A program made the position numbers and the translations under genes. 64,000 nucleotides of DNA from an uncultured cyanobacterium (GTDB taxonomy: Bacteria > Cyanobacteriota > Cyanobacteriia > Leptolyngbyales > Leptolyngbyaceae). The notes below the pieces were generated by a model that was given only the letters and a program-made list of their open reading frames with translations, did not search any database and was not told the origin of the DNA. The stretch is taken from NCBI GenBank assembly GCA_963766075.1, contig CAVYAN010000013.1:1-64000 (forward strand). Reading direction: 5' to 3'. This document shows positions 1-64,000 of the stretch, piece by piece; within the stretch, counting starts at the first letter, position 1; each line of letters starts with the position of its first letter.

Positions 1-1148
1 GTCATCCTTTTAGGGAGAATAATCCATTAAGGTAAGCCGTACGGTGGGCTAAGACTTGTGGCACATTTTCAGCGTCCCACTGTGCTCCAGATATTTGCAC
101 CCGACGGTTAATTTGCTTAATCGCCGACTCAACGGCTCCAGAACCAATAGAACAGATGCCCTCAGCTTGATAGTAAGCATAGTTGACAATCCGGTGGCGA
201 TGCTTTTCGAGATAGGTGCAGAAGTTGTACGCCTGTTTCCGCTTCATATCCTTGAAGAGCGCCATCGTCTCATCCACCTGACCTTTCCATAAGTAGGCTT
301 CTGCTTGACGCAGGCGTTTGAGCGAACCACCGACTTTTTGTAAGTTTTCGTTGAGATGATACCAGTCTAAAATCTCCCGCCGTTGTTCGGGAGTTGCAAT
401 TGCCGCAATCAGGTTCCAAACACCGTCATGACCATCGCCCAAACAAGTGATAGGTGTACTTAAAGGTTGGCTATTCACCCAATCGATTAAGGGTTGATTT
501 TGATGCAGATTAGCCACCACACCCTGGTCGGTCGCAATCGCTTTGTAGTCGCGCCAGATGCAGAGGTCGCCCACAGGAGTCCGTAATCGCACCTTACCCC
601 CGTCAACACAGGCTTCCGTGATGGGTTGGAGGACCACTGGGGCGGGGAAATCGGTCGTTTGGACCAACCGCTGTTGCGTGTTGTCACTCACCACCATGCC
701 TGTGAGCAGCGCTACATCGGATTCTGCATTGGCATAGCTCACATTCGCACTAACGCGCAAGCAGCATAATTCTAAATACGGGCTGATTTGCTTGCCTGCA
801 GCCACACCTAAGGCTTGACCTTGTTTCTCGCTCAAGGGGAGGCGACCTAAAATACTTTTTAGGGTGCGGATGTATCCGGCGTTTGTACCTGTAATTGCTG
901 TGATAAAAAAACACCGACTTGGGGACCCACATGTTCCTGAAGTTGCGCGCGAATCCCGGCCTCAATCTGTCCCAGATTTGTCATCTGACTTTTATCTGCG
1001 TCGGCATACAAAATCTTGGCAATGGCTTGCACGTGCTCATCGATCTGAGCTTTTTCGGCTGGGGTCATGGATATACACTCCCTAAGTCAGGCTCAAACCC
1101 TGATTATACAAGACTTATTTTTCTACCCAAAAGGGTGACATGCTCCCC
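1..1148 (-). mobile_element. ISKra4/ISLre2-type insertion sequence (left end runs off the window)
   Basis: Contains a DDE transposase. The reverse complement of 1126-1147 (GGGAGCATGTCACCCTTTTGGG) matches the window start GTCATCCTTTTAGGG, giving terminal inverted repeats. No HIP1 octamers seen inside. Confidence 0.8.
2..1068 (-). CDS. ISKra4-family transposase, two ORFs (859-1068 and 2-835 frame) joined by a -1 frameshift at a T7 run (905-911)
   Basis: Motifs DGGKVRLR, LGDGHDGVW, ILDWYHL and IGSGAVESAIKQ are present. Shifting -1 at GTTTTTTTATC gives a continuous ...GVFFITAITGTNAGYIRTLKSILGRLPLSEKQ... of about 355 aa. Confidence 0.8.
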
Positions 1149-1574
1149 ATTCAGATGTCCTTACAATACCGATATCTCGGAAGCTTGAACAGCTATTTTC
1201 CATAATGAGAATTGCTGAAATTGAGTGGTCTGTGGTTGACAAGTCTACAGATACTGTTTTGAGACAACTGCGTGCCGCACATCCAGATCCAGCAGCATGT
1301 AAAATGACTAGATTCAGTCATTTTGACTCTTGATGCTCTCGAGCATCAGAAGTAGGTAAAACGTGCCCATTACCCACCACAAAATGTCTTCGTGGCCTAG
1401 CCGATTGCTTTTCGGCAGTTGGTGTGCAAGAACTTTTTTATGTGGCGATCATTTTTAAATTGATTCATTTAGATTGGCATTTTAGCTTTTTCCATTTTAA
1501 ATGTCGCTCAGTTTACCATCGGAATCAAGTCATATACTAATCCACCCAGATATGAAGCCGAGACGGAGTGTAAT

Positions 1575-3177
1575 TTAAGCCGGGAAATCCTCTAGGTGAA
1601 AGGGATTTGGGCGATGTAAGTTTAGTGACCGGCGAGCCAGGGGAAGATCACCCATATGGTCAGTTACCCACTCAAACAGATCGGGAAATTGATAATCAAA
1701 TAAGCGTTGCGCGGCGGTGGTGCCGTCGGGCCGCTGCAGATGAAAATTGTGGATGATGGTCAGCACTTTCAAGGTCTGGGGAGAGAAACCTCGTCCGGCA
1801 TGATGCAGGCGAGTGAGATAGCCATTACGCCCTTCGATGGCGAAGGAGGTGCGTTGATAATGATTCGCCATCCAACGGGCCCAATCAATCCAAGTTTGGC
1901 GTTCCTCGGCGGTCAGGGATTGGGTCAGCGGGTGCGCCAGCAATTTCTGGGCCGCCTAGTCAGCGGCTTGCTGGTAGCGGACTTTGAACTCACTGTGCTG
2001 GGTTTTATCGCTTTGCTGGAGCCAGTAAACCCAGGGCAATAAAACGCTTAACACCCAATTTGGGATCGCGATGGATGCGGTTTGCGTCTCCAGTGCCTGG
2101 GTCGTCCAGCGCCACCAGGCATGGAGTCCTTGTGCCAAATCGGGAAGTTGCTGTTCAAAAGCGGCCATGGCTAGAGGCGCTTTCTGTCCCCCATAGGTTT
2201 GACCCAACTGCCGCAGTTGCTGTAAGGGTGTTTGGAGGGTGGCGGTAATATCGCTAAAAGTCTGCGGTTCGGGCGTGTCGAGGGTAAAGGGATGAAAGCT
2301 CAGGGTGAGGGTGGCCATCGCCTCATGATACTGCTGTTGGGCTTGGGTTAAGGTGGCTGGGTGGGTGGCGAGGTCGTCAAGGTATCCTCCAGCTTTAGCC
2401 GCCTTGCGGCATCCTGGGTGTCGGCCACTTTGGCTTTGAGCGCCTTCAGTTGTTTGGCTAAACTGGCCTGCTGTCGCCCGAGGGCACTGCCAATGGGTTG
2501 ACCTAAACCCCGCAGGACATGAAACAGATCGGGCACACTCACACAACCCAAGCCATCTGTCGCCAACTTAATTAAGGCCTTGGCGCGGTCACTGACCATG
2601 AAACGACAATGCCACCCAGACTGCTGCCACCACGATTGGATTTGCGCTTTCCAGGTGGCATAACTGCGATCCTCACTTTGCACTTCCGTGAATATATAGC
2701 CACTGGCGAGCTCGGCGAGCACCAGTACCGGCAAGCCAAAGAATACTTCATCACCACCCACGCAAATCCCTTGGCCGACCTGGGGGTGACAATGCTCCGC
2801 TTGAAACAGCAACTTCAATCGTCGCCTGAAGTTGCTGTTTCAAGGTGGCCAGCGCACTCGGCGAATACCCAACCTGTCTGTCCTGCTAACCGCAAGGCTT
2901 GCAAAAATTGGGACACTTCGCCCACCCCTATGCCATGCTTGAGTCCAAAGAAAAACAGACTGCCAATCACCAACTTTTTCAGCCAAGCACTCCCGGCTGC
3001 CGTTTCCCACCACTCAGATTCGGGGTACTGGTTTCGCCGCTCAATCGCCTGTTGATGACGATGCACGCTACTCTTTGCGATCCCGGTGGCAGCAGCGATT
3101 GCGGCTACCCCTGTGACTGATTGCTCTTTGACGATTTGGAAGACTTTTTGCCCCCGTTCTCGTATAGTTGGCTTCAT
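1575..3177 (-). pseudogene. Decayed DUF6399-type transposase (fragments 2815-3177, 2348-2818, ~1956-2390, 1575-1943)
   Basis: N-terminal HTH-like segment (IAAATGIAKSSVHRH), GGDEVFF, MVSDRAKALIKLA, PDLFH, RTSFAIEGRNG and DGTTAAQRLF motifs. Several frameshifts plus an in-frame TAG at 1956-1958. Confidence 0.75.
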
Positions 3178-3353
3178 CGTTCCCTCTCTTTAATTTGCAA
3201 GGGTACGATACACGGCTCTGGGCCTGGCCGCAGAGCTTTTTTTGTGGGTGTCTATTTATACGGACTGGAGGACCGCTTCTTGTCCCGCTTTATGGAATAC
3301 TCCGAAGATTTCACAAAACCTATAGCAATCTGGTGTTCGATTTTGATTTGTGT

Positions 3354-4535
3354 TCACCTGGGCAGAGTGCTCAACGCTTCGAACTGTTGCCAACAAAGAT
3401 AGAGGGCACGGGGCACATGGAAACAACCCTTCCATTTGCCCCCCTTCAGATTCAGCAGTACTTCGCCCCGCCGATTCAAATAGCCAAACCATTCGCCATA
3501 TTCTGAATCAGTAAAATGCGCCCAGGTATATGCATGTAATTTCTGGTACCACTCCCAGCAGGCAGCACGTCCCGTGAGCCGATAGCCCATTGCTAAAGCC
3601 ACCAAGGTTTCCACGTGTACCCACCACAATTTTTGATCCCATTCCAACTGCTGGGGCGGATGGCCCGCAGCATCCATAAAGTAATACAAGCCGCCGTATT
3701 CCCGATCCCAAGCAAACTCAAGGATGTTGAGCACAATATCCACGGCTTGATTTATCAAAGCCACATCGTGGCGACGCTGGGCAATGTCCATCATGAACCA
3801 CATGGCTTCGATGCCGTGGCCGGGATTAATCAATCGCCCGTCAAAGCAATCCAGGCGAGAACCATCGGGGGCAACTTGTTCGTAGAGCAGGCCACGATTG
3901 CCATCCAAAAAATCAGTCATTACTTCGGTGATGGTGCGATCGAGGACGCGATCGCGCTCCGCACTCGGCAACAGTTCCCCCATTTCCAAGGTCAAATTTG
4001 CCAAAATCATCGGCACCGCCAGCGACTTCATCGGTCGGGTACCGGGATAGGTTTTGCTGTACTGTCCCTTAGGATTGTCTTGACGGCGCAACACATTACC
4101 ATAGGCTTGCATCGCCACGGCCTTCGCCCAATCCGCGCCCGCCGCTTGTCCATATTGGCTAAAAGCCATCGCCGCAAAACAGTCAGAAAAAATATTGTAG
4201 GGCTGCACCAGCGGCGCACCCTCACGAGTCACGGCAAAATACCAATTCCCCTCCGGATCCCGGCCATAGTGCGCCAGAAATTGCGCGCCATGGCCGGCAA
4301 TTTTCAGCCAATTTTCCTGCGGTGCAATTTGATTGCACAACCAGGAGAAAGTCCAGACTTGGCGATTTTGTAGCCAGATAAACTTGTCCGTATCATAAAT
4401 CTGACCGCTCCGATCTAAACAGGTGAAATACCCCCCCCGCTCCCAATCTACGGAATGCTGCTCCCAAAAAGGCAGCACATTATCCAACAGCGTTGTTTTA
4501 TAGAGGGCTGCAAGGGCAGAAAAACTGTAGTCCAT
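3354..4535 (-). CDS. N-acylglucosamine 2-epimerase (AGE family)
   Basis: [39 protein letters not shown] and [10 protein letters not shown] motifs. Start placed at MDYSF (4535). Confidence 0.9.
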
Positions 4536-4608
4536 TGTGATGGGAACGTTCCGGGAATCAGCAACACCCAGTATGATGGGCAAGTGAACTTGAGTGCAAT
4601 ATTTCTTT

Positions 4609-5259
4609 ATGAACTACGTCACGACCACGGACCTACTGGCACATCTCAACTGGCGCTATGCCACTAAGAAGTTTGATCCAGCCCAGGCGATCGCTCCCGA
4701 AACCTGGGCAGCGCTAGCCGAAGCGCTCGTGCTGACGCCTTCTTCCTACGGACTACAACCGTGGAAGTTTTTCGTCGTCACCAGTCCAGAACTCAAGGAA
4801 CAGCTCAAACCCCTGTCGTGGAATCAAGCCCAAGTCACAGATTGTTCGCATTATGTGATTTTTACCATTAAGAAAAACCTGACCGCCGATCATGTCGATC
4901 ATTTCGTAGCCCGCACGGCAGAAGTGCGCGGCATCACTGCCGAATCGCTGGCGGGCTACCGCAACATGATGGTGAGTGATGTGGTTTCCGGTGCCCGCAG
5001 CTTTAATGTCAATGAATGGGCCGCGCGGCAAGCCTACATTGCCCTCGGCAATTTCATGACCAGTGCGGCGGTCTTGGGCGTTGACACCTGCCCCATGGAA
5101 GGAATTGACCCCGCCAAATATGATCAACTGCTAGGACTGCCCGCCAAAGGCTACGCCACCGTGGTGGCTTGCGCCGCCGGCTATCGGGCAGCGGATGACA
5201 AGTACGCGGCCCTCGCCAAGGTCAGATTTTCCCAGTCAGAAGTTCTGGAAATCCTGTAA
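4609..5259 (+). CDS. NAD(P)H-dependent FMN nitroreductase (NfsB-like)
   Basis: [20 protein letters not shown] and GVDTCPMEG motifs. Confidence 0.9.
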
Positions 5260-5364
5260 CGGTTTGCCAAGCATTGTTTGAGGCGATTAAATCCCCTCAA
5301 ACAATGCGGTTCTCCAGAGCCCGCCTTGGGAAATTGCCTGGGGTGGATTCTGGGCACAATGGTC

Positions 5365-6447
5365 CTAAATTCCCAGGTAAATCCCTAAGCCCCGCGCCGT
5401 TTTGGCCAAGGTGCCTTCCGGATCCACCGCCGCATACTGGGCGATCGCCGCACTCAAGGGAGCCGACACCACTTGGCGATTTTGCCAGGTGACCACATGA
5501 TCAAACTTACCTTGGGCAATCAGGTCCACCGCCGCCACCCCAAACGCCGCACTCAGCAGGCGATCGCTGGCAGAAGGTGTCGCCCCCCGTTGGGTATACC
5601 CCAGCACCGTCACCCGCGTTTCCGCCTGCATCCGCCCACAGATTTGCGCCGATAAATACTGGCCAATTCCCCCTAGTCGACATTGCTCCGCATTGCTATC
5701 CACCACCACCGAAGCGCCATCCTCCGTGCGCACCGCCTCCGCCACAATAATTAAGCAGTAGTTTTTACCCTGATCTGCCCGGTATTGAATCGTTCGACAA
5801 ATGCCCTCCACTGTGTAGGGGATTTCCGGAATCAGGATAATATCGGCCCCGCCCGCAATGCCTGCCGTAATGGCAATATGCCCCGCATCCCGACCCATAA
5901 CCTCCAGAATCATCACCCGCTCGTGGCTGGCCGCCGTAAAGTGCAGTCGATCCAACGCCTCCGTGGCAATATTGACCGCCGTATCAAACCCAATCGATCG
6001 CTCCGTCAACGCCACATCGTTATCAATCGTTTTTGGAATTCCCACTAAATTCAGGTTGCCCTGCTGGGCAATCTTGCGCAAAATTGCCAAACTGCCATCG
6101 CCGCCAATGCCAATTAGCGCATCTAGGCCCAGGAGTCGATAGCCCTCAATAATGTCCGCCGAGCGATCGGCCAAACTGCCATCCGGCAAAGGATAGGCAA
6201 AGGGATTCCCCTTATTCGTTGTGCCCAAAAAGGTGCCCCCCGCCGTCAGAAACGGATCCACCTTATCCGGAGTCAGATGCATAGCCCGAGGCGGTCGCGC
6301 CATCATGCCCACCGTGGCTTGTCGAATCCCGTAAACCTCCCAACCGTAGGTATTGACCGCTGCATGGACCACGGCTCGCACGGCTGCATTGAGTCCAGCA
6401 CAGTCACCGCCACTGGTTAAAATACCGATTCGCTTCAAATCGCCCAT
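5365..6447 (-). CDS. pfkA: 6-phosphofructokinase (PfkA family)
   Basis: ILTSGGDCAGLN, GGTFLGT, IGGDGS, IPKTIDND, EVMGRDAG and VLGYTQRG motifs. Confidence 0.93.
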   Translation of the reverse strand: MGDLKRIGILTSGGDCAGLNAAVRAVVHAAVNTYGWEVYGIRQATVGMMARPPRAMHLTPDKVDPFLTAGGTFLGTTNKGNPFAYPLPDGSLADRSADIIEGYRLLGLDALIGIGGDGSLAILRKIAQQGNLNLVGIPKTIDNDVALTERSIGFDTAVNIATEALDRLHFTAASHERVMILEVMGRDAGHIAITAGIAGGADIILIPEIPYTVEGICRTIQYRADQGKNYCLIIVAEAVRTEDGASVVVDSNAEQCRLGGIGQYLSAQICGRMQAETRVTVLGYTQRGATPSASDRLLSAAFGVAAVDLIAQGKFDHVVTWQNRQVVSAPLSAAIAQYAAVDPEGTLAKTARGLGIYLGI

Positions 6448-6642
6448 AGTATTGTTAGTAGGATTGTTAGTCAGTCATTGGTTAGTCAGCCATTGTTGGT
6501 TAGTGCGAAGGTGCAGCCGATCGGACTCGGCCTGCTTTCGCCACCGCTTAGCACTCTACAGACTGGATGGATTCAACCAACCGGGAAAGTTAAAAAACAA
6601 CGAGTAAAGTTAAAAAAGTTAGCGTTCATCACTGAGAGATTC

Positions 6643-7680
6643 ATGCCCGACAATTTGCCGTCTGCCGATTTACCCACCGTCCCCCTATTTCCTGAGTCGC
6701 TCCCAGACCCTGCCCTCCCGGACTCCACTCTCCTGGAGCACCTGCATTCTGGGCTAATTCCTGCTGCTCCTGCCGGGTTCAAGTCTGGATTCGTTGGGAT
6801 TATTGGGCGTCCCAATGTGGGCAAATCGACGCTGATGAATCACCTCGTCGGACAGAAAATCGCCATCACCTCACCCGTGGCCCAAACCACACGCAATCGG
6901 TTGCGGGGAATTTTGACCACGCCGGAGGCCCAGATTATTTTTGTGGATACGCCGGGAATTCATAAACCCCACCACAAGCTGGGAGAAGTTCTGGTCAAAA
7001 ACGCCCAGAGCGCTATTCACGCCGTCGATGTACTGCTGTTTGTGGTGGATGGGTCTGTAGAGATGGGCGGGGGCGATCGCTTCATTGCCGACCTGCTCAG
7101 CCATTGCCCAGCCCCCATCATCCTGGGCATCAATAAAGCAGACCAACAGCCCGATGACGTGCCCCTCCAGGACGACGTGCATCCCCTAGACGAGGGCTAT
7201 TTAGATCTGGCGGAAACCTATGGCTGGAGTGTCGCCAAATTCTCGGCTCTGACCGGGGAAGGCTGTCTCGATCTGCAAACCATTTTGATTGAGGACTTGG
7301 AGCCCGGTCCCTACTATTACCCGCCGGACCTCGTCACGGATCAGCCCGAACGCTTCATTATGGGCGAACTGATTCGGGAACAAATTTTGCTGCTGACCCG
7401 CGAAGAAGTGCCCCATTCCGTGGCGATCGCCATTGAAAAAGTCGATGAGCAGGAAACCCTCACCCATGTGTTTGCCACTATCCATGTTGAGCGTGATTCC
7501 CAAAAGGGAATTGTGATTGGCAAGCAGGGCTCCATGCTGAAGGCGATCGGCACCGCGGCTCGCCAGCAAATGCAAAAGCTGATTTCTGGCAAGGTTCATC
7601 TGGAACTGTTTGTGAAAGTACAGCCCAAGTGGCGGCAGTCTCGGACTCGGCTCGCTGAATTGGGCTATCGGGAAGAGTAG
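6643..7680 (+). CDS. era: GTPase Era
   Basis: GRPNVGKSTL, QTTR, DTPG, NKAD and EEVPHS motifs plus KH-domain VIGKQG. Start placed at ATG 6643. Confidence 0.95.
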   Translation: MPDNLPSADLPTVPLFPESLPDPALPDSTLLEHLHSGLIPAAPAGFKSGFVGIIGRPNVGKSTLMNHLVGQKIAITSPVAQTTRNRLRGILTTPEAQIIFVDTPGIHKPHHKLGEVLVKNAQSAIHAVDVLLFVVDGSVEMGGGDRFIADLLSHCPAPIILGINKADQQPDDVPLQDDVHPLDEGYLDLAETYGWSVAKFSALTGEGCLDLQTILIEDLEPGPYYYPPDLVTDQPERFIMGELIREQILLLTREEVPHSVAIAIEKVDEQETLTHVFATIHVERDSQKGIVIGKQGSMLKAIGTAARQQMQKLISGKVHLELFVKVQPKWRQSRTRLAELGYREE

Positions 7681-7793
7681 CTTCTCCCCTTAGCCCCGAA
7701 AAATCTGCGCCACCCCGGCCTTTATCGAGTAACCTAGCCGCAGTTGGGCCTGTTGCTGGGGCTGACTGGATATTTTGTGGCTGTTGAGGAAGC

Positions 7794-9200
7794 ATGAGCC
7801 AATCGAGTACGTTATGTCGTCCGTCGCTGCTGGACTTAGCGCGGGCTGGAAACTTTCAGGCGATCGCCCGCTGGATGAATAGTTTGCTTGGACCACAGGG
7901 CATCAGTATTCAGGTGCAGTCCGCCCGCTCCCAAACCTTGAACATTTGGATTCACTTCCACAACCCCCCCCAGCGCGAGCTCTGTCTGCGGGCCAAACAG
8001 CGGCTGGTGAAATTTATTTGTTATCGCCTGTGGACCTTAAACTCCGCCGTGATTTGCGATGTGCGCATTGCTGCCCGCATTGCCGGAGAGTCGCCAGTTC
8101 TGTGGCAAGAACTGGTCCGCATCAAAACCCCGGCCAATGCCACCCGGATCCGCCCCCGTCAAAAGCTAGCCTGGACCCAGTTTCAAATTCTGCGATCGGC
8201 CTTTTTCAGTCGCTTTGCCTTCGCGGGCTTTGTGCTGTGCTACTGGCTGCTGCACTGGGAACTCAGCCGCCCCCGAGAACACATTCTGGCCGCTTCAGCT
8301 ACGGCCCCCTCTCCGAACGCCCCCGCCCTGCTATACAAAGAGGGGCAACTGTCCGCAGGCATTAGCAGCCCCCGGCAGGACTTTCCCCAACAGCCGCCCA
8401 TTTCCGCCGCCCCCCAGGCCTTTGTGGGCAAAGTGGTTAGTATTGCTCCCGGCTTAGAGGACCAAAAGGTCGTAGCCCTTACCTTTGATGACGGCCCTTG
8501 GGAAGGCAGTACGGAGAAAGTACTAGAAATCCTCAAGCAAAACGACATCAAAGCCACCTTTTACATGGTGGGGCTGCAACTGCAAAAAAATCCCCAGATT
8601 GCTCGCCAAGTGGCTGCTGCGGGCCATGCGATCGGCAATCATACGTGGCGACATCCCATTGCTGACTTGGACACCCCCACTGCGGCTGAAGAAGTCGGCA
8701 ATACAGCCCGTTTGATCTATCAAGCCACAGGAGTCCGCACGAATTTATTCCGGCCTCCGGGCGGAAATCTAACGGGAGCACTGGTGCCCTATGCCCAACA
8801 GCAAAAGTATTCGATTAACCTCTGGTCAGTAGAATCAAATGATTACTACGTCAGTGCGCCCCTAATTGTGGATAACGTGTTGCAGGGAGTGAAGCCGGGC
8901 AGTGTGGTGCTGATGCACGATGGCGGCGGCGATCGCACGGCCACTGTCCAAGCCCTGCCCCAAATCATCGCCGCCCTGCGCCGTCAAGGCTACCGTTTTG
9001 TCACCGTGCCCGAACTGCTGACCCTGTCCGCCAAAGCCACCGCCGCCCCCAGTCCCGCCAACCCCTCGGGATCGCCGTCCGCAACGCCAACATCCACAAT
9101 GTCAACATTCCCAGCAACCACATCCCCAGCAACCACATCCTCAGCAACCACATCCCCAGCCTTAAATTTCGGCCCTCCTAGCCCTGGTAGTATGCCCTAA
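7794..9200 (+). CDS. Polysaccharide deacetylase (NodB/CE4) with an N-terminal extra domain and one TM helix
   Basis: LTFDDGP, GNHTWRH, FRPPGG and VLMHDGGG motifs; Ser/Thr/Pro-rich tail. Confidence 0.88.
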   Translation: MSQSSTLCRPSLLDLARAGNFQAIARWMNSLLGPQGISIQVQSARSQTLNIWIHFHNPPQRELCLRAKQRLVKFICYRLWTLNSAVICDVRIAARIAGESPVLWQELVRIKTPANATRIRPRQKLAWTQFQILRSAFFSRFAFAGFVLCYWLLHWELSRPREHILAASATAPSPNAPALLYKEGQLSAGISSPRQDFPQQPPISAAPQAFVGKVVSIAPGLEDQKVVALTFDDGPWEGSTEKVLEILKQNDIKATFYMVGLQLQKNPQIARQVAAAGHAIGNHTWRHPIADLDTPTAAEEVGNTARLIYQATGVRTNLFRPPGGNLTGALVPYAQQQKYSINLWSVESNDYYVSAPLIVDNVLQGVKPGSVVLMHDGGGDRTATVQALPQIIAALRRQGYRFVTVPELLTLSAKATAAPSPANPSGSPSATPTSTMSTFPATTSPATTSSATTSPALNFGPPSPGSMP

Positions 9201-9309
9201 ATCGTCGGCTGCACTGGGCCGAATTCAAGCCATAAGCATGGCCTGCGATCGGCGTAGTAGGCAGTTTTCGACAAATAACCTGCTGCTTCCCTGTGGGAAG
9301 CCAGCCACA

Positions 9310-9371
9310 ACTCCGCTCAGCCAGCGAGAGATTGCTCCCTGAGCGGAGTCGAAGAGGACAATCTCAGTCGA
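9310..9371. repeat. REP-like palindromic element (core CTTCGACTCCGCTCAG), copy 1
   Basis: ACTCCGCTCAG (9310-9320) and CTGAGCGGAGTCGAAG (9339-9354) form an inverted pair. The reverse complement aligns with 15507-15548. Confidence 0.75.
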
Positions 9372-9499
9372 TAGATTCTTGCATGGAAATCTTCTTAATC
9401 TCTGAATCTTAATCTCTGATCACCTTAGTACGTCAGCACTAAAAAGGCATACTATGGTTGAGACTGAATCGCTTAATCCCTACGTTTGTTCCCCAACCG

Positions 9500-12295
9500 A
9501 TGGAAATTCTCTCCGTCAGCCTGAAAAACTTTAAGTCCCACAGCGATCGCCATTTTGAGTTCCAACCGGGGACCAATGCGATTTGTGGCGAAAATGGTGC
9601 TGGGAAAACGAGTATTTTAGAAGCGATCGCTTGGACCCTGTTTAATTATCGCGGGGCTTATCGTAATGAAGACCTGATTCGCAACGGAGCCGCCAGTGCC
9701 CAAGTGATCATTGCCTTCATATCCAGTCGCGATCAGCGCACCTACGAAATCAGTCGCTGCACGCGATCGGGCTACACCCTGTTTGATCCTCAACTGGGGG
9801 AAAAGCTGGACTATACCCGCATTGATGAAGAAGTCATGCCCTGGCTGCGTCAACACTTGGGCGTTGCTCCCGGTGCCGATTTAGGCAAGCTGTTTGCCAA
9901 CACCATCGGCGTGCCCCAGGGAACCTTTACCGCCGATTTTTTATTGGCCACTGAAAAGCGTAAACCCATCTTCGATGCCATCCTCAAAGTCGAAGAGTAT
10001 CGCCAAGCCAATCAGCAGCTTTTGGGCTTAGAAAAGTATGCCAAAGCCGCCGTCGATCGCTGGGAGCGGGACATTGCGCAGTACGATGAAGCCCTCAGCG
10101 AACTGCCAGACTTGGAGCAGCGGCGATCGCAATTGCAGACCGATTTGGCTCGAATTCAAGCCGAATTGCAGCACTGGCAGACCCAGGTTGAAACCTTGCA
10201 GGCGGAACGCGATCGCCTCAGCCACCAAGCCAAGCAGCAGCAAACCCTCACGGCCACAGTCGCCCAGTTGACGACCCAGATTCACGCTCAGCAGCAGCTT
10301 GTTCAGCACTGCCAAGCCGAGCTCGCCGCCGCCGAAGCCGCTGCCCAGCAGTGCATCGACAACCGCGATGCCTACCAAACGGTCACCCAAGCCGATGCCG
10401 CTCTTGTTGAACTGGAACAGTCCCGCCGCATTCAGCAAACCCTGATGCAACAGCGCCAGCAGGAATCCGAACAATTGGCCAAACTCCAAACCCAGGCGGC
10501 TACCCTAGCGCATCAACTGGAAAATTTAGCCGCCGCTGCTGTAGAAATTAACCGCTTAACCCCCCTGCTGGACCAACAAACCCAGATTGAACAGCAGCAG
10601 CAGACCGTCCAGCACCAGCTCCAAACCTGTCAGAGTTGGAGACACTCCATCACCACGACCCAGCAGCAACGACAGCAATTGGCCGATCGCCAAGCCGAAC
10701 TGCACCGCCAAATTGTCGAAACCGATGCCCTGAAGGCCGTCGTAGCCCAAATTCCTGAGTTGGAACAGCAGCAGCAGCGCTATCAACAGCAACTCAGTCG
10801 GGTGGCTGCCGCCGCCCAGTTTGAAGCGGAACTGGCCAAAATCGTTGAACAATCCCACAGCAGCAGCGATCGCCACCAAGTTCAAACCCAAGCGGCGATC
10901 GCGGCCCTCCAGGATCTGCAATCAGCCCTCCCCGATCTGGCTGCCGATCTGGCTGCCGATCTGGCCCCTCACTTAGCTGCCCCCATTACCCTCATCCTCA
11001 CGACCTTGCAGGCAGGGGGAGCACTGCATCGGCAATTCGTCACCGAATTGCAGGGGATTCTGGATGATCTGAAGGAGCAGGTATCCGCCCCAAAATTAGA
11101 ACAGCAACTACACACCGCGACCGCGTTGCTGCACACCGCCCGCCAACAGCAAACCCAACTGTTTAAGCGCGAATCCCTAATCGCCGAGCACGAACGTCTG
11201 ACCCAACAAGACCAAGACCTCGCCCAGTCAATTGCCCACCAGGAAGCTCAACTCGCCATCGAACCTGATCTGCTCGCCCAGCAGACCCAGTTTGCCCAAG
11301 CCCTGGCCGACCTCGATAACCCCAAGGGCAAACAGCAGCTTTTGCAGCGACAACTCCAAGACCAGCCCCAGTTGTTCACCCAGCAGCAGGCCCTAGCGGC
11401 ACAGGTACAGGTTAAACAGGCTGCGATCGCTCACCTTGACCGTCAACTGGCCCCCCTGCAAGACTTGACCCAGCAGATCGAAGTCCAACAGCAATGCCGC
11501 GCCGCCCATTTCGCTCGCTATCAGATTTATCTGGAATACCAACAGTTAGCCAATACCCGCCGCCCCCGCCGAGAACAACTGGAGACTGCCGCGAGCCATT
11601 TAGAAGCCTTGCAAAACAGCCTGATCCCCGTCAATCAACAACTCACTGACCTGATCCAAACCTACAACCCCGACCAATTCCAAGCCATTCAAACGGCCTA
11701 CCAGGAGGCCAGTAACCAAAAAAATTACCTGGGCGGCAGTCTACCGGAAATGAGCAAGCGTTTAGAAGACCTAGAGCGCCAGATTACCAAGCTACAGACT
11801 GTCCAGGCCAAACGGACCGAGGCCCAAGCCGAGCTCAAACGGTGCAGCAAGGTCGATCGCTTCATCCGCTTTGCCCGCAAAGTCTATAAAGAAGCGGGGC
11901 CCCGCATTACCGAACGCTATGTCCACAGCATTTCCCACGAAGCCGACAAGCTATTCCGCGAACTGCTCAACCGTCCCAATGTCGGACTGGAATGGACCCG
12001 CGACTACGAAATTATTGTGCAAGAGGGGGCCCACTCTCGTCGCCTCATCAACCTATCCGGTGGCGAACAAATGTGTGCTGCTCTTGCCGTGCGGTTAGCA
12101 CTGCTGAAGGTGCTGGCCGATATTGACATTGCCTTCTTTGATGAACCGACTACTAATATGGACCGCCCCCGCCGTGCCCATCTGGCTGAGGCGATCGCCA
12201 ATATTAAAACCTTCCGCCAGCTCTTTGTCATTAGCCACGACGATACCTTTGAGAACGTCACCGAAAACATCATTGTGGTTGAGCGCGAGGGCTAG
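9500..12295 (+). CDS. SbcC/Rad50-like SMC-family ATPase
   Basis: Walker A GENGAGKT, Q-loop PQG, long Gln-rich coiled coil, signature LSGGE, Walker B/D-loop FFDEPTTNMD and H-loop ISH. Confidence 0.88.
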   Translation: MEILSVSLKNFKSHSDRHFEFQPGTNAICGENGAGKTSILEAIAWTLFNYRGAYRNEDLIRNGAASAQVIIAFISSRDQRTYEISRCTRSGYTLFDPQLGEKLDYTRIDEEVMPWLRQHLGVAPGADLGKLFANTIGVPQGTFTADFLLATEKRKPIFDAILKVEEYRQANQQLLGLEKYAKAAVDRWERDIAQYDEALSELPDLEQRRSQLQTDLARIQAELQHWQTQVETLQAERDRLSHQAKQQQTLTATVAQLTTQIHAQQQLVQHCQAELAAAEAAAQQCIDNRDAYQTVTQADAALVELEQSRRIQQTLMQQRQQESEQLAKLQTQAATLAHQLENLAAAAVEINRLTPLLDQQTQIEQQQQTVQHQLQTCQSWRHSITTTQQQRQQLADRQAELHRQIVETDALKAVVAQIPELEQQQQRYQQQLSRVAAAAQFEAELAKIVEQSHSSSDRHQVQTQAAIAALQDLQSALPDLAADLAADLAPHLAAPITLILTTLQAGGALHRQFVTELQGILDDLKEQVSAPKLEQQLHTATALLHTARQQQTQLFKRESLIAEHERLTQQDQDLAQSIAHQEAQLAIEPDLLAQQTQFAQALADLDNPKGKQQLLQRQLQDQPQLFTQQQALAAQVQVKQAAIAHLDRQLAPLQDLTQQIEVQQQCRAAHFARYQIYLEYQQLANTRRPRREQLETAASHLEALQNSLIPVNQQLTDLIQTYNPDQFQAIQTAYQEASNQKNYLGGSLPEMSKRLEDLERQITKLQTVQAKRTEAQAELKRCSKVDRFIRFARKVYKEAGPRITERYVHSISHEADKLFRELLNRPNVGLEWTRDYEIIVQEGAHSRRLINLSGGEQMCAALAVRLALLKVLADIDIAFFDEPTTNMDRPRRAHLAEAIANIKTFRQLFVISHDDTFENVTENIIVVEREG

Positions 12296-12390
12296 GATGA
12301 GGGAGTAAAAAAGAACTGATGAATTATCCCTTGCATCGGCGAGAGATTCGTTAAAGTAAAGGCGGAAAGAATTTAAACCTGCTCTCCACC

Positions 12391-13977
12391 ATGCCTGACA
12401 AGCTCTCGATCGCTCAGCATTATCACGATCGCACCAAGTATGATCCCGCCACGATCAACGCCAAAAGCCAAAAACTGGACTGGGCTCAACAGCCCTTGCC
12501 GTTTAAGGAATACAAAATTGGGGCGACCATCGATCTGAAACCCTATCTCAAGGAACCTGATCCGGATGCCAACCAGGATGCCAAACATCATCCCTTGGAC
12601 GGAGACAATGCCCCAAGTCAGTCTTCCAACCCCGCTTGGTGGCAACGGTTGTCCCGACTTTTGCACCGCAGCTACGGCCTCACGGCCATGGTCCAAACGC
12701 CCCAAGGCCCCCACTACTTGAGATCGGCTCCCTCGGCAGGGGGATTGTACCCCGCTGAAGTCTACTTAATTTCCCGAGGCACCCCCACCTTGGCTGCTGG
12801 CTTATACAACTACCAAGCCATGAGCCACGGGCTAGTCCATTTCTGGGAAAGCGACATTTGGACCAAGTTGCAGGCCGCTTGCTTCTGGCATCCTACCTTA
12901 GAGCAAACCCAGGTGGCCCTTGTGGTCACGGCAGTCTTTTTCCGCTCGGCATGGCGCTATCAGGACCGTGCCTATCGCCGCATTTTTTTGGATACAGGGC
13001 ATCTGTTGGGAAATATCGAATTGGCTGGGGCGCTCAATAGTTTTCGGCCCCATGTGATTGGCAGCTTTGCCGATACCGCGATTAATCAACTGCTCTATTT
13101 AGATGCCGACCAGGAAGGGGCGATCGCTGTGTTGCCCCTCGCCGATCTCCTCGAAGTCAAGCAAAACTTGCCCCTCGCCCGGACCACCCTGCCCACCGCC
13201 ACCCACACTGACGCAGCCAAGGTTTACAGCAAAATTGCCGACGGCGACCTCCTGGCCTACTTTCACAAAGCGACTCAAATGCCTCTGGATCCCCAAGCCA
13301 AAGTCAACTGGAAACTAGCTCCGGATCAGAAATCAACGGACAAATACAATTTCCCCTTTTGCCTAAAGGTGAGTATGGAAACCCCACCCATCCAGTGGGG
13401 ACCGCAACTGGATCATCTGGAGCAAACCCTGCTGGAGCGCCGTTCTACCCGATTGTTTTCTGGGGCTGCCCTCAGCTTAGCCGAATTGAAAGCCGTGTTG
13501 GACTTCACCTACCAACCGCAGCATTACCGACTGCAAGACTTGGATGGCTCTCCCGACTATTTTGATCTGAGCTGGGTCGAAACCTTTATTGCCGTATCGG
13601 CGGTAGACGGATTGGAAGATGGCTGTTACTACTATGCCCCGCGATCGCAGGAGCTGCGCCAAGTCCGGTTTAAGAACTTTCGCCAGGAATTGCATTTCCT
13701 CTGCTTAGGACAGGAACTAGGCCGGGATGCAGGGGCCGTATTGTTTCATACCGCCGATTTGCGCGCTGCCGTGGCCGAATGCGGCGATCGCGTTTACCGC
13801 TATCTGCATATGGATGCAGGACACCTGGGGCAACGGCTAAACCTGGCCGCAATTCATCTGGGCTTGGGAGTCAGCGGCATCGCTGGATTTTTCGATGACC
13901 AAGTCAATGAGGTTCTGGGCATTCCAGCGGATGAAGCCGTGCTTTACATTACCACCCTCGGACGCGGAGCCCAATAA
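12391..13977 (+). CDS. SagB/ThcOx-family FMN oxidoreductase with two nitroreductase-like domains
   Basis: RSAPSAGGLYPAEVY, RYQDRAYRRIFLDTGH, RRSTR and YRYLHMDAGHLGQ motifs. Confidence 0.85.
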   Translation: MPDKLSIAQHYHDRTKYDPATINAKSQKLDWAQQPLPFKEYKIGATIDLKPYLKEPDPDANQDAKHHPLDGDNAPSQSSNPAWWQRLSRLLHRSYGLTAMVQTPQGPHYLRSAPSAGGLYPAEVYLISRGTPTLAAGLYNYQAMSHGLVHFWESDIWTKLQAACFWHPTLEQTQVALVVTAVFFRSAWRYQDRAYRRIFLDTGHLLGNIELAGALNSFRPHVIGSFADTAINQLLYLDADQEGAIAVLPLADLLEVKQNLPLARTTLPTATHTDAAKVYSKIADGDLLAYFHKATQMPLDPQAKVNWKLAPDQKSTDKYNFPFCLKVSMETPPIQWGPQLDHLEQTLLERRSTRLFSGAALSLAELKAVLDFTYQPQHYRLQDLDGSPDYFDLSWVETFIAVSAVDGLEDGCYYYAPRSQELRQVRFKNFRQELHFLCLGQELGRDAGAVLFHTADLRAAVAECGDRVYRYLHMDAGHLGQRLNLAAIHLGLGVSGIAGFFDDQVNEVLGIPADEAVLYITTLGRGAQ

Positions 13978-14092
13978 TCTGCGTCTAGAATTGAACCCTT
14001 TGGGGGGATCAAGGGTCTAAGCCTATGAAGACGGATAAACACCGATATTTTCTGCTGCACCCCTTGATTCTTACCACGCCCAATCCTTGGAA

Positions 14093-14563
14093 ATGATGAA
14101 CGCAAAATTTTTACTCCCCGAGATCGCCCTTGGCCTCTCCGTGCTTAGCCTCTCTGCGATCGTCCTTCTGCCTGAAGCGGCACGGGCCAGTTCTCCAACC
14201 CTGAAACAACAGGCTCCAGGGCATCTGGCCCCAGAACCTATGGCCGTAGACCTCCTAGCCAGAGGCGAAGACGACAAACTTAATCTCAGTGCTGATCAAA
14301 AAATCAAAAATAAGCGCATCCGTGAAGAGAGCCGCGATCAGATTCAACGTATCCTGACAACGGACCAACAAAATCAGTGGAAAGCCGCGCAACAACAAGG
14401 CCAGAAAGGCCGAGAAGTCATGCCTTCCCTCAACCTTTCCGACAGCCAAAAAAACCAAATTCGCGCCATTCAAAAGGTCACTAAAGAGCGGATCGAAGCG
14501 CTACTCACTCCCGAACAGCGCGAAAAAATGCGCCAGCGCAGCCGCTCTAGGCGCAGTACTTAA
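14093..14563 (+). CDS. Periplasmic Spy/CpxP-like (LTXXQ) protein
   Basis: Signal peptide, repeated LNLSxxQK and ILTTDQ/LLTPEQ motifs. Confidence 0.75.
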   Translation: MMNAKFLLPEIALGLSVLSLSAIVLLPEAARASSPTLKQQAPGHLAPEPMAVDLLARGEDDKLNLSADQKIKNKRIREESRDQIQRILTTDQQNQWKAAQQQGQKGREVMPSLNLSDSQKNQIRAIQKVTKERIEALLTPEQREKMRQRSRSRRST

Positions 14564-14674
14564 CCCGTGCTTAATCTAGGCCACGGTCGAGACAAGAATC
14601 GGTCGGGATCAGAATGCAGCAGCAACTTGCCCGCTCCTGCATTCCTGGTCCTGGCCGGGTGAGGCCCAGCCGAT

Positions 14675-15034
14675 TTAGCCCAACGCCGCAGGCAAAAAGC
14701 GGAAGATCACCGAATTAATCACACTGAGCAGAAACGCACCGATGACCGCGCTCCAAAACCCCCAGCGCAACCGGAAACCCTGTACCAACCAGGCCGCTAG
14801 CCCAAAGATAAACACGTTCACCACAAAGGCAAATGCCCCAAAACTAATCCAGCTCAGCGGCAGCGTCAGGAATTTTAACAACCATCCCAGGGTTGCATTC
14901 AGAATGCCAAACACCGCTGCCGACCAAAATGCTTTTTTCAAGCCATCAATTTCGACCCCCAAAGGTAGCAGCGAAATCACATAAAGGCTGATGGCAGTCA
15001 CGGCCCACACAATTAAAAGATTGACAATCCACAT
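14675..15034 (-). CDS. 4-TM phage-holin-family (YvlD-like) membrane protein
   Basis: Four hydrophobic helices with the GILNA..LKFLTLPL..ISFG pattern. Confidence 0.75.
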   Translation of the reverse strand: MWIVNLLIVWAVTAISLYVISLLPLGVEIDGLKKAFWSAAVFGILNATLGWLLKFLTLPLSWISFGAFAFVVNVFIFGLAAWLVQGFRLRWGFWSAVIGAFLLSVINSVIFRFLPAALG

Positions 15035-15506
15035 AAACCAAAAGCTCCCTTGCTTATCCTAAAAGTCCTTGTGAACTCATGAAGTTCTTGTGAACTAATT
15101 TTTAAGAAAGTTGCTCCCAGAGTCAAGGGATAGAAGCTTAAGGAATCTGTAATTTCCGTTACAACTGGAGCATTAAATAATAGCTCCATGCACCAAGATG
15201 CCCAATTAGCAGGCCATTCACAGAAAAACGAAGAAATTTCTGCCACCTATTTGCCAACCAATCACACTTACAATACATCGAGATTTGTAACAGACTTTAT
15301 ACTTTTACATCGGATTGACGAGATGACCGCGATCGGGCGTAACCATTCAGCAGTTCCGTCCAGCAGTTCCGTCCAGCGAACTTCGATCGCGAGGTCAGCG
15401 CTCTGTTCTATACCCGCAGTGGCATCGTGGAGTAGTGGTTAATTCATGACAGGCCGCCGCGATCGCGGTCTATGATCAGCCCACGCCCGTGGGCGATGAA
15501 GCAGAT

Positions 15507-15628
15507 TCGACTGACCGAGATGGCTCCCTTCGACTCCGCTCAGGGAGCAGTCCTTCGATTTCGCTCAGGAAGCCATCCTGCGCTGGCTGAGCAGACCTGC
15601 GCTGGCTTCGACTCCGCTCAGCCAGCGA
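15507..15628. repeat. REP-like element cluster (core CTTCGACTCCGCTCAG), copy 2
   Basis: Cores at 15528-15543, 15553-15568 (two mismatches) and 15606-15621, plus a partial inverted copy near 15581-15593. Confidence 0.75.
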
Positions 15629-15638
15629 TATTATTTTT

Positions 15639-15694
15639 TAGAAATCGCCCGCTAGAAATCGCCCACTAGAAATCGCCCACTAGAAATCGTCCAC
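15639..15694. repeat. 14-bp tandem repeat TAGAAATCG(C/T)CC(A/G)C x4 overlapping the rsmH stop codon
   Basis: Units read directly at 15639, 15653, 15667 and 15681. Confidence 0.9.
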
Positions 15695-16732
15695 AACGCG
15701 CTCTGCAATCCGCAGCTTTGCCGATCGCGATCGCGCATTTTGCTGCAACTCTACTTCTTCAGCCATGATCGGCTTTTTGGTCAACACCTTTAATCCAGGT
15801 GATTCCCTTAGCCGATGTTTGACAATTCGATCTTCTAAACTGTGGAAACTAATGATAACAATTCGTCCGCCCGGTTTTAGCCACGTTGCCGCTTTACCGA
15901 TAAACGTGGTTAAAACATCCAGTTCTGCATTCACTGCAATCCGTAGCGCCTGAAACACACGAGTCGCTGGATGGATACGCCCGTGGCGATACTTGCCCGG
16001 AACACAGCGGGCGATCGCCTCGGCCAAAGCCGTTGTCGTTTGAAATGGGCGATCCTCCACAATTCGGCGGGCAATCCGACGGGACAGTCGCTCTTCCCCG
16101 TAGGTATAAAAAATATGCGCCAGCTTGACTTCTTCCCAGTAGTTAATGATATCGCCTGCCGTCAGTTCCTGGCGCTGATCCATACGCATGTCCAAATCCG
16201 CCGTGTGGCGAAAACTGAACCCGCGCTCGGCAATGTCAAACTGGGCCGAACTGACCCCCAAGTCCGCCAGAATGCCATCGAATTTCTGGTCGCCGGGATC
16301 GTAGGCGGCAAAATTACTGCGATGAAATTGGATCCGATCCGAAAATTCCGCCAGTTCCGTCCGAGCCGCCGCGATCGCCCAAGCATCCTGATCCAGCGCC
16401 GTCACCCGCACCGTGGGATCAGCAGCCAAAATCAAGCGACTGTGCCCGCCACCCCCCACCGTGGCATCCAGGTAGCAGCCCTGGGGGACGATCGCCAATC
16501 CCGCCACCACCGCCTGCGGCAATACCGAAGTATGAGCAAAACCCGGCCCCTCTGGCAGATTTGGATTGTCTACCGCCGTATCTTGCCCGTAATTAAGCTC
16601 CAAACCATCCACCGCATTGACATCATCCACAGCGTGCGCCCACTCACAATAATCGGGATCCCGAATGGATTTTGAATCCAGCGTCATTCCTAGCTTAACC
16701 GCCCGGTTACCGCTGCGATCGCCGGACATCAT
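15680..16732 (-). CDS. rsmH: 16S rRNA (cytosine(1402)-N4)-methyltransferase; true start may be downstream
   Basis: [47 protein letters not shown] and RSRSAKLR motifs. Confidence 0.95.
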
Positions 16733-16974
16733 TTCCCTTCTATCGTTCTACTCCCAAAAGCCAATACCTACCACTCCCTTAGCGGATACAGTGCTGAACC
16801 GCCGATAGCAAGAAGCTTCCACGGGCCAAAGCCGAAAATCCCCCAGGCCAAAACCACCTAAATCTGCGGAATCAACGTGGCAGGACGCTGTACATCCCTA
16901 CGAACATCCCTATAATTAGTGAGGCATGCCAATGCAAACAGTCCAGAACCATCGCGACGGGAGACAGTCCACCT

Positions 16975-18159
16975 ATGGCAATGATCGAGACGAAAACAGA
17001 ACCCATGATCATCAACATGGGTCCGCAACATCCCTCCATGCACGGCGTGCTGCGGCTGATCGTCACTCTGGACGGGGAAAATGTGATTGACTGCGAACCT
17101 GTGATTGGCTACTTGCATCGCGGCATGGAAAAGATCGCCGAAAATCGCACTTCCGTGATGTATGTGCCCTACGTCAGCCGTTGGGACTATGCAGCGGGGA
17201 TGTTCAACGAAGCCGTCACCGTCAATGCCCCGGAAAAACTAGCCGGAATTCCCGTCCCCAAGCGGGCCAGCTACATCCGCGTGATCATGCTAGAGCTAAA
17301 CCGGATTGCCAATCACCTGCTGTGGCTTGGCCCCTTTTTGGCGGACGTGGGCGCTCAAACTCCCTTCTTCTATATTTTTCGCGAACGGGAAATGATTTAT
17401 GATCTGTGGGAAGCCGCGACGGGCTATCGCATGGTCAACAACAACTACTGGCGCATTGGCGGCGTGGCGGCGGACTTGCCCTATGGCTGGGTGGACAAGT
17501 GCGAAGAGTTCTGTGACTACTTCCTGCCTAAAGTAGATGAGTACGAAAAACTGATTACCAATAACCCCATCTTCCGCCGCCGGATTGAGGGGATTGGCAC
17601 CATTTCCCGCGAAGAAGCCATTAACTGGAGCCTCTCTGGACCCATGCTGCGGGCTTCGGGAGTGCAGTGGGATCTGCGCAAGGTTGACCACTACGAGTGC
17701 TACGACGACTTTGACTGGGATGTGCAGTGGACCACGGAAGGTGACTGTTTTGCCCGCTACGTTGTTCGGATTCGGGAAATGCGTGAGTCGATCAAAATTT
17801 TGAAACAGGCCCTGAAGGGATTACCCGGTGGCCCTTACGAAAATCTGGAAGCCCAACGCATGATCGCTGGGCCGAAGTCCGAGTGGGATGGGCCAGATTA
17901 CCAATACATTAGTAAAAAGGTGGCTCCAACCTTCAAGATTCCCAAGGGCGAACACTACGTCCGAGTGGAAAGCGGCAAGGGCGAATTGGGCATCTATATT
18001 CAGGGAAATGACAATGTGTTTCCCTGGCGGTTCAAGATTCGGGCGGCGGATTTCAACAATCTGCAAATTTTCCCGCATCTGCTGACCGGCATGAAGGTGG
18101 CGGATATTGTGGCGATTCTGGGTAGTATTGACATCATCATGGGGTCGGTGGATCGCTAA
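16975..18159 (+). CDS. ndhH: NAD(P)H-quinone oxidoreductase subunit H
   Basis: [24 protein letters not shown] and C-terminal [12 protein letters not shown]. Confidence 0.97.
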
Positions 18160-18192
18160 CGCCTTTCCCTCTCCTCGCATTTCGATCTCATC

Positions 18193-18224
18193 CCCTGGCT
18201 CTTTCCCCAAGAGCCAGGGTTTTT
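18193..18224 (+). terminator. Intrinsic terminator after ndhH
   Basis: Stem CCCTGGCTCTT / AAGAGCCAGGG with a 5-nt loop, followed by TTTTT. Confidence 0.85.
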
Positions 18225-18226
18225 AT

Positions 18227-18840
18227 TCAGACGCCTGAAATTTGAAACACATCATTCGCGAACATTTCTGTGAGTGCGCCTAAGTAGGGCAAAAAGATTG
18301 CCACGTCATGGGGAGAAAGGCGATCGTGCATTTCCCAGCCGATCGCCTGTAACATCTCTTGGACCAGCCTCCAGCTTACTTGCAGGCGTGGGCAAAGCAT
18401 TGCACAGAGAGGGAACAACTCGCGTTGCACCGACGCGATGCTATCTTCCAACACACACAGACAGAGATACACCTGAAACATCTCGACATCCCGAATACTC
18501 GATATTCTCACGTGCGGAGCGCTGAGTAGACCGCTATAGGTTTCATAGCTGGTGTATTGACGACAGACCTGTTTACATACTTCCTGGGCAATTCGTGTGC
18601 ATGGGACTCAGCCGCAATTTGCCAAGGATTAATTACGTTCAGATCAATCCCATGACGACGAACTTCTTCGGCCAAGAGATTTTCGGTCAACGACCAAGCT
18701 TGGGCACTGGCTAATTTTAGATTCTGCCTCAATTGGTTGGCTGTGCGAATACGACCTTCCTGGGAGGTAATTTCTGCTACATCAGTACTTTTAAGGAGTC
18801 GTTCAGTCTTCCATGATGTCTGCCGCTGCCGAACATTTTC
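18227..18840 (-). pseudogene. Remnant of a cyanobacterial hypothetical protein, 5'-truncated and apparently internally deleted
   Basis: Two protein-like fragments in different frames (...ASAQAWSLTENLLAEEVRRHGID...PWQIA and SSIRDVEMFQVYL...ELFPLC...). The upstream frame stays open to the RND stop with no ATG. Confidence 0.55.
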
Positions 18841-18859
18841 TGATCGCTACTTCTGATCG

Positions 18860-21800
18860 CTACTTGGGGCGCCAAAGGATTTGATGGGACTTGGAGTTTG
18901 GTTGGCGGAGCTGATTTCGCCATGCTTCCATGTAGGTGTAAAAAACGGGTGTTAAATACAGGGTCAAAATTTGGGAAAATAGCAAACCACCCACGATCGC
19001 AATCCCCAAGGGCCGCCGTGCCTCAGACCCCACCCCCGTGCCCAAGGCAATGGGTAATGTGCCAATTAATGCCGCCATCGTGGTCATCATAATCGGACGA
19101 AAACGTACTAAGCACGCTTCATAGATTGCCTCTAATGGACTTTTTCCCCCGGAACGCTGGCGTTCAATGGCAAAGTCTACCAGCATGATGCCATTTTTCT
19201 TGACGATACCCACCAGCAGAATAATTCCAATGAAGGAATAGAGGTTCAGTTCCACCTGGAAAATGAGCAGTGTTAGTAAGGCCCCGAAGCCCGCCGAGGG
19301 CAAGCCTGAAAGAATGGTCAGTGGATGAATGAAATCCTCATAGAGCACGCCTAAAATCAAATAAATCACCACGATCGACAGGAGCAGCAGCCAACCAAGA
19401 TCGTTAAAGGACTGCTGAAATACCTGGGTTGATCCTTGAAAGCTAGCGGTCACTGTCGAGGGCAAGATTGCCTGCGCTACTTGCTTAATCGCGTCAGTGG
19501 CTTGACTGAGTGATACTCCTGGCAGAGTATCAAAGGAAAGAGTGGCGGAGGGCAGTCCCGCAAGATGATTCACCGTCAGGGGGCCAACCGTTTGGCTCAG
19601 GGTGGCGATCGCGCTTAACGGAATCGATTGCCCAGTATTAGACTGCACGTACAGCATTGAGAGGGCGCTCGGATCGCGCTGATACTCAGGCTTAACTTCC
19701 ATGATCACCGTGAACTGATTATTCGGTGTATAAAGGGTAGAAACCTGCCCAGAGCCGTAGGCATCGCTGAGGGTTTTCTCCACTTGGGCGGCGGTAATGT
19801 TTAGAATAGCGGCTTTAGCGTGATCAACTTTAACTTCCACCTGCGGTGTACTGAGTTGTAAATCGCTGTCTACACCGCGCAATCCGGGGATGGCTTTCAC
19901 TTTCTCCAGTAAGGGCGGAATCGATTGGCGTAAATCTTGCAGGTTTAAGCTCTGCAAGGTGAATTGATAGGTGGAATTGCTTTGCTGACCGCCGATGGGA
20001 ATGGCAGGGGGCGATCGCAGAAAAGCCTGAATGCCGGGAACGCGACGTAATTTCGGCGTCAGGACCTGAATGATCTCATCAGCACTGAGTTGACGCTGCG
20101 CCCGTGGTTTCAGAAGAATCGTGATGCGTCCCGCATTGACGGAAGCGTTGGGACCGCTAGCGCCAACAGTGGAGTTGACCGCCTGAATGTTGGGATCTTG
20201 GCGGATGATATCCACCAAAGCTTGTTGATGCCGCAACATTTCATCAAACGAAATATCTTGGGCGGCTTTGGTATTGCCCATGAGTTGTCCGGTATCTTCT
20301 GTGGGAATAAAGCCTTTGGGCACGATCATGAATAGATAAACTGTCAGAATCAACAGAATTCCTGACCCAATTAGCGTCATGCGGCGATGTCTCAGTACGG
20401 GTTTAAGCGTCCATTCATAGCCTCGCAATACGGCATCGAAGGCGCGTTCAGAAATCCGTGTAAAGCGACTTTGACGCTGATGAGCCGAGCGCAAAAACCG
20501 ACTGCATAACATTGGCGTTAGGCTTAGGGAGACAAAACCGGAAACTAAAATCGCAACGGAAATTGTAATAGCGAATTCATGAAATAAACGACCGATTAAT
20601 CCACTCATAAATATAATCGGGATAAATACAGCCACTAACGAAAGAGTCATCGATAGAATCGTAAAACTGATTTCTCTAGATCCCTTTAAGGCTGCTTCCA
20701 AGGGAGCTTCTCCCAATTCACGATGACGGACGATATTTTCTAAAACAACGATCGCATCATCCACCACAAAGCCAACCGAAAGCGTCAGCGCCATCAGCGA
20801 TAGGTTATCTAAGGAATAACCCAATAGATACATGGCCGCAAAAGTCCCAATGATCGCCACGGGCAATGCCAAACTGGGAATCAGAGTTGCAGCTAGATCC
20901 CGCAGGAACAAAAAGATCACCAGCACGACCAAGCAGACCGACAGCAGCAGTGTAAATTTTACGTCGTTGACCGAGGCGCGGATGGTTTGAGAGCGATCAT
21001 ACATAATGCCCAGTTCAATTGATTGCGGAATTTGCGCTTTGAGGGCTGGTAACTGTTGCTTAATCGCATCCACAATTTCTACCGTATTGGCATCGGGCTG
21101 TGGCTGCACAGCGAGCAAAATTGCCGGTTGGTTAAAAACAGTTTTATCGCTATAGCGATTGGAAACTTTGTTATTTTGGACATCATCTTTGACTTGTGCC
21201 ACATCTTCCAGCCGCACCGCTGCCCCATTTTTATAGGACACAATCAAGGATTGAAATTCTGATGCATTCATCAGTTGACCATTCGCCTGAATTATGTAGC
21301 GCTGATCAGGTCCAGAAAGACTGCCCGTGGGGAGTTCAACATTACCCTGCTGAATAGCCGTTCTAACTTGATCGAGGCCAATTCCCCGAGTGGCTAGGGC
21401 CTGCGGATCAAGTTGTACCCTCACAGCGTATTGTTTTTGCCCATACACCTGCACTTGGGCGACCCCATCAATCATGGAAATGGGTTGGGCGATTGTGATT
21501 TCGGCGGCTTCATCCACGCTCGCAATCGGTAGGGTTTTGGAATAGAGATATAGGTAAAGAATGGGGGCAACGGAGGGATTAACCTTGCGATAGGAGGGGG
21601 GTTTAGGCATGCCAGACGGTAACTGTCCAGCGGCGGCTGAGATGGCAGCCTGGACATCTTTGGCAGCAGCATCGACCCGGCGGCTGAAGTCGAATTGGAG
21701 GGAGATATTGGTGGTGCCAGTGGAACTGGTGGAGTTAAATGAGTTGAGTCCAGCAATTTCGGTGAACTGACGTTCCAGCGGTGCCGCTACCGAAGATGCC

Positions 21801-21976
21801 ATGGTTTCAGGGGTCGCACCAGGCAGGTTGGCAGAGACACTGACAAAGGGATATTCGACATGGGGCAGGGCACTGATCGGCAACAGGGCGTAACTCATCA
21901 GGCCAAAGATCAAAATCCCCAGCATGACTAGGGTCGTCATGACGGGACGACGAATAAAAATTTCTGAAAGGTTCAT
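18860..21976 (-). CDS. RND efflux permease (MdtB/MdtC-like), paralog 2
   Basis: IFIRRPV start, GFVVDDAIVVLEN, GIVKKNGIM and RFRPIMMTT motifs; 1038 aa. Confidence 0.95.
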   Translation of the reverse strand: MNLSEIFIRRPVMTTLVMLGILIFGLMSYALLPISALPHVEYPFVSVSANLPGATPETMASSVAAPLERQFTEIAGLNSFNSTSSTGTTNISLQFDFSRRVDAAAKDVQAAISAAAGQLPSGMPKPPSYRKVNPSVAPILYLYLYSKTLPIASVDEAAEITIAQPISMIDGVAQVQVYGQKQYAVRVQLDPQALATRGIGLDQVRTAIQQGNVELPTGSLSGPDQRYIIQANGQLMNASEFQSLIVSYKNGAAVRLEDVAQVKDDVQNNKVSNRYSDKTVFNQPAILLAVQPQPDANTVEIVDAIKQQLPALKAQIPQSIELGIMYDRSQTIRASVNDVKFTLLLSVCLVVLVIFLFLRDLAATLIPSLALPVAIIGTFAAMYLLGYSLDNLSLMALTLSVGFVVDDAIVVLENIVRHRELGEAPLEAALKGSREISFTILSMTLSLVAVFIPIIFMSGLIGRLFHEFAITISVAILVSGFVSLSLTPMLCSRFLRSAHQRQSRFTRISERAFDAVLRGYEWTLKPVLRHRRMTLIGSGILLILTVYLFMIVPKGFIPTEDTGQLMGNTKAAQDISFDEMLRHQQALVDIIRQDPNIQAVNSTVGASGPNASVNAGRITILLKPRAQRQLSADEIIQVLTPKLRRVPGIQAFLRSPPAIPIGGQQSNSTYQFTLQSLNLQDLRQSIPPLLEKVKAIPGLRGVDSDLQLSTPQVEVKVDHAKAAILNITAAQVEKTLSDAYGSGQVSTLYTPNNQFTVIMEVKPEYQRDPSALSMLYVQSNTGQSIPLSAIATLSQTVGPLTVNHLAGLPSATLSFDTLPGVSLSQATDAIKQVAQAILPSTVTASFQGSTQVFQQSFNDLGWLLLLSIVVIYLILGVLYEDFIHPLTILSGLPSAGFGALLTLLIFQVELNLYSFIGIILLVGIVKKNGIMLVDFAIERQRSGGKSPLEAIYEACLVRFRPIMMTTMAALIGTLPIALGTGVGSEARRPLGIAIVGGLLFSQILTLYLTPVFYTYMEAWRNQLRQPNSKSHQILWRPK

Positions 21977-21990
21977 AGGATGATCGACTC

Positions 21991-22569
21991 CTATGCTTTT
22001 TGGGAAAGGACGGTGTCAAGCTTGTGCTCTAAACGATTGATCTGTATCTGCTGAGATTGAAGTAAATTGAGGAGCTGTGATGGCTCCTGTTGCGCTTTCA
22101 GGAGTTTTAGAACTTCAAATATTTCTTCTTCTCGTAGCAAGTTCATTTTGTCATGGAGTAATTCAATTTCTAGTTCAGATTTAAGATTTACTTCATAATC
22201 ATGTTTTGCTTCTTGTCGATCAATTTGCGATTGCCGATTCTGACTCATCATGATAATGGGAGCTGTATAGGCAGCCTGAAAAGATAGCATCAGATTGAGC
22301 AAAATGAACGGGTAGGGATCCCAGTGGGCTAATGTTCCCGCCACATTTGCCGCAATCCAAATCACTAACAAAATAGACTGGATTGCAATGAAATTCCAGG
22401 AGCCAACGGTTGCTACCACGCGATCGGACAAGCGATCGCCCCAAGTCAAGGGACGCTGAATAGGCTGCTGGGCAGGATTGCGCTCCCGTAACTGCTGAAT
22501 CAGTTGATACTCTTCAGGAGAAACATTAGCTTTTGCCGGACGCTTCAGATCGGGGGTTGAGGTTTTCAT
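21991..22569 (-). CDS. DUF1003-family membrane protein
   Basis: GSWNFI, WDPYPFILLNLMLSFQAAYTAPIIMMSQNRQ and NLKSELEI motifs. Confidence 0.85.
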   Translation of the reverse strand: MKTSTPDLKRPAKANVSPEEYQLIQQLRERNPAQQPIQRPLTWGDRLSDRVVATVGSWNFIAIQSILLVIWIAANVAGTLAHWDPYPFILLNLMLSFQAAYTAPIIMMSQNRQSQIDRQEAKHDYEVNLKSELEIELLHDKMNLLREEEIFEVLKLLKAQQEPSQLLNLLQSQQIQINRLEHKLDTVLSQKA

Positions 22570-22608
22570 AGTCAGGACTCGTGAAGGGTTGATTGCATCA
22601 GATATAGC

Positions 22609-23022
22609 TCACGCTTTAATCGAAGAATAGGCCGTTAATAATGAGACTAGGGCTATCACACACAAACCGATGACAAAGCAGCCTTCAGATATATATCCGA
22701 GGCGTAATGTTTTGCGGATACTCGTCGATCGGAATGCCCAAAAGGCTGTGAAACAGGCGGTCGTAAATATCAATGAATCTAAAGCTAGCAGATCATCAAT
22801 ATAGGTATCGATCTTCCCAACGACATTGGCAATATGGATGAGTCCAACCCCAGCTTGACAGATCCCAACCATCACGGCAGATACTTCAGAGACGTGCAGG
22901 GAGACATGCTTGGAAAGCCTGACTTTGCGCCGCAACTTTGTTGTGCTGTAAAGTGTGTCGCTTGTTGATTGTAGATTAACCAAGTTGGAAATTCTCTGAT
23001 TCGTTGGCTTCATTTGGATCAC
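22609..23022 (-). CDS. Small hypothetical membrane protein (3 TM)
   Basis: In-operon ORF starting 4 bp after the RND1 stop; hydrophobic segments and an IDDLLALD motif. Confidence 0.65.
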   Translation of the reverse strand: MIQMKPTNQRISNLVNLQSTSDTLYSTTKLRRKVRLSKHVSLHVSEVSAVMVGICQAGVGLIHIANVVGKIDTYIDDLLALDSLIFTTACFTAFWAFRSTSIRKTLRLGYISEGCFVIGLCVIALVSLLTAYSSIKA

Positions 23023-23026
23023 CCTC

Positions 23027-26000
23027 TTAGACTGAGAACACCCGCCGCAAATTGAGTTGCTTCAATTGTTTGCGCCATGACTCCATATAGATGTAAAACA
23101 CAGGCGTTAGATACAGGGTCAGAATTTGGGAGAAGACTAATCCCCCGACAACGGCAATCCCCAAGGGGCGGCGCGATTCCGAACCGGCTCCAAAGCCGAT
23201 CGCGATGGGCAACGTTCCCATCAATGCCGCCATCGTGGTCATCATAATTGGACGAAAGCGCACAAGACAGGCTTGATAAATCGCCTCAGATGGCTTTTTG
23301 CCTTGATCGTGCTGGGCGGCGATCGCAAAATCCACCATCATAATGCCATTCTTTTTGACAATGCCTACGAGCAGCATCATGCCAATAAAAGAGTAAACGT
23401 TGAGTTCAACGTGAAATATAATCAGCGTTAACAGGGCTCCGAATCCTGCTGAAGGTAACCCCGATAAAATCGTAATTGGGTGAATAAAATCTTCGTAGAG
23501 AATGCCAAGAATCAGGTAGATCACCACAATGGCAATCAGCAGTAAGAGCAGCAGATTGGGCAATGAGTTTTGAAATACCTGGCTAGCACCCTGGAAGCCA
23601 GTGCTAATGCTATCGGGAATAATGGCATGAACGAGCGTATCGATCGCTTGATTGGCTTCCCCCAGGGATATACCGGGCGCGAGATTAAAGGAAATCGTCG
23701 CAGCATTCATGCGGCCCACGTGATTGATCATGAGGGGCGCGGTCCCGGTTGTCAGTGTTGCGAATGTGCTTAGGGGTACTGATCGCCCACTCGTCGCCGC
23801 ATTACTTGCCGTGCCAGGAGCACTGCCGCTCGTGCTACTGCTTGTATTGATATAAAGCTGCATCAGCGCCTGGGGATTTTGCTGATACTGCGGGTCAAGT
23901 TCCAGAATCACCTGATATTCGTTACTGGCTCCGTAGATCGTGGAAACCTGATATGCGCCGTAGGCATTTCTCAACGTACTCTCCACTTGTTGAGTGCTAA
24001 TGCCTAACGTGGCCGCTTTGTCGCGATCGAGCGTCAGCTTGACCTGGGACGTCATCTGCAAATCGCTGTTGACGTCCTGAATTTGCGATAAGTCCTTTAG
24101 CTTGTCTACGAGTTGTGGCACATATTGCTGTAAGGGTTGCACATCGGAACTTTGAAGGGCGAGTTGATACAGTCCCGTGGTTTGTTGGGTGCCAATGGGA
24201 ATAGCCGGTGGATTTTGCAGAAAAACTTGAATGCCCGGAATAGTGGCGAGCTGCGATCGCAAATTCTGGACGATTTCGTCGGCGCTGCTGTGACGCTGCG
24301 ATCGATCCTTCAACCGAATAAACAAACTCCCCGAGTTGCTCGCCACGGCAGCCCCACTTCCCGTCGCGCTAGAGCCTGCCCCGATATTAGAGTTCACCGC
24401 ATCCACGTTGGGATCTTGCCGAATCACATCGACTACGGCCTGCTGGTGCCGCACCAAGTTATCAAATGAAGCATCCTGGGTCGCCTGGGTAATGCCGGTA
24501 ATTTGTCCAGTATCCTCGCTGGGAATAAACCCCTTGGGCACTACGATAAACAGTCCCACGGTCACTACTAACATGGCCGCTGCCAAAATCATGGTAGTCC
24601 GGTGATATTTCAGCACCTTCTTGAGGCTCCAATCGTATAAGCCCAGCCAGCGATCGAACACCTGTTCCGAAATGCGATACAACCGACTTTGCCGTGAGTG
24701 ATCAACTGGACGCAGGAACCGACTGCACAGCATTGGCGTTAGGCTCAGGGAGACGAACCCAGAGACGAGGATGGCGACGGCGATCGTCACCGCAAATTCG
24801 TGAAACAGTCGTCCCAATAATCCCTGCATAAAGAGCATGGGAATAAATACAGCCACTAAGGAAAGGGTCATGGATAGAATAGTGAAGCCAATTTCTCGCG
24901 ATCCGTTTAATGCCGCTTCTAAGGGTGGCTCACCTATTTCCATGTGGCGGACAATGTTTTCTAGCATGACGATCGCATCGTCTACCACAAATCCGACTGA
25001 TAGCGTCAGGGCCATCAGCGAAAGGTTGTCGAGGGAATAATTCAGCAAATGCATGACGGCAAAAGTGCCAATCAGCGAAATCGGTAAGGCCAGACTGGGG
25101 ATAATGGTTGCGGAAAGATTTCGCAAAAACAGAAAAATCACTAATACCACCAAGCAAATGGTGAGGATTAGTGTGAATCTAACATCATCAACGGAATCGC
25201 GAATTGATTGTGAGGCATCATAGAGAATGCCGATCTCCACCGAACCTGGAATCTGATCCTTCAACGTTGGCAGTAATTTCTTAATCGTATCAACCACTTC
25301 TACTGTATTGGTTCCTGGCTGACGCTGAATCGTCAGGATAATGGCGCGGGTATCGTTATACCAACTGGCAAGCTGAGCATTTTCGACCCCATCAATCACA
25401 CGCCCCAATTGCTCCAGATAAATCGGCGCACCATCTTTGTAAACAACAATTAATTTGCGATAAGCGGCGGCATCTTCAAGCTGACCATTTGTCTGTACCG
25501 TAAAGTTTTTATGATCGCCCGAAAGACTCCCCGTCGGTAAGTTCACATTCCCTTGTTGCACTGCCGTTTGCACCTGATCCAGACCAATTTGCCGACTGGC
25601 TAACTGCTGCGGATCAAGCTGAATTCGGGCCGCATACTTTTGCGAACCATAGACTTGGACTTGCGCTACACCATTAATCGTCGAGAGTTTTTGGGCTAAG
25701 TAGGTTTCAGCAAAATTGTCCACCTGGGACAGCGGTAAGGTCGGAGACTTGAGATAGAGATAGAGAATCGGCTGATCCGCTGGGTTGACTTTGCTATAAG
25801 TGGGCGGATTGGGTAAGTCGTTGGGAATTTGGCCGGAAGCTGCTGCGATCGCCGCCGCCACATCCTGCGCTGCATCATCAATCCCCCGACTCAAATTAAA
25901 TTGCAGCGTAAGTTGAGTGTGGCCCAGCGTACTGGTGGAATTGAGCGTATCGAGTCCGGCAATGCTGGAAAATTGCTTTTCCAGCGGACGAGCCACCGAG

Positions 26001-26182
26001 GCCGACATGGTTTCTGGACTTGCTCCGGGTCGTGCGGCGGTCACTTGCAGAGTGGGGTAATCCACGTTGGGCAAATCGCTAATCGGCAACAGGCGGTAGC
26101 TCATCAACCCAAAAATCAGAATAGCCGCCATTACCAACGTCGTCATAATCGGACGGCGCACAAAAAGTTCCGAAAGATTCAT
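23027..26182 (-). CDS. RND efflux permease (MdtB/MdtC-like), paralog 1
   Basis: Same RND motifs (GFVVDDAIVMLEN, RFRPIMMTT); 1051 aa; ATGA overlap with the MFP gene. Confidence 0.95.
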   Translation of the reverse strand: MNLSELFVRRPIMTTLVMAAILIFGLMSYRLLPISDLPNVDYPTLQVTAARPGASPETMSASVARPLEKQFSSIAGLDTLNSTSTLGHTQLTLQFNLSRGIDDAAQDVAAAIAAASGQIPNDLPNPPTYSKVNPADQPILYLYLKSPTLPLSQVDNFAETYLAQKLSTINGVAQVQVYGSQKYAARIQLDPQQLASRQIGLDQVQTAVQQGNVNLPTGSLSGDHKNFTVQTNGQLEDAAAYRKLIVVYKDGAPIYLEQLGRVIDGVENAQLASWYNDTRAIILTIQRQPGTNTVEVVDTIKKLLPTLKDQIPGSVEIGILYDASQSIRDSVDDVRFTLILTICLVVLVIFLFLRNLSATIIPSLALPISLIGTFAVMHLLNYSLDNLSLMALTLSVGFVVDDAIVMLENIVRHMEIGEPPLEAALNGSREIGFTILSMTLSLVAVFIPMLFMQGLLGRLFHEFAVTIAVAILVSGFVSLSLTPMLCSRFLRPVDHSRQSRLYRISEQVFDRWLGLYDWSLKKVLKYHRTTMILAAAMLVVTVGLFIVVPKGFIPSEDTGQITGITQATQDASFDNLVRHQQAVVDVIRQDPNVDAVNSNIGAGSSATGSGAAVASNSGSLFIRLKDRSQRHSSADEIVQNLRSQLATIPGIQVFLQNPPAIPIGTQQTTGLYQLALQSSDVQPLQQYVPQLVDKLKDLSQIQDVNSDLQMTSQVKLTLDRDKAATLGISTQQVESTLRNAYGAYQVSTIYGASNEYQVILELDPQYQQNPQALMQLYINTSSSTSGSAPGTASNAATSGRSVPLSTFATLTTGTAPLMINHVGRMNAATISFNLAPGISLGEANQAIDTLVHAIIPDSISTGFQGASQVFQNSLPNLLLLLLIAIVVIYLILGILYEDFIHPITILSGLPSAGFGALLTLIIFHVELNVYSFIGMMLLVGIVKKNGIMMVDFAIAAQHDQGKKPSEAIYQACLVRFRPIMMTTMAALMGTLPIAIGFGAGSESRRPLGIAVVGGLVFSQILTLYLTPVFYIYMESWRKQLKQLNLRRVFSV

Positions 26183-27723
26183 GGGTTGCCTCCAGTGGAA
26201 TGAGAGGAACTGCTATCCCCTGATTTTGAAGAACGCTGTTTTTTCGGATGGGCGGCTGAGTTAAGGGTTGGCTTTTGGCTATTGGCAGGACTATCTGAAT
26301 TATTGTCTGTTGGATTGGATTCAGCCTGCCCAGAATTGTTTGATGGGTTGCTGGCCGCTTTGATGCGAATCTTACTACCTGTGACGAGATTGGCTTGACC
26401 ATCCGTCACCACCTGGTCTCCGGGTTGCACGCCTTTCTGAATCACATCTAAGCCATCAACCGTCGGGCTAGCAATCACCGGAACATTTTCGACTGTATTG
26501 TCTGGTTTGACCACAAAGACAAACTGTCCATTTGGCCCATTCTGTACCGCTTGAGCCAGCACAACTGTGGCATTGGGAGCTTGCGCCAGCGTCAGCGTTG
26601 TATTGACGAATTGACCGGGGAATAGGGTGCCCTTGGCATTATCAAAATCACCAATCAGTTGAATGGTTCCCGTGGCGTTATCGATTGTGTTATTTACAAA
26701 TGACAGCATCCCTGAGATGGGGCGATCGCCATTGCCCGCAAATGTGACATCCACCTTGAGCCTGCCATTCTCCATGTACTTCTGAATGTTTGGCAGGTTG
26801 GCTTCAGGTACCGAGAATGCCACCTGAATTGGGCGCACCTTTTGGATGACGACAAGGGGGGTGTTCCCATTGGCCTGCACCACGTTGCCTTCGGTAACGA
26901 GGATATTGCCAGCCCGACCAGCGATCGGTGCATAAATCTGGGTATAAGACGATTGCACTTCAGTATTGCTCAGGGCTCCGCCATCAGCACTCACCACGGC
27001 TTGGGCATTTTCTATCGCCGCTTGATCCCCTTTGACAACGTCCTTCGCATTCTGAATTGCGGCTTGGTCGGCCTCTAGTGTAGCTGCCGAGACTTTATTA
27101 TTGGTCGCGTATTGTTGGGCCTGATCTTGGCTAATAGCACCTTGTTTGTACAAATTGTTATAGCGATCGCTCTGGGCCTGGGCGAATTGGGCTTGGGCTT
27201 GATCCTTGGCTAGGGTCGCCTCGGCTTGGCGCACGAGTCCTAAATCTCGGGCAAGGGCGGCTCTAGCCTGCTGGACTTGGGCCTGATCTCGGGCCACAGT
27301 GCCTCGTGCTTGCTGGATAACGGCGGTTTGAGATCGATCATCCAGGGTAAAGAGCAGTTGCCCTTTTTGGACTTCCTCTCCTTTCTTAAAAAACACCCCC
27401 GTAATACGCCCACTGGCCTGAGGCGTAATGGCAACGGTCGATGCGGCTTGGACATTGCCAATAGCGTTGATTTGCACGGGTACCGTTTTTTGTGTCACCG
27501 TAGTCACCGTAACGCTGATGACCTGGCCGTTGGCGTTGCGCTTTTCAGGCTTGGCCGCGGGCGATCGCAGCCCCAAAAATGATCCGATTGCCAGGAGCAG
27601 CATGCCCACAACCACAAGACTAATCCGTCGCATTGGCCAAGATGGCCGACTGGATTGTGCCTCCGGTTGAATCGACGTTGGCTCCAAGTCGGGAGCCATG
27701 GGGGGGGGAATTTCCGGGGTCAT
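26179..27723 (-). CDS. RND periplasmic adaptor (membrane fusion protein, MdtA-like)
   Basis: N-terminal TM anchor, lipoyl-like halves (GEEVQKGQLLF; IYAPIAGRAG), extended alpha-hairpin, LFPGQFV. Confidence 0.92.
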   Translation of the reverse strand: MTPEIPPPMAPDLEPTSIQPEAQSSRPSWPMRRISLVVVGMLLLAIGSFLGLRSPAAKPEKRNANGQVISVTVTTVTQKTVPVQINAIGNVQAASTVAITPQASGRITGVFFKKGEEVQKGQLLFTLDDRSQTAVIQQARGTVARDQAQVQQARAALARDLGLVRQAEATLAKDQAQAQFAQAQSDRYNNLYKQGAISQDQAQQYATNNKVSAATLEADQAAIQNAKDVVKGDQAAIENAQAVVSADGGALSNTEVQSSYTQIYAPIAGRAGNILVTEGNVVQANGNTPLVVIQKVRPIQVAFSVPEANLPNIQKYMENGRLKVDVTFAGNGDRPISGMLSFVNNTIDNATGTIQLIGDFDNAKGTLFPGQFVNTTLTLAQAPNATVVLAQAVQNGPNGQFVFVVKPDNTVENVPVIASPTVDGLDVIQKGVQPGDQVVTDGQANLVTGSKIRIKAASNPSNNSGQAESNPTDNNSDSPANSQKPTLNSAAHPKKQRSSKSGDSSSSHSTGGNP

Positions 27724-28368
27724 GGGATCCTCTGGATTGTCAGATGTACGCTGAACCGTATCCGTCTAAACGGCTGCTGCGATTTCATGGATGAATGTCT
27801 ATTGATTGGATGGCGTCCAACTGAACCCGCAGGGGCAAAAGCCCCCAGGCCGCTGTATTCATTCCAGGCCGCAGATTCGCAACTTGAGGCTTTACGGGAA
27901 TGGCACAGGCAACAACGCCAACTAAAATAAATAACCCGATGACGCGAATGGGTTTGAGAGTGCACAGCATCGCATTGGTCTCCTCTGCTCTCCTTTGTAT
28001 GGATGAACTGATGTATGGATGAACTCACCTGATAGGGTTAATTTTCCTGACTGCATTTATCTTAGAAGTTGCACCGCGATCGCACATGATGGAGAACTCC
28101 TAACCTGACCCCTCACAAAGTCCTGAATCCTATGTGACTTTTTTCCTAGGAGACAACTGGGAAATGGGTCGGAATACCTCTATTCAGAACAGCAGCCAGT
28201 TCGCTATACCAGAAGCAGTCGTGCAACGAAACGGCGATCGCAGGGTTCTATTGAACGCTCTATTGAACTAGCTTGTTCCCGAGGACCATTATGGTGTTGG
28301 ATAGGTTGATGCCCCTTAAAATCATGCGGCTGATTTCATCACTGTCGCTATGGCTGTGCCACCGCCCT

Positions 28369-29592
28369 ATGTTCTATCGCATGGATCAACCATTTCGGCT
28401 ATTGCTCAAGTTGGAGTGGCTCCTCCTGTCCACGGCAGTCTTCATGGAAGTGCTGCTGCCGTTTCAGCCATCCTGGTTTGTCTTCGGGCGCGTGGTCGCG
28501 ATCGCCCTGTTTGGTTTTCTGGGCTTATGCCTGCCCCCGAATTGGCTCGGGGCCAAATTACTCGAGGCCAAATTACTCGGGGCCAAATTACTCTACACAG
28601 CCTTAGAATTTGGCTTGATTCTGTTCGCCGCCCTACAGGACAGTTTATCCAGTCGCTCCATTTTTCTGCTGTGTTTAGTGTTGGTGATGCGGAGTTGCTT
28701 ACTCTTTCAGTACGTTGGGCAGATAGCGATTTTAGCGCTGTCGCTGCTTACCTATGGCGCATTGCTCCTATCAAAACCGATCGCAATTGGCAAAGTCGCT
28801 ATCTGGGATTGGCGCTTCAGCAATATTCTGTTATTTAGTTTGACCTTGATCTTCGCGGTGCTGTTAATTAATGCACTGCTATCCGAACGCCACAGTCGCA
28901 AGCAGTTAGAAATTGCCCATCAAGAATTAGCCGCCACCCATCAACAACTGCGCCAGTATGCGTTGCGCATTGAGGACCAGGCCACCTTACAAGAGCGTAA
29001 CCGCATTGCCCGCGAAATCCATGATGGTCTGGGCCATACCCTGGCAGCCCAAACGATTCAAATCAATAACACCCTCCTATTTTGGCAATCCAATCCTGAA
29101 CAGGCCATCACCTCTCTCAAACAGGCAAAGCAGCTAGGGGCTGAGGCATTTTTAGAAGTTCGCAAATCCGTTTCGATGCTGCGATCGCACCCACTCCAGG
29201 GACAACCGCTCGAAGTCGCACTGAAAAAGCTGTTAACGGACTTTCAGGCCACCACTGGCATAGAGGTGATTAGTCACTTTCAGATATTGAGTGCTTTACC
29301 CCCAGAAGTCAACACCACCTTGTTTCGTATTCTCCAAGAGTCGCTGACCAATATCTCGAAGCACGCTAAGGCCACAACCGTTAGCGTTAACGTGCAACAA
29401 GCGGAGCGTATTCATCTCACTATCGCCGATAATGGTCAAGGATTTCACCCCACGCAAAACACCACCGGATTTGGACTACAAGGCATGCGAGAACGGGCCA
29501 CGGCCCTAGGCGGTGAATGGGCTTTACAGAGTCAACCTGGCAGAGGCTGCGCGATCGCGGTTGCCCTGCCCTTTGCCCACCCTGCCCCCTAA
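28369..29592 (+). CDS. Membrane sensor histidine kinase (HisKA_3); start uncertain (28273-28381)
   Basis: ERNRIAREIHDGLGH, QESLTNISKHA, DNGQGF and GFGLQGMRER motifs; several TM helices. Confidence 0.92.
   Translation: MFYRMDQPFRLLLKLEWLLLSTAVFMEVLLPFQPSWFVFGRVVAIALFGFLGLCLPPNWLGAKLLEAKLLGAKLLYTALEFGLILFAALQDSLSSRSIFLLCLVLVMRSCLLFQYVGQIAILALSLLTYGALLLSKPIAIGKVAIWDWRFSNILLFSLTLIFAVLLINALLSERHSRKQLEIAHQELAATHQQLRQYALRIEDQATLQERNRIAREIHDGLGHTLAAQTIQINNTLLFWQSNPEQAITSLKQAKQLGAEAFLEVRKSVSMLRSHPLQGQPLEVALKKLLTDFQATTGIEVISHFQILSALPPEVNTTLFRILQESLTNISKHAKATTVSVNVQQAERIHLTIADNGQGFHPTQNTTGFGLQGMRERATALGGEWALQSQPGRGCAIAVALPFAHPAP
28546..28590 (+). repeat. 15-bp in-frame tandem repeat x3 (LGAKL/LEAKL/LGAKL) in the kinase
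   Basis: CTCG(G/A)GGCCAAATTA at 28546, 28561 and 28576. Confidence 0.9.
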
Positions 29593-29608
29593 TTCAGATT
29601 TTATTACC

Positions 29609-30256
29609 ATGATTCGGATTTTATTAGTGGACGATCAGCATATTATCCGCCAGGGGCTTAAAACCATGCTGGAGTCGAATACTGACATGCATGTGGTGGG
29701 AGAAGCGGAGAATGGGCAACGGGCGCTGGAACAAATCCAAGTACTCCAGCCTGATCTGGTATTGATGGATATTCGGATGCCGATTATGGATGGTGTGGCG
29801 GCAACTCGGGAGATCCTTCACCAGTACCCCACCACAAAGGTCTTGGTCCTGACCACCTTTGATGATGATGAGTACGTTTCGCAAGCCATGCGATTGGGGG
29901 CCAAGGGCTACTTGCTCAAAGATACGGAACCGGATGAGCTGGCCTTAGCCATCCGCTCTGTACATAAAGGCCATACGCAACTCGGGCCTGGGCTATTTGA
30001 AAAAGCCCTTTTGCCCGGTGCTGTGCCCACGCCTCTGGTAGAACTACCGCCAGAATTCGCGCAATTGACCCCCCGCGAGCTGGATGTATTGCGGCTGTTG
30101 GCGGCTGGGGCCAATAATCGTGAGATTGCAGAAGCACTGTTTCTGTCGGAAAATACCGTGAAAAACTACATGACCAATATTCTGAGTCGCTTAAACGTGC
30201 GCGATCGCACCCAGGCCGCCTTATTAGCGCATTCCCTGTTTCAACAAACGCCGTAA
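29609..30256 (+). CDS. NarL/LuxR-family response regulator
   Basis: Receiver LVDD..LMDIRMP..LTTF..GYLLKD and LuxR HTH LTPRELDVLRLLAAGANNREIA. Confidence 0.95.
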   Translation: MIRILLVDDQHIIRQGLKTMLESNTDMHVVGEAENGQRALEQIQVLQPDLVLMDIRMPIMDGVAATREILHQYPTTKVLVLTTFDDDEYVSQAMRLGAKGYLLKDTEPDELALAIRSVHKGHTQLGPGLFEKALLPGAVPTPLVELPPEFAQLTPRELDVLRLLAAGANNREIAEALFLSENTVKNYMTNILSRLNVRDRTQAALLAHSLFQQTP

Positions 30257-30280
30257 ATGTCGGCGGAAAGCCCCGGGTGG

Positions 30281-31594
30281 CTAGTCGGCGGGCAAACGAC
30301 TGGCCCAGGGTTCTAGCGCTCGTTGGATGGTATGCAAGACCTGCTGAAAAGTCCGAATTTGGTCATGTTCTGGCCCCCAGATTTGCACCCCGATCGCGAT
30401 CGCTTCGGTAACCGCTGTAAGGGCTGCTTGATACTGTCGGCAAGCGTAGAATAACCCCGTCAAATCCTGTAACCCGAGGGCTACCGTAGCATCCGTATTG
30501 CCCCGAAAGGCCCGATTTAAACGCAGAGCCTCTTTGTAGAGAGGTTCGGCGCGATCATACTGTCCCAGAGCAACATACAAACCGGCCAGGTCACTCAGAC
30601 TGTGGGCCCGATCGGGATGGGGAGTGTCCAGTCGTTGGGCGCGCAGGTTCAGGGCTTGCCGATAGGCCGCTTCCGCCTCTGCATAGCGCCCCTCAGTTTT
30701 GTACAGATCGGCTAAATGGCTAATGCTGGTTGCTAAATCAGCATGACGATCGGCACCCAGCGATCGCCCCGCCAGAATCGCTTGGTCAAACAGCAGATGC
30801 GCTGCACTATGCTTTCCTTGACGGTGATAAAGACGGGCTAAATGGGTTAAATTGTGAATCCGAGCCGGATGGGCCGTGGGGATATCCATCACCCCTTGAT
30901 GCTCTAAGCCCCGTTGATACCATTGTTCGGCTGAACTCAGGTGCTGCTGCGCCTGGGCAACATTCCCCAGGGCTACACAGCACCATCGGTAATTTTCAGG
31001 GGATGCAGTCCCTGAAGCCACCACCGCTGCCATCTGCGGCACTAGGTACTGGGCTTCTTCAGACATGGGCCAGTCCGACGGTGCGCGGACAACCTGTTGT
31101 GCCGCTTGGGCGATCGCCCCAAATACGGCCCCAAATACGGCTTGTTGCAGCCGCCCCGCTGGCATCGCCTGTGCCCCCTTAGCCCGGAGCCATACACGCA
31201 TTTCCGTGTCCAGGCTGTAGCACCCCTGGTCTGTTAACTGCACCACACCGTGTTCATACAGGCAAAGGCGAGCATCTTCTGTGGTGGCAGCATCCCAGCC
31301 CAGGGACTGACTAGCATATTCCACCCAATCCCATACCACCGGAGCCGGATCAAAGATACTGATTACCACAGCCACCTCTGCTAGGGCTGGACTCCAGGTT
31401 TGCCAGTGGGCTTCCAGGCAGAAACCCGATGCGGACATTCTTCCGGCATCGGCGCTGACGACCCCAGGCGGCCCGGAGGCGGCAACCTGCGATCGCGGGC
31501 CTGAGTATTGCCCTGCATCTTGGGGCGATCGACATGGGTCCCGACGCCCCCATTGGGAGGTATCAACGGTTCGCGATTCATCAAATCCCGGCAT
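30281..31594 (-). CDS. Tetratricopeptide-repeat protein (kinesin-light-chain-type TPRs); start uncertain
   Basis: Repeats such as ATSISHLADLYKTEGRYAEAE and AHSLSDLAGLYVALGQYDRAEPLY. Confidence 0.8.
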   Translation of the reverse strand: MPGFDESRTVDTSQWGRRDPCRSPQDAGQYSGPRSQVAASGPPGVVSADAGRMSASGFCLEAHWQTWSPALAEVAVVISIFDPAPVVWDWVEYASQSLGWDAATTEDARLCLYEHGVVQLTDQGCYSLDTEMRVWLRAKGAQAMPAGRLQQAVFGAVFGAIAQAAQQVVRAPSDWPMSEEAQYLVPQMAAVVASGTASPENYRWCCVALGNVAQAQQHLSSAEQWYQRGLEHQGVMDIPTAHPARIHNLTHLARLYHRQGKHSAAHLLFDQAILAGRSLGADRHADLATSISHLADLYKTEGRYAEAEAAYRQALNLRAQRLDTPHPDRAHSLSDLAGLYVALGQYDRAEPLYKEALRLNRAFRGNTDATVALGLQDLTGLFYACRQYQAALTAVTEAIAIGVQIWGPEHDQIRTFQQVLHTIQRALEPWASRLPAD

Positions 31595-32282
31595 AGCGGA
31601 CACACTCCAGTAGAAATAACATTTCCGGATGTTGGGGATGCAGCCTGTTACCGTTAAATGCACTAAAATCGGCCAAGGGCGAACGCGTAACACCAGACTA
31701 TTCAATACTGCCGGATTTTGGATTGGCAAGAGTGAGGTGCTACAGACCCTCCACCCTCCCGCCATCCCCTCCCTGCTATACCGTCTTGGCCGAGGAGTGC
31801 CGGACTGACGCAGTAAACTCTGTAAACTACTGATGTGCCAATTTTCTAACTGCACCAGTCGCTATAGTAGGCCGATGCCCCTATGCCTGTCTCAGTAAAT
31901 CCACGCCCTTAACCATTTCTTTACTCAAACGGGACGCGATGGAGTCCGTATAAATTCTGAGGCTGAAATTACGGATACAGTCATAGCACCCGCTAATGCA
32001 CTTCTGACCTGTGCCCCGTCGTTTGCTGTTGCTGGGCACAAAATTTTTCACAGCATTTTCATGATGCTTACCGCCAAACAGGCCGGGGTGCTTAAAGTAA
32101 TGCTGCTTAAAAAGGACATCCTGTGCCAATTTTTGATCTGAACATGGGCCATTAGGCCACGCTTTTACGGAAACCTAAAGAAGGGTGTAGGGTTAATCTG
32201 GCGGGATCAAGAATATCTGCGCTACTAACCCCTTTGGGCTACCCCCTGAGATCCACCCCGATCCACCCCATAGACTGGAGTT

Positions 32283-34139
32283 ATGACAGCGAAAATTGCG
32301 GTTTTACCGGATGAGGTTGTGCATCTCATGGCAGCGGGAGAAGTCGTAGATTCCCCCGCTGCTGTGGTGCGGGAATTGGTGGAAAATGCCTTGGATGCTG
32401 GAGCCACGCGGGTAATCATTGCGGTGTGTGCGGAGCAATGGTGGATTCGGGTGGCCGATAACGGGATGGGCATGGGTCCGGCAGACTTACAGGCGGCGGC
32501 GACCCCCCACAGCACCAGCAAAATTCGCCACAGTGATGATCTTCAGCAGATCCAAAGTTTGGGCTTTCGGGGTGAAGCCCTGCACAGTCTGGCCCAGTTA
32601 TCGACCTTGGAGATTGCCAGCCGTCCCCAAGATCGCAATCTGGGCCGTAATCTAGACTGCAATCTAGACCGCAATATGGGCTGGCAAGGGCGCTACGACG
32701 CCCAAGGTACCTGCGTTGACTTACATCCAGTGGCGATCGCGCCAGGGACCATCGTTACCGTCCATAACCTGTTTGGCTCCTGGCCTGCCCGCCGTCAGGC
32801 CCTGCCCCTCGCCCAACAATTGCGGACCCTGCAGCACACCATTTACCACTCGGCCCTTTGTCATCCCCAGGTAACCTGGCAAGTCCAGCAGGTCGAGTCG
32901 CGCAATGGCACCCTCCAGGAACGCCCCTGGTTCAATATTGGTTCCGGTCAGACGGCACAGCAAATCCTGCCTCAGATTGTGCGCGGTGTGCTAAACAGCG
33001 ATTTACAGGAATGGAGCACGGTACCGAGGACTACGCCAACGGGTGTTGCACCCACCGCGTTATCCGGAGCAGGAGCCGGGGGCAAACCATCGCTCTACCT
33101 ACTCCTGGGCTTGCCCGATCGTTGCCACCGCCGCCGGCCTGACTGGATCAAAGTGGCCATCAACGGACGCTGCGTCCATTTGCCCGAGCTTGAGCAAATA
33201 ATTTTGGCAGGGTTTCGGCGCACTTTACCGCGCGATCGCTTCCCCCTGTGTTTCATCCATCTACAGGCACCCCCGGCGCAAATTGACTGGAATCGTCACC
33301 CGGCCAAGTCAGAAATCTATCTACAGAATCTGGACTTCTGGCGGAGCCAAGTCACCGAGGCAATCCATGGCGCGTTGAGCCAGCATCCCAGCCAACTGCC
33401 TGAGGCCCTCTATTCCAGCCGCATGAGCACCCTGATCAAAGCCGCTGAGGCGGACAGCGGCTACAATACAGCCCGCACGATTTCCGTGCCGGAAAGTGAT
33501 GGCCTTGCGTCTACCACTCCGCCGTCGCCATCCTCAGACAGCGGTAGCCCAACCCTAAATCCTGCGTCCAGTCTTTCCCCGCATCAAGAGTCCTGGCAGC
33601 GGCTCACGGCGATCGCCCAGGTGCGTAACACATACATTCTGGCGGAAACCGCCAGTGGTGTTTGTCTGATCGAGCAACACATTGCCCACGAACGGGTGCT
33701 CTACGAGCAGTTGTGCGATCGCTGGGCGCTGGTCTCCTTGGCGATGCCAATCACCCTAAATCACCTCACCGAAGCCCAGGTAGAACAATTGCAACGGCTG
33801 GGCCTGGAGGTGGCACCCTTTGGGGAAGCTGTGTGGGTGGTGCGATCAGCACCCGCGCCCCTCGCCGATCGCAGCGATTGTACCGAGGCTATCCGTGAAC
33901 TCAGTCAAGGGGGCGATTTGCAGACGGCGCAGGTCGCGATCGCCTGTCGCACGGCAATTCGGAATGGCACCCCCCTGTCTCAGGTAGAAATGCAGGCGCT
34001 GCTGGATCAGTGGCAACGCACCCGGAATCCCCGTACCTGCCCCCATGGTCGCCCGATTTGTCTCACGTTAGAAGAATCGTCTCTTTCGCGGTTTTTTCGC
34101 CGCCATTGGGTCATTGGCAAGAGCCATGGCATTCAATGA
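32283..34139 (+). CDS. mutL: DNA mismatch repair endonuclease MutL
   Basis: AAGEVV, ELVENALDAGA, TSK, LGFRGEAL, EQHIAHER, ACR and CPHGRP motifs. Confidence 0.95.
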   Translation: MTAKIAVLPDEVVHLMAAGEVVDSPAAVVRELVENALDAGATRVIIAVCAEQWWIRVADNGMGMGPADLQAAATPHSTSKIRHSDDLQQIQSLGFRGEALHSLAQLSTLEIASRPQDRNLGRNLDCNLDRNMGWQGRYDAQGTCVDLHPVAIAPGTIVTVHNLFGSWPARRQALPLAQQLRTLQHTIYHSALCHPQVTWQVQQVESRNGTLQERPWFNIGSGQTAQQILPQIVRGVLNSDLQEWSTVPRTTPTGVAPTALSGAGAGGKPSLYLLLGLPDRCHRRRPDWIKVAINGRCVHLPELEQIILAGFRRTLPRDRFPLCFIHLQAPPAQIDWNRHPAKSEIYLQNLDFWRSQVTEAIHGALSQHPSQLPEALYSSRMSTLIKAAEADSGYNTARTISVPESDGLASTTPPSPSSDSGSPTLNPASSLSPHQESWQRLTAIAQVRNTYILAETASGVCLIEQHIAHERVLYEQLCDRWALVSLAMPITLNHLTEAQVEQLQRLGLEVAPFGEAVWVVRSAPAPLADRSDCTEAIRELSQGGDLQTAQVAIACRTAIRNGTPLSQVEMQALLDQWQRTRNPRTCPHGRPICLTLEESSLSRFFRRHWVIGKSHGIQ

Positions 34140-34261
34140 TGGAATTCAGGGGGGAATTTAGTGGTAGTCTCACCGTAAATCTGACAAGCGGCTATTGCTT
34201 TGCTCCTAGTCAAGATTGTTTCGTCTCCATTCAGGAACATTTCCATTCAGGAACATTGTTG

Positions 34262-35500
34262 ATGCCAACTTTGACAATCCCCCCAATTCAGACGCGATGG
34301 CGGATTCCCGTGGTCCTCGCCATCACTATTTTCATTAACTATTTGGACCGGAACAACCTCGCCTTGGCACTGCCTCGCCTTGCGCAAGATTTTCACTGGA
34401 GCGATCGCGAAGTGGGAGCCAATGGTGAATTGTTGTTAGCAGCCTTCTACGTATCCTATGCGTTGTCTAACATGCTATTGAGTCCCATGGCTGAGCGGTT
34501 TGGCCCCAAACGGAGTGTCATGGCGGCCATTGGGGCTTTCTCCCTCGTAACGATTTTGAGTGCGATTTTGGGATATTCCTTGACGATCCTGATGGTTCTG
34601 CGGCTGCTGCTGGGACTGGGAGAAGGGGTCCATATTCCAATGTCGAGTGCCATTACTAGCCGTTGGTTTTCGCCCAGGGAGCGATCGCGGGCGAATGCAA
34701 TCTGGGGCAGTGGTATGTTACTGGCGACGGCGATCGCGCCGCTGATAATTGTGCCGCTGATTCAGCTTTGGGGGTGGCGTCCGACCTTTGCCGGGTTGGG
34801 ACTGGGGGGCATGCTGCTGTCGCTTCCCTTGGTCTATAGTTTGGTGCAAGATGGGCCACCTCACCCCCGTCGGCCCGATCCGGCTGCCGCGGCGGCGGCC
34901 GCTGCACCGGGAACAAAGTCGGGGGACGCGTATCGTCGGGATTACCGATTCTGGCTGATGGTAGCGGGCGGCTGCCTCAATGCTTTCTGTGCGTTTGGTC
35001 TGCTGAATTGGTTGCCGACCTACTTTAATCGGGCTAAGGGCATTGATTTTGAACAGTTGGGCTGGCCCCTTGCCCTGGTGTTTGCCGCTGGCATTGCAGG
35101 TATGGCGCTGATGGCGTATTTAGGAGACAAGCTGCAACGGAGAACGCAGATTGCCGGGGTTGGGTTCCTTGTGGCGGGTGGCATGATCGGTATTGCTGCC
35201 ATGACAACGCAGGTGGAACTTTTGGTGCTATTTTTTGCGATCGCAGTCTTCTGTCAAAGTGCCTATGGGGCTCAAGAATACGCCATCGTTCAACGCATTT
35301 TGCCTGTGGATCGAATCGGTGCAGGCACAGGACTGTATAACGGATTAGCCGTGTTATTAGGTGGAGTTGGCGGCTCCCTGATTCCCGGTTCCATTGTGGC
35401 TGTAACGGGCAGCTTTGATGCTGCGATCCTGAGCATTATGGTCGGGGCATGGCTCGCATCCGGCGTGATGTTTGTCCTAGCGCGGCTAATGCGATATTGA
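34262..35500 (+). CDS. MFS transporter (anion:cation symporter-like)
   Basis: INYLDRNNL, ERFGPKR, RLLLGLGEG and WLPTYF motifs; about 12 TM. Start placed at MPTL. Confidence 0.88.
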   Translation: MPTLTIPPIQTRWRIPVVLAITIFINYLDRNNLALALPRLAQDFHWSDREVGANGELLLAAFYVSYALSNMLLSPMAERFGPKRSVMAAIGAFSLVTILSAILGYSLTILMVLRLLLGLGEGVHIPMSSAITSRWFSPRERSRANAIWGSGMLLATAIAPLIIVPLIQLWGWRPTFAGLGLGGMLLSLPLVYSLVQDGPPHPRRPDPAAAAAAAAPGTKSGDAYRRDYRFWLMVAGGCLNAFCAFGLLNWLPTYFNRAKGIDFEQLGWPLALVFAAGIAGMALMAYLGDKLQRRTQIAGVGFLVAGGMIGIAAMTTQVELLVLFFAIAVFCQSAYGAQEYAIVQRILPVDRIGAGTGLYNGLAVLLGGVGGSLIPGSIVAVTGSFDAAILSIMVGAWLASGVMFVLARLMRY

Positions 35501-35874
35501 CGAATGTAATCGTGCGGCCTCAGGTTAAGACTATATTAATAATCAGTATACTCATTTCAGTGAGTAGTCGGGGGTAGAATGATAATGCCCATATCCTTAT
35601 GGATGAGTTCTGGAATACGAATGCAGTTGTGACTAAATCGACAATAAAATCGATTGCGCGATCGCTACCCCAAACTCAACGAGACACGAAAATAGGGATC
35701 AAACCAATATTAACGTAACTCATTTTGGTGCTTACTCATCAATCAAACAGGCGACACTTTGACCTTGGTGACGCACCCATGACATTGGCAAAGGGGAATG
35801 CCCCGCAAAGTCAACCTTGCAGTAGGAAGCGCGATCGTGGTTACGTTAAGCGAAGAGTCAGGCGCGATTAGATT

Positions 35875-36288
35875 TCAATTGGATTTCAGATGTAGTGACT
35901 GACAGTTCTGCGCTTGGAGTGCGTGCAATGTGGCCAGAGCCGTTTCTCCAGACTCTACAGGTACAAAGATGTGATCGTGAAACGCACCAGCCAAGACGTT
36001 GCAACTGATACCCGCCTGACTCAACGCCGTCGAAAATGCTGCCGTTAACCCCACGGCGTGCAGGTCGGAGTGCACAGTCAGAGTGATCCATACAGCGCGA
36101 AACAACACCTGAAGGTTTGCCCTGCATGCATGATCCTCCTCAACGACGACCGTAAGCCCCTCGGGCTCACGAATTGTGGCAATGGGTTCAAGTGAACTAA
36201 CATCCACACTCAATGGCACCGAGGCAAAAACATACACGCCCGCATTCTTGACGGGTTCCATGGCGCAAAGTAGGTCTGACAGGTTCAT
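35875..36288 (-). CDS. ACT-domain protein (DUF2241/ACT_7 type)
   Basis: REPEGLTVV, ITLTVHSDLHAVGLTAA and AGISCNVLAGAFHDHIFVP motifs. Confidence 0.85.
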   Translation of the reverse strand: MNLSDLLCAMEPVKNAGVYVFASVPLSVDVSSLEPIATIREPEGLTVVVEEDHACRANLQVLFRAVWITLTVHSDLHAVGLTAAFSTALSQAGISCNVLAGAFHDHIFVPVESGETALATLHALQAQNCQSLHLKSN

Positions 36289-36642
36289 TCGCTAGGACTC
36301 ACGCTACGAGGCAGAAAAATCGGGCGGATAAAAATCGGGCGTTGATCACAGGTATCAAATCTTTCTCTAGGCGCTGGGGACTCAATCATGGCACTCCATA
36401 ACGGAGCGCCACGGCGGCATTCCATCATAATGTCACCAACCGTTATTGCATTGATTTCTTGATCAGATAAAGACCCTGCCAACGCAACACGGTTTGGACT
36501 TCCGTCTTAAAAAATACAAAATACCTAGCATTTTTAGTATACGGTATACCGAAATCCATCTATGCAATTGCTCTGACTCCAGCAGCTTTAGCCGCCAGAT
36601 GCAGACGAAGGATATGCAAAATCGCCAAATTTAGGAGTCCCA

Positions 36643-38100
36643 ATGGCACACGCTGAAACCCATACAGCAGACACAGGCGAAACCAACTTTCGCTCTAGAC
36701 TGCTTTATAGCCTGAATGATAAACCCCCGATCAAGGATTCGCTATTTGTTGCACTGCAGCATGTCTGTGCAATTTTTATTCCTGTTGTCACACCCGGATT
36801 AATTATTACTGGAGCATTGGGCCTTGATCCCAACAAGGCCGCCTATATTTTAGGCATGTCACTGTTTGTTTCAGGTATAGGCACCTTTATCCAGGTTCAT
36901 CGGTTAGGCCCCGTCGGTTCAGGGCTTTTGGCGGTTCAAGGCACCAGTTTTGCCTTTGTAACTCCCATTCTGGCCGTAGTAACGGCATCCCTCCAATCGA
37001 ATAAAACGCCGGAGGAAACCCTGTCATTAATTATGGGATTGTGCTTTTTCGGTTCTTTTATCCCCATCATCCTCAGCCGCTTTTTGCATCTCACCCGCAA
37101 GATTTTTACGCCACTGGTCACGGGAACTGCTGTAACGTTAATCGGTCTGTGCTTGATTAAAGTGGGCATGTTCTACATGGCGGGCGGCGGTAAAGGTAAG
37201 GCGATCGCTGCGAAGTTGCCGGATAGTCCGCAGGCATTCGGCAGTTTACAGAACTGGGCCTTAGCATTGACAGTTTTTGCGATTGTCGGTGTGTGCAGTG
37301 CTAGTCCTAATCGCTATCTACGCATGGGCTCTGTAATCATCGGTTTGGTTGTGGGCTTCATCGCCTCCATGTTTTTGGGCATTACCGATTTCAGTAAAAT
37401 GTCAACGTTGCCCCTGATTAATGTTCCCATGCCATTCCGCTTTGGTCTCAGCTTTGACCTGGTTACCTTTATTGGTTTTGCTGTCATTTATATCACGCTC
37501 ACCCTAGAGGTGTTGGGTGATATTACCGCCACATCAATGGTGTCCGGTGAACCGATTGTGGGTGGTACCTACATGCGCCGACTCAAGGGGGGAATCCTAG
37601 GGGATGGGACCAATTCACTCATTGCCTCCATTCTGGGCTCATTCCCGATCGTCACCCCTGCTCAAAATAACGGCATTATCCAGCTTACAGGTGTAGGCAG
37701 TCGGTATGTTGGGTATTACATCGCTGGCATTCTGACCTTCTTAGGTTTGTTTCCAATTGTGAGCGGTGTGTTGCTCGCCATCCCCACAGCTGTGTTTGGC
37801 GGAGCGGTAATGCTCATGTTTGGCACCGTGGCAGTGGCGGGATTTAACATCCTGCGCGAGGTCGAAATGGACAATCGATCCTTTGTCATCCTGGCCATAT
37901 CCCTGGCCGCAGGGCTGGGTGTAACATTTCTTCCAGAGGCGCTTGAACATTTCCCCAGTGCCTTAAGAAGCATTTTGGAGTCTGGCATTGCCACTGGTTC
38001 GATTTGCGCGTTGGTCCTGAACATTGTTGTTCCTACTGCCTCAAAACCGGTAACGGAACCGGCAATGGAAGCAGTCACAGTTTCGACGCACGGAGAATAG
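36643..38100 (+). CDS. Nucleobase:cation symporter-2 (NCS2/NAT), xanthine-type permease
   Basis: TM1 ALQH, GTSFAFV and NAT signature QNNGIIQLTGVGSR (XanP/XanQ-like). AGGAG RBS upstream. Confidence 0.9.
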   Translation: MAHAETHTADTGETNFRSRLLYSLNDKPPIKDSLFVALQHVCAIFIPVVTPGLIITGALGLDPNKAAYILGMSLFVSGIGTFIQVHRLGPVGSGLLAVQGTSFAFVTPILAVVTASLQSNKTPEETLSLIMGLCFFGSFIPIILSRFLHLTRKIFTPLVTGTAVTLIGLCLIKVGMFYMAGGGKGKAIAAKLPDSPQAFGSLQNWALALTVFAIVGVCSASPNRYLRMGSVIIGLVVGFIASMFLGITDFSKMSTLPLINVPMPFRFGLSFDLVTFIGFAVIYITLTLEVLGDITATSMVSGEPIVGGTYMRRLKGGILGDGTNSLIASILGSFPIVTPAQNNGIIQLTGVGSRYVGYYIAGILTFLGLFPIVSGVLLAIPTAVFGGAVMLMFGTVAVAGFNILREVEMDNRSFVILAISLAAGLGVTFLPEALEHFPSALRSILESGIATGSICALVLNIVVPTASKPVTEPAMEAVTVSTHGE

Positions 38101-38265
38101 GGGCGGTTAGAGAGATTTATTATTAGGTCTCTTCTAAACAGTTTTTTAGAAAATGCGGGACAGGCTACTTTGGCCTGTCCCACTAGCAGAAGCTGTTCAG
38201 TAGCTTCTGCTTTGCAATTTTTGAGGGATAGCCGAGGAAAGCATTTTGGCAGAGGTCCTGACGCC

Positions 38266-38853
38266 TTAATTCGAGACTTCGGCCATTTCAATGACGTTGC
38301 CGTCAAAATCCTTGATCAAAAAATTGAGGGGCTTATCCTGACGGATCTTATGTTTGATCTGGCGCATCTGCACCCGCAGCAGCACTTGCTCCATGCAGTC
38401 GCGATCGAAACAAACATGGCGCTGGCGATTTTTTTCCCCAAGGTTTGCACCCTTTACCACATGGAGTTGCGTATTTTTGCGCAGTTGATACCACAAGCCA
38501 GCGGGCTCTTCATTGGGCGAGCGGGTTCCAACCCGTCCTAGGCTAGACGACATATACATGGGATCCACCGCCGCCATGCCTAGGGTTTGCTCGTAGTTAT
38601 AGTAGTAGTGTAAAGGCACCTCAGCGGCAGGCAGTTCCAGCATCCCTTCGTACAGATTCCGGGCCAAGTCTAGATCGGACACCATCATGGTGTACACCTT
38701 GGGGGCACTGGTCAGGAACATCCACATGGCCCCGGCATAGGCGGCTAGGAGCATCACCATAATACCCTGAGTAGAAAATATGCCTTCCAATCCCGGTAGT
38801 GAACTAATCAGCCAAGGGGAAAGGGTTGCCAATAGGGGAGTGTCCAAGATCAT
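38266..38853 (-). CDS. Cyanobacterial glyoxalase/VOC-like protein with an N-terminal TM
   Basis: VSDLDLARNLYEGML, RHVCFD and KDFDGNVIEMAE (VOC-fold pattern). Confidence 0.75.
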   Translation of the reverse strand: MILDTPLLATLSPWLISSLPGLEGIFSTQGIMVMLLAAYAGAMWMFLTSAPKVYTMMVSDLDLARNLYEGMLELPAAEVPLHYYYNYEQTLGMAAVDPMYMSSSLGRVGTRSPNEEPAGLWYQLRKNTQLHVVKGANLGEKNRQRHVCFDRDCMEQVLLRVQMRQIKHKIRQDKPLNFLIKDFDGNVIEMAEVSN

Positions 38854-39240
38854 GTCGGGATTTTTTCAGATTTTTAAAATTTAGAGCCACTGGAACTAGG
38901 GCAGGCCGAAATAGCCGAACTAGTGCGCTACTACCATTCTACAAGCTGGATTTGCCCCGTTGTGCACCTTATTCAAATCGTCATGGTCATCACGGCCCTA
39001 TTGCCCTGACCATTACAGCCTCATTACAAAGCGGTTAGTATTTTCGCTGTTTGCTGGCTAGGAGATTTCTCCCCAACACACTACCCGCTGGCTATCCTGT
39101 GGGTGCGATCGCTGCATCCGTTTCCTAATGCTGCCAGCCATCTGCTCCCAATGAATCAATAGAACCTGCTTGCTGTCACAGCAGATGACACATGTAATTG
39201 CCGCAAACAACGATGTCCCTGATCCCAGTTTAATCCCAGT

Positions 39241-39630
39241 TTAGATATGGTCCAATAGCTGGCGGCGCTTCTGTTCAAATTCATACTCGGAAATTAAACC
39301 ATCGGTGCGGAGTTGGTCGAGTTGCCGTACCGCTTCGGCGATCGCCCCCACCTGTTGCGGATCCACTGCATTCGTTGGTCTACTCACCTTTCCCGAAAAC
39401 GGCAACCCGCTGTTAAATTTTTGGTGGAACTCTTCCGAGTCCTGGGACAAATACCACACTGCTTCCAAGGCGCTGGCCACACGGGGAATCGGCGTAAACG
39501 ACATCAGGCAATAGAGCACTCCCCACACGGGCTGTCCCATGTAGAACTTATGCCAACCGGCGATCGGAGCCACCGCTCCCGCCAGCGCCAAAACCACCGC
39601 AACTCGCTTATCCTTGGGCTTACTCAGCAT
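39241..39630 (-). CDS. TM2/NINE-domain protein with a C-terminal SHOCT domain
   Basis: KDKRVAVVLAL..GWHKFYMG and LDQLRTDGLISEYEFEQKRRQLL. Confidence 0.85.
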   Translation of the reverse strand: MLSKPKDKRVAVVLALAGAVAPIAGWHKFYMGQPVWGVLYCLMSFTPIPRVASALEAVWYLSQDSEEFHQKFNSGLPFSGKVSRPTNAVDPQQVGAIAEAVRQLDQLRTDGLISEYEFEQKRRQLLDHI

Positions 39631-40224
39631 CTATTCCCTAGGCTCCTCTTCTCTAGCACCCCAGGGACTACAGAGCAGAACTGAAAGAAAGATACGCTCT
39701 CCTTATCCTGCCCGTATCATCCCCCAAAAGCATCCAACCTGATACCGCCGACCCCTCGTTCTAATACGACTGAGGGTCTAGTACCATTAGACCACTCTTT
39801 TCATGATAGTGACTCCGACAATCCATCGGGCAAAAGGCGGGGCTGTGGGAATAATGACGGTGAGAATCTGGCCCCTTTCGTTGTAAGCTCCCCAAGGAGC
39901 GTTTACTAACCCCCATTTACCCCCAAAAAGAATCGACCGAATTTCTGAGGCAGTGCCATCGCCCAATCACCGCCCTCGCTGCAAACCTTGCCTACGAGTT
40001 TACAGAGATGCTTCAGGAACAGCCATCGGCAGAAAACTGGCACGAGACCTGCAGCGCGATCTCGGCTTTTTAGGCATTGCTCCGCGCAGACAAGCTGTTC
40101 TGGGTGTTTCAAATCTGGAATTCAGCTAGTTCTCCTCCTCGAAAAAGCCTTCTTAGCTCAACAACCCATGGCAAGAACATTGAGACAAATCCGTGCGCAG
40201 GCTCGATAGACTGGAGTAATATAA

Positions 40225-40256
40225 ATCTACGGTAAATCTACCGTGATTTAGTATTT
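40225..40256. promoter_or_regulatory. Putative sulfur-regulon box 1, upstream of cysK
   Basis: ATCTACGGTAAATCTACCGTGATTTAGTATTT (TAC-N20-GTA). Confidence 0.7.
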
Positions 40257-40308
40257 TTCATCGATATTTTATCGTCGAGCAGCGTTTTGATCAGGAGGTC
40301 AGGGTTGG

Positions 40309-41313
40309 ATGGGGATTGTTCACGATATCACGGCGTTGATTGGTCGGACTCCTTTAGTACGGTTGAACAGAATTCCTCAGGCTGAAGGGTGTGTTGCCAG
40401 AATTGTGATTAAGTTAGAAGGCTTAAATCCTTCGGCCTCCGTCAAAGACCGCATCGGGATTGGCATGATTCGGGCCGCTGAAGCAGATGGGCTGATCCAC
40501 CCCACGAAATCGATCTTGGTAGAACCAACTTCTGGCAACACGGGGATCGCCTTAGCCATGGTGGCCGCGGCTAAAGGCTATCGACTGATTCTGACCATGC
40601 CGGAAACCATGAGCAAAGAACGGCAACTAATGTTGAAAGGGTTTGGCGCAACCTTGGAGCTGACTCCAGGCCCGGAAGGCATGCAAGGCGCGATCGCTCG
40701 GGCCGAAAAAATTGTCGCTACCCTGCCCAATGCCTTGATGTTGCAGCAATTTTGCAATCCCGCCAATCCACGGGCCCATCGGGAAACCACCGCCGAAGAA
40801 ATTTGGGTTGATACAGCGGGCGATGTGGATATAGTCGTGGCCGGTGTGGGCACTGGGGGCACCATCACCGGCATCGCCGAAGCCCTCAAGGCACGCAAAC
40901 CGGACTTTCGCGCCATTGCCGTGGAACCGGCCAACAGCGCTATTTTAGGTGGCGGTGCACCGGGAGAGCACAAGATTCAGGGCATTGGGTCCGGGTTTAT
41001 CCCGTCGGTATTACGCGTTGAGCTAATTGATGAAGTGATTTCGGTGACGGATGAAGATGCGATCTCTTACAGCCGCAAACTCGCCCAGGAAGAAGGGATT
41101 CTGTCCGGGATCTCCACTGGAGCCGCACTCTGGGCCGCCTTACAGGTGGGCAAACGTACCGAAAATGCCGACAAACTAATTGTCGTGGTACAGCCCAGCT
41201 ATGGCGAACGCTATCTCAGTACGCCCTTGTTCCAAGAGTTGGGGACAGGCACGCTGGGGGTAACTAATGGCTATCGCAACCCGACCCTGACAGGTTCTCA
41301 GGTTTCTCAATAG
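40309..41313 (+). CDS. cysK: Cysteine synthase A
   Basis: PLP lysine in SVKDRIG, plus [15 protein letters not shown] and HKIQGIG motifs. AGGAGG RBS. Confidence 0.96.
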
Positions 41314-41359
41314 GGGTTCCCCCAACAGCTATTTCTTATGTAAGGTGATGTGAGGAAGT

Positions 41360-42166
41360 ATGAAAGTGACTCAAAAACACAACTCGACGATCTGGGCGCG
41401 ATCGCTCGTGGGCCTGGGCGCGATCGCCCTGACTGCTTGCACACAAGCCCTCGATACGTCCCAACTCGAAACCGACATTCGGCAAGCCATTCGGCAACAG
41501 GGTGGCAGCACACTCAAAGCCGTCACCTGTCCCAAAAACATTCAGCCCGTCGCCGGGAAACACTTTGACTGTATCGGCGAACTTGACTCCGGTGATGCGC
41601 TGGCGATCCCCGTCCAGCAGACGGCTCCGGGGAAGACCACCTGGGAGGTTCCCAATGCCAAGGGGTTACTCAACTTGGATCAACTGGCAGCCCTTTTTCA
41701 GCAAACGTTGCAGCAGGAAGGAAAACCCCTGACGGTGAACTGCGGTTCGGGCTATCGTTCTGTTCGACCGGGCGATAGTTTTGAATGCAAAGTCAAGCTT
41801 CCACCCAAGCCGAAACCGGGGCAATCCCCCGACAAGCAACCGGAAAAATCGGCTCAATCCGAATCCGGTGCGACACCAGACGCAGGGGCGATCGCCGTCA
41901 ATCAATCCCCATCGCCCAATCCGCCCAAATCCTCCAACTCGCTAAAGTCCCCTAAATCACCGGAGTTAATTACGGTGATGGTTGACCCCCAGGGCAATAT
42001 CAACTGGCAACAGGTCTTTCCGGCTTCGATCCAAGTTGCCGCCGCTAGTTCCACATCACTCGCTGCTGTCCCCGAAGCCTCCAAGTCTGACCCTGTTCAG
42101 GCCGCAGAGAATCGCAAAAATCTTTCAACGGAAGCACTGAACGACGTAGAACAGCGATCGGATTAG
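41360..42166 (+). CDS. DUF4333-like lipoprotein
   Basis: Lipobox LTAC, two Cys-paired repeats (VTCP..GKHFDC; VNCG..GDSFEC) and a Pro/Ser-rich region. Confidence 0.7.
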   Translation: MKVTQKHNSTIWARSLVGLGAIALTACTQALDTSQLETDIRQAIRQQGGSTLKAVTCPKNIQPVAGKHFDCIGELDSGDALAIPVQQTAPGKTTWEVPNAKGLLNLDQLAALFQQTLQQEGKPLTVNCGSGYRSVRPGDSFECKVKLPPKPKPGQSPDKQPEKSAQSESGATPDAGAIAVNQSPSPNPPKSSNSLKSPKSPELITVMVDPQGNINWQQVFPASIQVAAASSTSLAAVPEASKSDPVQAAENRKNLSTEALNDVEQRSD

Positions 42167-42239
42167 TGACCAGTAGGTCATAAATTTCACCAGGGTCTTG
42201 CGTTGCCACGGAAACTATGAGATTCTCCTAAGTTAGAGA

Positions 42240-42271
42240 ATCTACTACATCTATATCTAATTACCGTAGAT
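42240..42271. promoter_or_regulatory. Putative sulfur-regulon box 2, upstream of the TonB-like/exbBD unit
   Basis: ATCTACTACATCTATATCTAATTACCGTAGAT (TAC-N20-GTA). Confidence 0.68.
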
Positions 42272-42462
42272 TTATTAAATAGGAAATCTGGCATGGCGCG
42301 GCTTCTTTCTTTCGACGGTGAAAACCGCGCTCTGTTTGATCAAATTTACACCTCCGCGCGCTAGTAACCTCCAGGGATGACCGGCCTATGCCTGTCCTGT
42401 GTTCAAGATTGGGGGGTGATCTCCCCTCTGTGTCAACTTTATGCTCTGCTCACCTGTCTAGG

Positions 42463-43644
42463 ATGGAAGGAAAGCCCTTGTCTGCTCCAGAGAAACATCT
42501 ACAACCGCCCCATGGCAACCCAGAATCGCAGGATTTCGGGGGAGGTGCGATCGCCTCTATAAGTACGCCCGATCGCCTGCTGGAGGATGGGGCGACTGAG
42601 GGGCGATCGCCCTCTGCTGACATCCTGGAAGAATTCCCCGATGGAATTCAGCCTCTGTTTCCGATTCCCAAGTCGGCGGGGGGAGCCTCGCGGTGGATTT
42701 GGCTTGTGGCCTTGGTTTCAGCAGGGCTACATGGGGGCTTGATGCTGATTCCCACGGGGGAAGAATCGAAGCCACCGCCGCCTAAATCGTCCGAGCAACA
42801 GATTCGGATTACGCAATTACCCAACCTGACGAAGCAGCCAACGGTGAAACCTACGGCTAAACCTGTGGTCAAGGTCACTCCAGCGAGTACACCGCCCACA
42901 ACTCCGCCACTGCCCGTTGTCCAAGCCTCAGCGCCCCCGGCATCCACCGCTTTGCCCCCGGAGGGCACGACTGGAGAGAATCCCTGGAAAGACTTTCCTC
43001 TCTATCCCGGTTCGACGCCGGGATGTTTTGGGTTGTCGTCCTGTCTAGAAGCCAGTGTGGTGTTAAGTCAAGTGTCGTCTCACTTTGCCAGCCAACTCCC
43101 TATTCGCAAATATGAAGTCAAGCGGACTGTGCAGGAAACGGGGCGAGAAGTCTACCAAGTCTCTCGCAATGGGCTGTCTCAGTACCTCAGCATTATTGAG
43201 AATGGTAAAAATACAGTCTATGTGCTGTCTGATGCGCCCCGCACACTAGAGGATCTGGAAAAAGCCGTAGAGGTGCCTCCCGAAATCCTCAGCATTCTCG
43301 TATCCCTGGCGGTACAAAAAGCCGATGCGACGTATTTCGCTCAGCCGGATCAGTTCTATAGCAAGGCGGATGCTAAGAGCTTGAGTCCCGGGGCCTTGGT
43401 GCCGCGATCGGGGATTAGCAACATCAGTCTGGTCACAGGTCAAGCCGCAGACACAATGATGGATGAGTTTCTGCGTTCTAATCTGCAAAACAACGAATTT
43501 GAAGTGACGGATCTACCGCAAAAGTATGGTGGCGGACCGGTGTATAAATTGCAAAAAGCCAGCCAAACCCTATATCTCAACCTCATTCCAACTAAAGATA
43601 ATAGCGGCACGTTGCTTGTGTTCTGGAAAACACCGCCCAGTTAA
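42463..43644 (+). CDS. TonB/TolA-like membrane-anchored Pro-rich protein with an atypical C-terminal region
   Basis: TM helix with the SxxxH motif (LVSAGLHGG), Pro/Lys/Thr-rich linker, located directly upstream of exbB/exbD. Confidence 0.6.
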   Translation: MEGKPLSAPEKHLQPPHGNPESQDFGGGAIASISTPDRLLEDGATEGRSPSADILEEFPDGIQPLFPIPKSAGGASRWIWLVALVSAGLHGGLMLIPTGEESKPPPPKSSEQQIRITQLPNLTKQPTVKPTAKPVVKVTPASTPPTTPPLPVVQASAPPASTALPPEGTTGENPWKDFPLYPGSTPGCFGLSSCLEASVVLSQVSSHFASQLPIRKYEVKRTVQETGREVYQVSRNGLSQYLSIIENGKNTVYVLSDAPRTLEDLEKAVEVPPEILSILVSLAVQKADATYFAQPDQFYSKADAKSLSPGALVPRSGISNISLVTGQAADTMMDEFLRSNLQNNEFEVTDLPQKYGGGPVYKLQKASQTLYLNLIPTKDNSGTLLVFWKTPPS

Positions 43645-43710
43645 TCATCCTTTCATTAGTTAATTCGCCCTCGTCCTGACTTCCCTGTTTATCCTTCTTC
43701 CTCTCCTCCT

Positions 43711-44398
43711 ATGTCTACTGTCTTTACCTAATTTCCAAAGGTGGTCCCGTTATGATTCCGGTGGTGGGACTGTCGATCGCCACCTTTGCTTCTGCGATGG
43801 AACGGGCCATTTTTTGGTTTCGGGTGCTCCGTGTAGAAAACAAGATTGTGCATGAGGTGCTGAATGCGGCCCACTACAACTTGGAAGCGGCGGCGGCGAT
43901 CGCCTATAAAGCTCAAAATCAACCGATTGGCCGCTTTCTATTTTCGGCGTTGCAGTTGCAAGATCCCACGCCTGAGACCTTTCGGCTAGCGTTGCAAACT
44001 GCTGGAGAGGATGAGTTTGTCCAGATGCGACGGGGTAATCGGCTGCTGGAAACTGTGGTAGCGATCGCGCCGCTGCTGGGTTTGCTGGGCACCGTCAGTG
44101 GTCTGATTCTAACCTTTGCAAATTTAAAACTGGCGGGGGTGGCTCTTCGGTGGATACCTCCAAAGCAGCGGCAGGGATTGGGGAAGCCTTGGTGACCACG
44201 GCGGGCGGTATGGTGGTGGCGATTATTGCCCTGGCTTTTTTACGAGTCAACACCACCTTGCAGGGCAAACAGGTGGAGTATTTCGCGAAGGTCGCGGGTC
44301 GGCTAGAGCTCATTTATCGTCATATTTGGTATGAGCGATCGCCGGTTGATGATGGGCGTAATCCATGGCGATCGCGATTTGCCAATCGCGAAGTGTAA
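43711..44398 (+). pseudogene. exbB: ExbB/TolQ/MotA proton-channel protein with two single-base deletions (~43726 and 44126-44129)
   Basis: KGGPVMIP, APLLGLLGTVSGLI and GIGEALVTTAGGMVVAI lie in successive frames. Adding 2 nt restores about 229 aa. Confidence 0.8.
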
Positions 44399-44466
44399 TC
44401 GCAAAGTATCACGCTCTCACGGACTATGTCTCGCCCATTTCCATCCCTCTTCTCCGCACACTGCCC

Positions 44467-44877
44467 ATGTCTTACTTCAACTCTTCCAAATCCGAATCGC
44501 AGATTCCAGAGGTAAATCTGGTGCCCATGATGGATGTGATTATGACGATCCTCACGTTCTTTATCATTGTTTCCATGACCATGACGGATTTTCAATCGGT
44601 GAATGTGCCGTTACCCAAAACAGAGAAGGGCGCGAGTAAGGACAAGGTCCCCGATCCGATGGTTGTGGCTTTGAATCAGCAGGGACAGATTTTGCTCAAA
44701 AATCAAAATACCACCCCTGAGCAATTGGCTCAGCAGGTGGTGGCGTACCTGAACCAAAATCCAAAGGGTGCCGTTGTGCTGAAAGCCGATCGCACATTGT
44801 CCTACGAGAAAGTGGTACAGGTGCTGGGGACAATTCGGGATGTAGGCGGCGATCGAGTTTCCTTGGCGATTGAATAG
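44467..44877 (+). CDS. exbD: Biopolymer transporter ExbD/TolR
   Basis: EVNLVPMMDV (conserved Asp) and LKADRTLSYEKVVQV. Confidence 0.9.
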   Translation: MSYFNSSKSESQIPEVNLVPMMDVIMTILTFFIIVSMTMTDFQSVNVPLPKTEKGASKDKVPDPMVVALNQQGQILLKNQNTTPEQLAQQVVAYLNQNPKGAVVLKADRTLSYEKVVQVLGTIRDVGGDRVSLAIE

Positions 44878-44898
44878 TCGGTTTGTCCCTGAATAATC

Positions 44899-46059
44899 TC
44901 AGTTCCTCTGCGCTCCTCTACTCACCAAAAACAACACAGGAATGGCGGCAAACTGAATCAGGACTGAAAAGATGGCCAGTGCAGGCAGCGAAAAATCATA
45001 CAAGACTCCCATCAAGGCGCTACCTGCAAACCAGGCAAGTCCATAGCCTGTGTTGAAGATGCCATAGGCAGACCCGCGACGCTCTGGCCGCACAATTCCC
45101 GCGACAGCGGCTTTCATAATCGATTCTTGCGCGCCCATGCCAATGCCCCACAGCACCATACCTGCGATCGCCAGTTGAAAATTGCCTAAAAAGACAAGCG
45201 GGGCAAAGAATAAGGAGAGGACAACGGCTAACATCAAGCTGCGTAGCCCAATGCGGTCAAACCATCGCCCAAAGAGCAACGCCGCGATCGCATCCACACC
45301 CATTGCCAGTGCATAGAGCAGGGGGATTTGGCTCCCTGTGTGCGTTCCTGTTTTCTGCAAGTGAAAGGCAATTAGGGGGAAATCTGCATAGCCTGCTGCA
45401 ACTAACGCGATCGCTCCTAGATACAGCCAAAAGCGATGCGGTAAGCCCTCGGTCTGTAAATCGGCTGGGGAGGGTGGCTCAAAATCACGTGGGTTGGGAT
45501 AAATCCACTGCACAATCAGCAGTATAAGTAAGCCAATCACCGCCGGAATCACCAGAATGGCAAAGCCACCGCGATAACCATATTGCCAGGACAGCATTGC
45601 CGCGACCATCAAGGGTCCTGCTACGGCACCAATTTGATCCATCGCCTCATGCAGACCAAAGCCAAACCCTCGCCCCACTTGCATTGCGGCATGAGACAAC
45701 AGCACATCGCGGGGAGGCGTGCGAATCGCTTTGCCCGTGCGCTCTGCAATCATCAGACTGGCAGCCGCTTGCCAGGTCCCGGTTAAGGCGAGTAGCGGCA
45801 CAACCGCTGTGTTGATAAAATAGCCCAGCGTTGTAATGCGCCAATATTGACGGGTGCGGTCACTGAGATAGCCAATAACCAGGCGCAACCCATAGCCGAT
45901 TAACTCACCTAAGCCTGCAACCATGCCAACAATGGCGCCACTTGCGCCCAAGCTGCCCAGATATGCCCCTGTAATACTGCGTGCTCCTTCGTAGGTAGCA
46001 TCGGCACAGAGGCTTACGGCTCCCAGGAAGATTACAAACCATAAGGCAGAGTTTTTCAT
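44899..46059 (-). CDS. MFS transporter
   Basis: DATYEGARS, GYLSDRT, ERTGKAIRTPPRD and GFGLHEAMDQIGA motifs; about 12 TM. Confidence 0.88.
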   Translation of the reverse strand: MKNSALWFVIFLGAVSLCADATYEGARSITGAYLGSLGASGAIVGMVAGLGELIGYGLRLVIGYLSDRTRQYWRITTLGYFINTAVVPLLALTGTWQAAASLMIAERTGKAIRTPPRDVLLSHAAMQVGRGFGFGLHEAMDQIGAVAGPLMVAAMLSWQYGYRGGFAILVIPAVIGLLILLIVQWIYPNPRDFEPPSPADLQTEGLPHRFWLYLGAIALVAAGYADFPLIAFHLQKTGTHTGSQIPLLYALAMGVDAIAALLFGRWFDRIGLRSLMLAVVLSLFFAPLVFLGNFQLAIAGMVLWGIGMGAQESIMKAAVAGIVRPERRGSAYGIFNTGYGLAWFAGSALMGVLYDFSLPALAIFSVLIQFAAIPVLFLVSRGAQRN

Positions 46060-46485
46060 GGATTTATCGCCAGTCGTTTGTATGTGTGATTAATTGTCCC
46101 TATGCTTTGTCCCGATCAATCGGTTGATGACTTGTTACAGTGGTGCAATCGTCATACAGAGGTAAGTCTTCACCCCGGATCCACACAACTCTGACCTGTT
46201 TACCCCTCATAAGTGACTCTAGATAGATAAAAACTAAGTCTAAACGCTGAAAGACTTTCAGGCTATCCCATCTAAAATATACACCTCATTGTCAAATGCC
46301 TTCAAATATCGAAAATAAAGAGTAAATGCCAGGACTCAAGCTGGATAGAGGTTTGATTATTTCTGACTGAATTTGCTCTTCCTAAAGTGACTCAAGAGGG
46401 GTGATTCCCTATTTAAGGTTTGACGAAATCCGATTTCTATCTAATTTGTCTGGGTACTTTTTTCTGTTTAATTTGAATCTCCTGT

Positions 46486-47337
46486 TTAATTTGAATCTCC
46501 TAAATGTCGTAACACCTCTTGACAGACAAGGGTGAGCAGTGCAATCAGAGTGAGCAAAGATGCACAGGCAAAGGCAGCTACGGTTTGGTATTCCATATAC
46601 ACGCGCTCAATGTGCAGCGTGAGCGTATTGGTTTCGTGAATGATTTTGCCAGACACAACCGCAACAGCCCCAAACTCGCCCAAGGCCCGCGCTGTGCACA
46701 ACACGACACCATACAAAACCGCCCAGCGAATATTTGGCAGGACCACCCGCCAGAACGTTTGCCAGGAATTCGCCCCCAGGGTTTGGGCCGCTTCTTCCTG
46801 CTCTGCACCCATACTTTCTAGGGCGGGCAGCACTTCCCGCACCACAAAGGGTAGGGTGATAAACAGCGTCACCAAAATCATGCCCGGTAGAGCAAAGATA
46901 ATTTTCACGTTCAGGGCCAAGACCCAAGTCTGAAACAGACTATCCGTCTGGCTGTACAACAGGATAAACATCAACCCAACAATCACCGGAGAGATGGTCA
47001 AGGGCAGATCAATTAAGCCGAGGATTAGGGATTTTCCGGGAAAGCGGTGGCGGGCCAGCAACCACGCGGTGAAGATGCCAAAGGCAGTGTTGATCGGCAC
47101 CGTTGCCAGCATAATCACCAGCGTTAGCCCGATCGCATGCAGGGCATCTGGATCCTGCAAACTGGTGCTGTACGCCACCAGCCCCTGGGCCAATGCCTGG
47201 TAAAAGATATTCACCAAGGGCAATCCCACCACGATGCCCAGAAATCCCAGTCCCACAGCATTGAGGAGATATTCTCCCCACCGGGTAGACCGCGCCGCTT
47301 TGCTCATCCCGGCCGCTTTGGCAATCCTATTCAGCAT
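46486..47337 (-). CDS. cysW: Sulfate ABC permease CysW
   Basis: IDLPLTISPVIVG, EEAAQTLGA, ARALGEFGAV and TLTLHIE motifs. Confidence 0.9.
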   Translation of the reverse strand: MLNRIAKAAGMSKAARSTRWGEYLLNAVGLGFLGIVVGLPLVNIFYQALAQGLVAYSTSLQDPDALHAIGLTLVIMLATVPINTAFGIFTAWLLARHRFPGKSLILGLIDLPLTISPVIVGLMFILLYSQTDSLFQTWVLALNVKIIFALPGMILVTLFITLPFVVREVLPALESMGAEQEEAAQTLGANSWQTFWRVVLPNIRWAVLYGVVLCTARALGEFGAVAVVSGKIIHETNTLTLHIERVYMEYQTVAAFACASLLTLIALLTLVCQEVLRHLGDSN

Positions 47338-48231
47338 CGGGACCTTCCCAACGATGGCTCCAGGCTTGCACCAGATTGGCGCATCCCAGCAATAGCAATG
47401 ACAACGTCAGGAGGACGATTGCCACCGCCGTTGCCCCACTGTAGTCAAATTCTTCCAATCGTTGAAAGATATAGACCGTTGATACGAGGGTTACAAAGGG
47501 CGTGTTGCCTGAAATCATAAAAATAATGCCAAACTCACCAATACCGCGGGCGATCGCTAACGTAAATCCGGTCAAAATCGCGGGTAATAGCTGGGGAAAG
47601 AGAATCCGCCAGAAGGTTTGCCATGTCCCCGCCCCCAGGGTATGGGCGACTTCCTCGATCTCCGGTTCCACTCCAATAAAACGGGCTGTACGGTGCGAAC
47701 AACAAACGGTAAGGATGAAAAAACCTGCGCCAAGAGCACGCCCCAAAATGAAGCCGTGAGATTGACTTCGGTGATGCCAAACCGCTGGAAAAAATTAGCC
47801 AAGGGCGTTTCCGGATCCAGAAACTGCCCCAGCGCCCCACCCGGACCATACAGGGTCAGCAAGGTGATACCTGCAACCACACCCGGAACAGCAAACGGGA
47901 GATCGACTAATCCATCCGCCAGCCGTCGCCCGGGAAACCGATGGCGCACCAAAATCCAGGCCAGAATAAACCCAAACACGCTGTTAATCAAGGCCGCCAT
48001 GAAGGCACTGAAAAAGGTCAGGCCATAGGCATGGACGGCAATGGGATGGGTGACCAATGCCCACAGATCGGTGAGCGGACGCTGTGACGCTTTCCAGAAG
48101 AGACTGGCGATCGGCAACAGCACCATCAAGCCCAAGTAGGTAAACACCATTCCCCAGCCGAGAAACGCGGCGTGGGGGCGCACGGCATGGATGTTGGCAG
48201 GTGTGACCGTTGGGGACATCAGAGATTTCAT
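47327..48231 (-). pseudogene. cysT: Sulfate ABC permease CysT with one single-base deletion (~47670)
   Basis: VDLPFAVPGVVAG and LPFVVRTVQPVL, then EPEIEEVAHTLGA..ARGIGEFG in the next frame. Adding 1 nt restores about 301 aa. Confidence 0.85.
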
Positions 48232-48241
48232 GGGCGATCGC

Positions 48242-49255
48242 CTATTGACCCACTGCCGCTCGTTGGGCTACGTCAAACAACGCACCATCGGCAAACACAT
48301 CCCGATTCACCTGTTTCCACCCGCCAAAATCTGCAACGGTATAGAGCTTTTGCACCGGTTGGTACTGCTTTTGGAATTGCTGATAAACGGCGCGATCGCG
48401 GGGACGATACCCCACCTGGGCAAAGATTTGCTGCGCCTTAGGGGTGAACAGGAACTGGGTAAAGGCTTCGGCGACAGGCCGCGTCCCCCGCTTGTCTACG
48501 ACTTTATCGACCACGGTGACGGGGAAATCCACTTGGACATTGGGGGACGGGGCAATGTAGGGAAAGTCGCGGGGAATGACATCGTTGGTGAAAATAATTT
48601 CATTCTCAAAGTTGATCATGACATCGCCTAAGCGATTCCGAATAAACGTGTCCGTAGCCTCTCGCCCGCTATTGACGAGGGATTTACTGTTTTTGACTAA
48701 CCCGTTCAGGTATGCGCGCGCTTTTTCCGGGCCTTGGGCTTTGAGAATGGAGCGATATCCCGCCAGGATGCCCCAGCGAGCATTGCCGGAAGTTTTGGGA
48801 TTAATCGCCACCAGGTGGATGTCGTTACGGGTTAAGTCTTGCCAAGTACGCAACTGCTTGGGATTACCGGGACGGGTCACCAGCACCATCACGCTGGTCA
48901 TGGGAATGCTATTGTTGGGCAAACGTTTCTGCCAATTGGCATTGACAAAACCGTTCTCAACCAATAAGTCAACAGCAAACTGGGTATTAATCGCAAAAAT
49001 ATCGGCATCCAGGCCCGCCAGAATCGATCGCGCCTGGGGGATCGTTGGCCCGTAGGATTCTTTGAAAGTGACGGTTTGCCCGGTTTTCTCCTTCCAGTAC
49101 TTTTGAAATTCTGGAATAATTCGAGAATAGGCAGGCTTGGCCACGTTGTAGCTCACCAGGGTCAGTTCCACAGGTGCAGGGGTTTGGGCAAAGCTGGGCA
49201 GAACCACCGAGAGTGATCCCACTAAACCGAGTAAAACATGACGACGTTTGATCAT
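48242..49255 (-). CDS. sbp: Sulfate/thiosulfate ABC substrate-binding protein (divergent)
   Basis: LTLVSY, RPGNPK, NPKTSGNARW, GREAT, FENE and FGGW motifs; upstream of cysT/cysW. Confidence 0.88.
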   Translation of the reverse strand: MIKRRHVLLGLVGSLSVVLPSFAQTPAPVELTLVSYNVAKPAYSRIIPEFQKYWKEKTGQTVTFKESYGPTIPQARSILAGLDADIFAINTQFAVDLLVENGFVNANWQKRLPNNSIPMTSVMVLVTRPGNPKQLRTWQDLTRNDIHLVAINPKTSGNARWGILAGYRSILKAQGPEKARAYLNGLVKNSKSLVNSGREATDTFIRNRLGDVMINFENEIIFTNDVIPRDFPYIAPSPNVQVDFPVTVVDKVVDKRGTRPVAEAFTQFLFTPKAQQIFAQVGYRPRDRAVYQQFQKQYQPVQKLYTVADFGGWKQVNRDVFADGALFDVAQRAAVGQ

Positions 49256-49547
49256 AGGGCTCCTGTGGGTGTTGCCATCTGGATTGGGAAATGTTTTTGT
49301 GCCGCGAGGCTAGGTTGAAAATGCAAAATTAAAAATGCTCTAGCAACGCGGCACGAGGTGCTATTAAAAATGCTCTAGCGTAGGCTGCACCGTTGCGATG
49401 GGAGTCCGCAGGACTCATTAGGATTAAAATCCTGTAATTTCATTCTGGTGAACTTAGGCTCTGACGATGGCTCTGACGGCTCGAGGACGGGCGTTATAGC
49501 AGGGTCGCTATGGCAATCGGGCAACCCGAAAACCGCATCGCATCGCA

Positions 49548-49579
49548 AACTACGGTTTGTCGATAGACTTGCAGATGTA
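49548..49579. promoter_or_regulatory. Putative sulfur-regulon box 3, upstream of sbp-cysT-cysW
   Basis: AACTACGGTTTGTCGATAGACTTGCAGATGTA: left arm and TCGATAGA core match the consensus, right arm is degenerate. Confidence 0.6.
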
Positions 49580-49665
49580 TAGAATTCTACGGAGAGGGTT
49601 GGGCACTGTCAAGCCGAATGCTGTAAATCGTCCCAAAATGTTAGATCAGGTTAGATTGGCAGTTT

Positions 49666-50742
49666 TCACCGCTGTCTAGGAGTTTGAAAGGTGGTGGCGA
49701 TCGCGATGGCCATCTGCTGAAAAACCTGTCCTGCCGGAGCGGTGGGAATGGATAGGGTGATCGGTTGCCCGGTGTCGCCGCCCGTGGCAATGCACGGATC
49801 AATCGGCACCTGGCCCAGTAATGCCGTCTGCAATTCCGTGGCGAGCTGTTGTCCGCCGCCGCTGCCGAAGATTGGCGTGGGGTGGCCGCAGCGATCGCAC
49901 AGCAGATAGCTCATGTTTTCCACAATGCCCAACACCGGAATGCCCACCTGCCGAAACATGTGAATACTGCGCCGGACATCGGCCACCGCCACTTGCTGCG
50001 GCGTCGTCACCAGAATCACGCCGCAAATCGGGCTTTCCTGAACGATGGTAATTTGGGCATCCCCCGTACCGGGCGGTAGATCGATGAGCAAAAAGTCCAG
50101 GTCGCCCCAGTCCACTTGGTGAATAAACTGCGTAATGATCTTGTGCAGTACGGGGCCGCGCCACGCCAGGGGATGATCCGGTGCTGCCAATAACCCCACG
50201 GACATGACCTTGATCCCGTGGGCCTGCAAGGGTAAAAATCGTTGCCCCGCCGGGGTATCCACAACCTGCACATCGGCCTGTCCCAACCCCAGCATCTGGG
50301 GCACATTGGGGCCGTAGACATCGGCATCGAGCAGACCCACCTTTGCCCCTTGTTGCTGCAAGGCGGCGGCTAAATTCACGGCCACGGTAGATTTGCCCAC
50401 GCCACCCTTGCCGCTGGAAATCGCTAGGGTCACTTTGACCTGCGGAATGGTACAGGTCTGGATGTAGGTCTTTTTGCACCAGGTGAGATCGGCTAATGCG
50501 GTTTGGATGCGATCGCGAAATTCCTCCTGATGCGCCCCGATATATAGGCGCAGATACAAATAATCATCCACAACGTTCAGGTTTCGCACCATGCCTAGAC
50601 TCACGACATCGTTCTGAAGAACCGGCTCTTGAACAGTTTTGAGACAGGCGATCGCGTCTTGTTGGCGAGCCGATACGATGGCTTCAGAGACGGGCGTCGG
50701 TAAGGGTTCTGACGATGAATGAGTGTCGGGGTAAAATGGCAT
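49666..50742 (-). CDS. mrp: Mrp/NBP35 (ApbC) iron-sulfur cluster carrier ATPase
   Basis: N-terminal DUF59-like domain, SGKGGVGKST, DADVYGPN, DLPPGTGD and ENMS..CDRC motifs. Confidence 0.93.
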   Translation of the reverse strand: MPFYPDTHSSSEPLPTPVSEAIVSARQQDAIACLKTVQEPVLQNDVVSLGMVRNLNVVDDYLYLRLYIGAHQEEFRDRIQTALADLTWCKKTYIQTCTIPQVKVTLAISSGKGGVGKSTVAVNLAAALQQQGAKVGLLDADVYGPNVPQMLGLGQADVQVVDTPAGQRFLPLQAHGIKVMSVGLLAAPDHPLAWRGPVLHKIITQFIHQVDWGDLDFLLIDLPPGTGDAQITIVQESPICGVILVTTPQQVAVADVRRSIHMFRQVGIPVLGIVENMSYLLCDRCGHPTPIFGSGGGQQLATELQTALLGQVPIDPCIATGGDTGQPITLSIPTAPAGQVFQQMAIAIATTFQTPRQR

Positions 50743-50867
50743 GGAATGGCATTTATTTGAGTTTGCTGAGTATAAAGTTAGTTGCCAGGTCACCCACCTA
50801 GCTACGAATCACAGAATAGAACGAATCATAAAAATGAGATGGATGTTTTTCGGCTCTCTCGGAACGG

Positions 50868-51269
50868 CTATGGAAACAACCCTAGGCGAATCCATAATTT
50901 CCGTGCGGCGACTTGAGTGGAACTGTTCATTTCCAAACAGTCCACTGTAACTTTTCCAACGGAAGTTATGCCAAGAATCTTGGCCGATTCAATTTCAATT
51001 TGAAAATGCTCGGTCCAGGGATTTTTTCTTGGATGAAAAAGATAAACTTCAACAGTAGAATCAGGCAGGATGCCACGGATGCGATTGCCTTTGCGGAGAT
51101 TGCAAGAGCGACAGGCCAGCGCTAGATTTGCTGCATCATTTTCACCTTGCCGAGAACTTGGGATAATATGCTCAACCTCAAATGGAAAATTGAAAACAAC
51201 CTCAGGCGCTTGGCAGTACTCACAACGATGATTGGTGCGTTCTGCAATCTCAGGATAATACGGATTCAT
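50868..51269 (-). CDS. HNH endonuclease
   Basis: RCEYC, EVEHIIP, NLALACRSCN and LFHPR..WTEHF motifs. Confidence 0.88.
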   Translation of the reverse strand: MNPYYPEIAERTNHRCEYCQAPEVVFNFPFEVEHIIPSSRQGENDAANLALACRSCNLRKGNRIRGILPDSTVEVYLFHPRKNPWTEHFQIEIESAKILGITSVGKVTVDCLEMNSSTQVAARKLWIRLGLFP

Positions 51270-51628
51270 GCAGTTCCTGGCTGAATCAATGTGGCAGTGC
51301 GTGCCGTTGCTGCTTTCAATTCAGCTTCAATTAACCCCTCTAACTCGGTCTGTTGTTCAGGTAACAAGGATTGTTCTTGATCTCGCGCTAGCCGCCATAG
51401 ACTCATTAACTCTGATAATCGTTTTTGTTGATCAGCGCTGAAAAAGCGATCAGGGCGAAAGCTTTGAATTAGCAGGAGCGCACTGAATTCAGCTTCATCC
51501 AATTGGACAGTTAACGCATCTAAGGCTTGACCCGCAGTTTTGCCAACGGAGTGTTTATCCCCCGCAATGGCACGATAGGATGTCTCACCGCTGGCATCAG
51601 AGATAGGCAAGATTGCGACTGTAGTCAT
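51266..51628 (-). CDS. Small hypothetical protein coupled to the HNH gene (possible antitoxin/partner)
   Basis: ATGA overlap with the HNH gene; GKTAGQALDAL motif and an acidic helical C-terminus. Confidence 0.7.
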   Translation of the reverse strand: MTTVAILPISDASGETSYRAIAGDKHSVGKTAGQALDALTVQLDEAEFSALLLIQSFRPDRFFSADQQKRLSELMSLWRLARDQEQSLLPEQQTELEGLIEAELKAATARTATLIQPGTA

Positions 51629-51732
51629 GTTTCCAGCTTCAGACGAATATCCCACATTATAGTCCTCTTAAGGGCTTTGTGAGGGATCCACCTAGCCCAC
51701 AGATATGCCATACAGTCCAAAGTCCCGATCCA

Positions 51733-52887
51733 TTACAAAACCGTCGTGTGGCTGGAATACTGACGTTTGATACCAAAGTAGGTTTTCCAGTGGTGCCAAG
51801 CGCGTTGGCCTGTAATTAGCTCTTCGGCATAGGCGGATTGAGTGAATAGGGGGAATGGAGTCGTATCGACACCGATGCCTGTCCGCAGGCGTTCCCGCCG
51901 CTGATCGGCTAACCAATCGTTGTAGCTTTCATACACAATATGGCCATCGGGGGCATCTAAGGTAGCCGCCCGAATGCGTGCATCTAACTCCTCGTAGCGT
52001 TGTTGCTCAGCAGTCGAGAGGACCAGTGGCTCGACCTCGACCTCATACCCCAGTTGCGTCAATTCTGCTCCCGCGACACCCGCGAAGATGCGCTGATCGC
52101 GAAGACTCAGCAGATCTTTGTAGAGGCCGATGTAGCGATCGCTAATGGGATGTCCGAGCGGCCTATGATCCCGTGCCTGGGCCCGACGTTGGGCAATATC
52201 CGTTTGGTGAAACTCCAGCATGACTGGATCGTAGGGTTCACCCAAAAAGTGACATACGGTTTGGATCGTTTTCTCTGGCTCACGCACCAGGGTTTCATAG
52301 CGCACATCCAGCCATTGATGACTGGATAGCTTTTCCCGCCAGGGCTTAACCGTATCCTGGCAGAGTTGCCAAATTGTGGCGGCACTGTAGATATTCGTGG
52401 GGCCAAAGGAGGATTCCAGATATTCAGCACTGACATCACGGCCATCGCGGGTCAAGTAAATGAACTGAGCATTGGGAAAATCACTCAGAATGGCATCGAT
52501 AAAAAACAAGTTGAAGGGCGTCTTTTCGCCCCAGCGGGGTTTGCCTTTGTAATCGGCATACCAGCCCAACACGGCGGCGTATAGCCCACCAAAGCTTAGC
52601 TCCGGCAGGTGTTCCAGAATTTCATCCACAATAGTTCTGGGATTCACCGGCACGCCCCAAAAGGGTGTCTTTAGTCCAAAAATTAGCTCTTCGGTTAAGG
52701 TGCGCAAGCGATCGGGGTCGGATAAATCCCCATAGGTATGCAGATAGGGATAAAAGCGCGGGTAGAACCAGGCAACTTCGGGCACGGCTATGCGGGGATG
52801 GCAGCCGAGAATTGTCATTAGCAGGGTGGTGCCCGATCGCTCGGCTCCAATAACAAAAATCGGTGGGTCAGACAATTGAATCGTCAT
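51733..52887 (-). CDS. Sulfotransferase-family protein
   Basis: 5'-PSB loop IGAERSGTTLL, WGEKTP, 3'-PB RDGRDV and VRYETLV..PE motifs. Confidence 0.88.
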   Translation of the reverse strand: MTIQLSDPPIFVIGAERSGTTLLMTILGCHPRIAVPEVAWFYPRFYPYLHTYGDLSDPDRLRTLTEELIFGLKTPFWGVPVNPRTIVDEILEHLPELSFGGLYAAVLGWYADYKGKPRWGEKTPFNLFFIDAILSDFPNAQFIYLTRDGRDVSAEYLESSFGPTNIYSAATIWQLCQDTVKPWREKLSSHQWLDVRYETLVREPEKTIQTVCHFLGEPYDPVMLEFHQTDIAQRRAQARDHRPLGHPISDRYIGLYKDLLSLRDQRIFAGVAGAELTQLGYEVEVEPLVLSTAEQQRYEELDARIRAATLDAPDGHIVYESYNDWLADQRRERLRTGIGVDTTPFPLFTQSAYAEELITGQRAWHHWKTYFGIKRQYSSHTTVL

Positions 52888-52926
52888 GGGTCGTTTTCCG
52901 GGTTGAGAAGGGTTGTCTCCAGAGCA

Positions 52927-53923
52927 CTAGCTCAGTTGCGATGCGGCTTGTGCTCTGGTGTGAATTGCATCGATCGCCCGCTGGGCATAGATCGACACCT
53001 CGCGATCGGGATCATCCAACGCTTGTTGCAGGGCGTTGAGGGCATCGGCGTTGCCGAGTTGGCCGATCGCGATCTGTGGCTTCCTTCCGCACATCTGAAA
53101 ACTCATCCGCCAATGCTTGAATCAATGCCTGAATCAGATCGGGTAATAGGTTATTACTGAGCGGTTTTTGGGGCGTTTTTTGCAATGCTTGGAGGACAAA
53201 CTTGCGCACCTGCCAATGGGCATCCTGGAGAGCGATCGCCAGCGCTGGTAGGGCCTCTGGATGCGCCTGGATGGCCAAGGACTTAGCCGCATTGCGCCGC
53301 ACCTGCCAATCCGTATCCGAGGTCACCGCCTGACTCAACTGGGCAATCACGCCCTCATCACTCAAATGCCCCAAGGTCAGCACCACCTCCCGCCGCACCG
53401 TCGCCTCCGGATCTGCGAGTAAATCAAACACCGGAGGACAGAGATCGACCTGATTGAGATAGCGTAAAGTAGTCACCGCCGCTGCTCGCAACTCCGGATC
53501 GGCAGATTGAAAAAAGGGCAGAATGGCAGGCAATGCCTGGATATCGTGAATCTTGCGCAACAGAATGAGAATACTTTTCTGTGCGAGGGGGTGTTGCAAG
53601 CTGTCTAGCAATAACAACAGATGATCCGAGGTAATCAATTCTCCTAAAGCTGACTGGGCAACATCCCGAATTTCGGCATCCTCCGAGGCCAAACTGGCGA
53701 GTAACGCGGGCACGGCTTCGGGGTTGGCGAACTCCCCCAACACAGCGATCGCCAATTTTTGGACTCCCAGATCTGGATCCTGAAGGGCCGTTATGACGGG
53801 CGCGATCGCCGCATCATCCGCCAGATGCTGCAGGGTTTTGAGGGCGACTAGGCGATCGCTGACCGTGGGCGATCTTAACAGTTCTATCCAGGGAGTCAGT
53901 TCGTCATTAAGGGCGATCGACAT
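52927..53923 (-). pseudogene. HEAT-repeat protein with a +1 insertion (~53074) near the 3' end
   Basis: Repeats ..DxDxxVRxxAxxaLG. The last repeat IAIGQLGNADALNALQQALDDPDREV continues in the shifted frame to TAG at 52927. Confidence 0.82.
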
Positions 53924-53968
53924 GATGTTGGCTCAAGAAATTTGGCTCAAAAAGTTTGGCTCAAGAAA

Positions 53969-54196
53969 TTACCTCAAAAGAAAGGGAATTTGCACCGTGA
54001 TGGCATTAGTGGGACACTCTTTTTCACAGGGCAAACAGAACCAGCATTCGTCGTATTTCATGTAAGCTTTGCCCGTTTCGGGGTCTTTAGCCAGCACATC
54101 CAAGGGGCAGACCTCAATACAGGCCGTGCATTTCTCTAAACATTTCGATTCATCGACAATGACGGGAACATCGACCCGTTGCGTTGCTAATGCCAT
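53969..54196 (-). CDS. 2x[4Fe-4S] ferredoxin (AprB/AsfB-like)
   Basis: CLEKCTACIEVCP and CWFCLPCEKECP motifs. Confidence 0.9.
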   Translation of the reverse strand: MALATQRVDVPVIVDESKCLEKCTACIEVCPLDVLAKDPETGKAYMKYDECWFCLPCEKECPTNAITVQIPFLLR

Positions 54197-54298
54197 AACT
54201 AAAAAGATTTCCTTTGGTTCATAATTTACTCCAGGGGACATTACACTAGACGTTTGCCAACTGAATGCCCTTTGTCTCTTTCTTAATTTGCATCCTCC

Positions 54299-56044
54299 TT
54301 ACCGAGCGGCGACATCATAAACTTCCGTTTGAATATCAACATCGACTACATAGGGTTCAACGGGACGCTTGAGTAACACCATATTGCCCGATGCATCCTG
54401 TTGCAAATTGACATGGCAAAACCACTCTTCATTGTTCTTTTCAGGATAATCGACTCGATAGTGATACAGTCCCCAGCGACTTTCACGCCGATAGAGCGAC
54501 GCCCGCGCCGCCATTTCAGCACAATCTCGAATGAAATGTACCTCCATACAGCGCATTAATTCATGAGGATCCCGTGCCCCCATTTGATCCAGAGTTTCGT
54601 GATACCGGACAAAATTATTCAACCCAATTTCCATTTTGTTCGTGACCTTGGGCGGCTGCAGATAATCATTCACCAAACGCCGCAGTTTATACTCCACTTG
54701 GGTATGGGGAATCCCATTCGGTCGAGTCAGAGGCGCATAGACCCGCGTTTTTTCGGTTTCTAGAGCCTCCGGATCTGGCTCTTGATGTTCCAAATCTTGC
54801 AAATACTGCACCGCATGCTCCCCCGCCAAGCGACCAAACACAAAGGCCCCAATCATGTAATTGTGCGGCACGCTGGCGAGATCCCCGGCGGCATACAGTC
54901 CTGGCACCGTGGTTTCGGCGTTTTCGTTCACCCACACCCCGGAGGCGCTGTGACCGCTGCACAGGCCAATTTCGGAAATGTTCATTTCGATGCTGTGGGT
55001 GCGATAGTTTTCACCCCGTCCAGCATGAAAGCGATCGCGACTCGGACGCTCATTCGCCCACAAAATCGACTCGATTTCAGCGATCGTATCTTCATCTAGA
55101 TGGGTCATTTTGAGCTGGATCGGGCCTTTACCGGAGTTGAGTTCTTTCCAAACCTCCAGCATCATTTGCCCGCTCCAATAATCGCAATTGATGAAGCGGT
55201 AGCCTTCGGCATTGGCGGTATAAGCCCCAAACGGCCCCGCCACATAGGCACAGGCTGGCCCGTTGTAGTCCTTAATCAAGGGATTAATTTGGAAGCATTC
55301 AATATTCGTCAGTTCCGCACCTGCGTGGTACGCCATCGAGTAGCCATCGCCAGCATTGGTAGGGTTTTCGTAGGTGCCATACAGATAGCCAGAGGCTGGC
55401 AATCCTAGGCGGCCACTGGCTCCTGTGCAGAGGATGACGGCTTTGGCTTGAATGATCACGAAGTCGCCACTGCGGACATCAAACCCCACGGCTCCGATCG
55501 CCCGTCCCCCTTGCACCAATACCCGTGTGGCCATCACCCGATTGGTCACGCGAACTTTATGCCGTTTGACTTGGCGCGTCAAAATCGTTTTTAGATCTTT
55601 CCCCTCGGGCATGGGTAATACGTATTTCCCCACCCGATGCACTTGTTTGACATCGTAATTGCCCTGGGCATCCTTTTGAAACTGCACCCCCCAGCTTTCT
55701 AGTTCCTGGATGGTTTCGTAGCCTAGTTTTCCGGTTTGTAAGACAGCTTTTTGGTGCAGGATGCCATCATTGGCGATCGTCACTTCTCGCGTATATTTTT
55801 CCGGCGTGGAATGCCCCGGAATCACGGCAGTGTTCACGCCATCCATACCCATGGCGATCGCGCCACTGCGGCGGATATTGGCCTTCTCCAAAATCAGCAC
55901 ATCGGTGTCAGGATTAGCCTGTTTTGCCTTAATCCCCGCCATTGTGCCCGCTGTGCCACCGCCAATCACCAAGACATCGGTTTGGACCCGTTGCGTCTTG
56001 ATCGCCAGATCAGGGATAGAAAGAGGATGAATGGACTGCGACAT
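54299..56044 (-). CDS. FAD flavoprotein of the fumarate reductase/APS reductase family (AprA/AsfA-like)
   Basis: IGGGTAG, RSGAIAMGMDGVN (compare AprA RSGAVAQG), PGLYAAGD and RRESRWG..HYRVDYP. No SdhA covalent-FAD SHT motif. Confidence 0.85.
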   Translation of the reverse strand: MSQSIHPLSIPDLAIKTQRVQTDVLVIGGGTAGTMAGIKAKQANPDTDVLILEKANIRRSGAIAMGMDGVNTAVIPGHSTPEKYTREVTIANDGILHQKAVLQTGKLGYETIQELESWGVQFQKDAQGNYDVKQVHRVGKYVLPMPEGKDLKTILTRQVKRHKVRVTNRVMATRVLVQGGRAIGAVGFDVRSGDFVIIQAKAVILCTGASGRLGLPASGYLYGTYENPTNAGDGYSMAYHAGAELTNIECFQINPLIKDYNGPACAYVAGPFGAYTANAEGYRFINCDYWSGQMMLEVWKELNSGKGPIQLKMTHLDEDTIAEIESILWANERPSRDRFHAGRGENYRTHSIEMNISEIGLCSGHSASGVWVNENAETTVPGLYAAGDLASVPHNYMIGAFVFGRLAGEHAVQYLQDLEHQEPDPEALETEKTRVYAPLTRPNGIPHTQVEYKLRRLVNDYLQPPKVTNKMEIGLNNFVRYHETLDQMGARDPHELMRCMEVHFIRDCAEMAARASLYRRESRWGLYHYRVDYPEKNNEEWFCHVNLQQDASGNMVLLKRPVEPYVVDVDIQTEVYDVAAR

Positions 56045-56116
56045 GATTCTCCTAGGGTAAACACACCGATAGAACGGGCAACTTGCTGGGCCGATGAGTT
56101 GCCCGTTTCACAACAT

Positions 56117-57196
56117 TTAAGAAGCGCCTTTCCAGATGGCATCCTCAATCTTGATCGGTTTCGGAATCAGCTTGATGGCTTGAAATGTATCAGCGATCTT
56201 TTGTTGATTGCTAATCACCTCTGGTGTGAGCGGGAGTACGCCATATTCCCGGCGCTTTTCGGCCTTTTCCAAAATAGCGGCATCAATGCCTAGTTCTGGA
56301 GCTAGGAATTTAGCCACCTCTGCCGAATTTGTTGCAGCCCAACTACTTTCTTTTTTCACTTCATCCAGAACCTGCTTCAGGGCTGCCGGGGACTTATCGA
56401 CAAAGGACTGCGCGGCGAGATAGTACCCTCGGTTAGGGGCTAGCCCGGTTGCATCCACCAAGACACGCGCATTGGCTTGGGCTTCCGCCGCTGCTAGGTA
56501 GGGATCCCATATCGCCCAGGCATCAATATCCTTCCGCTCAAAGGCTGCGCGTGCATCCGCTGGCTTGAGAAAACTGAATTGAATATCCTCGGGTTTGAGA
56601 CCTACCGATTGCAGTGCACTCACGATCAAATAGTGCGTGTTCGAGCCTTTAGCCACGCCTACCTTTTTGCCTTTTAAATCCGTAAGGGTTTTGAGGGGAG
56701 AGTCCTGGGGCACCACGATCGCCTCGGCCTTCGGACTCCAGGGATCGTAGGCTACGTAACGCACAGGCACACCCGTCGCTTGGGCAATAATCGGCGGGGA
56801 TTCGCCTGTGTAGCCAAAGTCCACCGAACCTGCATTGAGAGCTTCCAGCATAGGCGGCCCCGCCGGAAATTCAGTCCAGGTGACTTTGGTCCCTGATGCG
56901 GCAAAGGCTTTTTCTAGGCTCTGCTTGGTTTTCAACGAACTGAGGATGGTCGCGGCTTTTTGATAACCGATGCGCACCGTAGTGGCGCTGGTTGCGGCAC
57001 TCGAAGCTGCGGGTGAAGCGGAGGGTGAAGCCGCCGTGGGAGTCGGGGTATTAGAAGAACAGGATGAGACAATGAGGCTCAAACTCAGGCCGATCGCAAA
57101 AAAGTAGGTCAATGAGCGTCCGGAGAGTGACGAAAATTGATTCCAGATGAATTTGAGTGTGTTGAACAGGGAACGAATCTTGAATTGAGTAAACAC
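56117..57196 (-). CDS. ssuA: Aliphatic sulfonate ABC substrate-binding lipoprotein
   Basis: Lipobox VSSC, RIGYQK, EFPAGPPMLEALNAGSVDFG, KGS and WAIWDPY motifs. Confidence 0.92.
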   Translation of the reverse strand: MFTQFKIRSLFNTLKFIWNQFSSLSGRSLTYFFAIGLSLSLIVSSCSSNTPTPTAASPSASPAASSAATSATTVRIGYQKAATILSSLKTKQSLEKAFAASGTKVTWTEFPAGPPMLEALNAGSVDFGYTGESPPIIAQATGVPVRYVAYDPWSPKAEAIVVPQDSPLKTLTDLKGKKVGVAKGSNTHYLIVSALQSVGLKPEDIQFSFLKPADARAAFERKDIDAWAIWDPYLAAAEAQANARVLVDATGLAPNRGYYLAAQSFVDKSPAALKQVLDEVKKESSWAATNSAEVAKFLAPELGIDAAILEKAEKRREYGVLPLTPEVISNQQKIADTFQAIKLIPKPIKIEDAIWKGAS

Positions 57197-57276
57197 CTTG
57201 AAGCTCCTAAGAACAATGTATTAAGCAGGTTGAAGGGGATGTTGAATCTCCAGTTGAATCTCCATAGGCTCTAGTC

Positions 57277-57843
57277 CTAACTGGCGAGGAGCAGCGGTTC
57301 AGCAACTGGGGCGGAGGGTTGCACCGCTGCGATAAATTCCTGCAAAGACTGTTGCAACCGCTGCTCAATTTCTTCCTCAAGCTGAATACTGCCGTCTTCC
57401 TGCTTCTGAATCTGCTTGTCGATCGCGTACACCGTGGTAATAAACTGCCGCGCACCCAATTCAGACAAAACGGGCTTGAGGGCATAATCGATCGCTAAGA
57501 AGTGCGCCAGTGTCCCTGCAGTGGCGATCGGGAAAATTACTTTTCCGACCAATGCTTTTTGGGGAAACAGATCCAGCAAGGCTTTGAGGACTCCGGTATA
57601 AGCCGCTTTGTAAATGGGAGTTGCAATAATCACGCCATCGGCTTGGGCGAGCAACTGCTTAAGCTTTTCCAGGGCAGGGCTGTCGTATTGTCCGTAGGCC
57701 AACACCTCGGCAGGGATATCCCGCACGGACAAAATCTCTGTTTGTATACCCGCTGCGTGCAATTGCCGTGTGGCGTATTCCAACACACTGTAGGTGCGGG
57801 AGGGATGGGTTGGGCTGCCTGCGATCGCTAAAATAGTCGTCAT
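57277..57843 (-). CDS. ssuE: NADPH-dependent FMN reductase
   Basis: AGSP..PSRT, ATPIYKAAYTGVLK and HFLAIDYALKPVL motifs. Confidence 0.93.
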   Translation of the reverse strand: MTTILAIAGSPTHPSRTYSVLEYATRQLHAAGIQTEILSVRDIPAEVLAYGQYDSPALEKLKQLLAQADGVIIATPIYKAAYTGVLKALLDLFPQKALVGKVIFPIATAGTLAHFLAIDYALKPVLSELGARQFITTVYAIDKQIQKQEDGSIQLEEEIEQRLQQSLQEFIAAVQPSAPVAEPLLLAS

Positions 57844-57989
57844 GAGAACACCTGATTTCGTAAATTAGAGCAATGAGTTCGAGCTATGAGGTTAGTGACA
57901 TTCAATCGATGAGATTGCGCCAGTCATTAGAGATTGATCGAACCCATCGAGCCAGAGGATCTAGGGGATACAGACTCAATCAACCGTGC

Positions 57990-59150
57990 TCAATCAACCG
58001 TAGTTAGCGGCTGCAACGATGGTGATGGGGGAAAAGTTTCATTGGCAACCACTTCGCCAAACGGACTGAATAGGACTTGCCGCTCTAATTGCGGTTGATG
58101 TTCTAGCGGTAAATGGGGGAACAACAGTTCAGCGACACGATAGGCTTCCTCCAGATGGGGATAACCCGACAGAATGAACGTCTCAATTCCCAAGTCGCGA
58201 TATTCTTGCAACCGCGCCGCAACGGTTTCAGGATCGCCTACCAGCGCTGTTCCGGCCCCACCCCGGACCAATCCCACCCCAGCCCAAAGGTTAGGACTGA
58301 TTTCCAAAGCTTCCCGATTGCCACTGTGGAGTTGGGTCATTCGGCGTTGCCCTTCCGAGTCCATCCGGGCGTAGGCTTTTTGCGCGGTGGAGATCGCCGT
58401 CTCATCCACATACCGAATCAATTGATTGGCGGCATCCCAGGCTGCGGATTCCGTTTCCCGAACAATGATGTGCAGCCGAATGCCAAATCGCAGAGTCCGA
58501 CCTGCGGCCGCGGCCCGTTGCCGCACCGCCTCTATCTTTTCCGCTACTTGGGCAGGTGCTTCGCCCCAGGTGAGGTAGACATCCACATGTTTGGCGGCGA
58601 TGTCCTGGGCAATGGGCGAAGACCCGCCAAACCAGAGAGGCGGATGGGGCTGCTGTAGCGGTGTAAATAGGAGCTTCCCTCCCTGCACATCCAGATAATC
58701 GCCCTTAAAGTTAGACTCTTTCCCCTGGGAAATTTCTCGCCAAACCGTGAGAAATTCATCGGTGAGGCGATAGCGATCGTCATGACTGAGATGGACCCCA
58801 TCTCCTGCCAATTCAACGGGATCACCACCGGTAACGACATTAATGAGTAACCGCCCCCCAGTCAGACGATCAAAGGTTGCTGCCATCCGTGCCGCGACAC
58901 CGGGAGACATCAAGCCGGGACGAATGGCCACCAAAAATTTCATCTGAGTGGTATGAGCGGCCAAATAGGACGCCACCACCCAGGCATCCTCACAGGAGCG
59001 GCCTGTGGGGAGCAACGCCCCTACGTAGCCGAGGCGATCAACAGCTTGGGCAATCTGGCGGAGATAGGTGGCATCAGTCGAACGCCCCCCAATCCCAGTT
59101 CCCAGATAACGACCGTCTCCATGAGTGGGAATAAACCAAAAAACTTGCAT
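57990..59150 (-). CDS. ssuD: FMNH2-dependent alkanesulfonate monooxygenase
   Basis: [43 protein letters not shown] and SGYPHLEE motifs. Confidence 0.96.
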
Positions 59151-59335
59151 GGTTCCTTGAAAGCCCTATGTAGAACTAAAACGTTGTGTAGAACGCTGTG
59201 AATCGATAGGTTACGGGGTGCGATTCCCCGATGGAGAAGCTTCGCCAATACCCCCTTCGCCAATGCCCCAATGAAATGAAACAAACCCATCTCGGCAAAG
59301 TTTCGAGCTTTACACCAAGTTCGAGCCTTGACTCA

Positions 59336-59367
59336 AACTACTGTAACTTGATCGGGTTACAGTAGTT
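59336..59367. promoter_or_regulatory. Putative sulfur-regulon box 4 (perfect 12-bp arms), upstream of the ssuD operon
   Basis: AACTACTGTAAC-TTGATCGG-GTTACAGTAGTT. Confidence 0.75.
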
Positions 59368-59623
59368 GTTGCGACTAGGAGTATGTCACAGATCCTCTAG
59401 ACACACAAGTACTTCCGAAATTTTGACAGTTTCGAGATTTTTCCTGGCTAGGGTAAGGCCTGCGGTTTACTCTAGCCAGCCATTAGGTCTGCACAAATCC
59501 TTCATCAGGTCTGTCCAAACGCTTCAGACATCATCTGTTTCGTGGCCATGATGGGCTACCAATTTTGGTTACCAAATTACTTGCAATCACTCCGTTGATG
59601 TGCGAAACTCCTGTGTTACAGGC

Positions 59624-59655
59624 AAGTACGGTATCTCGATAAAGTTTTCGTACTT
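59624..59655. promoter_or_regulatory. Putative sulfur-regulon box 5, upstream of ssuC
   Basis: AAGTACGGTATCTCGATAAAGTTTTCGTACTT (TAC-N20-GTA). Confidence 0.7.
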
Positions 59656-59669
59656 TGTGCAGGCTAATT

Positions 59670-60494
59670 ATGGCAACTCCCCTTTCCTTTCCTAGCTCTC
59701 GGTTTTCTTTCGCGCGCACCGTATTACACGGGCTACCTCTCAATGCTGTGGTGCCGTGGGGCATTCCCTTTCTGTTCATTGTGTTCTGGCAATTATTGGT
59801 ACAGTTCGGTTGGATTTCCACTCGTGTATTGCCATCTCCAACGGCTGTGATCCAGGCCGGTCTGCATTTAGCCAGTACCGGCGAGCTAGTGCAGAATGTT
59901 AAGGTGAGTGCATTGAGAGCGCTGATTGGGTTTGCGATCGGGGGATCAATTGGCTTTATTCTAGGGTTGCTCAATGGTACGTTTCATCTGTCCGAACGTT
60001 TGTTAGACACGTCGGTGCAAATGCTGCGAAATATTCCGCACTTAGCTATGATTCCGCTGGTGATTCTCTGGTTTGGGATTGGTGAGGAAGCCAAGATTTT
60101 CTTAGTGGCCATAGGCGTACTTTTCCCAATTTATCTCAATACCTTCCATGGGATTCGTACCGTTGATGCCGGGTTGTTAGAGATGGGAAAAGTGTATGGG
60201 TTGAAACCGCCAGAGCTATTCTGGCAGATTGTTTTGCCCAGTGCGCTGCCTTCTATTTTGGTTGGCGTTCGCTATGCCCTTGGCATCATGTGGTTGACAC
60301 TGATTGTGGCGGAAACGATCGCTAATGATGCGGGCATTGGTTATATGGCCATGAACGCGCGGGAGTTTCTGCAAACGGATGTTGTGGTCTTTAGCATTTT
60401 GCTGTACGCCCTACTGGGGAAGATGGCAGACGCGATCGCGCGGTGGTTGGAAGCACGGTTGCTGCAATGGCATCCCAGTTATCAGGAGGGTTAA
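59670..60494 (+). CDS. ssuC: Aliphatic sulfonate ABC permease
   Basis: LRNIPHLAMIPLVILWFGIGE, LPSALPSILVGVR and GIGYMAMNAREFLQTD motifs. Confidence 0.93.
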   Translation: MATPLSFPSSRFSFARTVLHGLPLNAVVPWGIPFLFIVFWQLLVQFGWISTRVLPSPTAVIQAGLHLASTGELVQNVKVSALRALIGFAIGGSIGFILGLLNGTFHLSERLLDTSVQMLRNIPHLAMIPLVILWFGIGEEAKIFLVAIGVLFPIYLNTFHGIRTVDAGLLEMGKVYGLKPPELFWQIVLPSALPSILVGVRYALGIMWLTLIVAETIANDAGIGYMAMNAREFLQTDVVVFSILLYALLGKMADAIARWLEARLLQWHPSYQEG

Positions 60495-60497
60495 TCC

Positions 60498-61273
60498 ATG
60501 GGGCATGGCATTGATTTAAAAGTTCTGGGCTTGAATAAGTCCTTTGGGACAAAGCCAGTTTTACAGGATTTGAACCTGGAGATTCGTCCGGGGGAATTTG
60601 TGGTGATCGTTGGCCGGAGTGGCTGTGGTAAAAGTACACTTCTACGCCTAGTGTCTGGATTGGAACGGCCCACCCAGGGTGGTATTTGGGTAAATGGAGA
60701 GCCCGTGCGGCAGCTGAATCCTGCCGTGCGGATGATGTTTCAGGATGCGCGACTTTTGCTCTGGAAGCGGGTCCTACAGAACGTTGGCTTGGGGTTGCGA
60801 GGGTAACTGGGTTCCCCGAGCCCACCTCGCTTTGGCACAGGTAGGCTTGGCAGACCGAGCGAATGATTGGATTGCAGTATTGTCGGGGGGACAGCGGCAA
60901 CGGGTGGCCCTAGCTCGGGCTTTAGTCAGTCAACCCAGTCTGTTGCTGCTAGATGAACCCCTGGGTGCTCTGGATGCCCTGACCCGGATTGAGATGCAAC
61001 GGTTGATTGAAAGTATATGGCAGGATCAGCACTTCACGACGCTGTTGATTACCCATGATGTGGAAGAAGCCGTGACCTTGGGCGATCGCGTGGTGCTTCT
61101 CGAAGCAGGACAGGTTGCCCTCGATCTGGCAGGTGCCCTTAGCTCGTCCGCGCCATCGGGGAGATCCCGCCTTTGCCGCCCTTGTGGAACAAATCTTGCA
61201 GCGAATTCTCCAAAGTGACGATGCGCTCTCACGCCCGCCAGTACCAGAGGGACTGTTTGTCTATTCAAATTAA
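60498..61273 (+). pseudogene. ssuB: Aliphatic sulfonate ABC ATPase with two +1 G insertions (60801-60803 and 61128-61129)
   Basis: [27 protein letters not shown] and [15 protein letters not shown]. Removing 2 nt gives about 257 aa ending ...[12 protein letters not shown]...YSN*. Confidence 0.85.
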
Positions 61274-61585
61274 TAAGCGATTTTCTTGCCCTTCAAGTCT
61301 GCCATGGTTTTTATCGGTGAGTCAGGCTTCACCAAAACAGCGGAACTTTGATCTTTGGGCGCACTACCGCCCACGTAGACCGAAGGCACACCGGTAGCCC
61401 GGGCGATCACCGGAGGCGCGTCACCCGCGCGGGTGACGTCAATCCCAGCCTGACAGCACCAAGCTGAAACTGAGGGCGATCGCAAATAAAAAAGAAAAGG
61501 TTCGTGGTGTTGCTTGGCACCAGAACCTTGATGTTCGTTTGAGGAGAGTCAACAAGACAGCTTGAAGCGGAAAGGCAGAATAACG
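61270..61585 (-). pseudogene. Remnant of a second ssuA-like binding protein
   Basis: Signal-like SFLFAIALSFSLVLSG is joined out of frame to GIDVTRAGDAPPVIARATGVP...PDSPIKTMADLKGKKIAY, which is homologous to the intact SsuA in this window. Confidence 0.7.
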
Positions 61586-61636
61586 TAACTAATCATCCTT
61601 TTAAAGTTTAAGGATGTGGTGAATACAGAGCAAGAA

Positions 61637-61668
61637 ATCCACAGTCTCTTTATTGATTTACCGTATTT
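61637..61668. promoter_or_regulatory. Putative sulfur-regulon box 6, upstream of the ssuA remnant
   Basis: Reverse complement AAATACGGTAAATCAATAAAGAGACTGTGGAT. Confidence 0.68.
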
Positions 61669-61894
61669 AAGCTTGGAGAGGAGCGTTCCACGGATCGCTG
61701 AGTGTGTAAAGTACATTCGCTACAAAATTCTGGATTGGTAAGACGCGCCCATCTGAATCCAGTGATTTAGGCGTGCTGGATTCAGATGAACTCGGAGACG
61801 GATGCACTGCAACCGGGTGTATTTACGCAGGGGGAAAAATGTAGTAATTGTTCTTGTTTTTTCAAAGGACGCATGTGATGATAGTCATCAAGCT

Positions 61895-61926
61895 AAATAC
61901 GGTAATTCTATAGAGAAGCCGTAGAT
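61895..61926. promoter_or_regulatory. Putative sulfur-regulon box 7, upstream of the porin
   Basis: AAATACGGTAATTCTATAGAGAAGCCGTAGAT (TAC-N20-GTA). Confidence 0.72.
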
Positions 61927-62011
61927 TACTGTCAAGCTCTCGTAAAGGGTCACGGTAGTCCAGCTTTTGCTGTCCAAATAATCTTTTACTTGGTGTGAGG
62001 AATTAAACAAT

Positions 62012-63934
62012 ATGGCAACAATCGCCCGCCATCTAGCCTGGGTATTCCCAGCACTCTTAGGCATCAGTACCGTAGTGGTGCCCTCTGTCCGTGCTTCAGA
62101 GCCTCCTGCGCAGCCTGCGCAAGCAGATCCTGCCAACCCCAGATCGCGTGAATCCGAAGTGTTGAATCAACTGGTGCCTTACATTAAGGGCAATGATCCT
62201 TTAATGAACCAGACTTCATCGGTTTCACAACTATCGGATGTAAGACCGACAGATTGGGCTTTTCAGGCATTGCAATCTCTAGTGGAACGCTATGGTTGCA
62301 TTGTGGGTTATCCCGACAAAACCTTCCGGGGCAACCGCGCCTTAACCCGCTACGAGTTTGCCGCGGGCTTAAATGCCTGCATTGATCGCGTCAATGAACT
62401 GATTGCCTCCGCGACTACCGATCTGGCCAAGAAGGAAGATGTCGAAACCGTGCAACGTCTGCAAGAAGAGTTTGCGGCTGAATTAGCAGGCATTCGCGGT
62501 CGGTTAGATACGCTCGAAACTCGTGCTGCGACCCTGGAAAAACAACAGTTCACCACAACTACCAAATTGCAGGGAGAAGTCATCCTTGGCTTGGGCGGTG
62601 TGATCGGGAATGAACAGGCGTTGAACTCCGACGCATGGCGCACGATCAACACCACATCCGCTCTACTGCGGGGTGATACAAGGGATGCTCTGCTCACAAA
62701 CCGGAGTTTCGTTTTCCCCGACGGGAGGATTGGTGGCACAACGACTGCCCGTGTTGGCACGGCTGGCACGGGTGCGAATGCGGGCGCAACGGCACAGCCA
62801 ACACGCAATCGAGATGTGCGTGAAAATACGATTTTTGCCGATCGCATTCGCCTCAACTTTGTCACCAGTTTTACGGGTAAAGACCGACTGCTGACCCGTC
62901 TAGAAGCCAACAATACAGTCGCGTTTAGCGGCAACATCACAGGCACCAACCAGACTCGTCTAGGATGGGATGGCGATACTGCTAATGCTGTGCAATTGGG
63001 CAAGGCATACTATTCCTTTCCTGTTGGGGATAAACTAAACGTTACTGTTGACGCGATCGGTGGAGAATTTTTCAGTAACTTCAATACCTTCAGCCCTTAC
63101 TTTGAGAACCCAGGCTCAGGCTCGGTTTCTCGCTTCAGTCGCTTTTCGCCCATTTACCGGGCAAGCAATACAGGTTCTGGCAGCAATACGGGAGCAGGCG
63201 TTAGCGCCAATCTCAAATTGGGCAAGGCGTTTACCCTATCCGCTGGCTACCTCGCGCGTAGAGCCTCTGACCCCAATGATAAGCGGGGTCTGTTTAATGG
63301 CACCAATGCAGTGCTCGCGCAATTGGCGTTTCAGCCCAATAAAGACCTGAGCATTGGCTTGACCTATGCCAATGCTTACTACAGTGGTGCGGAAAATGAT
63401 GTGGCGGTTTCCGGTGCTTATGGTACTGCCTTTGCCAATTCACCCTTTGGGGCTGGCGTAGGTAACACGGGCTCAACCCCTCGCGGTGTTCCCACCACGG
63501 CAAACAACTTTGGGATTCAGGCAAGCTACCGGATCACTCCTGGCTTTGCAATCTCGGGTTGGGGCTTGTATACCAAGGCGATCGCAGAAGAAACAGTGGG
63601 AGCTAACGTTAACAGAGGCGACCAAGCCGATATTCGGAGTTGGTCAATCGGTTTGGCGTTCCCCGATCTCTTCCAAAAGGGTAACCTGGCTGGCATCGTT
63701 TTTGGGCAAGCCCCGAGGGTAACCGGTAGTAGCTTTGGTCCAGCCGTAGCGACAGCAGCAACGCCTCGCCGCCGCGATGACACCGCCTCTTACCAATTGG
63801 AAGCGTTTTACCGCTTTCGCGTCAGCGAAAATATTTCCATCACACCGGGGTTATTTGCGGTCTTTAATCCAGAAGGCAATAGCAACAATGACAACATCCT
63901 CGTCGGCGTGATTCGGACAACCTTCCGCTTTTAG
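62012..63934 (+). CDS. SLH-domain OprB-type cyanobacterial outer-membrane porin
   Basis: SVSQLSDVRPTDWAFQALQSLVERYGCIVGYPD..RYEFAAGL (SLH), coiled coil, TTKLQGEVI and C-terminal RTTFRF. Confidence 0.93.
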   Translation: MATIARHLAWVFPALLGISTVVVPSVRASEPPAQPAQADPANPRSRESEVLNQLVPYIKGNDPLMNQTSSVSQLSDVRPTDWAFQALQSLVERYGCIVGYPDKTFRGNRALTRYEFAAGLNACIDRVNELIASATTDLAKKEDVETVQRLQEEFAAELAGIRGRLDTLETRAATLEKQQFTTTTKLQGEVILGLGGVIGNEQALNSDAWRTINTTSALLRGDTRDALLTNRSFVFPDGRIGGTTTARVGTAGTGANAGATAQPTRNRDVRENTIFADRIRLNFVTSFTGKDRLLTRLEANNTVAFSGNITGTNQTRLGWDGDTANAVQLGKAYYSFPVGDKLNVTVDAIGGEFFSNFNTFSPYFENPGSGSVSRFSRFSPIYRASNTGSGSNTGAGVSANLKLGKAFTLSAGYLARRASDPNDKRGLFNGTNAVLAQLAFQPNKDLSIGLTYANAYYSGAENDVAVSGAYGTAFANSPFGAGVGNTGSTPRGVPTTANNFGIQASYRITPGFAISGWGLYTKAIAEETVGANVNRGDQADIRSWSIGLAFPDLFQKGNLAGIVFGQAPRVTGSSFGPAVATAATPRRRDDTASYQLEAFYRFRVSENISITPGLFAVFNPEGNSNNDNILVGVIRTTFRF

Positions 63935-64000
63935 TCGTCATGGTTAACGGCGTTGCCGAATTAAGATATGAATTTGCTCCCCAGTTTCCCAATGCTGGGG

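Follow-up and report, generated by a model that had tools for sequence, protein, structure and literature searches.

What is the function of the long palindrome that recurs beside the sulfur genes of this uncultured Leptolyngbyaceae cyanobacterium, and which protein reads it? The window, that is, the whole analyzed stretch of 64,000 nucleotides of contig CAVYAN010000013.1 (assembly GCA_963766075.1), contains seven 32-mers that a preliminary description had recognized as copies of one box. All seven were located at the coordinates given there, and the observation of a seven-copy palindromic box is confirmed. As described, the TAC-N20-GTA spacing is exact in five sites (40228, 42243, 59339, 59627 and 61898), a central AT is present in six of the seven, and all seven are intergenic and upstream of genes. 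A matrix scan detected no match in positions 1-40,000 of the window, and none of the 24 ORFs scanned between 38 and 64 kb encodes a DNA-binding regulator domain, in agreement with the remarks that the motif was not noticed in the first 40 kb and that the island encodes no regulator, the latter holding for the window. The consensus is a palindrome of 32-34 bp, A-AACTACkGTAAnTCGA|TCGAnTTACmGTAGTT-T, in which one additional conserved base per side extends the box to 34 bp rather than 32. We found no published description of this box in the literature.

The boxes, to which no strand is assigned, precede genes for sulfur acquisition and cysteine synthesis as well as less expected genes. Box 1 (40225..40256; 31.4 bits) lies 52 nt upstream of cysK (40309..41313, plus strand), which encodes an O-acetylserine sulfhydrylase-type PLP enzyme (Pfam PALP, 3.3e-71). 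Box 2 (42240..42271; 31.5 bits) lies 116 nt upstream of the gene for a Pro-rich protein of 418 aa, which is accompanied by exbB, split over two frames, and exbD (42388..44877, plus strand; Pfam MotA_ExbB and ExbD). The inclusion of this set, previously called TonB-like, is supported by its box and by genome G080, where the homologue comes after a boxed sbp gene, but the TonB label is not, as the 418-aa protein has no Pfam or NCBIfam match. Box 3 (49548..49579; 28.1 bits) is located 292 nt upstream of sbp, in the sulfate ABC transporter locus sbp-cysT-cysW (46486..49255, minus strand; Pfam SBP_bac_11 and BPD_transp_1), where the ORF map shows cysT split over two frames. Box 4 (59336..59367; 41.7 bits; covariance model E 4e-6), the best site of the genome with perfect 12-bp arms, lies 185 nt upstream of ssuD. 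The genes from ssuD through an ssuE-like FMN reductase gene, ssuA and downstream genes to a sulfotransferase gene (51733..59150; Pfam, NCBIfam) are all on the minus strand downstream of box 4, and they include genes for an AprA/FrdA-like FAD flavoprotein and a HEAT-repeat protein; homologues of the flavoprotein (88% identity), the HEAT-repeat protein and Mrp sit in a boxed island of genome G041. Box 5 (59624..59655; 33.9 bits) is separated by 14 nt from the start codon of ssuC (ATG at 59670), in a plus-strand locus (59655..61218; Pfam and reading frames) whose ssuB is frameshifted. Box 6 (61637..61668; 27.3 bits) lies upstream of the ssuA remnant that had been proposed, which is real (about 61279..61443, minus strand; tblastn E 1.3e-12; 47% identity over 55 aa to intact SsuA). 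Box 7 (61895..61926; 35.5 bits) lies 85 nt upstream of an SLH-OprB porin gene (62012..63934, plus strand; Pfam OprB 2.6e-49, SLH), and the proposed membership of the porin in the sulfur regulon is strengthened by a boxed homologue in G041, which belongs to another family.

On its own, the TAC-N20-GTA spacing falls short of significance, with 8 window matches versus 4.2 ± 1.8 in shuffled sequence and at least 8 in 4 of 100 shuffles. The full motif is significant in leave-one-out, matrix and covariance-model searches. Leave-one-out scores of the seven window sites are 25.6, 27.2, 14.5, 35.3, 29.6, 20.2 and 36.1 bits. When a symmetrised matrix of these sites was run on the genome (5.05 Mb, 85% complete) against 30 column-permuted controls, it found 9 more sites at ≥20 bits (mean 0.47 for the permuted matrices) and 12 at ≥17 bits (1.3). 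A refined matrix yields 18 places at ≥23.7 bits, the next best scoring only 16.0, and a sequence-only covariance model at E≤10 returns 35 matches, all of which fall on these 18 places, counted on either strand. All 18 boxes adjoin sulfur genes or a regulator gene. Six are found at five sbp loci (four genes and one fragment), and the others mark cysK (twice), ssuD, ssuC, the ssuA remnant, the porin gene, the ExbBD-type set, a rhodanese-YeeE-Cys/Met lyase operon, a small unknown ORF, a phycocyanin operon and a Crp-family gene. The matrix scan of this genome and its relatives that the preliminary description proposed gives matches almost exclusively beside sulfur genes, as expected if the box is an operator through which a sulfur regulon is controlled in trans. 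Its prediction of matches at sat, sir and cysA holds only in part: none was seen in this 85%-complete genome, but boxes do mark cysA-like ABC/TOBE genes in G029 and G080.

The box is common to many other cyanobacteria, where it stands beside the same gene families in comparable sulfur islands. In five other genomes, 42 sites adjoin ORFs for SsuD/SsuA-like, Sbp, CysA-like, rhodanese and CysK proteins, as well as TauE, chromate-transporter, MgtC, GST and porin ORFs. The four best matrix matches on plasmid pANL of Synechococcus elongatus (20.8, 17.5, 13.4 and 12.5 bits) are all intergenic and in its sulfur-regulated part. Such a palindrome could also act as an RNA hairpin in a 5′ leader, controlling stability or translation, or could be a non-regulatory dispersed repeat. 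Several boxes probably lie inside transcribed leaders, and a 12-bp stem is conceivable for the best copy. However, the halves exhibit no base-pair covariation (65.4% of cells pair versus 65.7 ± 1.0 in shuffled sets), many sites combine one good and one poor half, sequence rather than structure is kept across families, an Rfam search gave no match, and the genome has just 18 copies, every one at sulfur genes. Because the halves are conserved independently, the box is better read as a DNA operator, and the hairpin or repeat explanation, already disfavoured, is highly improbable.

Which regulator, then, binds the operator? The candidate is P0001, the product of a Crp-family gene on contig C74 (38199-38789, minus strand), where a box ends 2 nt before the start codon. 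Most of the related genomes that were examined likewise have a box where the P0001-type gene begins. Within ±1.5 kb, 28 of 30 ortholog loci contain a site that scores at least 12 bits and usually stands at the start of the gene, and in an Iningainema MAG a 31.5-bit site ends 3 nt before the start of the ortholog. For the nearest paralogue of P0001, none of 20 upstream regions contains even a 6-bit site. In a sample of 150 Cyanophyceae, 25 of the 27 genomes in which an ortholog was detected at E≤1e-50 hold boxes, and 19 of the 20 box-rich genomes hold an ortholog; among the 123 genomes lacking the ortholog, 32 have one or two weak matches. No ortholog was found in G413, which is box-rich and 96% complete. 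A Crp-family gene with the box at its own start is a better candidate for the binder than the Rrf2/CymR-like protein suggested previously, and it is, on balance, probable that the box is the operator of P0001, which would repress the boxed genes while sulfur suffices.

The closest solved relative of P0001 is NtcA (2xgx, E 2.6e-10), although P0001 is not itself NtcA because its score with the NtcA model is 48.8 bits, below the cut-off of 245; a separate NtcA gene is encoded in this genome. The recognition helix TTRVTVTRIL of P0001 matches STRVTVTRLL of NtcA and retains all four base-contacting residues (R-V-x-x-T-R), the R, V, T and R with which NtcA reads GTA (PMC11850224). The box is composed of TAC.GTA units and shares these triplets with the GTA-N8-TAC site of NtcA, and the box set would likewise form a palindrome-marked nutrient-stress regulon of dozens of genes. 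The geometries differ, with 32-34 bp versus 14 for NtcA, an inner GTA..TAC spacer of 12 nt versus 8 and an invariant G:C 11 bp from the axis versus 7. The half-sites of a canonical Crp dimer are about 11 bp apart, whereas the invariant C6 and G27 are separated by 21 bp, so that one canonical dimer cannot read the box.

The box positions suggest repression, since boxes either follow a −10 element closely or precede start codons by 2-20 nt. At sbp, box 3 starts 4 nt past the near-consensus −10 of a sigma-70-type promoter (TTGACA-17-TAGAAT, 11/12; 49584..49612, minus strand) that reads into it. Eight of the 18 boxes end ≤33 nt before a start codon, with Shine-Dalgarno sequences between. However, TAnnnT is only mildly enriched 1-8 nt upstream of boxes, and the promoter scan confirmed just the one box-adjacent promoter at sbp and none at two other boxed loci; over 59100-62100 it gave three promoters, a chance-level number, none beside a box. 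Boxes appear to be placed at or past the start site, whereas NtcA sites are centered at −41.5. CysR of S. elongatus PCC 7942, a Crp-family protein tied to sulfate-transport and sulfur-regulated pANL genes (PMC11420160) and to a sulfur iModulon, is similar in its targets: sbp, cysTW, cysK, rhodanese, MgtC and chromate-transporter families of that system are also boxed here or in relatives. A search of PMC11420160 and PMC12016511 shows its regulon structure described as undefined and yields no binding site. CysR is reported to act as a positive regulator (PMC12016511), which conflicts with a repressor role for P0001 if P0001 is its ortholog.

An Rrf2 binder would reconcile this positive role. 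In this explanation, CymR-like Rrf2-A, alone or with a ubiquitous Rrf2 paralogue, binds the box, and the Crp gene is only a target, whose product is induced by starvation and serves as an activator at other sites. The box positions are consistent with the Rrf2 family, most members of which are repressors that bind long palindromes. CymR, the master repressor that controls the cysteine metabolism of Bacillus and Staphylococcus, uses a long AT-rich palindromic operator at sulfur-uptake and cysteine-synthesis promoters and represses when sulfur is sufficient, as proposed here. The Rrf2-A gene is a second regulator gene in the box regulon of some cyanobacteria: it is divergent from the Crp gene in G041 and G071, where two boxes separate the genes, adjoins it in G047 and is preceded at 80 nt by a box of its own in G080, and a box-like site of 17.5 bits stands 32 nt ahead of the Rrf2 gene of pANL. 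The best equivalog NCBIfam model of these proteins is CymR (100 bits, below the cut-off, a generic Rrf2 superfamily model scoring higher), and among solved structures CymR ranks second for them, behind the BadM/Rrf2-family entry 4cic. Nevertheless, Rrf2-A is missing from 9 of the 20 box-rich genomes and so dispensable for box upkeep there, among them G411 (one contig), G500 (six contigs) and the nearest relative of this genome, G467; it is also absent from the complete G029, was not found in this 85%-complete assembly and never occurs without a Crp ortholog in the sampled genomes. The ubiquitous paralogue, nearly identical to Rrf2-A in helix and wing, is not predictive of boxes: it is present in 120 of 151 genomes, is unboxed in all six checked and occurs in all five box-less genomes tested, where matches are at chance level. 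The box sequence is not known to resemble the CymR site, and the host is a cyanobacterium. We regard an Rrf2 binder as unlikely.

Another regulator, of a different family or heteromeric, could bind the box, with both boxed regulator genes as mere members of the regulon. A box of 34 bp matches neither the geometry of a canonical Crp dimer nor that of Rrf2 sites, which span 23-29 bp, and a LysR gene is divergent from Rrf2-A in G080. In three closely related genomes of one genus (G104, G086 and G065), which have neither an intact P0001 ortholog nor Rrf2-A, boxes of 30-39 bits persist at sbp, at tauE and at a gene for a Cys/Met PLP enzyme. The ortholog loss may be recent because these genomes are ~95-98% identical to each other, and G086 retains a transposase-flanked 94-aa remnant. 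Just two regulator families recur beside boxes in the six genomes inspected, and the Crp ortholog tracks the box-rich genomes, which makes a third regulator quite improbable.

The boxed phycocyanin operon is poor in sulfur amino acids. Its CpcB has 2 Cys and 1 Met, its CpcA 1 Cys and 1 Met, and its linkers no Cys and 1-2 Met, whereas the same proteins of the housekeeping copy have Cys/Met counts of 3/5, 2/3, 1/6 and 1/3. It resembles cpc3, reportedly a sulfur-depleted phycocyanin operon of Calothrix/Fremyella (described by Mazel and Marliere in 1989 and Gutu et al. in 2011), in being a second cpcBA-linker operon that has lost its Met and Cys apart from the initiator Met and the cysteines that bind bilins. 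To our knowledge, no regulator or operator has been reported for cpc3, whereas here a specific box precedes the operon, 13 nt ahead of the small ORF at its head, and the order box-orf100-cpcB is found again in G080.

Thus, with P0001 as the putative binder, we propose that the box is likely the operator of both sulfur-acquisition and sulfur-sparing genes. When sulfur is sufficient, P0001 would occupy the box, blocking RNA polymerase or promoter escape, and would repress its own gene. Upon sulfur starvation, P0001 would leave the DNA, which would switch on sulfate and sulfonate uptake, cysteine synthesis, the porin and the ExbBD-type system, together with a phycocyanin that is nearly free of Met and Cys.

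The seven palindromic 32-mers that begin at positions 40225, 42240, 49548, 59336, 59624, 61637 and 61895 of the window constitute a non-random motif, as the preliminary description had proposed. The TAC-N20-GTA spacing is exact in five of the seven boxes and an AT centre is found in six, also as described. The bare TAC-N20-GTA pattern is not significant by itself (8 matches in the window versus 4.2 ± 1.8 in shuffled sequences), and the leave-one-out scores of the seven boxes range from 14.5 to 36.1 bits. A matrix scan of the 5.05-Mb genome detected nine further sites at or above 20 bits, compared with a mean of 0.47 sites for 30 column-permuted versions of the symmetrised matrix. Refinement of the matrix resolved 18 places in the genome that score at least 23.7 bits, below which the score drops to 16.0. 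A sequence-only covariance model that was trained on 38 sites from several genomes returned the same 18 places and no others up to E = 10, and neither scan located a box in the window's first 40 kb, where none had been noticed. Once 70 distinct sites are considered, the motif grows by one base on each side to 34 bp, and its best-conserved positions are C6/G27 (2.5 bits, 99%), followed by C14, A16, A5 and G8. Tandem NtcA-type sites formed by flanking GTA/TAC triplets were rejected because conservation stops at position 0.

Two local features accompany these sites. A weak box-like palindrome of 16.0 bits (C15:1915-1946) is found upstream of the boxed sbp3 site at 1995, at a distance of 80 nt. 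The last part of the window's contig (C13:65985-66996) is paralogous to the start of contig C80 (C80:383-1400); the boxes at C13:65985 and C80:383 are identical, and those of the second pair differ at three of 32 positions. Recent duplication or an assembly repeat accounts for this paralogy.

Is the box a DNA site, an RNA element or a repeat? An RNA hairpin or riboswitch was rejected because no compensatory changes keep the stem and because an Rfam search of the box gave no match at E ≤ 1. In 76 rows (38 sites on both strands), 65.4% of the cells in the 14-bp stem pair, compared with 65.7 ± 1.0% after shuffling of the 3' letters, and pairing in 302 of 500 shuffles equals or exceeds that observed. 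Thus, each half is conserved towards the consensus independently, like the halves of protein-binding palindromes. A dispersed repeat of the HIP1 or MITE type was likewise rejected, because the genome has no more than 18 copies, each of them at a sulfur-related gene or at the regulator gene. The box is an ordinary regulon operator in kind, although a new one.

The boxed genes in the window comprise cysK; a gene for a Pro-rich protein followed by exbB and exbD; sbp-cysT-cysW; a string led by ssuD that continues with genes for an FMN reductase, SsuA, an AprA/FrdA-like flavoprotein, a HEAT protein and a sulfotransferase; ssuC-ssuB; an ssuA remnant; and the gene of an SLH-OprB porin. Outside the window, boxes precede three further sbp genes and an sbp fragment, a second cysK, a rhodanese-YeeE-Cys/Met-lyase operon, a small ORF with no known function, a Crp-family regulator gene and a phycocyanin operon. 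The 418-aa 'TonB-like' protein falls only into unnamed cyanobacterial clusters in the ESM Atlas. The flavoprotein (window 54299-56044, minus strand) scores 1015 bits on the NCBIfam model PRK08275, 'fumarate reductase/succinate dehydrogenase flavoprotein', and more weakly on AprA; this PRK08275-type protein is encoded within the ssu gene string, and an 88%-identical copy adjoins a boxed ssuA in another cyanobacterium (G041). An HNH endonuclease gene (window 50868-51655, minus strand), together with a small upstream ORF, lies between the Mrp-type NTPase and sulfotransferase genes of the sulfur island and has no box near it. Three genes of the window, cysT (47327-48231), exbB (43752-44398) and ssuB (60498-61218), are split over two reading frames and are true pseudogenes or else assembly errors in this 85%-complete genome of 126 contigs, in which the NtcA gene (C120:12058-12637) is likewise split over two frames.

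The boxed phycocyanin operon is the second such operon of the genome and consists of orf100, cpcB, cpcA and two linker genes (C80:5776-9960), with the box 13 nt before orf100. Its products are poor in sulfur amino acids, with Cys/Met counts of 2/1 in CpcB, 1/1 in CpcA and no Cys and one or two Met in the linkers, against 3/5, 2/3, 1/6 and 1/3 for the housekeeping phycocyanin operon on another contig. The order box-orf100-cpcB recurs in a genome of the same family (G080). We take this operon to encode the sulfur-sparing phycocyanin known from Calothrix, where a sulfur-depleted phycocyanin operon was reportedly described in 1989; to our knowledge, no regulator of that operon has been reported. 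No other single sign links the box to the sulfur-starvation response as strongly as this phycocyanin operon does, and we consider it very likely that the box is the operator of a sulfur regulon.

The box is widespread. At E ≤ 0.05, boxes are present in 35 of 151 genomes in a phylum-wide sample and in 58 of 151 in a class-wide sample, each comprising this genome and 150 others. They often cluster in sulfur islands of 20-60 kb, such as G041:C1:1336872-1393853. In a survey of 42 sites of at least 14 bits from five genomes in four families, 36 of the 42 adjacent ORFs scanned had a Pfam match. These neighbours encode SsuD/SsuA-like proteins, Sbp, CysA-like ABC/TOBE proteins, rhodanese, CysK and TauE, and further a chromate transporter, MgtC, GST, a porin, an Mrp-type NTPase and three regulator families.

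What protein binds the box? The boxed Crp-family gene (C74:38199-38789, minus strand) encodes P0001, a protein of 196 aa, with 2 nt between the end of the box and the ATG of the gene. P0001 contains an effector domain as well as a helix-turn-helix of the Crp type, with Pfam matches to HTH_Crp_2 (8.6e-16), Crp (1.5e-11) and, under the cut-off of that model, cNMP_binding (6.7e-4), and its nearest solved structures are NtcA entries. In other genomes, 28 of 30 P0001 ortholog loci contain a site of at least 12 bits no more than 1.5 kb away, usually where the gene starts; in an Iningainema MAG, a 31.5-bit site ends 3 nt before the start of an ortholog that is 58% identical. The upstream regions of the nearest paralogue of P0001 share no k-mer motif, and none of 20 contains even a 6-bit site. 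We tallied co-occurrence by hand in 150 Cyanophyceae, defining a P0001 ortholog by E ≤ 1e-50 and a box-rich genome by at least four matches with a best E ≤ 1e-3. The motif is found in 25 of the 27 genomes that carry the ortholog, and the ortholog in 19 of 20 box-rich genomes, including one (G047) that was counted through gene context (E 1e-46). Regulator and motif therefore co-occur, and the motif is found at the regulator's own gene, with G104, G086, G065 and G413 as the exceptions. Furthermore, the recognition helix of P0001 (TTRVTVTRIL) displays the four base-contacting residues of NtcA, in which R186 reads the invariant G of GTA (according to the part of PMC11850224 consulted), and the box is composed of TAC.GTA units. 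On these sequence comparisons, a Crp-family protein is the predicted and rather probable binder.

The preliminary description had instead suggested an Rrf2/CymR-like protein. The CymR-like paralogue Rrf2-A is the second regulator whose gene recurs at boxes: in G041 and G071, it and the Crp gene are divergent and flank two boxes, and in G080 it is separately boxed. In G047, it directly follows the boxed Crp gene and lacks a separate box. Co-occurrence with the motif fails, however, because Rrf2-A is encoded in only 11 of the 20 box-rich genomes. It is absent from the box-rich one-contig genome G411, the six-contig genome G500 and the closest relative of this genome (G467), was not found in this genome at its 85% completeness, and never occurs without a Crp ortholog among the 150 Cyanophyceae. 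The general Rrf2 paralogue, whose helix and wing are nearly identical to those of Rrf2-A, is disfavoured because it occurs in 120 of 151 genomes, including box-less ones; in five box-less genomes that contain it, the model matches are at chance level, and its own gene is without a box in all six genomes checked. Binding of the box by an Rrf2-type protein is thus unlikely.

The geometry of the box is unexpected if the Crp assignment holds. Crp/FNR operators are expected to be palindromes of 14-22 bp with half-sites about one helical turn apart, a pattern that the 32-34 bp box does not fit. The invariant C/G pair of the box is separated by 21 bp, and its G:C lies 11 bp from the axis in a GTA-N12-TAC arrangement, whereas the G:C of the NtcA site is 7 bp from the axis in GTA-N8-TAC (PMC11850224, consulted in part). 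A single canonical Crp dimer cannot reach these positions, so that two dimers or some other arrangement would have to be assumed, which is speculative.

The exceptions to co-occurrence also bear on P0001. Strong boxes at sbp, tauE and a gene for a Cys/Met PLP enzyme are retained in three genomes of one genus (G104, G086 and G065) that contain neither an intact P0001 ortholog nor Rrf2-A. In G086, all that is left of the Crp-family gene is a C-terminal remnant of 94 aa, which adjoins two DDE transposase fragments (G086:C1:5285500-5289500), and the boxes at sbp and tauE persist. Given that the three genomes are ~95-98% identical around one box, recent loss of the regulator suffices as an explanation, though it is not proven. 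The box-rich G413 also yielded no P0001 ortholog. Among the 123 genomes without an ortholog, 32 have one or two weak model matches; these include all seven sampled genomes of one genus (G272, G415, G447, G462, G475, G487 and G499; 2.2-3.5 Mb; E 0.011-0.044), in which no P0001 ortholog was found and the weak matches may represent one conserved look-alike locus.

P0001 may be an ortholog of CysR (Synpcc7942_1684), the Crp-family sulfur regulator of Synechococcus elongatus PCC 7942. The four best matches on the pANL plasmid of that species are all intergenic in its sulfur-regulated part, at 20.8 bits (upstream of the cysK operon), 17.5 bits (a box-like site upstream of an Rrf2 gene whose product is 38% identical to Rrf2-A), 13.4 and 12.5 bits, and are no more than suggestive. 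The part of PMC12016511 consulted presents CysR as a positive regulator, in contrast to the repression that we propose for P0001. The CysR regulon's structure was undefined as of 2024 according to the accessible part of PMC11420160, and in the accessible text and supplements of that paper the terms 'motif' and 'binding site' are absent. NCBIfam contains no CysR model. No description of the box was found in the portions of the literature searched, which included PMC11420160, PMC12016511 and PMC3590769; the older pANL, 1995 and 2011 studies may contain promoter or operator data. Tracing CysR orthology through small-genome lineages was a dead end, as the distant P0001 homologues there adjoin PstS-like rather than sulfur genes. 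In G374 and G326, these homologues are encoded directly downstream of PstS-like phosphate-binding protein genes and score best on the PtrA model, which together identify them as a phosphate counterpart.

The box positions argue for repression. The sbp promoter (TTGACA-17-TAGAAT, 11/12) ends 4 nt before the box, and transcription would thus start inside the box. Moreover, 8 of the 18 boxes end 2-33 nt from a start codon, with a Shine-Dalgarno sequence in between, so that an activator position upstream is excluded at these eight genes. No box-adjacent promoter was detected by a promoter scan of 59100-62100 in the window or of loci L002 and L006, and a fixed spacing from the -10 element to the box was rejected, as -10-like hexamers just upstream of boxes are only mildly enriched. 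As judged from these positions, a repressor mode is moderately favoured. The binder would repress the boxed genes under sulfur sufficiency and be released from the box upon starvation, and the regulator gene would be autorepressed by its product.

The sensing of sulfur limitation and the response to it are poorly defined in cyanobacteria. We regard it as an even call whether the master regulator of the sulfur-starvation response in cyanobacteria, long missing, is a Crp/NtcA-type repressor that binds this unusually long 34-bp palindrome, probably in the form of more than one dimer, and has in its regulon the classic sulfur-sparing switch of phycocyanin, a porin of the outer membrane and an energised uptake system of the ExbBD type. 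The operator names testable regulator candidates and may be of use in engineering as a tightly sulfate-controlled promoter element. Predicted new regulon members are the porin, the TonB-like/ExbBD set, the AprA-like flavoprotein, the Mrp-type Fe-S carrier, TauE, MgtC and the chromate transporter. As a conserved element, the operator would provide a sequence-level definition of the sulfur regulon in many cyanobacteria.

What the first reader, a model, noticed from the sequence alone, without database searches (positions are those of the whole stretch)
52423..52449. Sulfotransferase with Glu in place of the PAPS 3'-phosphate-binding Ser: possible APS/AMP-dependent enzyme
Seen: the 3'-PB motif reads RDGRDVSAE, while the 5'-PSB loop (RSGTT) is intact. 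Known: in PAPS-dependent sulfotransferases the motif is R-x7-S (e.g. RNAKDVAVS), with Arg and Ser binding the 3'-phosphate. Inference: an acidic residue here would disfavour PAPS/PAP and could accept a free 3'-OH, i.e. APS/AMP. That is the substrate pair of the neighbouring AprA/B-like proteins and would be an unusual cofactor switch.
Basis: partly seen in the sequence, partly recalled or inferred. Interest (0 to 1): 0.75.

Follow-up and report, generated by a model that had tools for sequence, protein, structure and literature searches.

The report
Sulfotransferase clade lacking the PAPS 3'-phosphate serine
This cyanobacterial gene belongs to a widespread, uncharacterised group of sulfotransferase-like enzymes in which the serine that normally holds the 3'-phosphate of the cofactor PAPS is always an acidic residue, so the enzyme likely works with a different nucleotide (predicted AMP/APS) on an imported sulfated compound.

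Summary
Window 52423-52449 (- strand) encodes RDGRDVSAE, residues 147-155 of a 384-aa Sulfotransfer_3 protein (51733-52887) with an intact RSGTT loop.

Profile alignments to TPST1/2 and the CurM sulfotransferase put Glu155 on the 3'-PB serine. The change is not private. In 80 of 80 orthologous loci from many phyla the site is Asp (65) or Glu (15). 103 of 115 representatives, nearly all more distant relatives, keep Ser. The TPST-type catalytic Glu position is also changed (Val38).

- Only 13 of 80 loci carry the flavoprotein, and the acid is present regardless.
- The flavoprotein occurs without this enzyme in 16 of 300 other cyanobacteria.
- Its closest solved relative is a PAPS reductase, and its specificity loop fits neither the APS nor the PAPS type.

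The constant partners are anion transporters: DASS plus TauE in sulfate reducers, SsuA-type ABC systems elsewhere. Seven of 20 genomes carrying the enzyme, including Desulfovibrio piger, show no APS kinase.

Best reading (about 0.37): a sulfuryl-transfer enzyme that uses AMP/APS instead of PAP/PAPS for sulfate-ester salvage. This is untested biochemically. I class it as a new variant of a known kind.

The parts
51733..52887 (-). Sulfotransferase-fold gene (384 aa), member of a conserved ~384-aa clade
   Evidence: ORF. PF13469 E 1.8e-38. 120 listed homologues at 54-98% identity across phyla. Model pLDDT 75.7, pTM 0.81. TPST/OLS/CurM are the top folds.
52423..52449 (-). 3'-PB-type motif RDGRDVSAE (res 147-155). 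Arg147 is kept; Glu155 sits where PAPS enzymes have Ser.
   Evidence: sequence. (profile alignment to TPST1 and CurM ST). D 65, E 15 of 80 loci. Ser in 103 of 115 representatives.
52825..52839 (-). 5'-phosphosulfate-binding loop RSGTT (res 17-21)
   Evidence: Invariant E-R-S-G-T-T in 20 of 20 aligned members. Shared with Ser-type relatives. Aligns to the TPST PSB loop.
52768..52782 (-). P-E-V-A-W (res 36-40). Val38 aligns with the TPST catalytic Glu; the invariant Glu37 lies one residue earlier.
   Evidence: alignment (PSB Arg +21 = TPST1 E100 = Val38). TPST1 catalytic residues R79/E100/K159/S286 from a PMC5562738 passage. P-E-V-x-W in 79 of 79 loci that cover it. Ser-type relatives have Glu at 38 in 80%.
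53012..53923 (-). HEAT-repeat protein (303 aa), partner of the flavoprotein module
   Evidence: HEAT_2 E 2.6e-42. Matches the C-terminal part of the fused model PRK13800, positions 609-859. Found next to the flavoprotein/Fd in other cyanobacteria and Sorangium.
53969..54241 (-). Small 2x[4Fe-4S] ferredoxin (90 aa), AprB-like N-terminal part
   Evidence: Fer4_7 and related families. Best NCBIfam hit aprB, 39 bits, far below the cut-off of 135.65.
54299..56044 (-). FAD flavoprotein (581 aa) of family PRK08275, related to AprA and to the archaeal PAPS reductase alpha subunit
   Evidence: NF006131 1015 bits (cut-off 587). aprA TIGR02061 198 bits (cut-off 641.75). 8A8O_A E 1.1e-68; 1JNR_A 2.9e-48.
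55619..55630 (-). Flavoprotein loop G139-K-Y-V142, aligned to the nucleotide-specificity residues of PAPS/APS reductases
   Evidence: alignments. Y-V-L-P-M-P-E-G invariant in 25 of 25 orthologue rows (several loci are the same gene fetched twice); the K is K/T/S/A. Residue roles from PMC10322725 passages.
56117..59150 (-). ssuA, ssuE, ssuD upstream on the same strand (sulfonate binding protein, FMN reductase, alkanesulfonate monooxygenase)
   Evidence: TIGR01728 263 bits, TIGR03567 233 bits, TIGR03565 613 bits, all over their cut-offs.

Best explanation
The gene encodes a cytoplasmic sulfotransferase-fold enzyme of a conserved clade in which the 3'-phosphate-binding serine is replaced by Asp/Glu. 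It likely transfers a sulfuryl group between an imported sulfated anion and an adenine nucleotide that lacks the 3'-phosphate (predicted AMP/APS) rather than PAP/PAPS.

Shown:
- the fold;
- the intact 5'-phosphosulfate loop and Lys122;
- the clade-wide Ser-to-acid switch;
- the altered catalytic-base position;
- the near-constant linkage to anion transporters;
- the position of this copy at the end of a same-strand run of sulfur-scavenging genes, ssuD-ssuE-ssuA-flavoprotein-ferredoxin-HEAT-ST (co-transcription was not tested).

Inferred:
- The carboxylate pairs with the retained Arg147, fills the 3'-phosphate pocket and repels PAP/PAPS.
- The physiological direction would be sulfate ester + AMP to alcohol/phenol + APS.
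- The APS would then be reduced to sulfite by the adjacent AprAB/PAPS-reductase-like pair where present, by dissimilatory AprAB in sulfate reducers, or by CysH-type reductases elsewhere. This would save the ATP otherwise spent on sulfate activation.
For: 1. Position 155 is D or E in 80 of 80 orthologous loci from Cyanobacteria, Nitrospirota, Desulfobacterota, Bacillota, Proteobacteria, Myxococcota, Planctomycetota and Verrucomicrobiota. Relatives at 30-40% identity have Ser (103 of 115 representatives).
2. In a quick tree all D/E rows fall in one clade (28 rows, SH-aLRT 97).
3. The nucleotide scaffold is kept. R17-S-G-T-T, R118-W-G-x-K122-T-P, R147-D-G-R-D and Y197-E-x-L are shared with Ser-type relatives.
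4. The position of the TPST catalytic base (R+21) is Val in the family but Glu in 80% of Ser-type relatives. The four-row sister group has no Glu there at all. A phosphate oxygen acting as acceptor would need no base (inference).
5. No credible APS kinase was found in 7 of 20 genomes carrying the enzyme, including the isolate D. piger ATCC 29098.
6. 76 of 80 loci have a transporter gene within 6 kb: DASS 45, TauE 44, ABC ATPase 28, SsuA-like binding protein 23, PhnD-like 9. D. piger has a tight tauE-ST-dass-sigma54 regulator unit.
7. In the window the gene follows ssuD, ssuE, ssuA and the flavoprotein module, and it lies near cysPTW.
Against: - No assay or ligand model was possible, so the nucleotide is inferred from one residue.
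- Arg147, the other 3'-phosphate ligand, is invariant.
- 9 of 20 carrier genomes clearly have an APS kinase and 4 more have intermediate hits.
- Most of the 7 genomes without one are metagenome bins. The window's own genome is only 85% complete, and its three family relatives all have the kinase.
- The acid could instead tune catalysis through the PSB-loop Arg17.
- Ser or Thr does occur inside the clade: P0123, a second copy in L048 (16548-17099), and Thr in P0105.
- The adjacent reductase is nearer to a PAPS reductase than to APS reductases and is absent from 67 of 80 loci.
- TauE and DASS may simply carry inorganic sulfate or sulfite (PMC5840216, passages).
Confidence: 0.37

Rival explanations
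1. It is an ordinary PAPS-dependent sulfotransferase that sulfates a small anionic metabolite. The 3'-phosphate would be held by Arg147 and other residues, and the acid would tune catalysis, for example by pairing with the PSB-loop Arg17 as Ser138 does with Lys48 in cytosolic enzymes (recalled).
For: All closest structures are PAP/PAPS enzymes. Arg147 and the PSB loop are invariant. 9 of 20 carrier genomes clearly have an APS kinase. Ser-type copies exist within the clade.
Against: A carboxylate beside a phosphate is unfavourable, and the switch is fixed in 80 of 80 loci. 7 of 20 carrier genomes show no APS kinase, including D. piger ATCC 29098. The TPST-type catalytic base position is lost. 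The sulfur-starvation context of this copy argues for scavenging rather than spending activated sulfate.
Confidence: 0.25
2. It is a reverse PAP/PAPS shuttle. The enzyme would load sulfate from an ester onto catalytic amounts of PAP, which cells make anyway from CoA (established knowledge). A PAPS-reductase-like flavoprotein would then release sulfite and regenerate PAP.
For: The neighbour's best solved relative is the M. thermolithotrophicus PAPS reductase. The scheme needs no APS kinase, so it also fits the 7 kinase-less genomes.
Against: The acid at the 3'-phosphate site argues against PAP binding. The flavoprotein lacks two of the three residues proposed to hold the 3'-phosphate: R121 is Tyr and S122 is Val. 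The flavoprotein is linked in only 13 of 80 loci.
Confidence: 0.1
3. The clade has left nucleotide-dependent transfer. It could be a sulfate-ester hydrolase or lyase, or a sensor or accessory protein for the adjacent anion transporters, that uses the old phosphosulfate loop to bind a sulfate group.
For: Two canonical catalytic or cofactor positions are changed together. There is a clade-specific, highly conserved C-terminal ~150 residues, modelled with low confidence (pLDDT under 50 for 243-255, 305-320 and 362-384). The only constant neighbours are transporters.
Against: The whole nucleotide-binding scaffold shared with PAPS enzymes stays invariant. 55-98% identity across phyla suggests a demanding catalytic site.
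Confidence: 0.15

Closest known systems
Tyrosylprotein sulfotransferases TPST1/TPST2 (PDB 5WRI, 3AP1/3AP3)
   Same: Best sequence and fold matches (profile E 5e-15; Foldseek E 8e-10). Same PSB loop Arg, same Lys (K122 = TPST1 K159) and same R-D-G-R start of the 3'-PB element.
   Different: Ser is replaced by Asp/Glu. The catalytic Glu position is Val, with a Glu one residue earlier. The protein is soluble and bacterial, carries an extra conserved C-terminal ~150 residues, and sits in a small-anion transporter context rather than a protein-substrate context.
CurM / olefin synthase activating sulfotransferase domains (PDB 4GBM, 4GOX)
   Same: Sulfotransfer_3 fold. Full-length alignment over residues 10-231 (E 1.8e-13). 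Cyanobacterial.
   Different: Those are PAPS-dependent polyketide-synthase domains with Ser at the motif end (R-h-p-y-s-v-i-e-S). This protein stands alone; no longer fused forms were found.
Ser-type Sulfotransfer_3 relatives (330-350 aa, 30-40% identity; uncharacterised)
   Same: Same domain and same spacing RDGRD...FGP.
   Different: They keep Ser at 155 and P-x-E-S-H at 36-40. They lack the last ~40-60 residues of the family.
PAPS-independent arylsulfate sulfotransferases (ASST)
   Same: Would work alike if the best reading is right: sulfuryl transfer from a sulfate ester without PAPS.
   Different: ASSTs are an evolutionarily independent group, according to the abstract of bioRxiv 10.64898/2026.10.08.757629 seen in the search listing. 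Pfam gave only Sulfotransfer_3 and Sulfotransfer_1 for this protein.
M. thermolithotrophicus PAPS reductase (8A8O) and dissimilatory APS reductase AprAB (1JNR/2FJA), for the neighbouring genes
   Same: FAD alpha subunit of the fumarate-reductase family plus a 2x[4Fe-4S] partner.
   Different: The specificity loop is K-Y-V, against K-R-S in the PAPS reductase and Q-W-Q in AprA. The ferredoxin is short. A HEAT-repeat partner is present, fused in model PRK13800.

Membership tests
Sulfotransfer_3 (PF13469) / sulfotransferase fold | Pfam model over the gathering score | tested here: met
   133.4 bits against 27
Sulfotransfer_3 (PF13469) / sulfotransferase fold | Sulfotransferase alpha/beta fold | tested here: met
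   Foldseek top hits TPST2/TPST1/OLS/CurM, prob 1.0. N-terminal 240 residues mostly pLDDT 80-97.
PAPS-dependent sulfotransferases | 5'-PSB loop (K/R-x-G-T-T) | tested here: met
   E-R-S-G-T-T invariant in 20 of 20
PAPS-dependent sulfotransferases | 3'-PB motif Arg | tested here: met
   R147 invariant and aligned to the TPST/CurM Arg
PAPS-dependent sulfotransferases | 3'-PB motif Ser (R-x7-S) | tested here: not met
   Glu155 here. D 65, E 15 of 80 loci.
PAPS-dependent sulfotransferases | Use of PAPS as donor | not testable with these tools
   Indirect only: no APS kinase found in 7 of 20 carrier genomes
TPST-type catalytic set (R79, E100, K159, S286 of TPST1) | Catalytic Glu at PSB Arg +21 | tested here: not met
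   Val38, with Glu37 adjacent. Residue list from a PMC5562738 passage.
TPST-type catalytic set (R79, E100, K159, S286 of TPST1) | Catalytic Arg and Lys | tested here: met
   R17 and K122 align to R79 and K159
TPST-type catalytic set (R79, E100, K159, S286 of TPST1) | Ser286 equivalent | tested here: inconclusive
   Sequence alignments stop near residue 234. The C-terminal model has low confidence.
Dissimilatory APS reductase AprA (neighbour gene) | NCBIfam aprA equivalog over its cut-off | tested here: not met
   TIGR02061 198 bits against 641.75. PRK06854 319.5 against 557.
Dissimilatory APS reductase AprA (neighbour gene) | Conserved Gln (A. fulgidus alpha-145) in the substrate loop | tested here: not met
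   Aligned residue is Val142. Role of the Gln from a PMC10322725 passage.
MtPAPSR-type PAPS reductase (neighbour gene) | Lys120-Arg121-Ser122 proposed to hold the 3'-phosphate | tested here: not met
   K-Y-V in cyanobacteria and T/S/A-Y-V elsewhere
PRK08275 flavoprotein family (neighbour gene) | NCBIfam NF006131 over its cut-off | tested here: met
   1015.2 bits against 587
Arylsulfate sulfotransferase (ASST) | Homology to the ASST family | tested here: not met
   The Pfam scan returned only PF13469 and PF00685

The most novel reading that the evidence does not exclude
This is an ATP-free route for sulfate esters. A sulfotransferase run backwards loads the sulfuryl group of an imported ester straight onto AMP, making APS. 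Sulfate reducers such as Desulfovibrio piger could then respire ester sulfate without paying for sulfate activation. Cyanobacteria, methanotrophs and others could pass the APS to a ferredoxin-linked AprAB-like reductase during sulfur starvation.
Probability: 0.2. Interest if true: 0.85.

Novelty: new variant of a known kind. Interest (0 to 1): 0.62.

Why it matters
PAPS is treated as the universal donor of this enzyme superfamily; a 2026 JACS paper says so outright (PMC13449962, passages). A widespread clade that has swapped the 3'-phosphate ligand for a carboxylate would break that rule.

It would also give a simple sequence marker (R-x7-D/E plus P-E-V-x-W) for finding such enzymes.

If the enzyme makes APS from sulfate esters, three things follow:
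- It would change energy budgets for sulfate reducers in guts and sediments.
- It would add a new entry point to sulfur assimilation.
- It would offer a cheap biocatalytic route to activated sulfate.

Even if the nucleotide guess is wrong, two units are conserved, uncharacterised sulfur modules worth testing. One is tauE-ST-dass-regulator in sulfate reducers. The other is SsuA-flavoprotein-ferredoxin-HEAT in cyanobacteria.

Tried and rejected
- Linkage test. I asked whether D/E tracks the flavoprotein. It does not, so I dropped this as support.
- Cross-tabulation inside Cyanobacteria. The enzyme was found in 0 of 300 other genomes at E<=1e-80, so no comparison was possible there.
- Fused forms. 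None at E<=1e-40 among proteins of 673-2000 aa. The tool itself calls this weak evidence.
- Own-genome APS kinase absence. I discounted it because the genome is 85% complete and 3 of 3 family relatives have the kinase.
- Literature searches that found no description of this clade, of an APS-dependent sulfotransferase, or of an AprA-like/sulfotransferase pairing. One search failed on term syntax and I did not repeat it. The JACS 2026 paper (PMC13449962, passages) picked D. piger ATCC 29098 for a 'unique, nonhomologous' Sulfotransfer_3 gene but did not characterise it. I did not verify that their gene is this one.
- Earlier scan notes. Only two distant sulfatase/sulfotransferase clusters appeared, sharing 4 of 180 words. 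There was nothing on this genome.
- Ser at +6 as a structural stand-in. Rejected because the position varies (S/C/A/V) and is two helix positions away.
- A possible second lost 3'-phosphate ligand. Column 252 is K/R in 41% of Ser-type relatives and Tyr in all sampled family members. I left it as a hint only, because that region aligns and models poorly.
- Complex prediction was not used. The report claims no protein-protein contact, and APS, PAPS and PAP are not among its ligands.
- The careful tree did not finish, so only the quick tree is reported.

Full report
**1.
The ORF 51733-52887 on the minus strand encodes 384 residues. The reverse complement of 52423-52449 reads RDGRDVSAE, residues 147-155. 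RSGTT is residues 17-21.

The protein is a clear Sulfotransfer_3 member (E 1.8e-38). Its closest solved relatives by sequence are TPST1/TPST2, the CurM and olefin-synthase sulfotransferase domains, and mycobacterial Stf1. An AlphaFold model built on 20 homologues has mean pLDDT 75.7 and pTM 0.81, with the N-terminal 240 residues mostly above 80. It hits the same PAP-bound structures first.

In the model the motif is strand 141-146, a loop, and helix 149-158. A family profile aligns without gaps across the motif to TPST1 and CurM ST, with D/E155 on their Ser. One pairwise phmmer alignment put a gap there. The identical spacing from RDGRD to FGP in 102 Ser-type relatives supports the ungapped register. 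The residue-level role of that Ser and Arg in binding the 3'-phosphate is recalled knowledge, not a result of a call.

**2. The Glu is not a private mutation.**
The protein has 991 homologues at E<=1e-5. The best 120 are about 384 aa long and 54-98% identical. In a 20-row alignment R147-D-G-R-D151 is invariant, and position 155 is D in 16 rows, E in 3 and T in 1 (P0105).

I fetched 80 orthologous loci from Cyanobacteria, Nitrospirota, Desulfobacterota, Bacillota, Proteobacteria, Sorangium, Planctomycetota and Verrucomicrobiota. All 80 have an acid: D 65, E 15. The Ser at +6 is S 55, C 14, A 10, V 1, so it is no conserved substitute.

A scan of 1.84 billion representatives shows that the orthologues collapse into essentially one 50%-identity cluster. 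The next relatives are 30-40% identical and 330-350 aa long. Of 115 aligned rows, 103 have Ser, 6 have D, 4 have E, 1 has A and 1 has G.

In a quick maximum-likelihood tree of 59 rows (midpoint root; the careful search did not finish), every D/E row lies in one clade of 28 rows with SH-aLRT 97. That clade is the orthologue group plus a four-row sister group. Inside it P0123 has Ser, and my pattern did not parse P0100. Locus L048 carries an acid-type copy (8077-9213) and a second copy, cut by the contig end, with Ser (16548-17099).

**3. A second canonical site changed with it.**
TPST1's catalytic residues are R79, E100, K159 and S286 (PMC5562738, passage). In one search the PSB Arg aligns to R17 and K159 to K122. 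The residue at Arg+21 (E100) aligns to Val38, with an invariant Glu37 one position earlier.

Comparing 60 orthologues with 102 Ser-type relatives gives the following:
- Position 38 is V (100%) against E (80%).
- Glu37 and Trp40 are specific to the orthologues.
- The PSB loop, R118-W-G-x-K-T-P, R-D-G-R-D and Y197-E-x-L are shared.

P-E-V-x-W is present in 79 of the 79 loci that cover it. The four sister-group rows have no Glu at 37 or 38. So the nucleotide scaffold is kept, while the 3'-phosphate Ser and the catalytic-base position are both remodelled.

**4. The linkage argument does not hold.**
Within 6 kb of the gene, the 80 loci show these neighbours:

| Neighbour | Loci of 80 |
|---|---|
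| DASS transporter | 45 |
| TauE/SafE-family protein | 44 |
| Sigma-54 activator with PrpR_N domain | 31 |
| ABC ATPase | 28 |
| ABC permease | 24 |
| SsuA-like binding protein | 23 |
| Flavoprotein | 13 |
| Ferredoxin | 12 |
| GntR/UTRA regulator | 10 |
| PhnD-like binding protein | 9 |
| HEAT protein | 8 |

Families were named. The flavoprotein always comes with the ABC system and never with TauE or DASS. 76 of 80 loci have at least one transporter gene, and three of the four without one have a short flank.

Linked copies have D 7 and E 6. Unlinked copies have D 58 and E 9. In D. piger ATCC 29098 the unit is tauE (9177-9953), ST (10001-11155), dass (11254-12732) and a sigma-54 regulator (13034-14995) in L067.

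Conversely, the flavoprotein orthologue (83-88% identity) is present in 16 of 300 other cyanobacterial genomes, while the sulfotransferase was found in 0 of those 300. In five such genomes it sits with SsuA, the ferredoxin and the HEAT protein, and no sulfotransferase lies in the ~20-kb stretches fetched. In two of them genes of the Cys/Met PLP family and an alpha/beta hydrolase lie between flavoprotein and ferredoxin.

Sorangium So ce56 has the flavoprotein-ferredoxin-HEAT-SsuA set about 1.2 Mb from its sulfotransferase. Two proteobacterial bins with the sulfotransferase gave no flavoprotein match at E<=1e-20.

**5. What the neighbours are.**
The flavoprotein passes NCBIfam PRK08275 (1015 bits) but not aprA (198 against a cut-off of 641.75). 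Its best solved relative is the alpha subunit of the M. thermolithotrophicus PAPS reductase (8A8O, E 1.1e-68), ahead of A. fulgidus AprA (2.9e-48).

Jespersen et al. 2023 (PMC10322725, passages read) attribute PAPS preference to Lys120, Arg121 and Ser122. They say the conserved Gln alpha-145 of APS reductases would clash with the 3'-phosphate. In one search these positions align to K140-Y141-V142 here. Y-V-L-P-M-P-E-G is invariant in 25 of 25 orthologue rows, and the Lys is K/T/S/A. The enzyme therefore fits neither type, and its substrate is open.

**6. Does the enzyme need PAPS?**
I searched the APS-kinase domain (PF01583) in 20 genomes that carry the sulfotransferase:
- Clear hits (177-227 bits): 9 genomes.
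- Intermediate hits (65-108 bits): 4 genomes.
- Nothing beyond P-loop-level hits (at most about 22 bits over the first ~45 positions): 7 genomes.

The seven are the window's genome, D. piger ATCC 29098, G344, G389, G430, G460 and G461. The window's genome is 85% complete and its three family relatives have the kinase, so that absence is weak. D. piger is an isolate, and the rest are bins. The result fits PAPS independence but does not prove it. PAP itself is made from CoA in all cells (established knowledge), so a PAP shuttle is not excluded.

**7. Reading.**
My best-supported reading, at about 0.37, is a sulfuryl-transfer enzyme that still binds an adenine 5'-nucleotide but not one with a 3'-phosphate, and that acts on an imported anionic sulfated compound.

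The direction sulfate ester + AMP to APS is inferred from four things: the scavenging context here, the transporter linkage, the loss of the general base, and the presence of APS-consuming reductases in the carriers.

The rivals are a normal PAPS enzyme with a tuned active site (0.25), a PAP/PAPS shuttle with the PAPS-reductase-like neighbour (0.10), and loss of nucleotide-dependent transfer (0.15).

**8. Novelty.**
I found no paper describing this clade or an APS-using member of this fold. A 2026 study chose D. piger for its unusual Sulfotransfer_3 gene but did not characterise it (PMC13449962, passages).

It is a new variant of a known kind. The fold and most motifs are standard, and the cofactor site is not.

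Noticed in passing
window 47327-48231 (-): cysT is split into two overlapping frames. The 219-aa piece matches CysT profile positions 7-161 and the 139-aa piece matches 158-264. This is a frameshift or an assembly error, lying between the sulfate-binding protein gene (48242-49255) and cysW (46486-47337).
   Followed up: partly
window 50868-51655 (-): An HNH endonuclease (133 aa) overlaps by 4 bases a 129-aa ORF with no family hit. The pair is wedged between the sulfotransferase and an Mrp/NUBPL-type Fe-S carrier gene (49666-50793). It could be a small mobile or toxin-antitoxin-like insertion.
   Followed up: no
L048 16548-17099 (+), and protein P0123: A Ser-bearing subtype exists inside the acid clade (RDGRDVAAS / RDGRDVVSS with the family's P-E-V-T-W). 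In L048 it sits in the same locus as an acid-type copy and the flavoprotein. This is a natural pair for testing the role of residue 155.
   Followed up: partly
window 53012-56044; L091-L096: The SsuA-flavoprotein-ferredoxin-HEAT set is a conserved, apparently uncharacterised sulfur-starvation module in its own right: 16 of 300 other cyanobacteria, and Sorangium. A fused flavoprotein-HEAT model exists (PRK13800), and the substrate loop Y-V-L-P-M-P-E-G is invariant.
   Followed up: partly
80 loci: TauE/DASS and the flavoprotein are mutually exclusive neighbours of the sulfotransferase. No locus has both: 13 have the flavoprotein, and 44 and 45 have TauE and DASS. I have no explanation for this.
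   Followed up: no
window 51733-52887, residues 305-320 and 243-255: The nearly invariant segment L-D-A-P-E-G-H-I-V-Y-E-S-Y-N-D-W is modelled with pLDDT below 50. It may be a lid that orders only on a ligand or partner.
   Followed up: no
G046 (complete cyanobacterial genome): This genome has the flavoprotein module but no sulfotransferase, and it shows no APS-kinase hit above about 23 bits.
   Followed up: no
L091 7289-9738, L092 12084-14577: In other cyanobacteria a Cys/Met-metabolism PLP enzyme and an alpha/beta hydrolase lie between the flavoprotein and ferredoxin genes. My reading is that they are MetY- and MetX-like.
   Followed up: no
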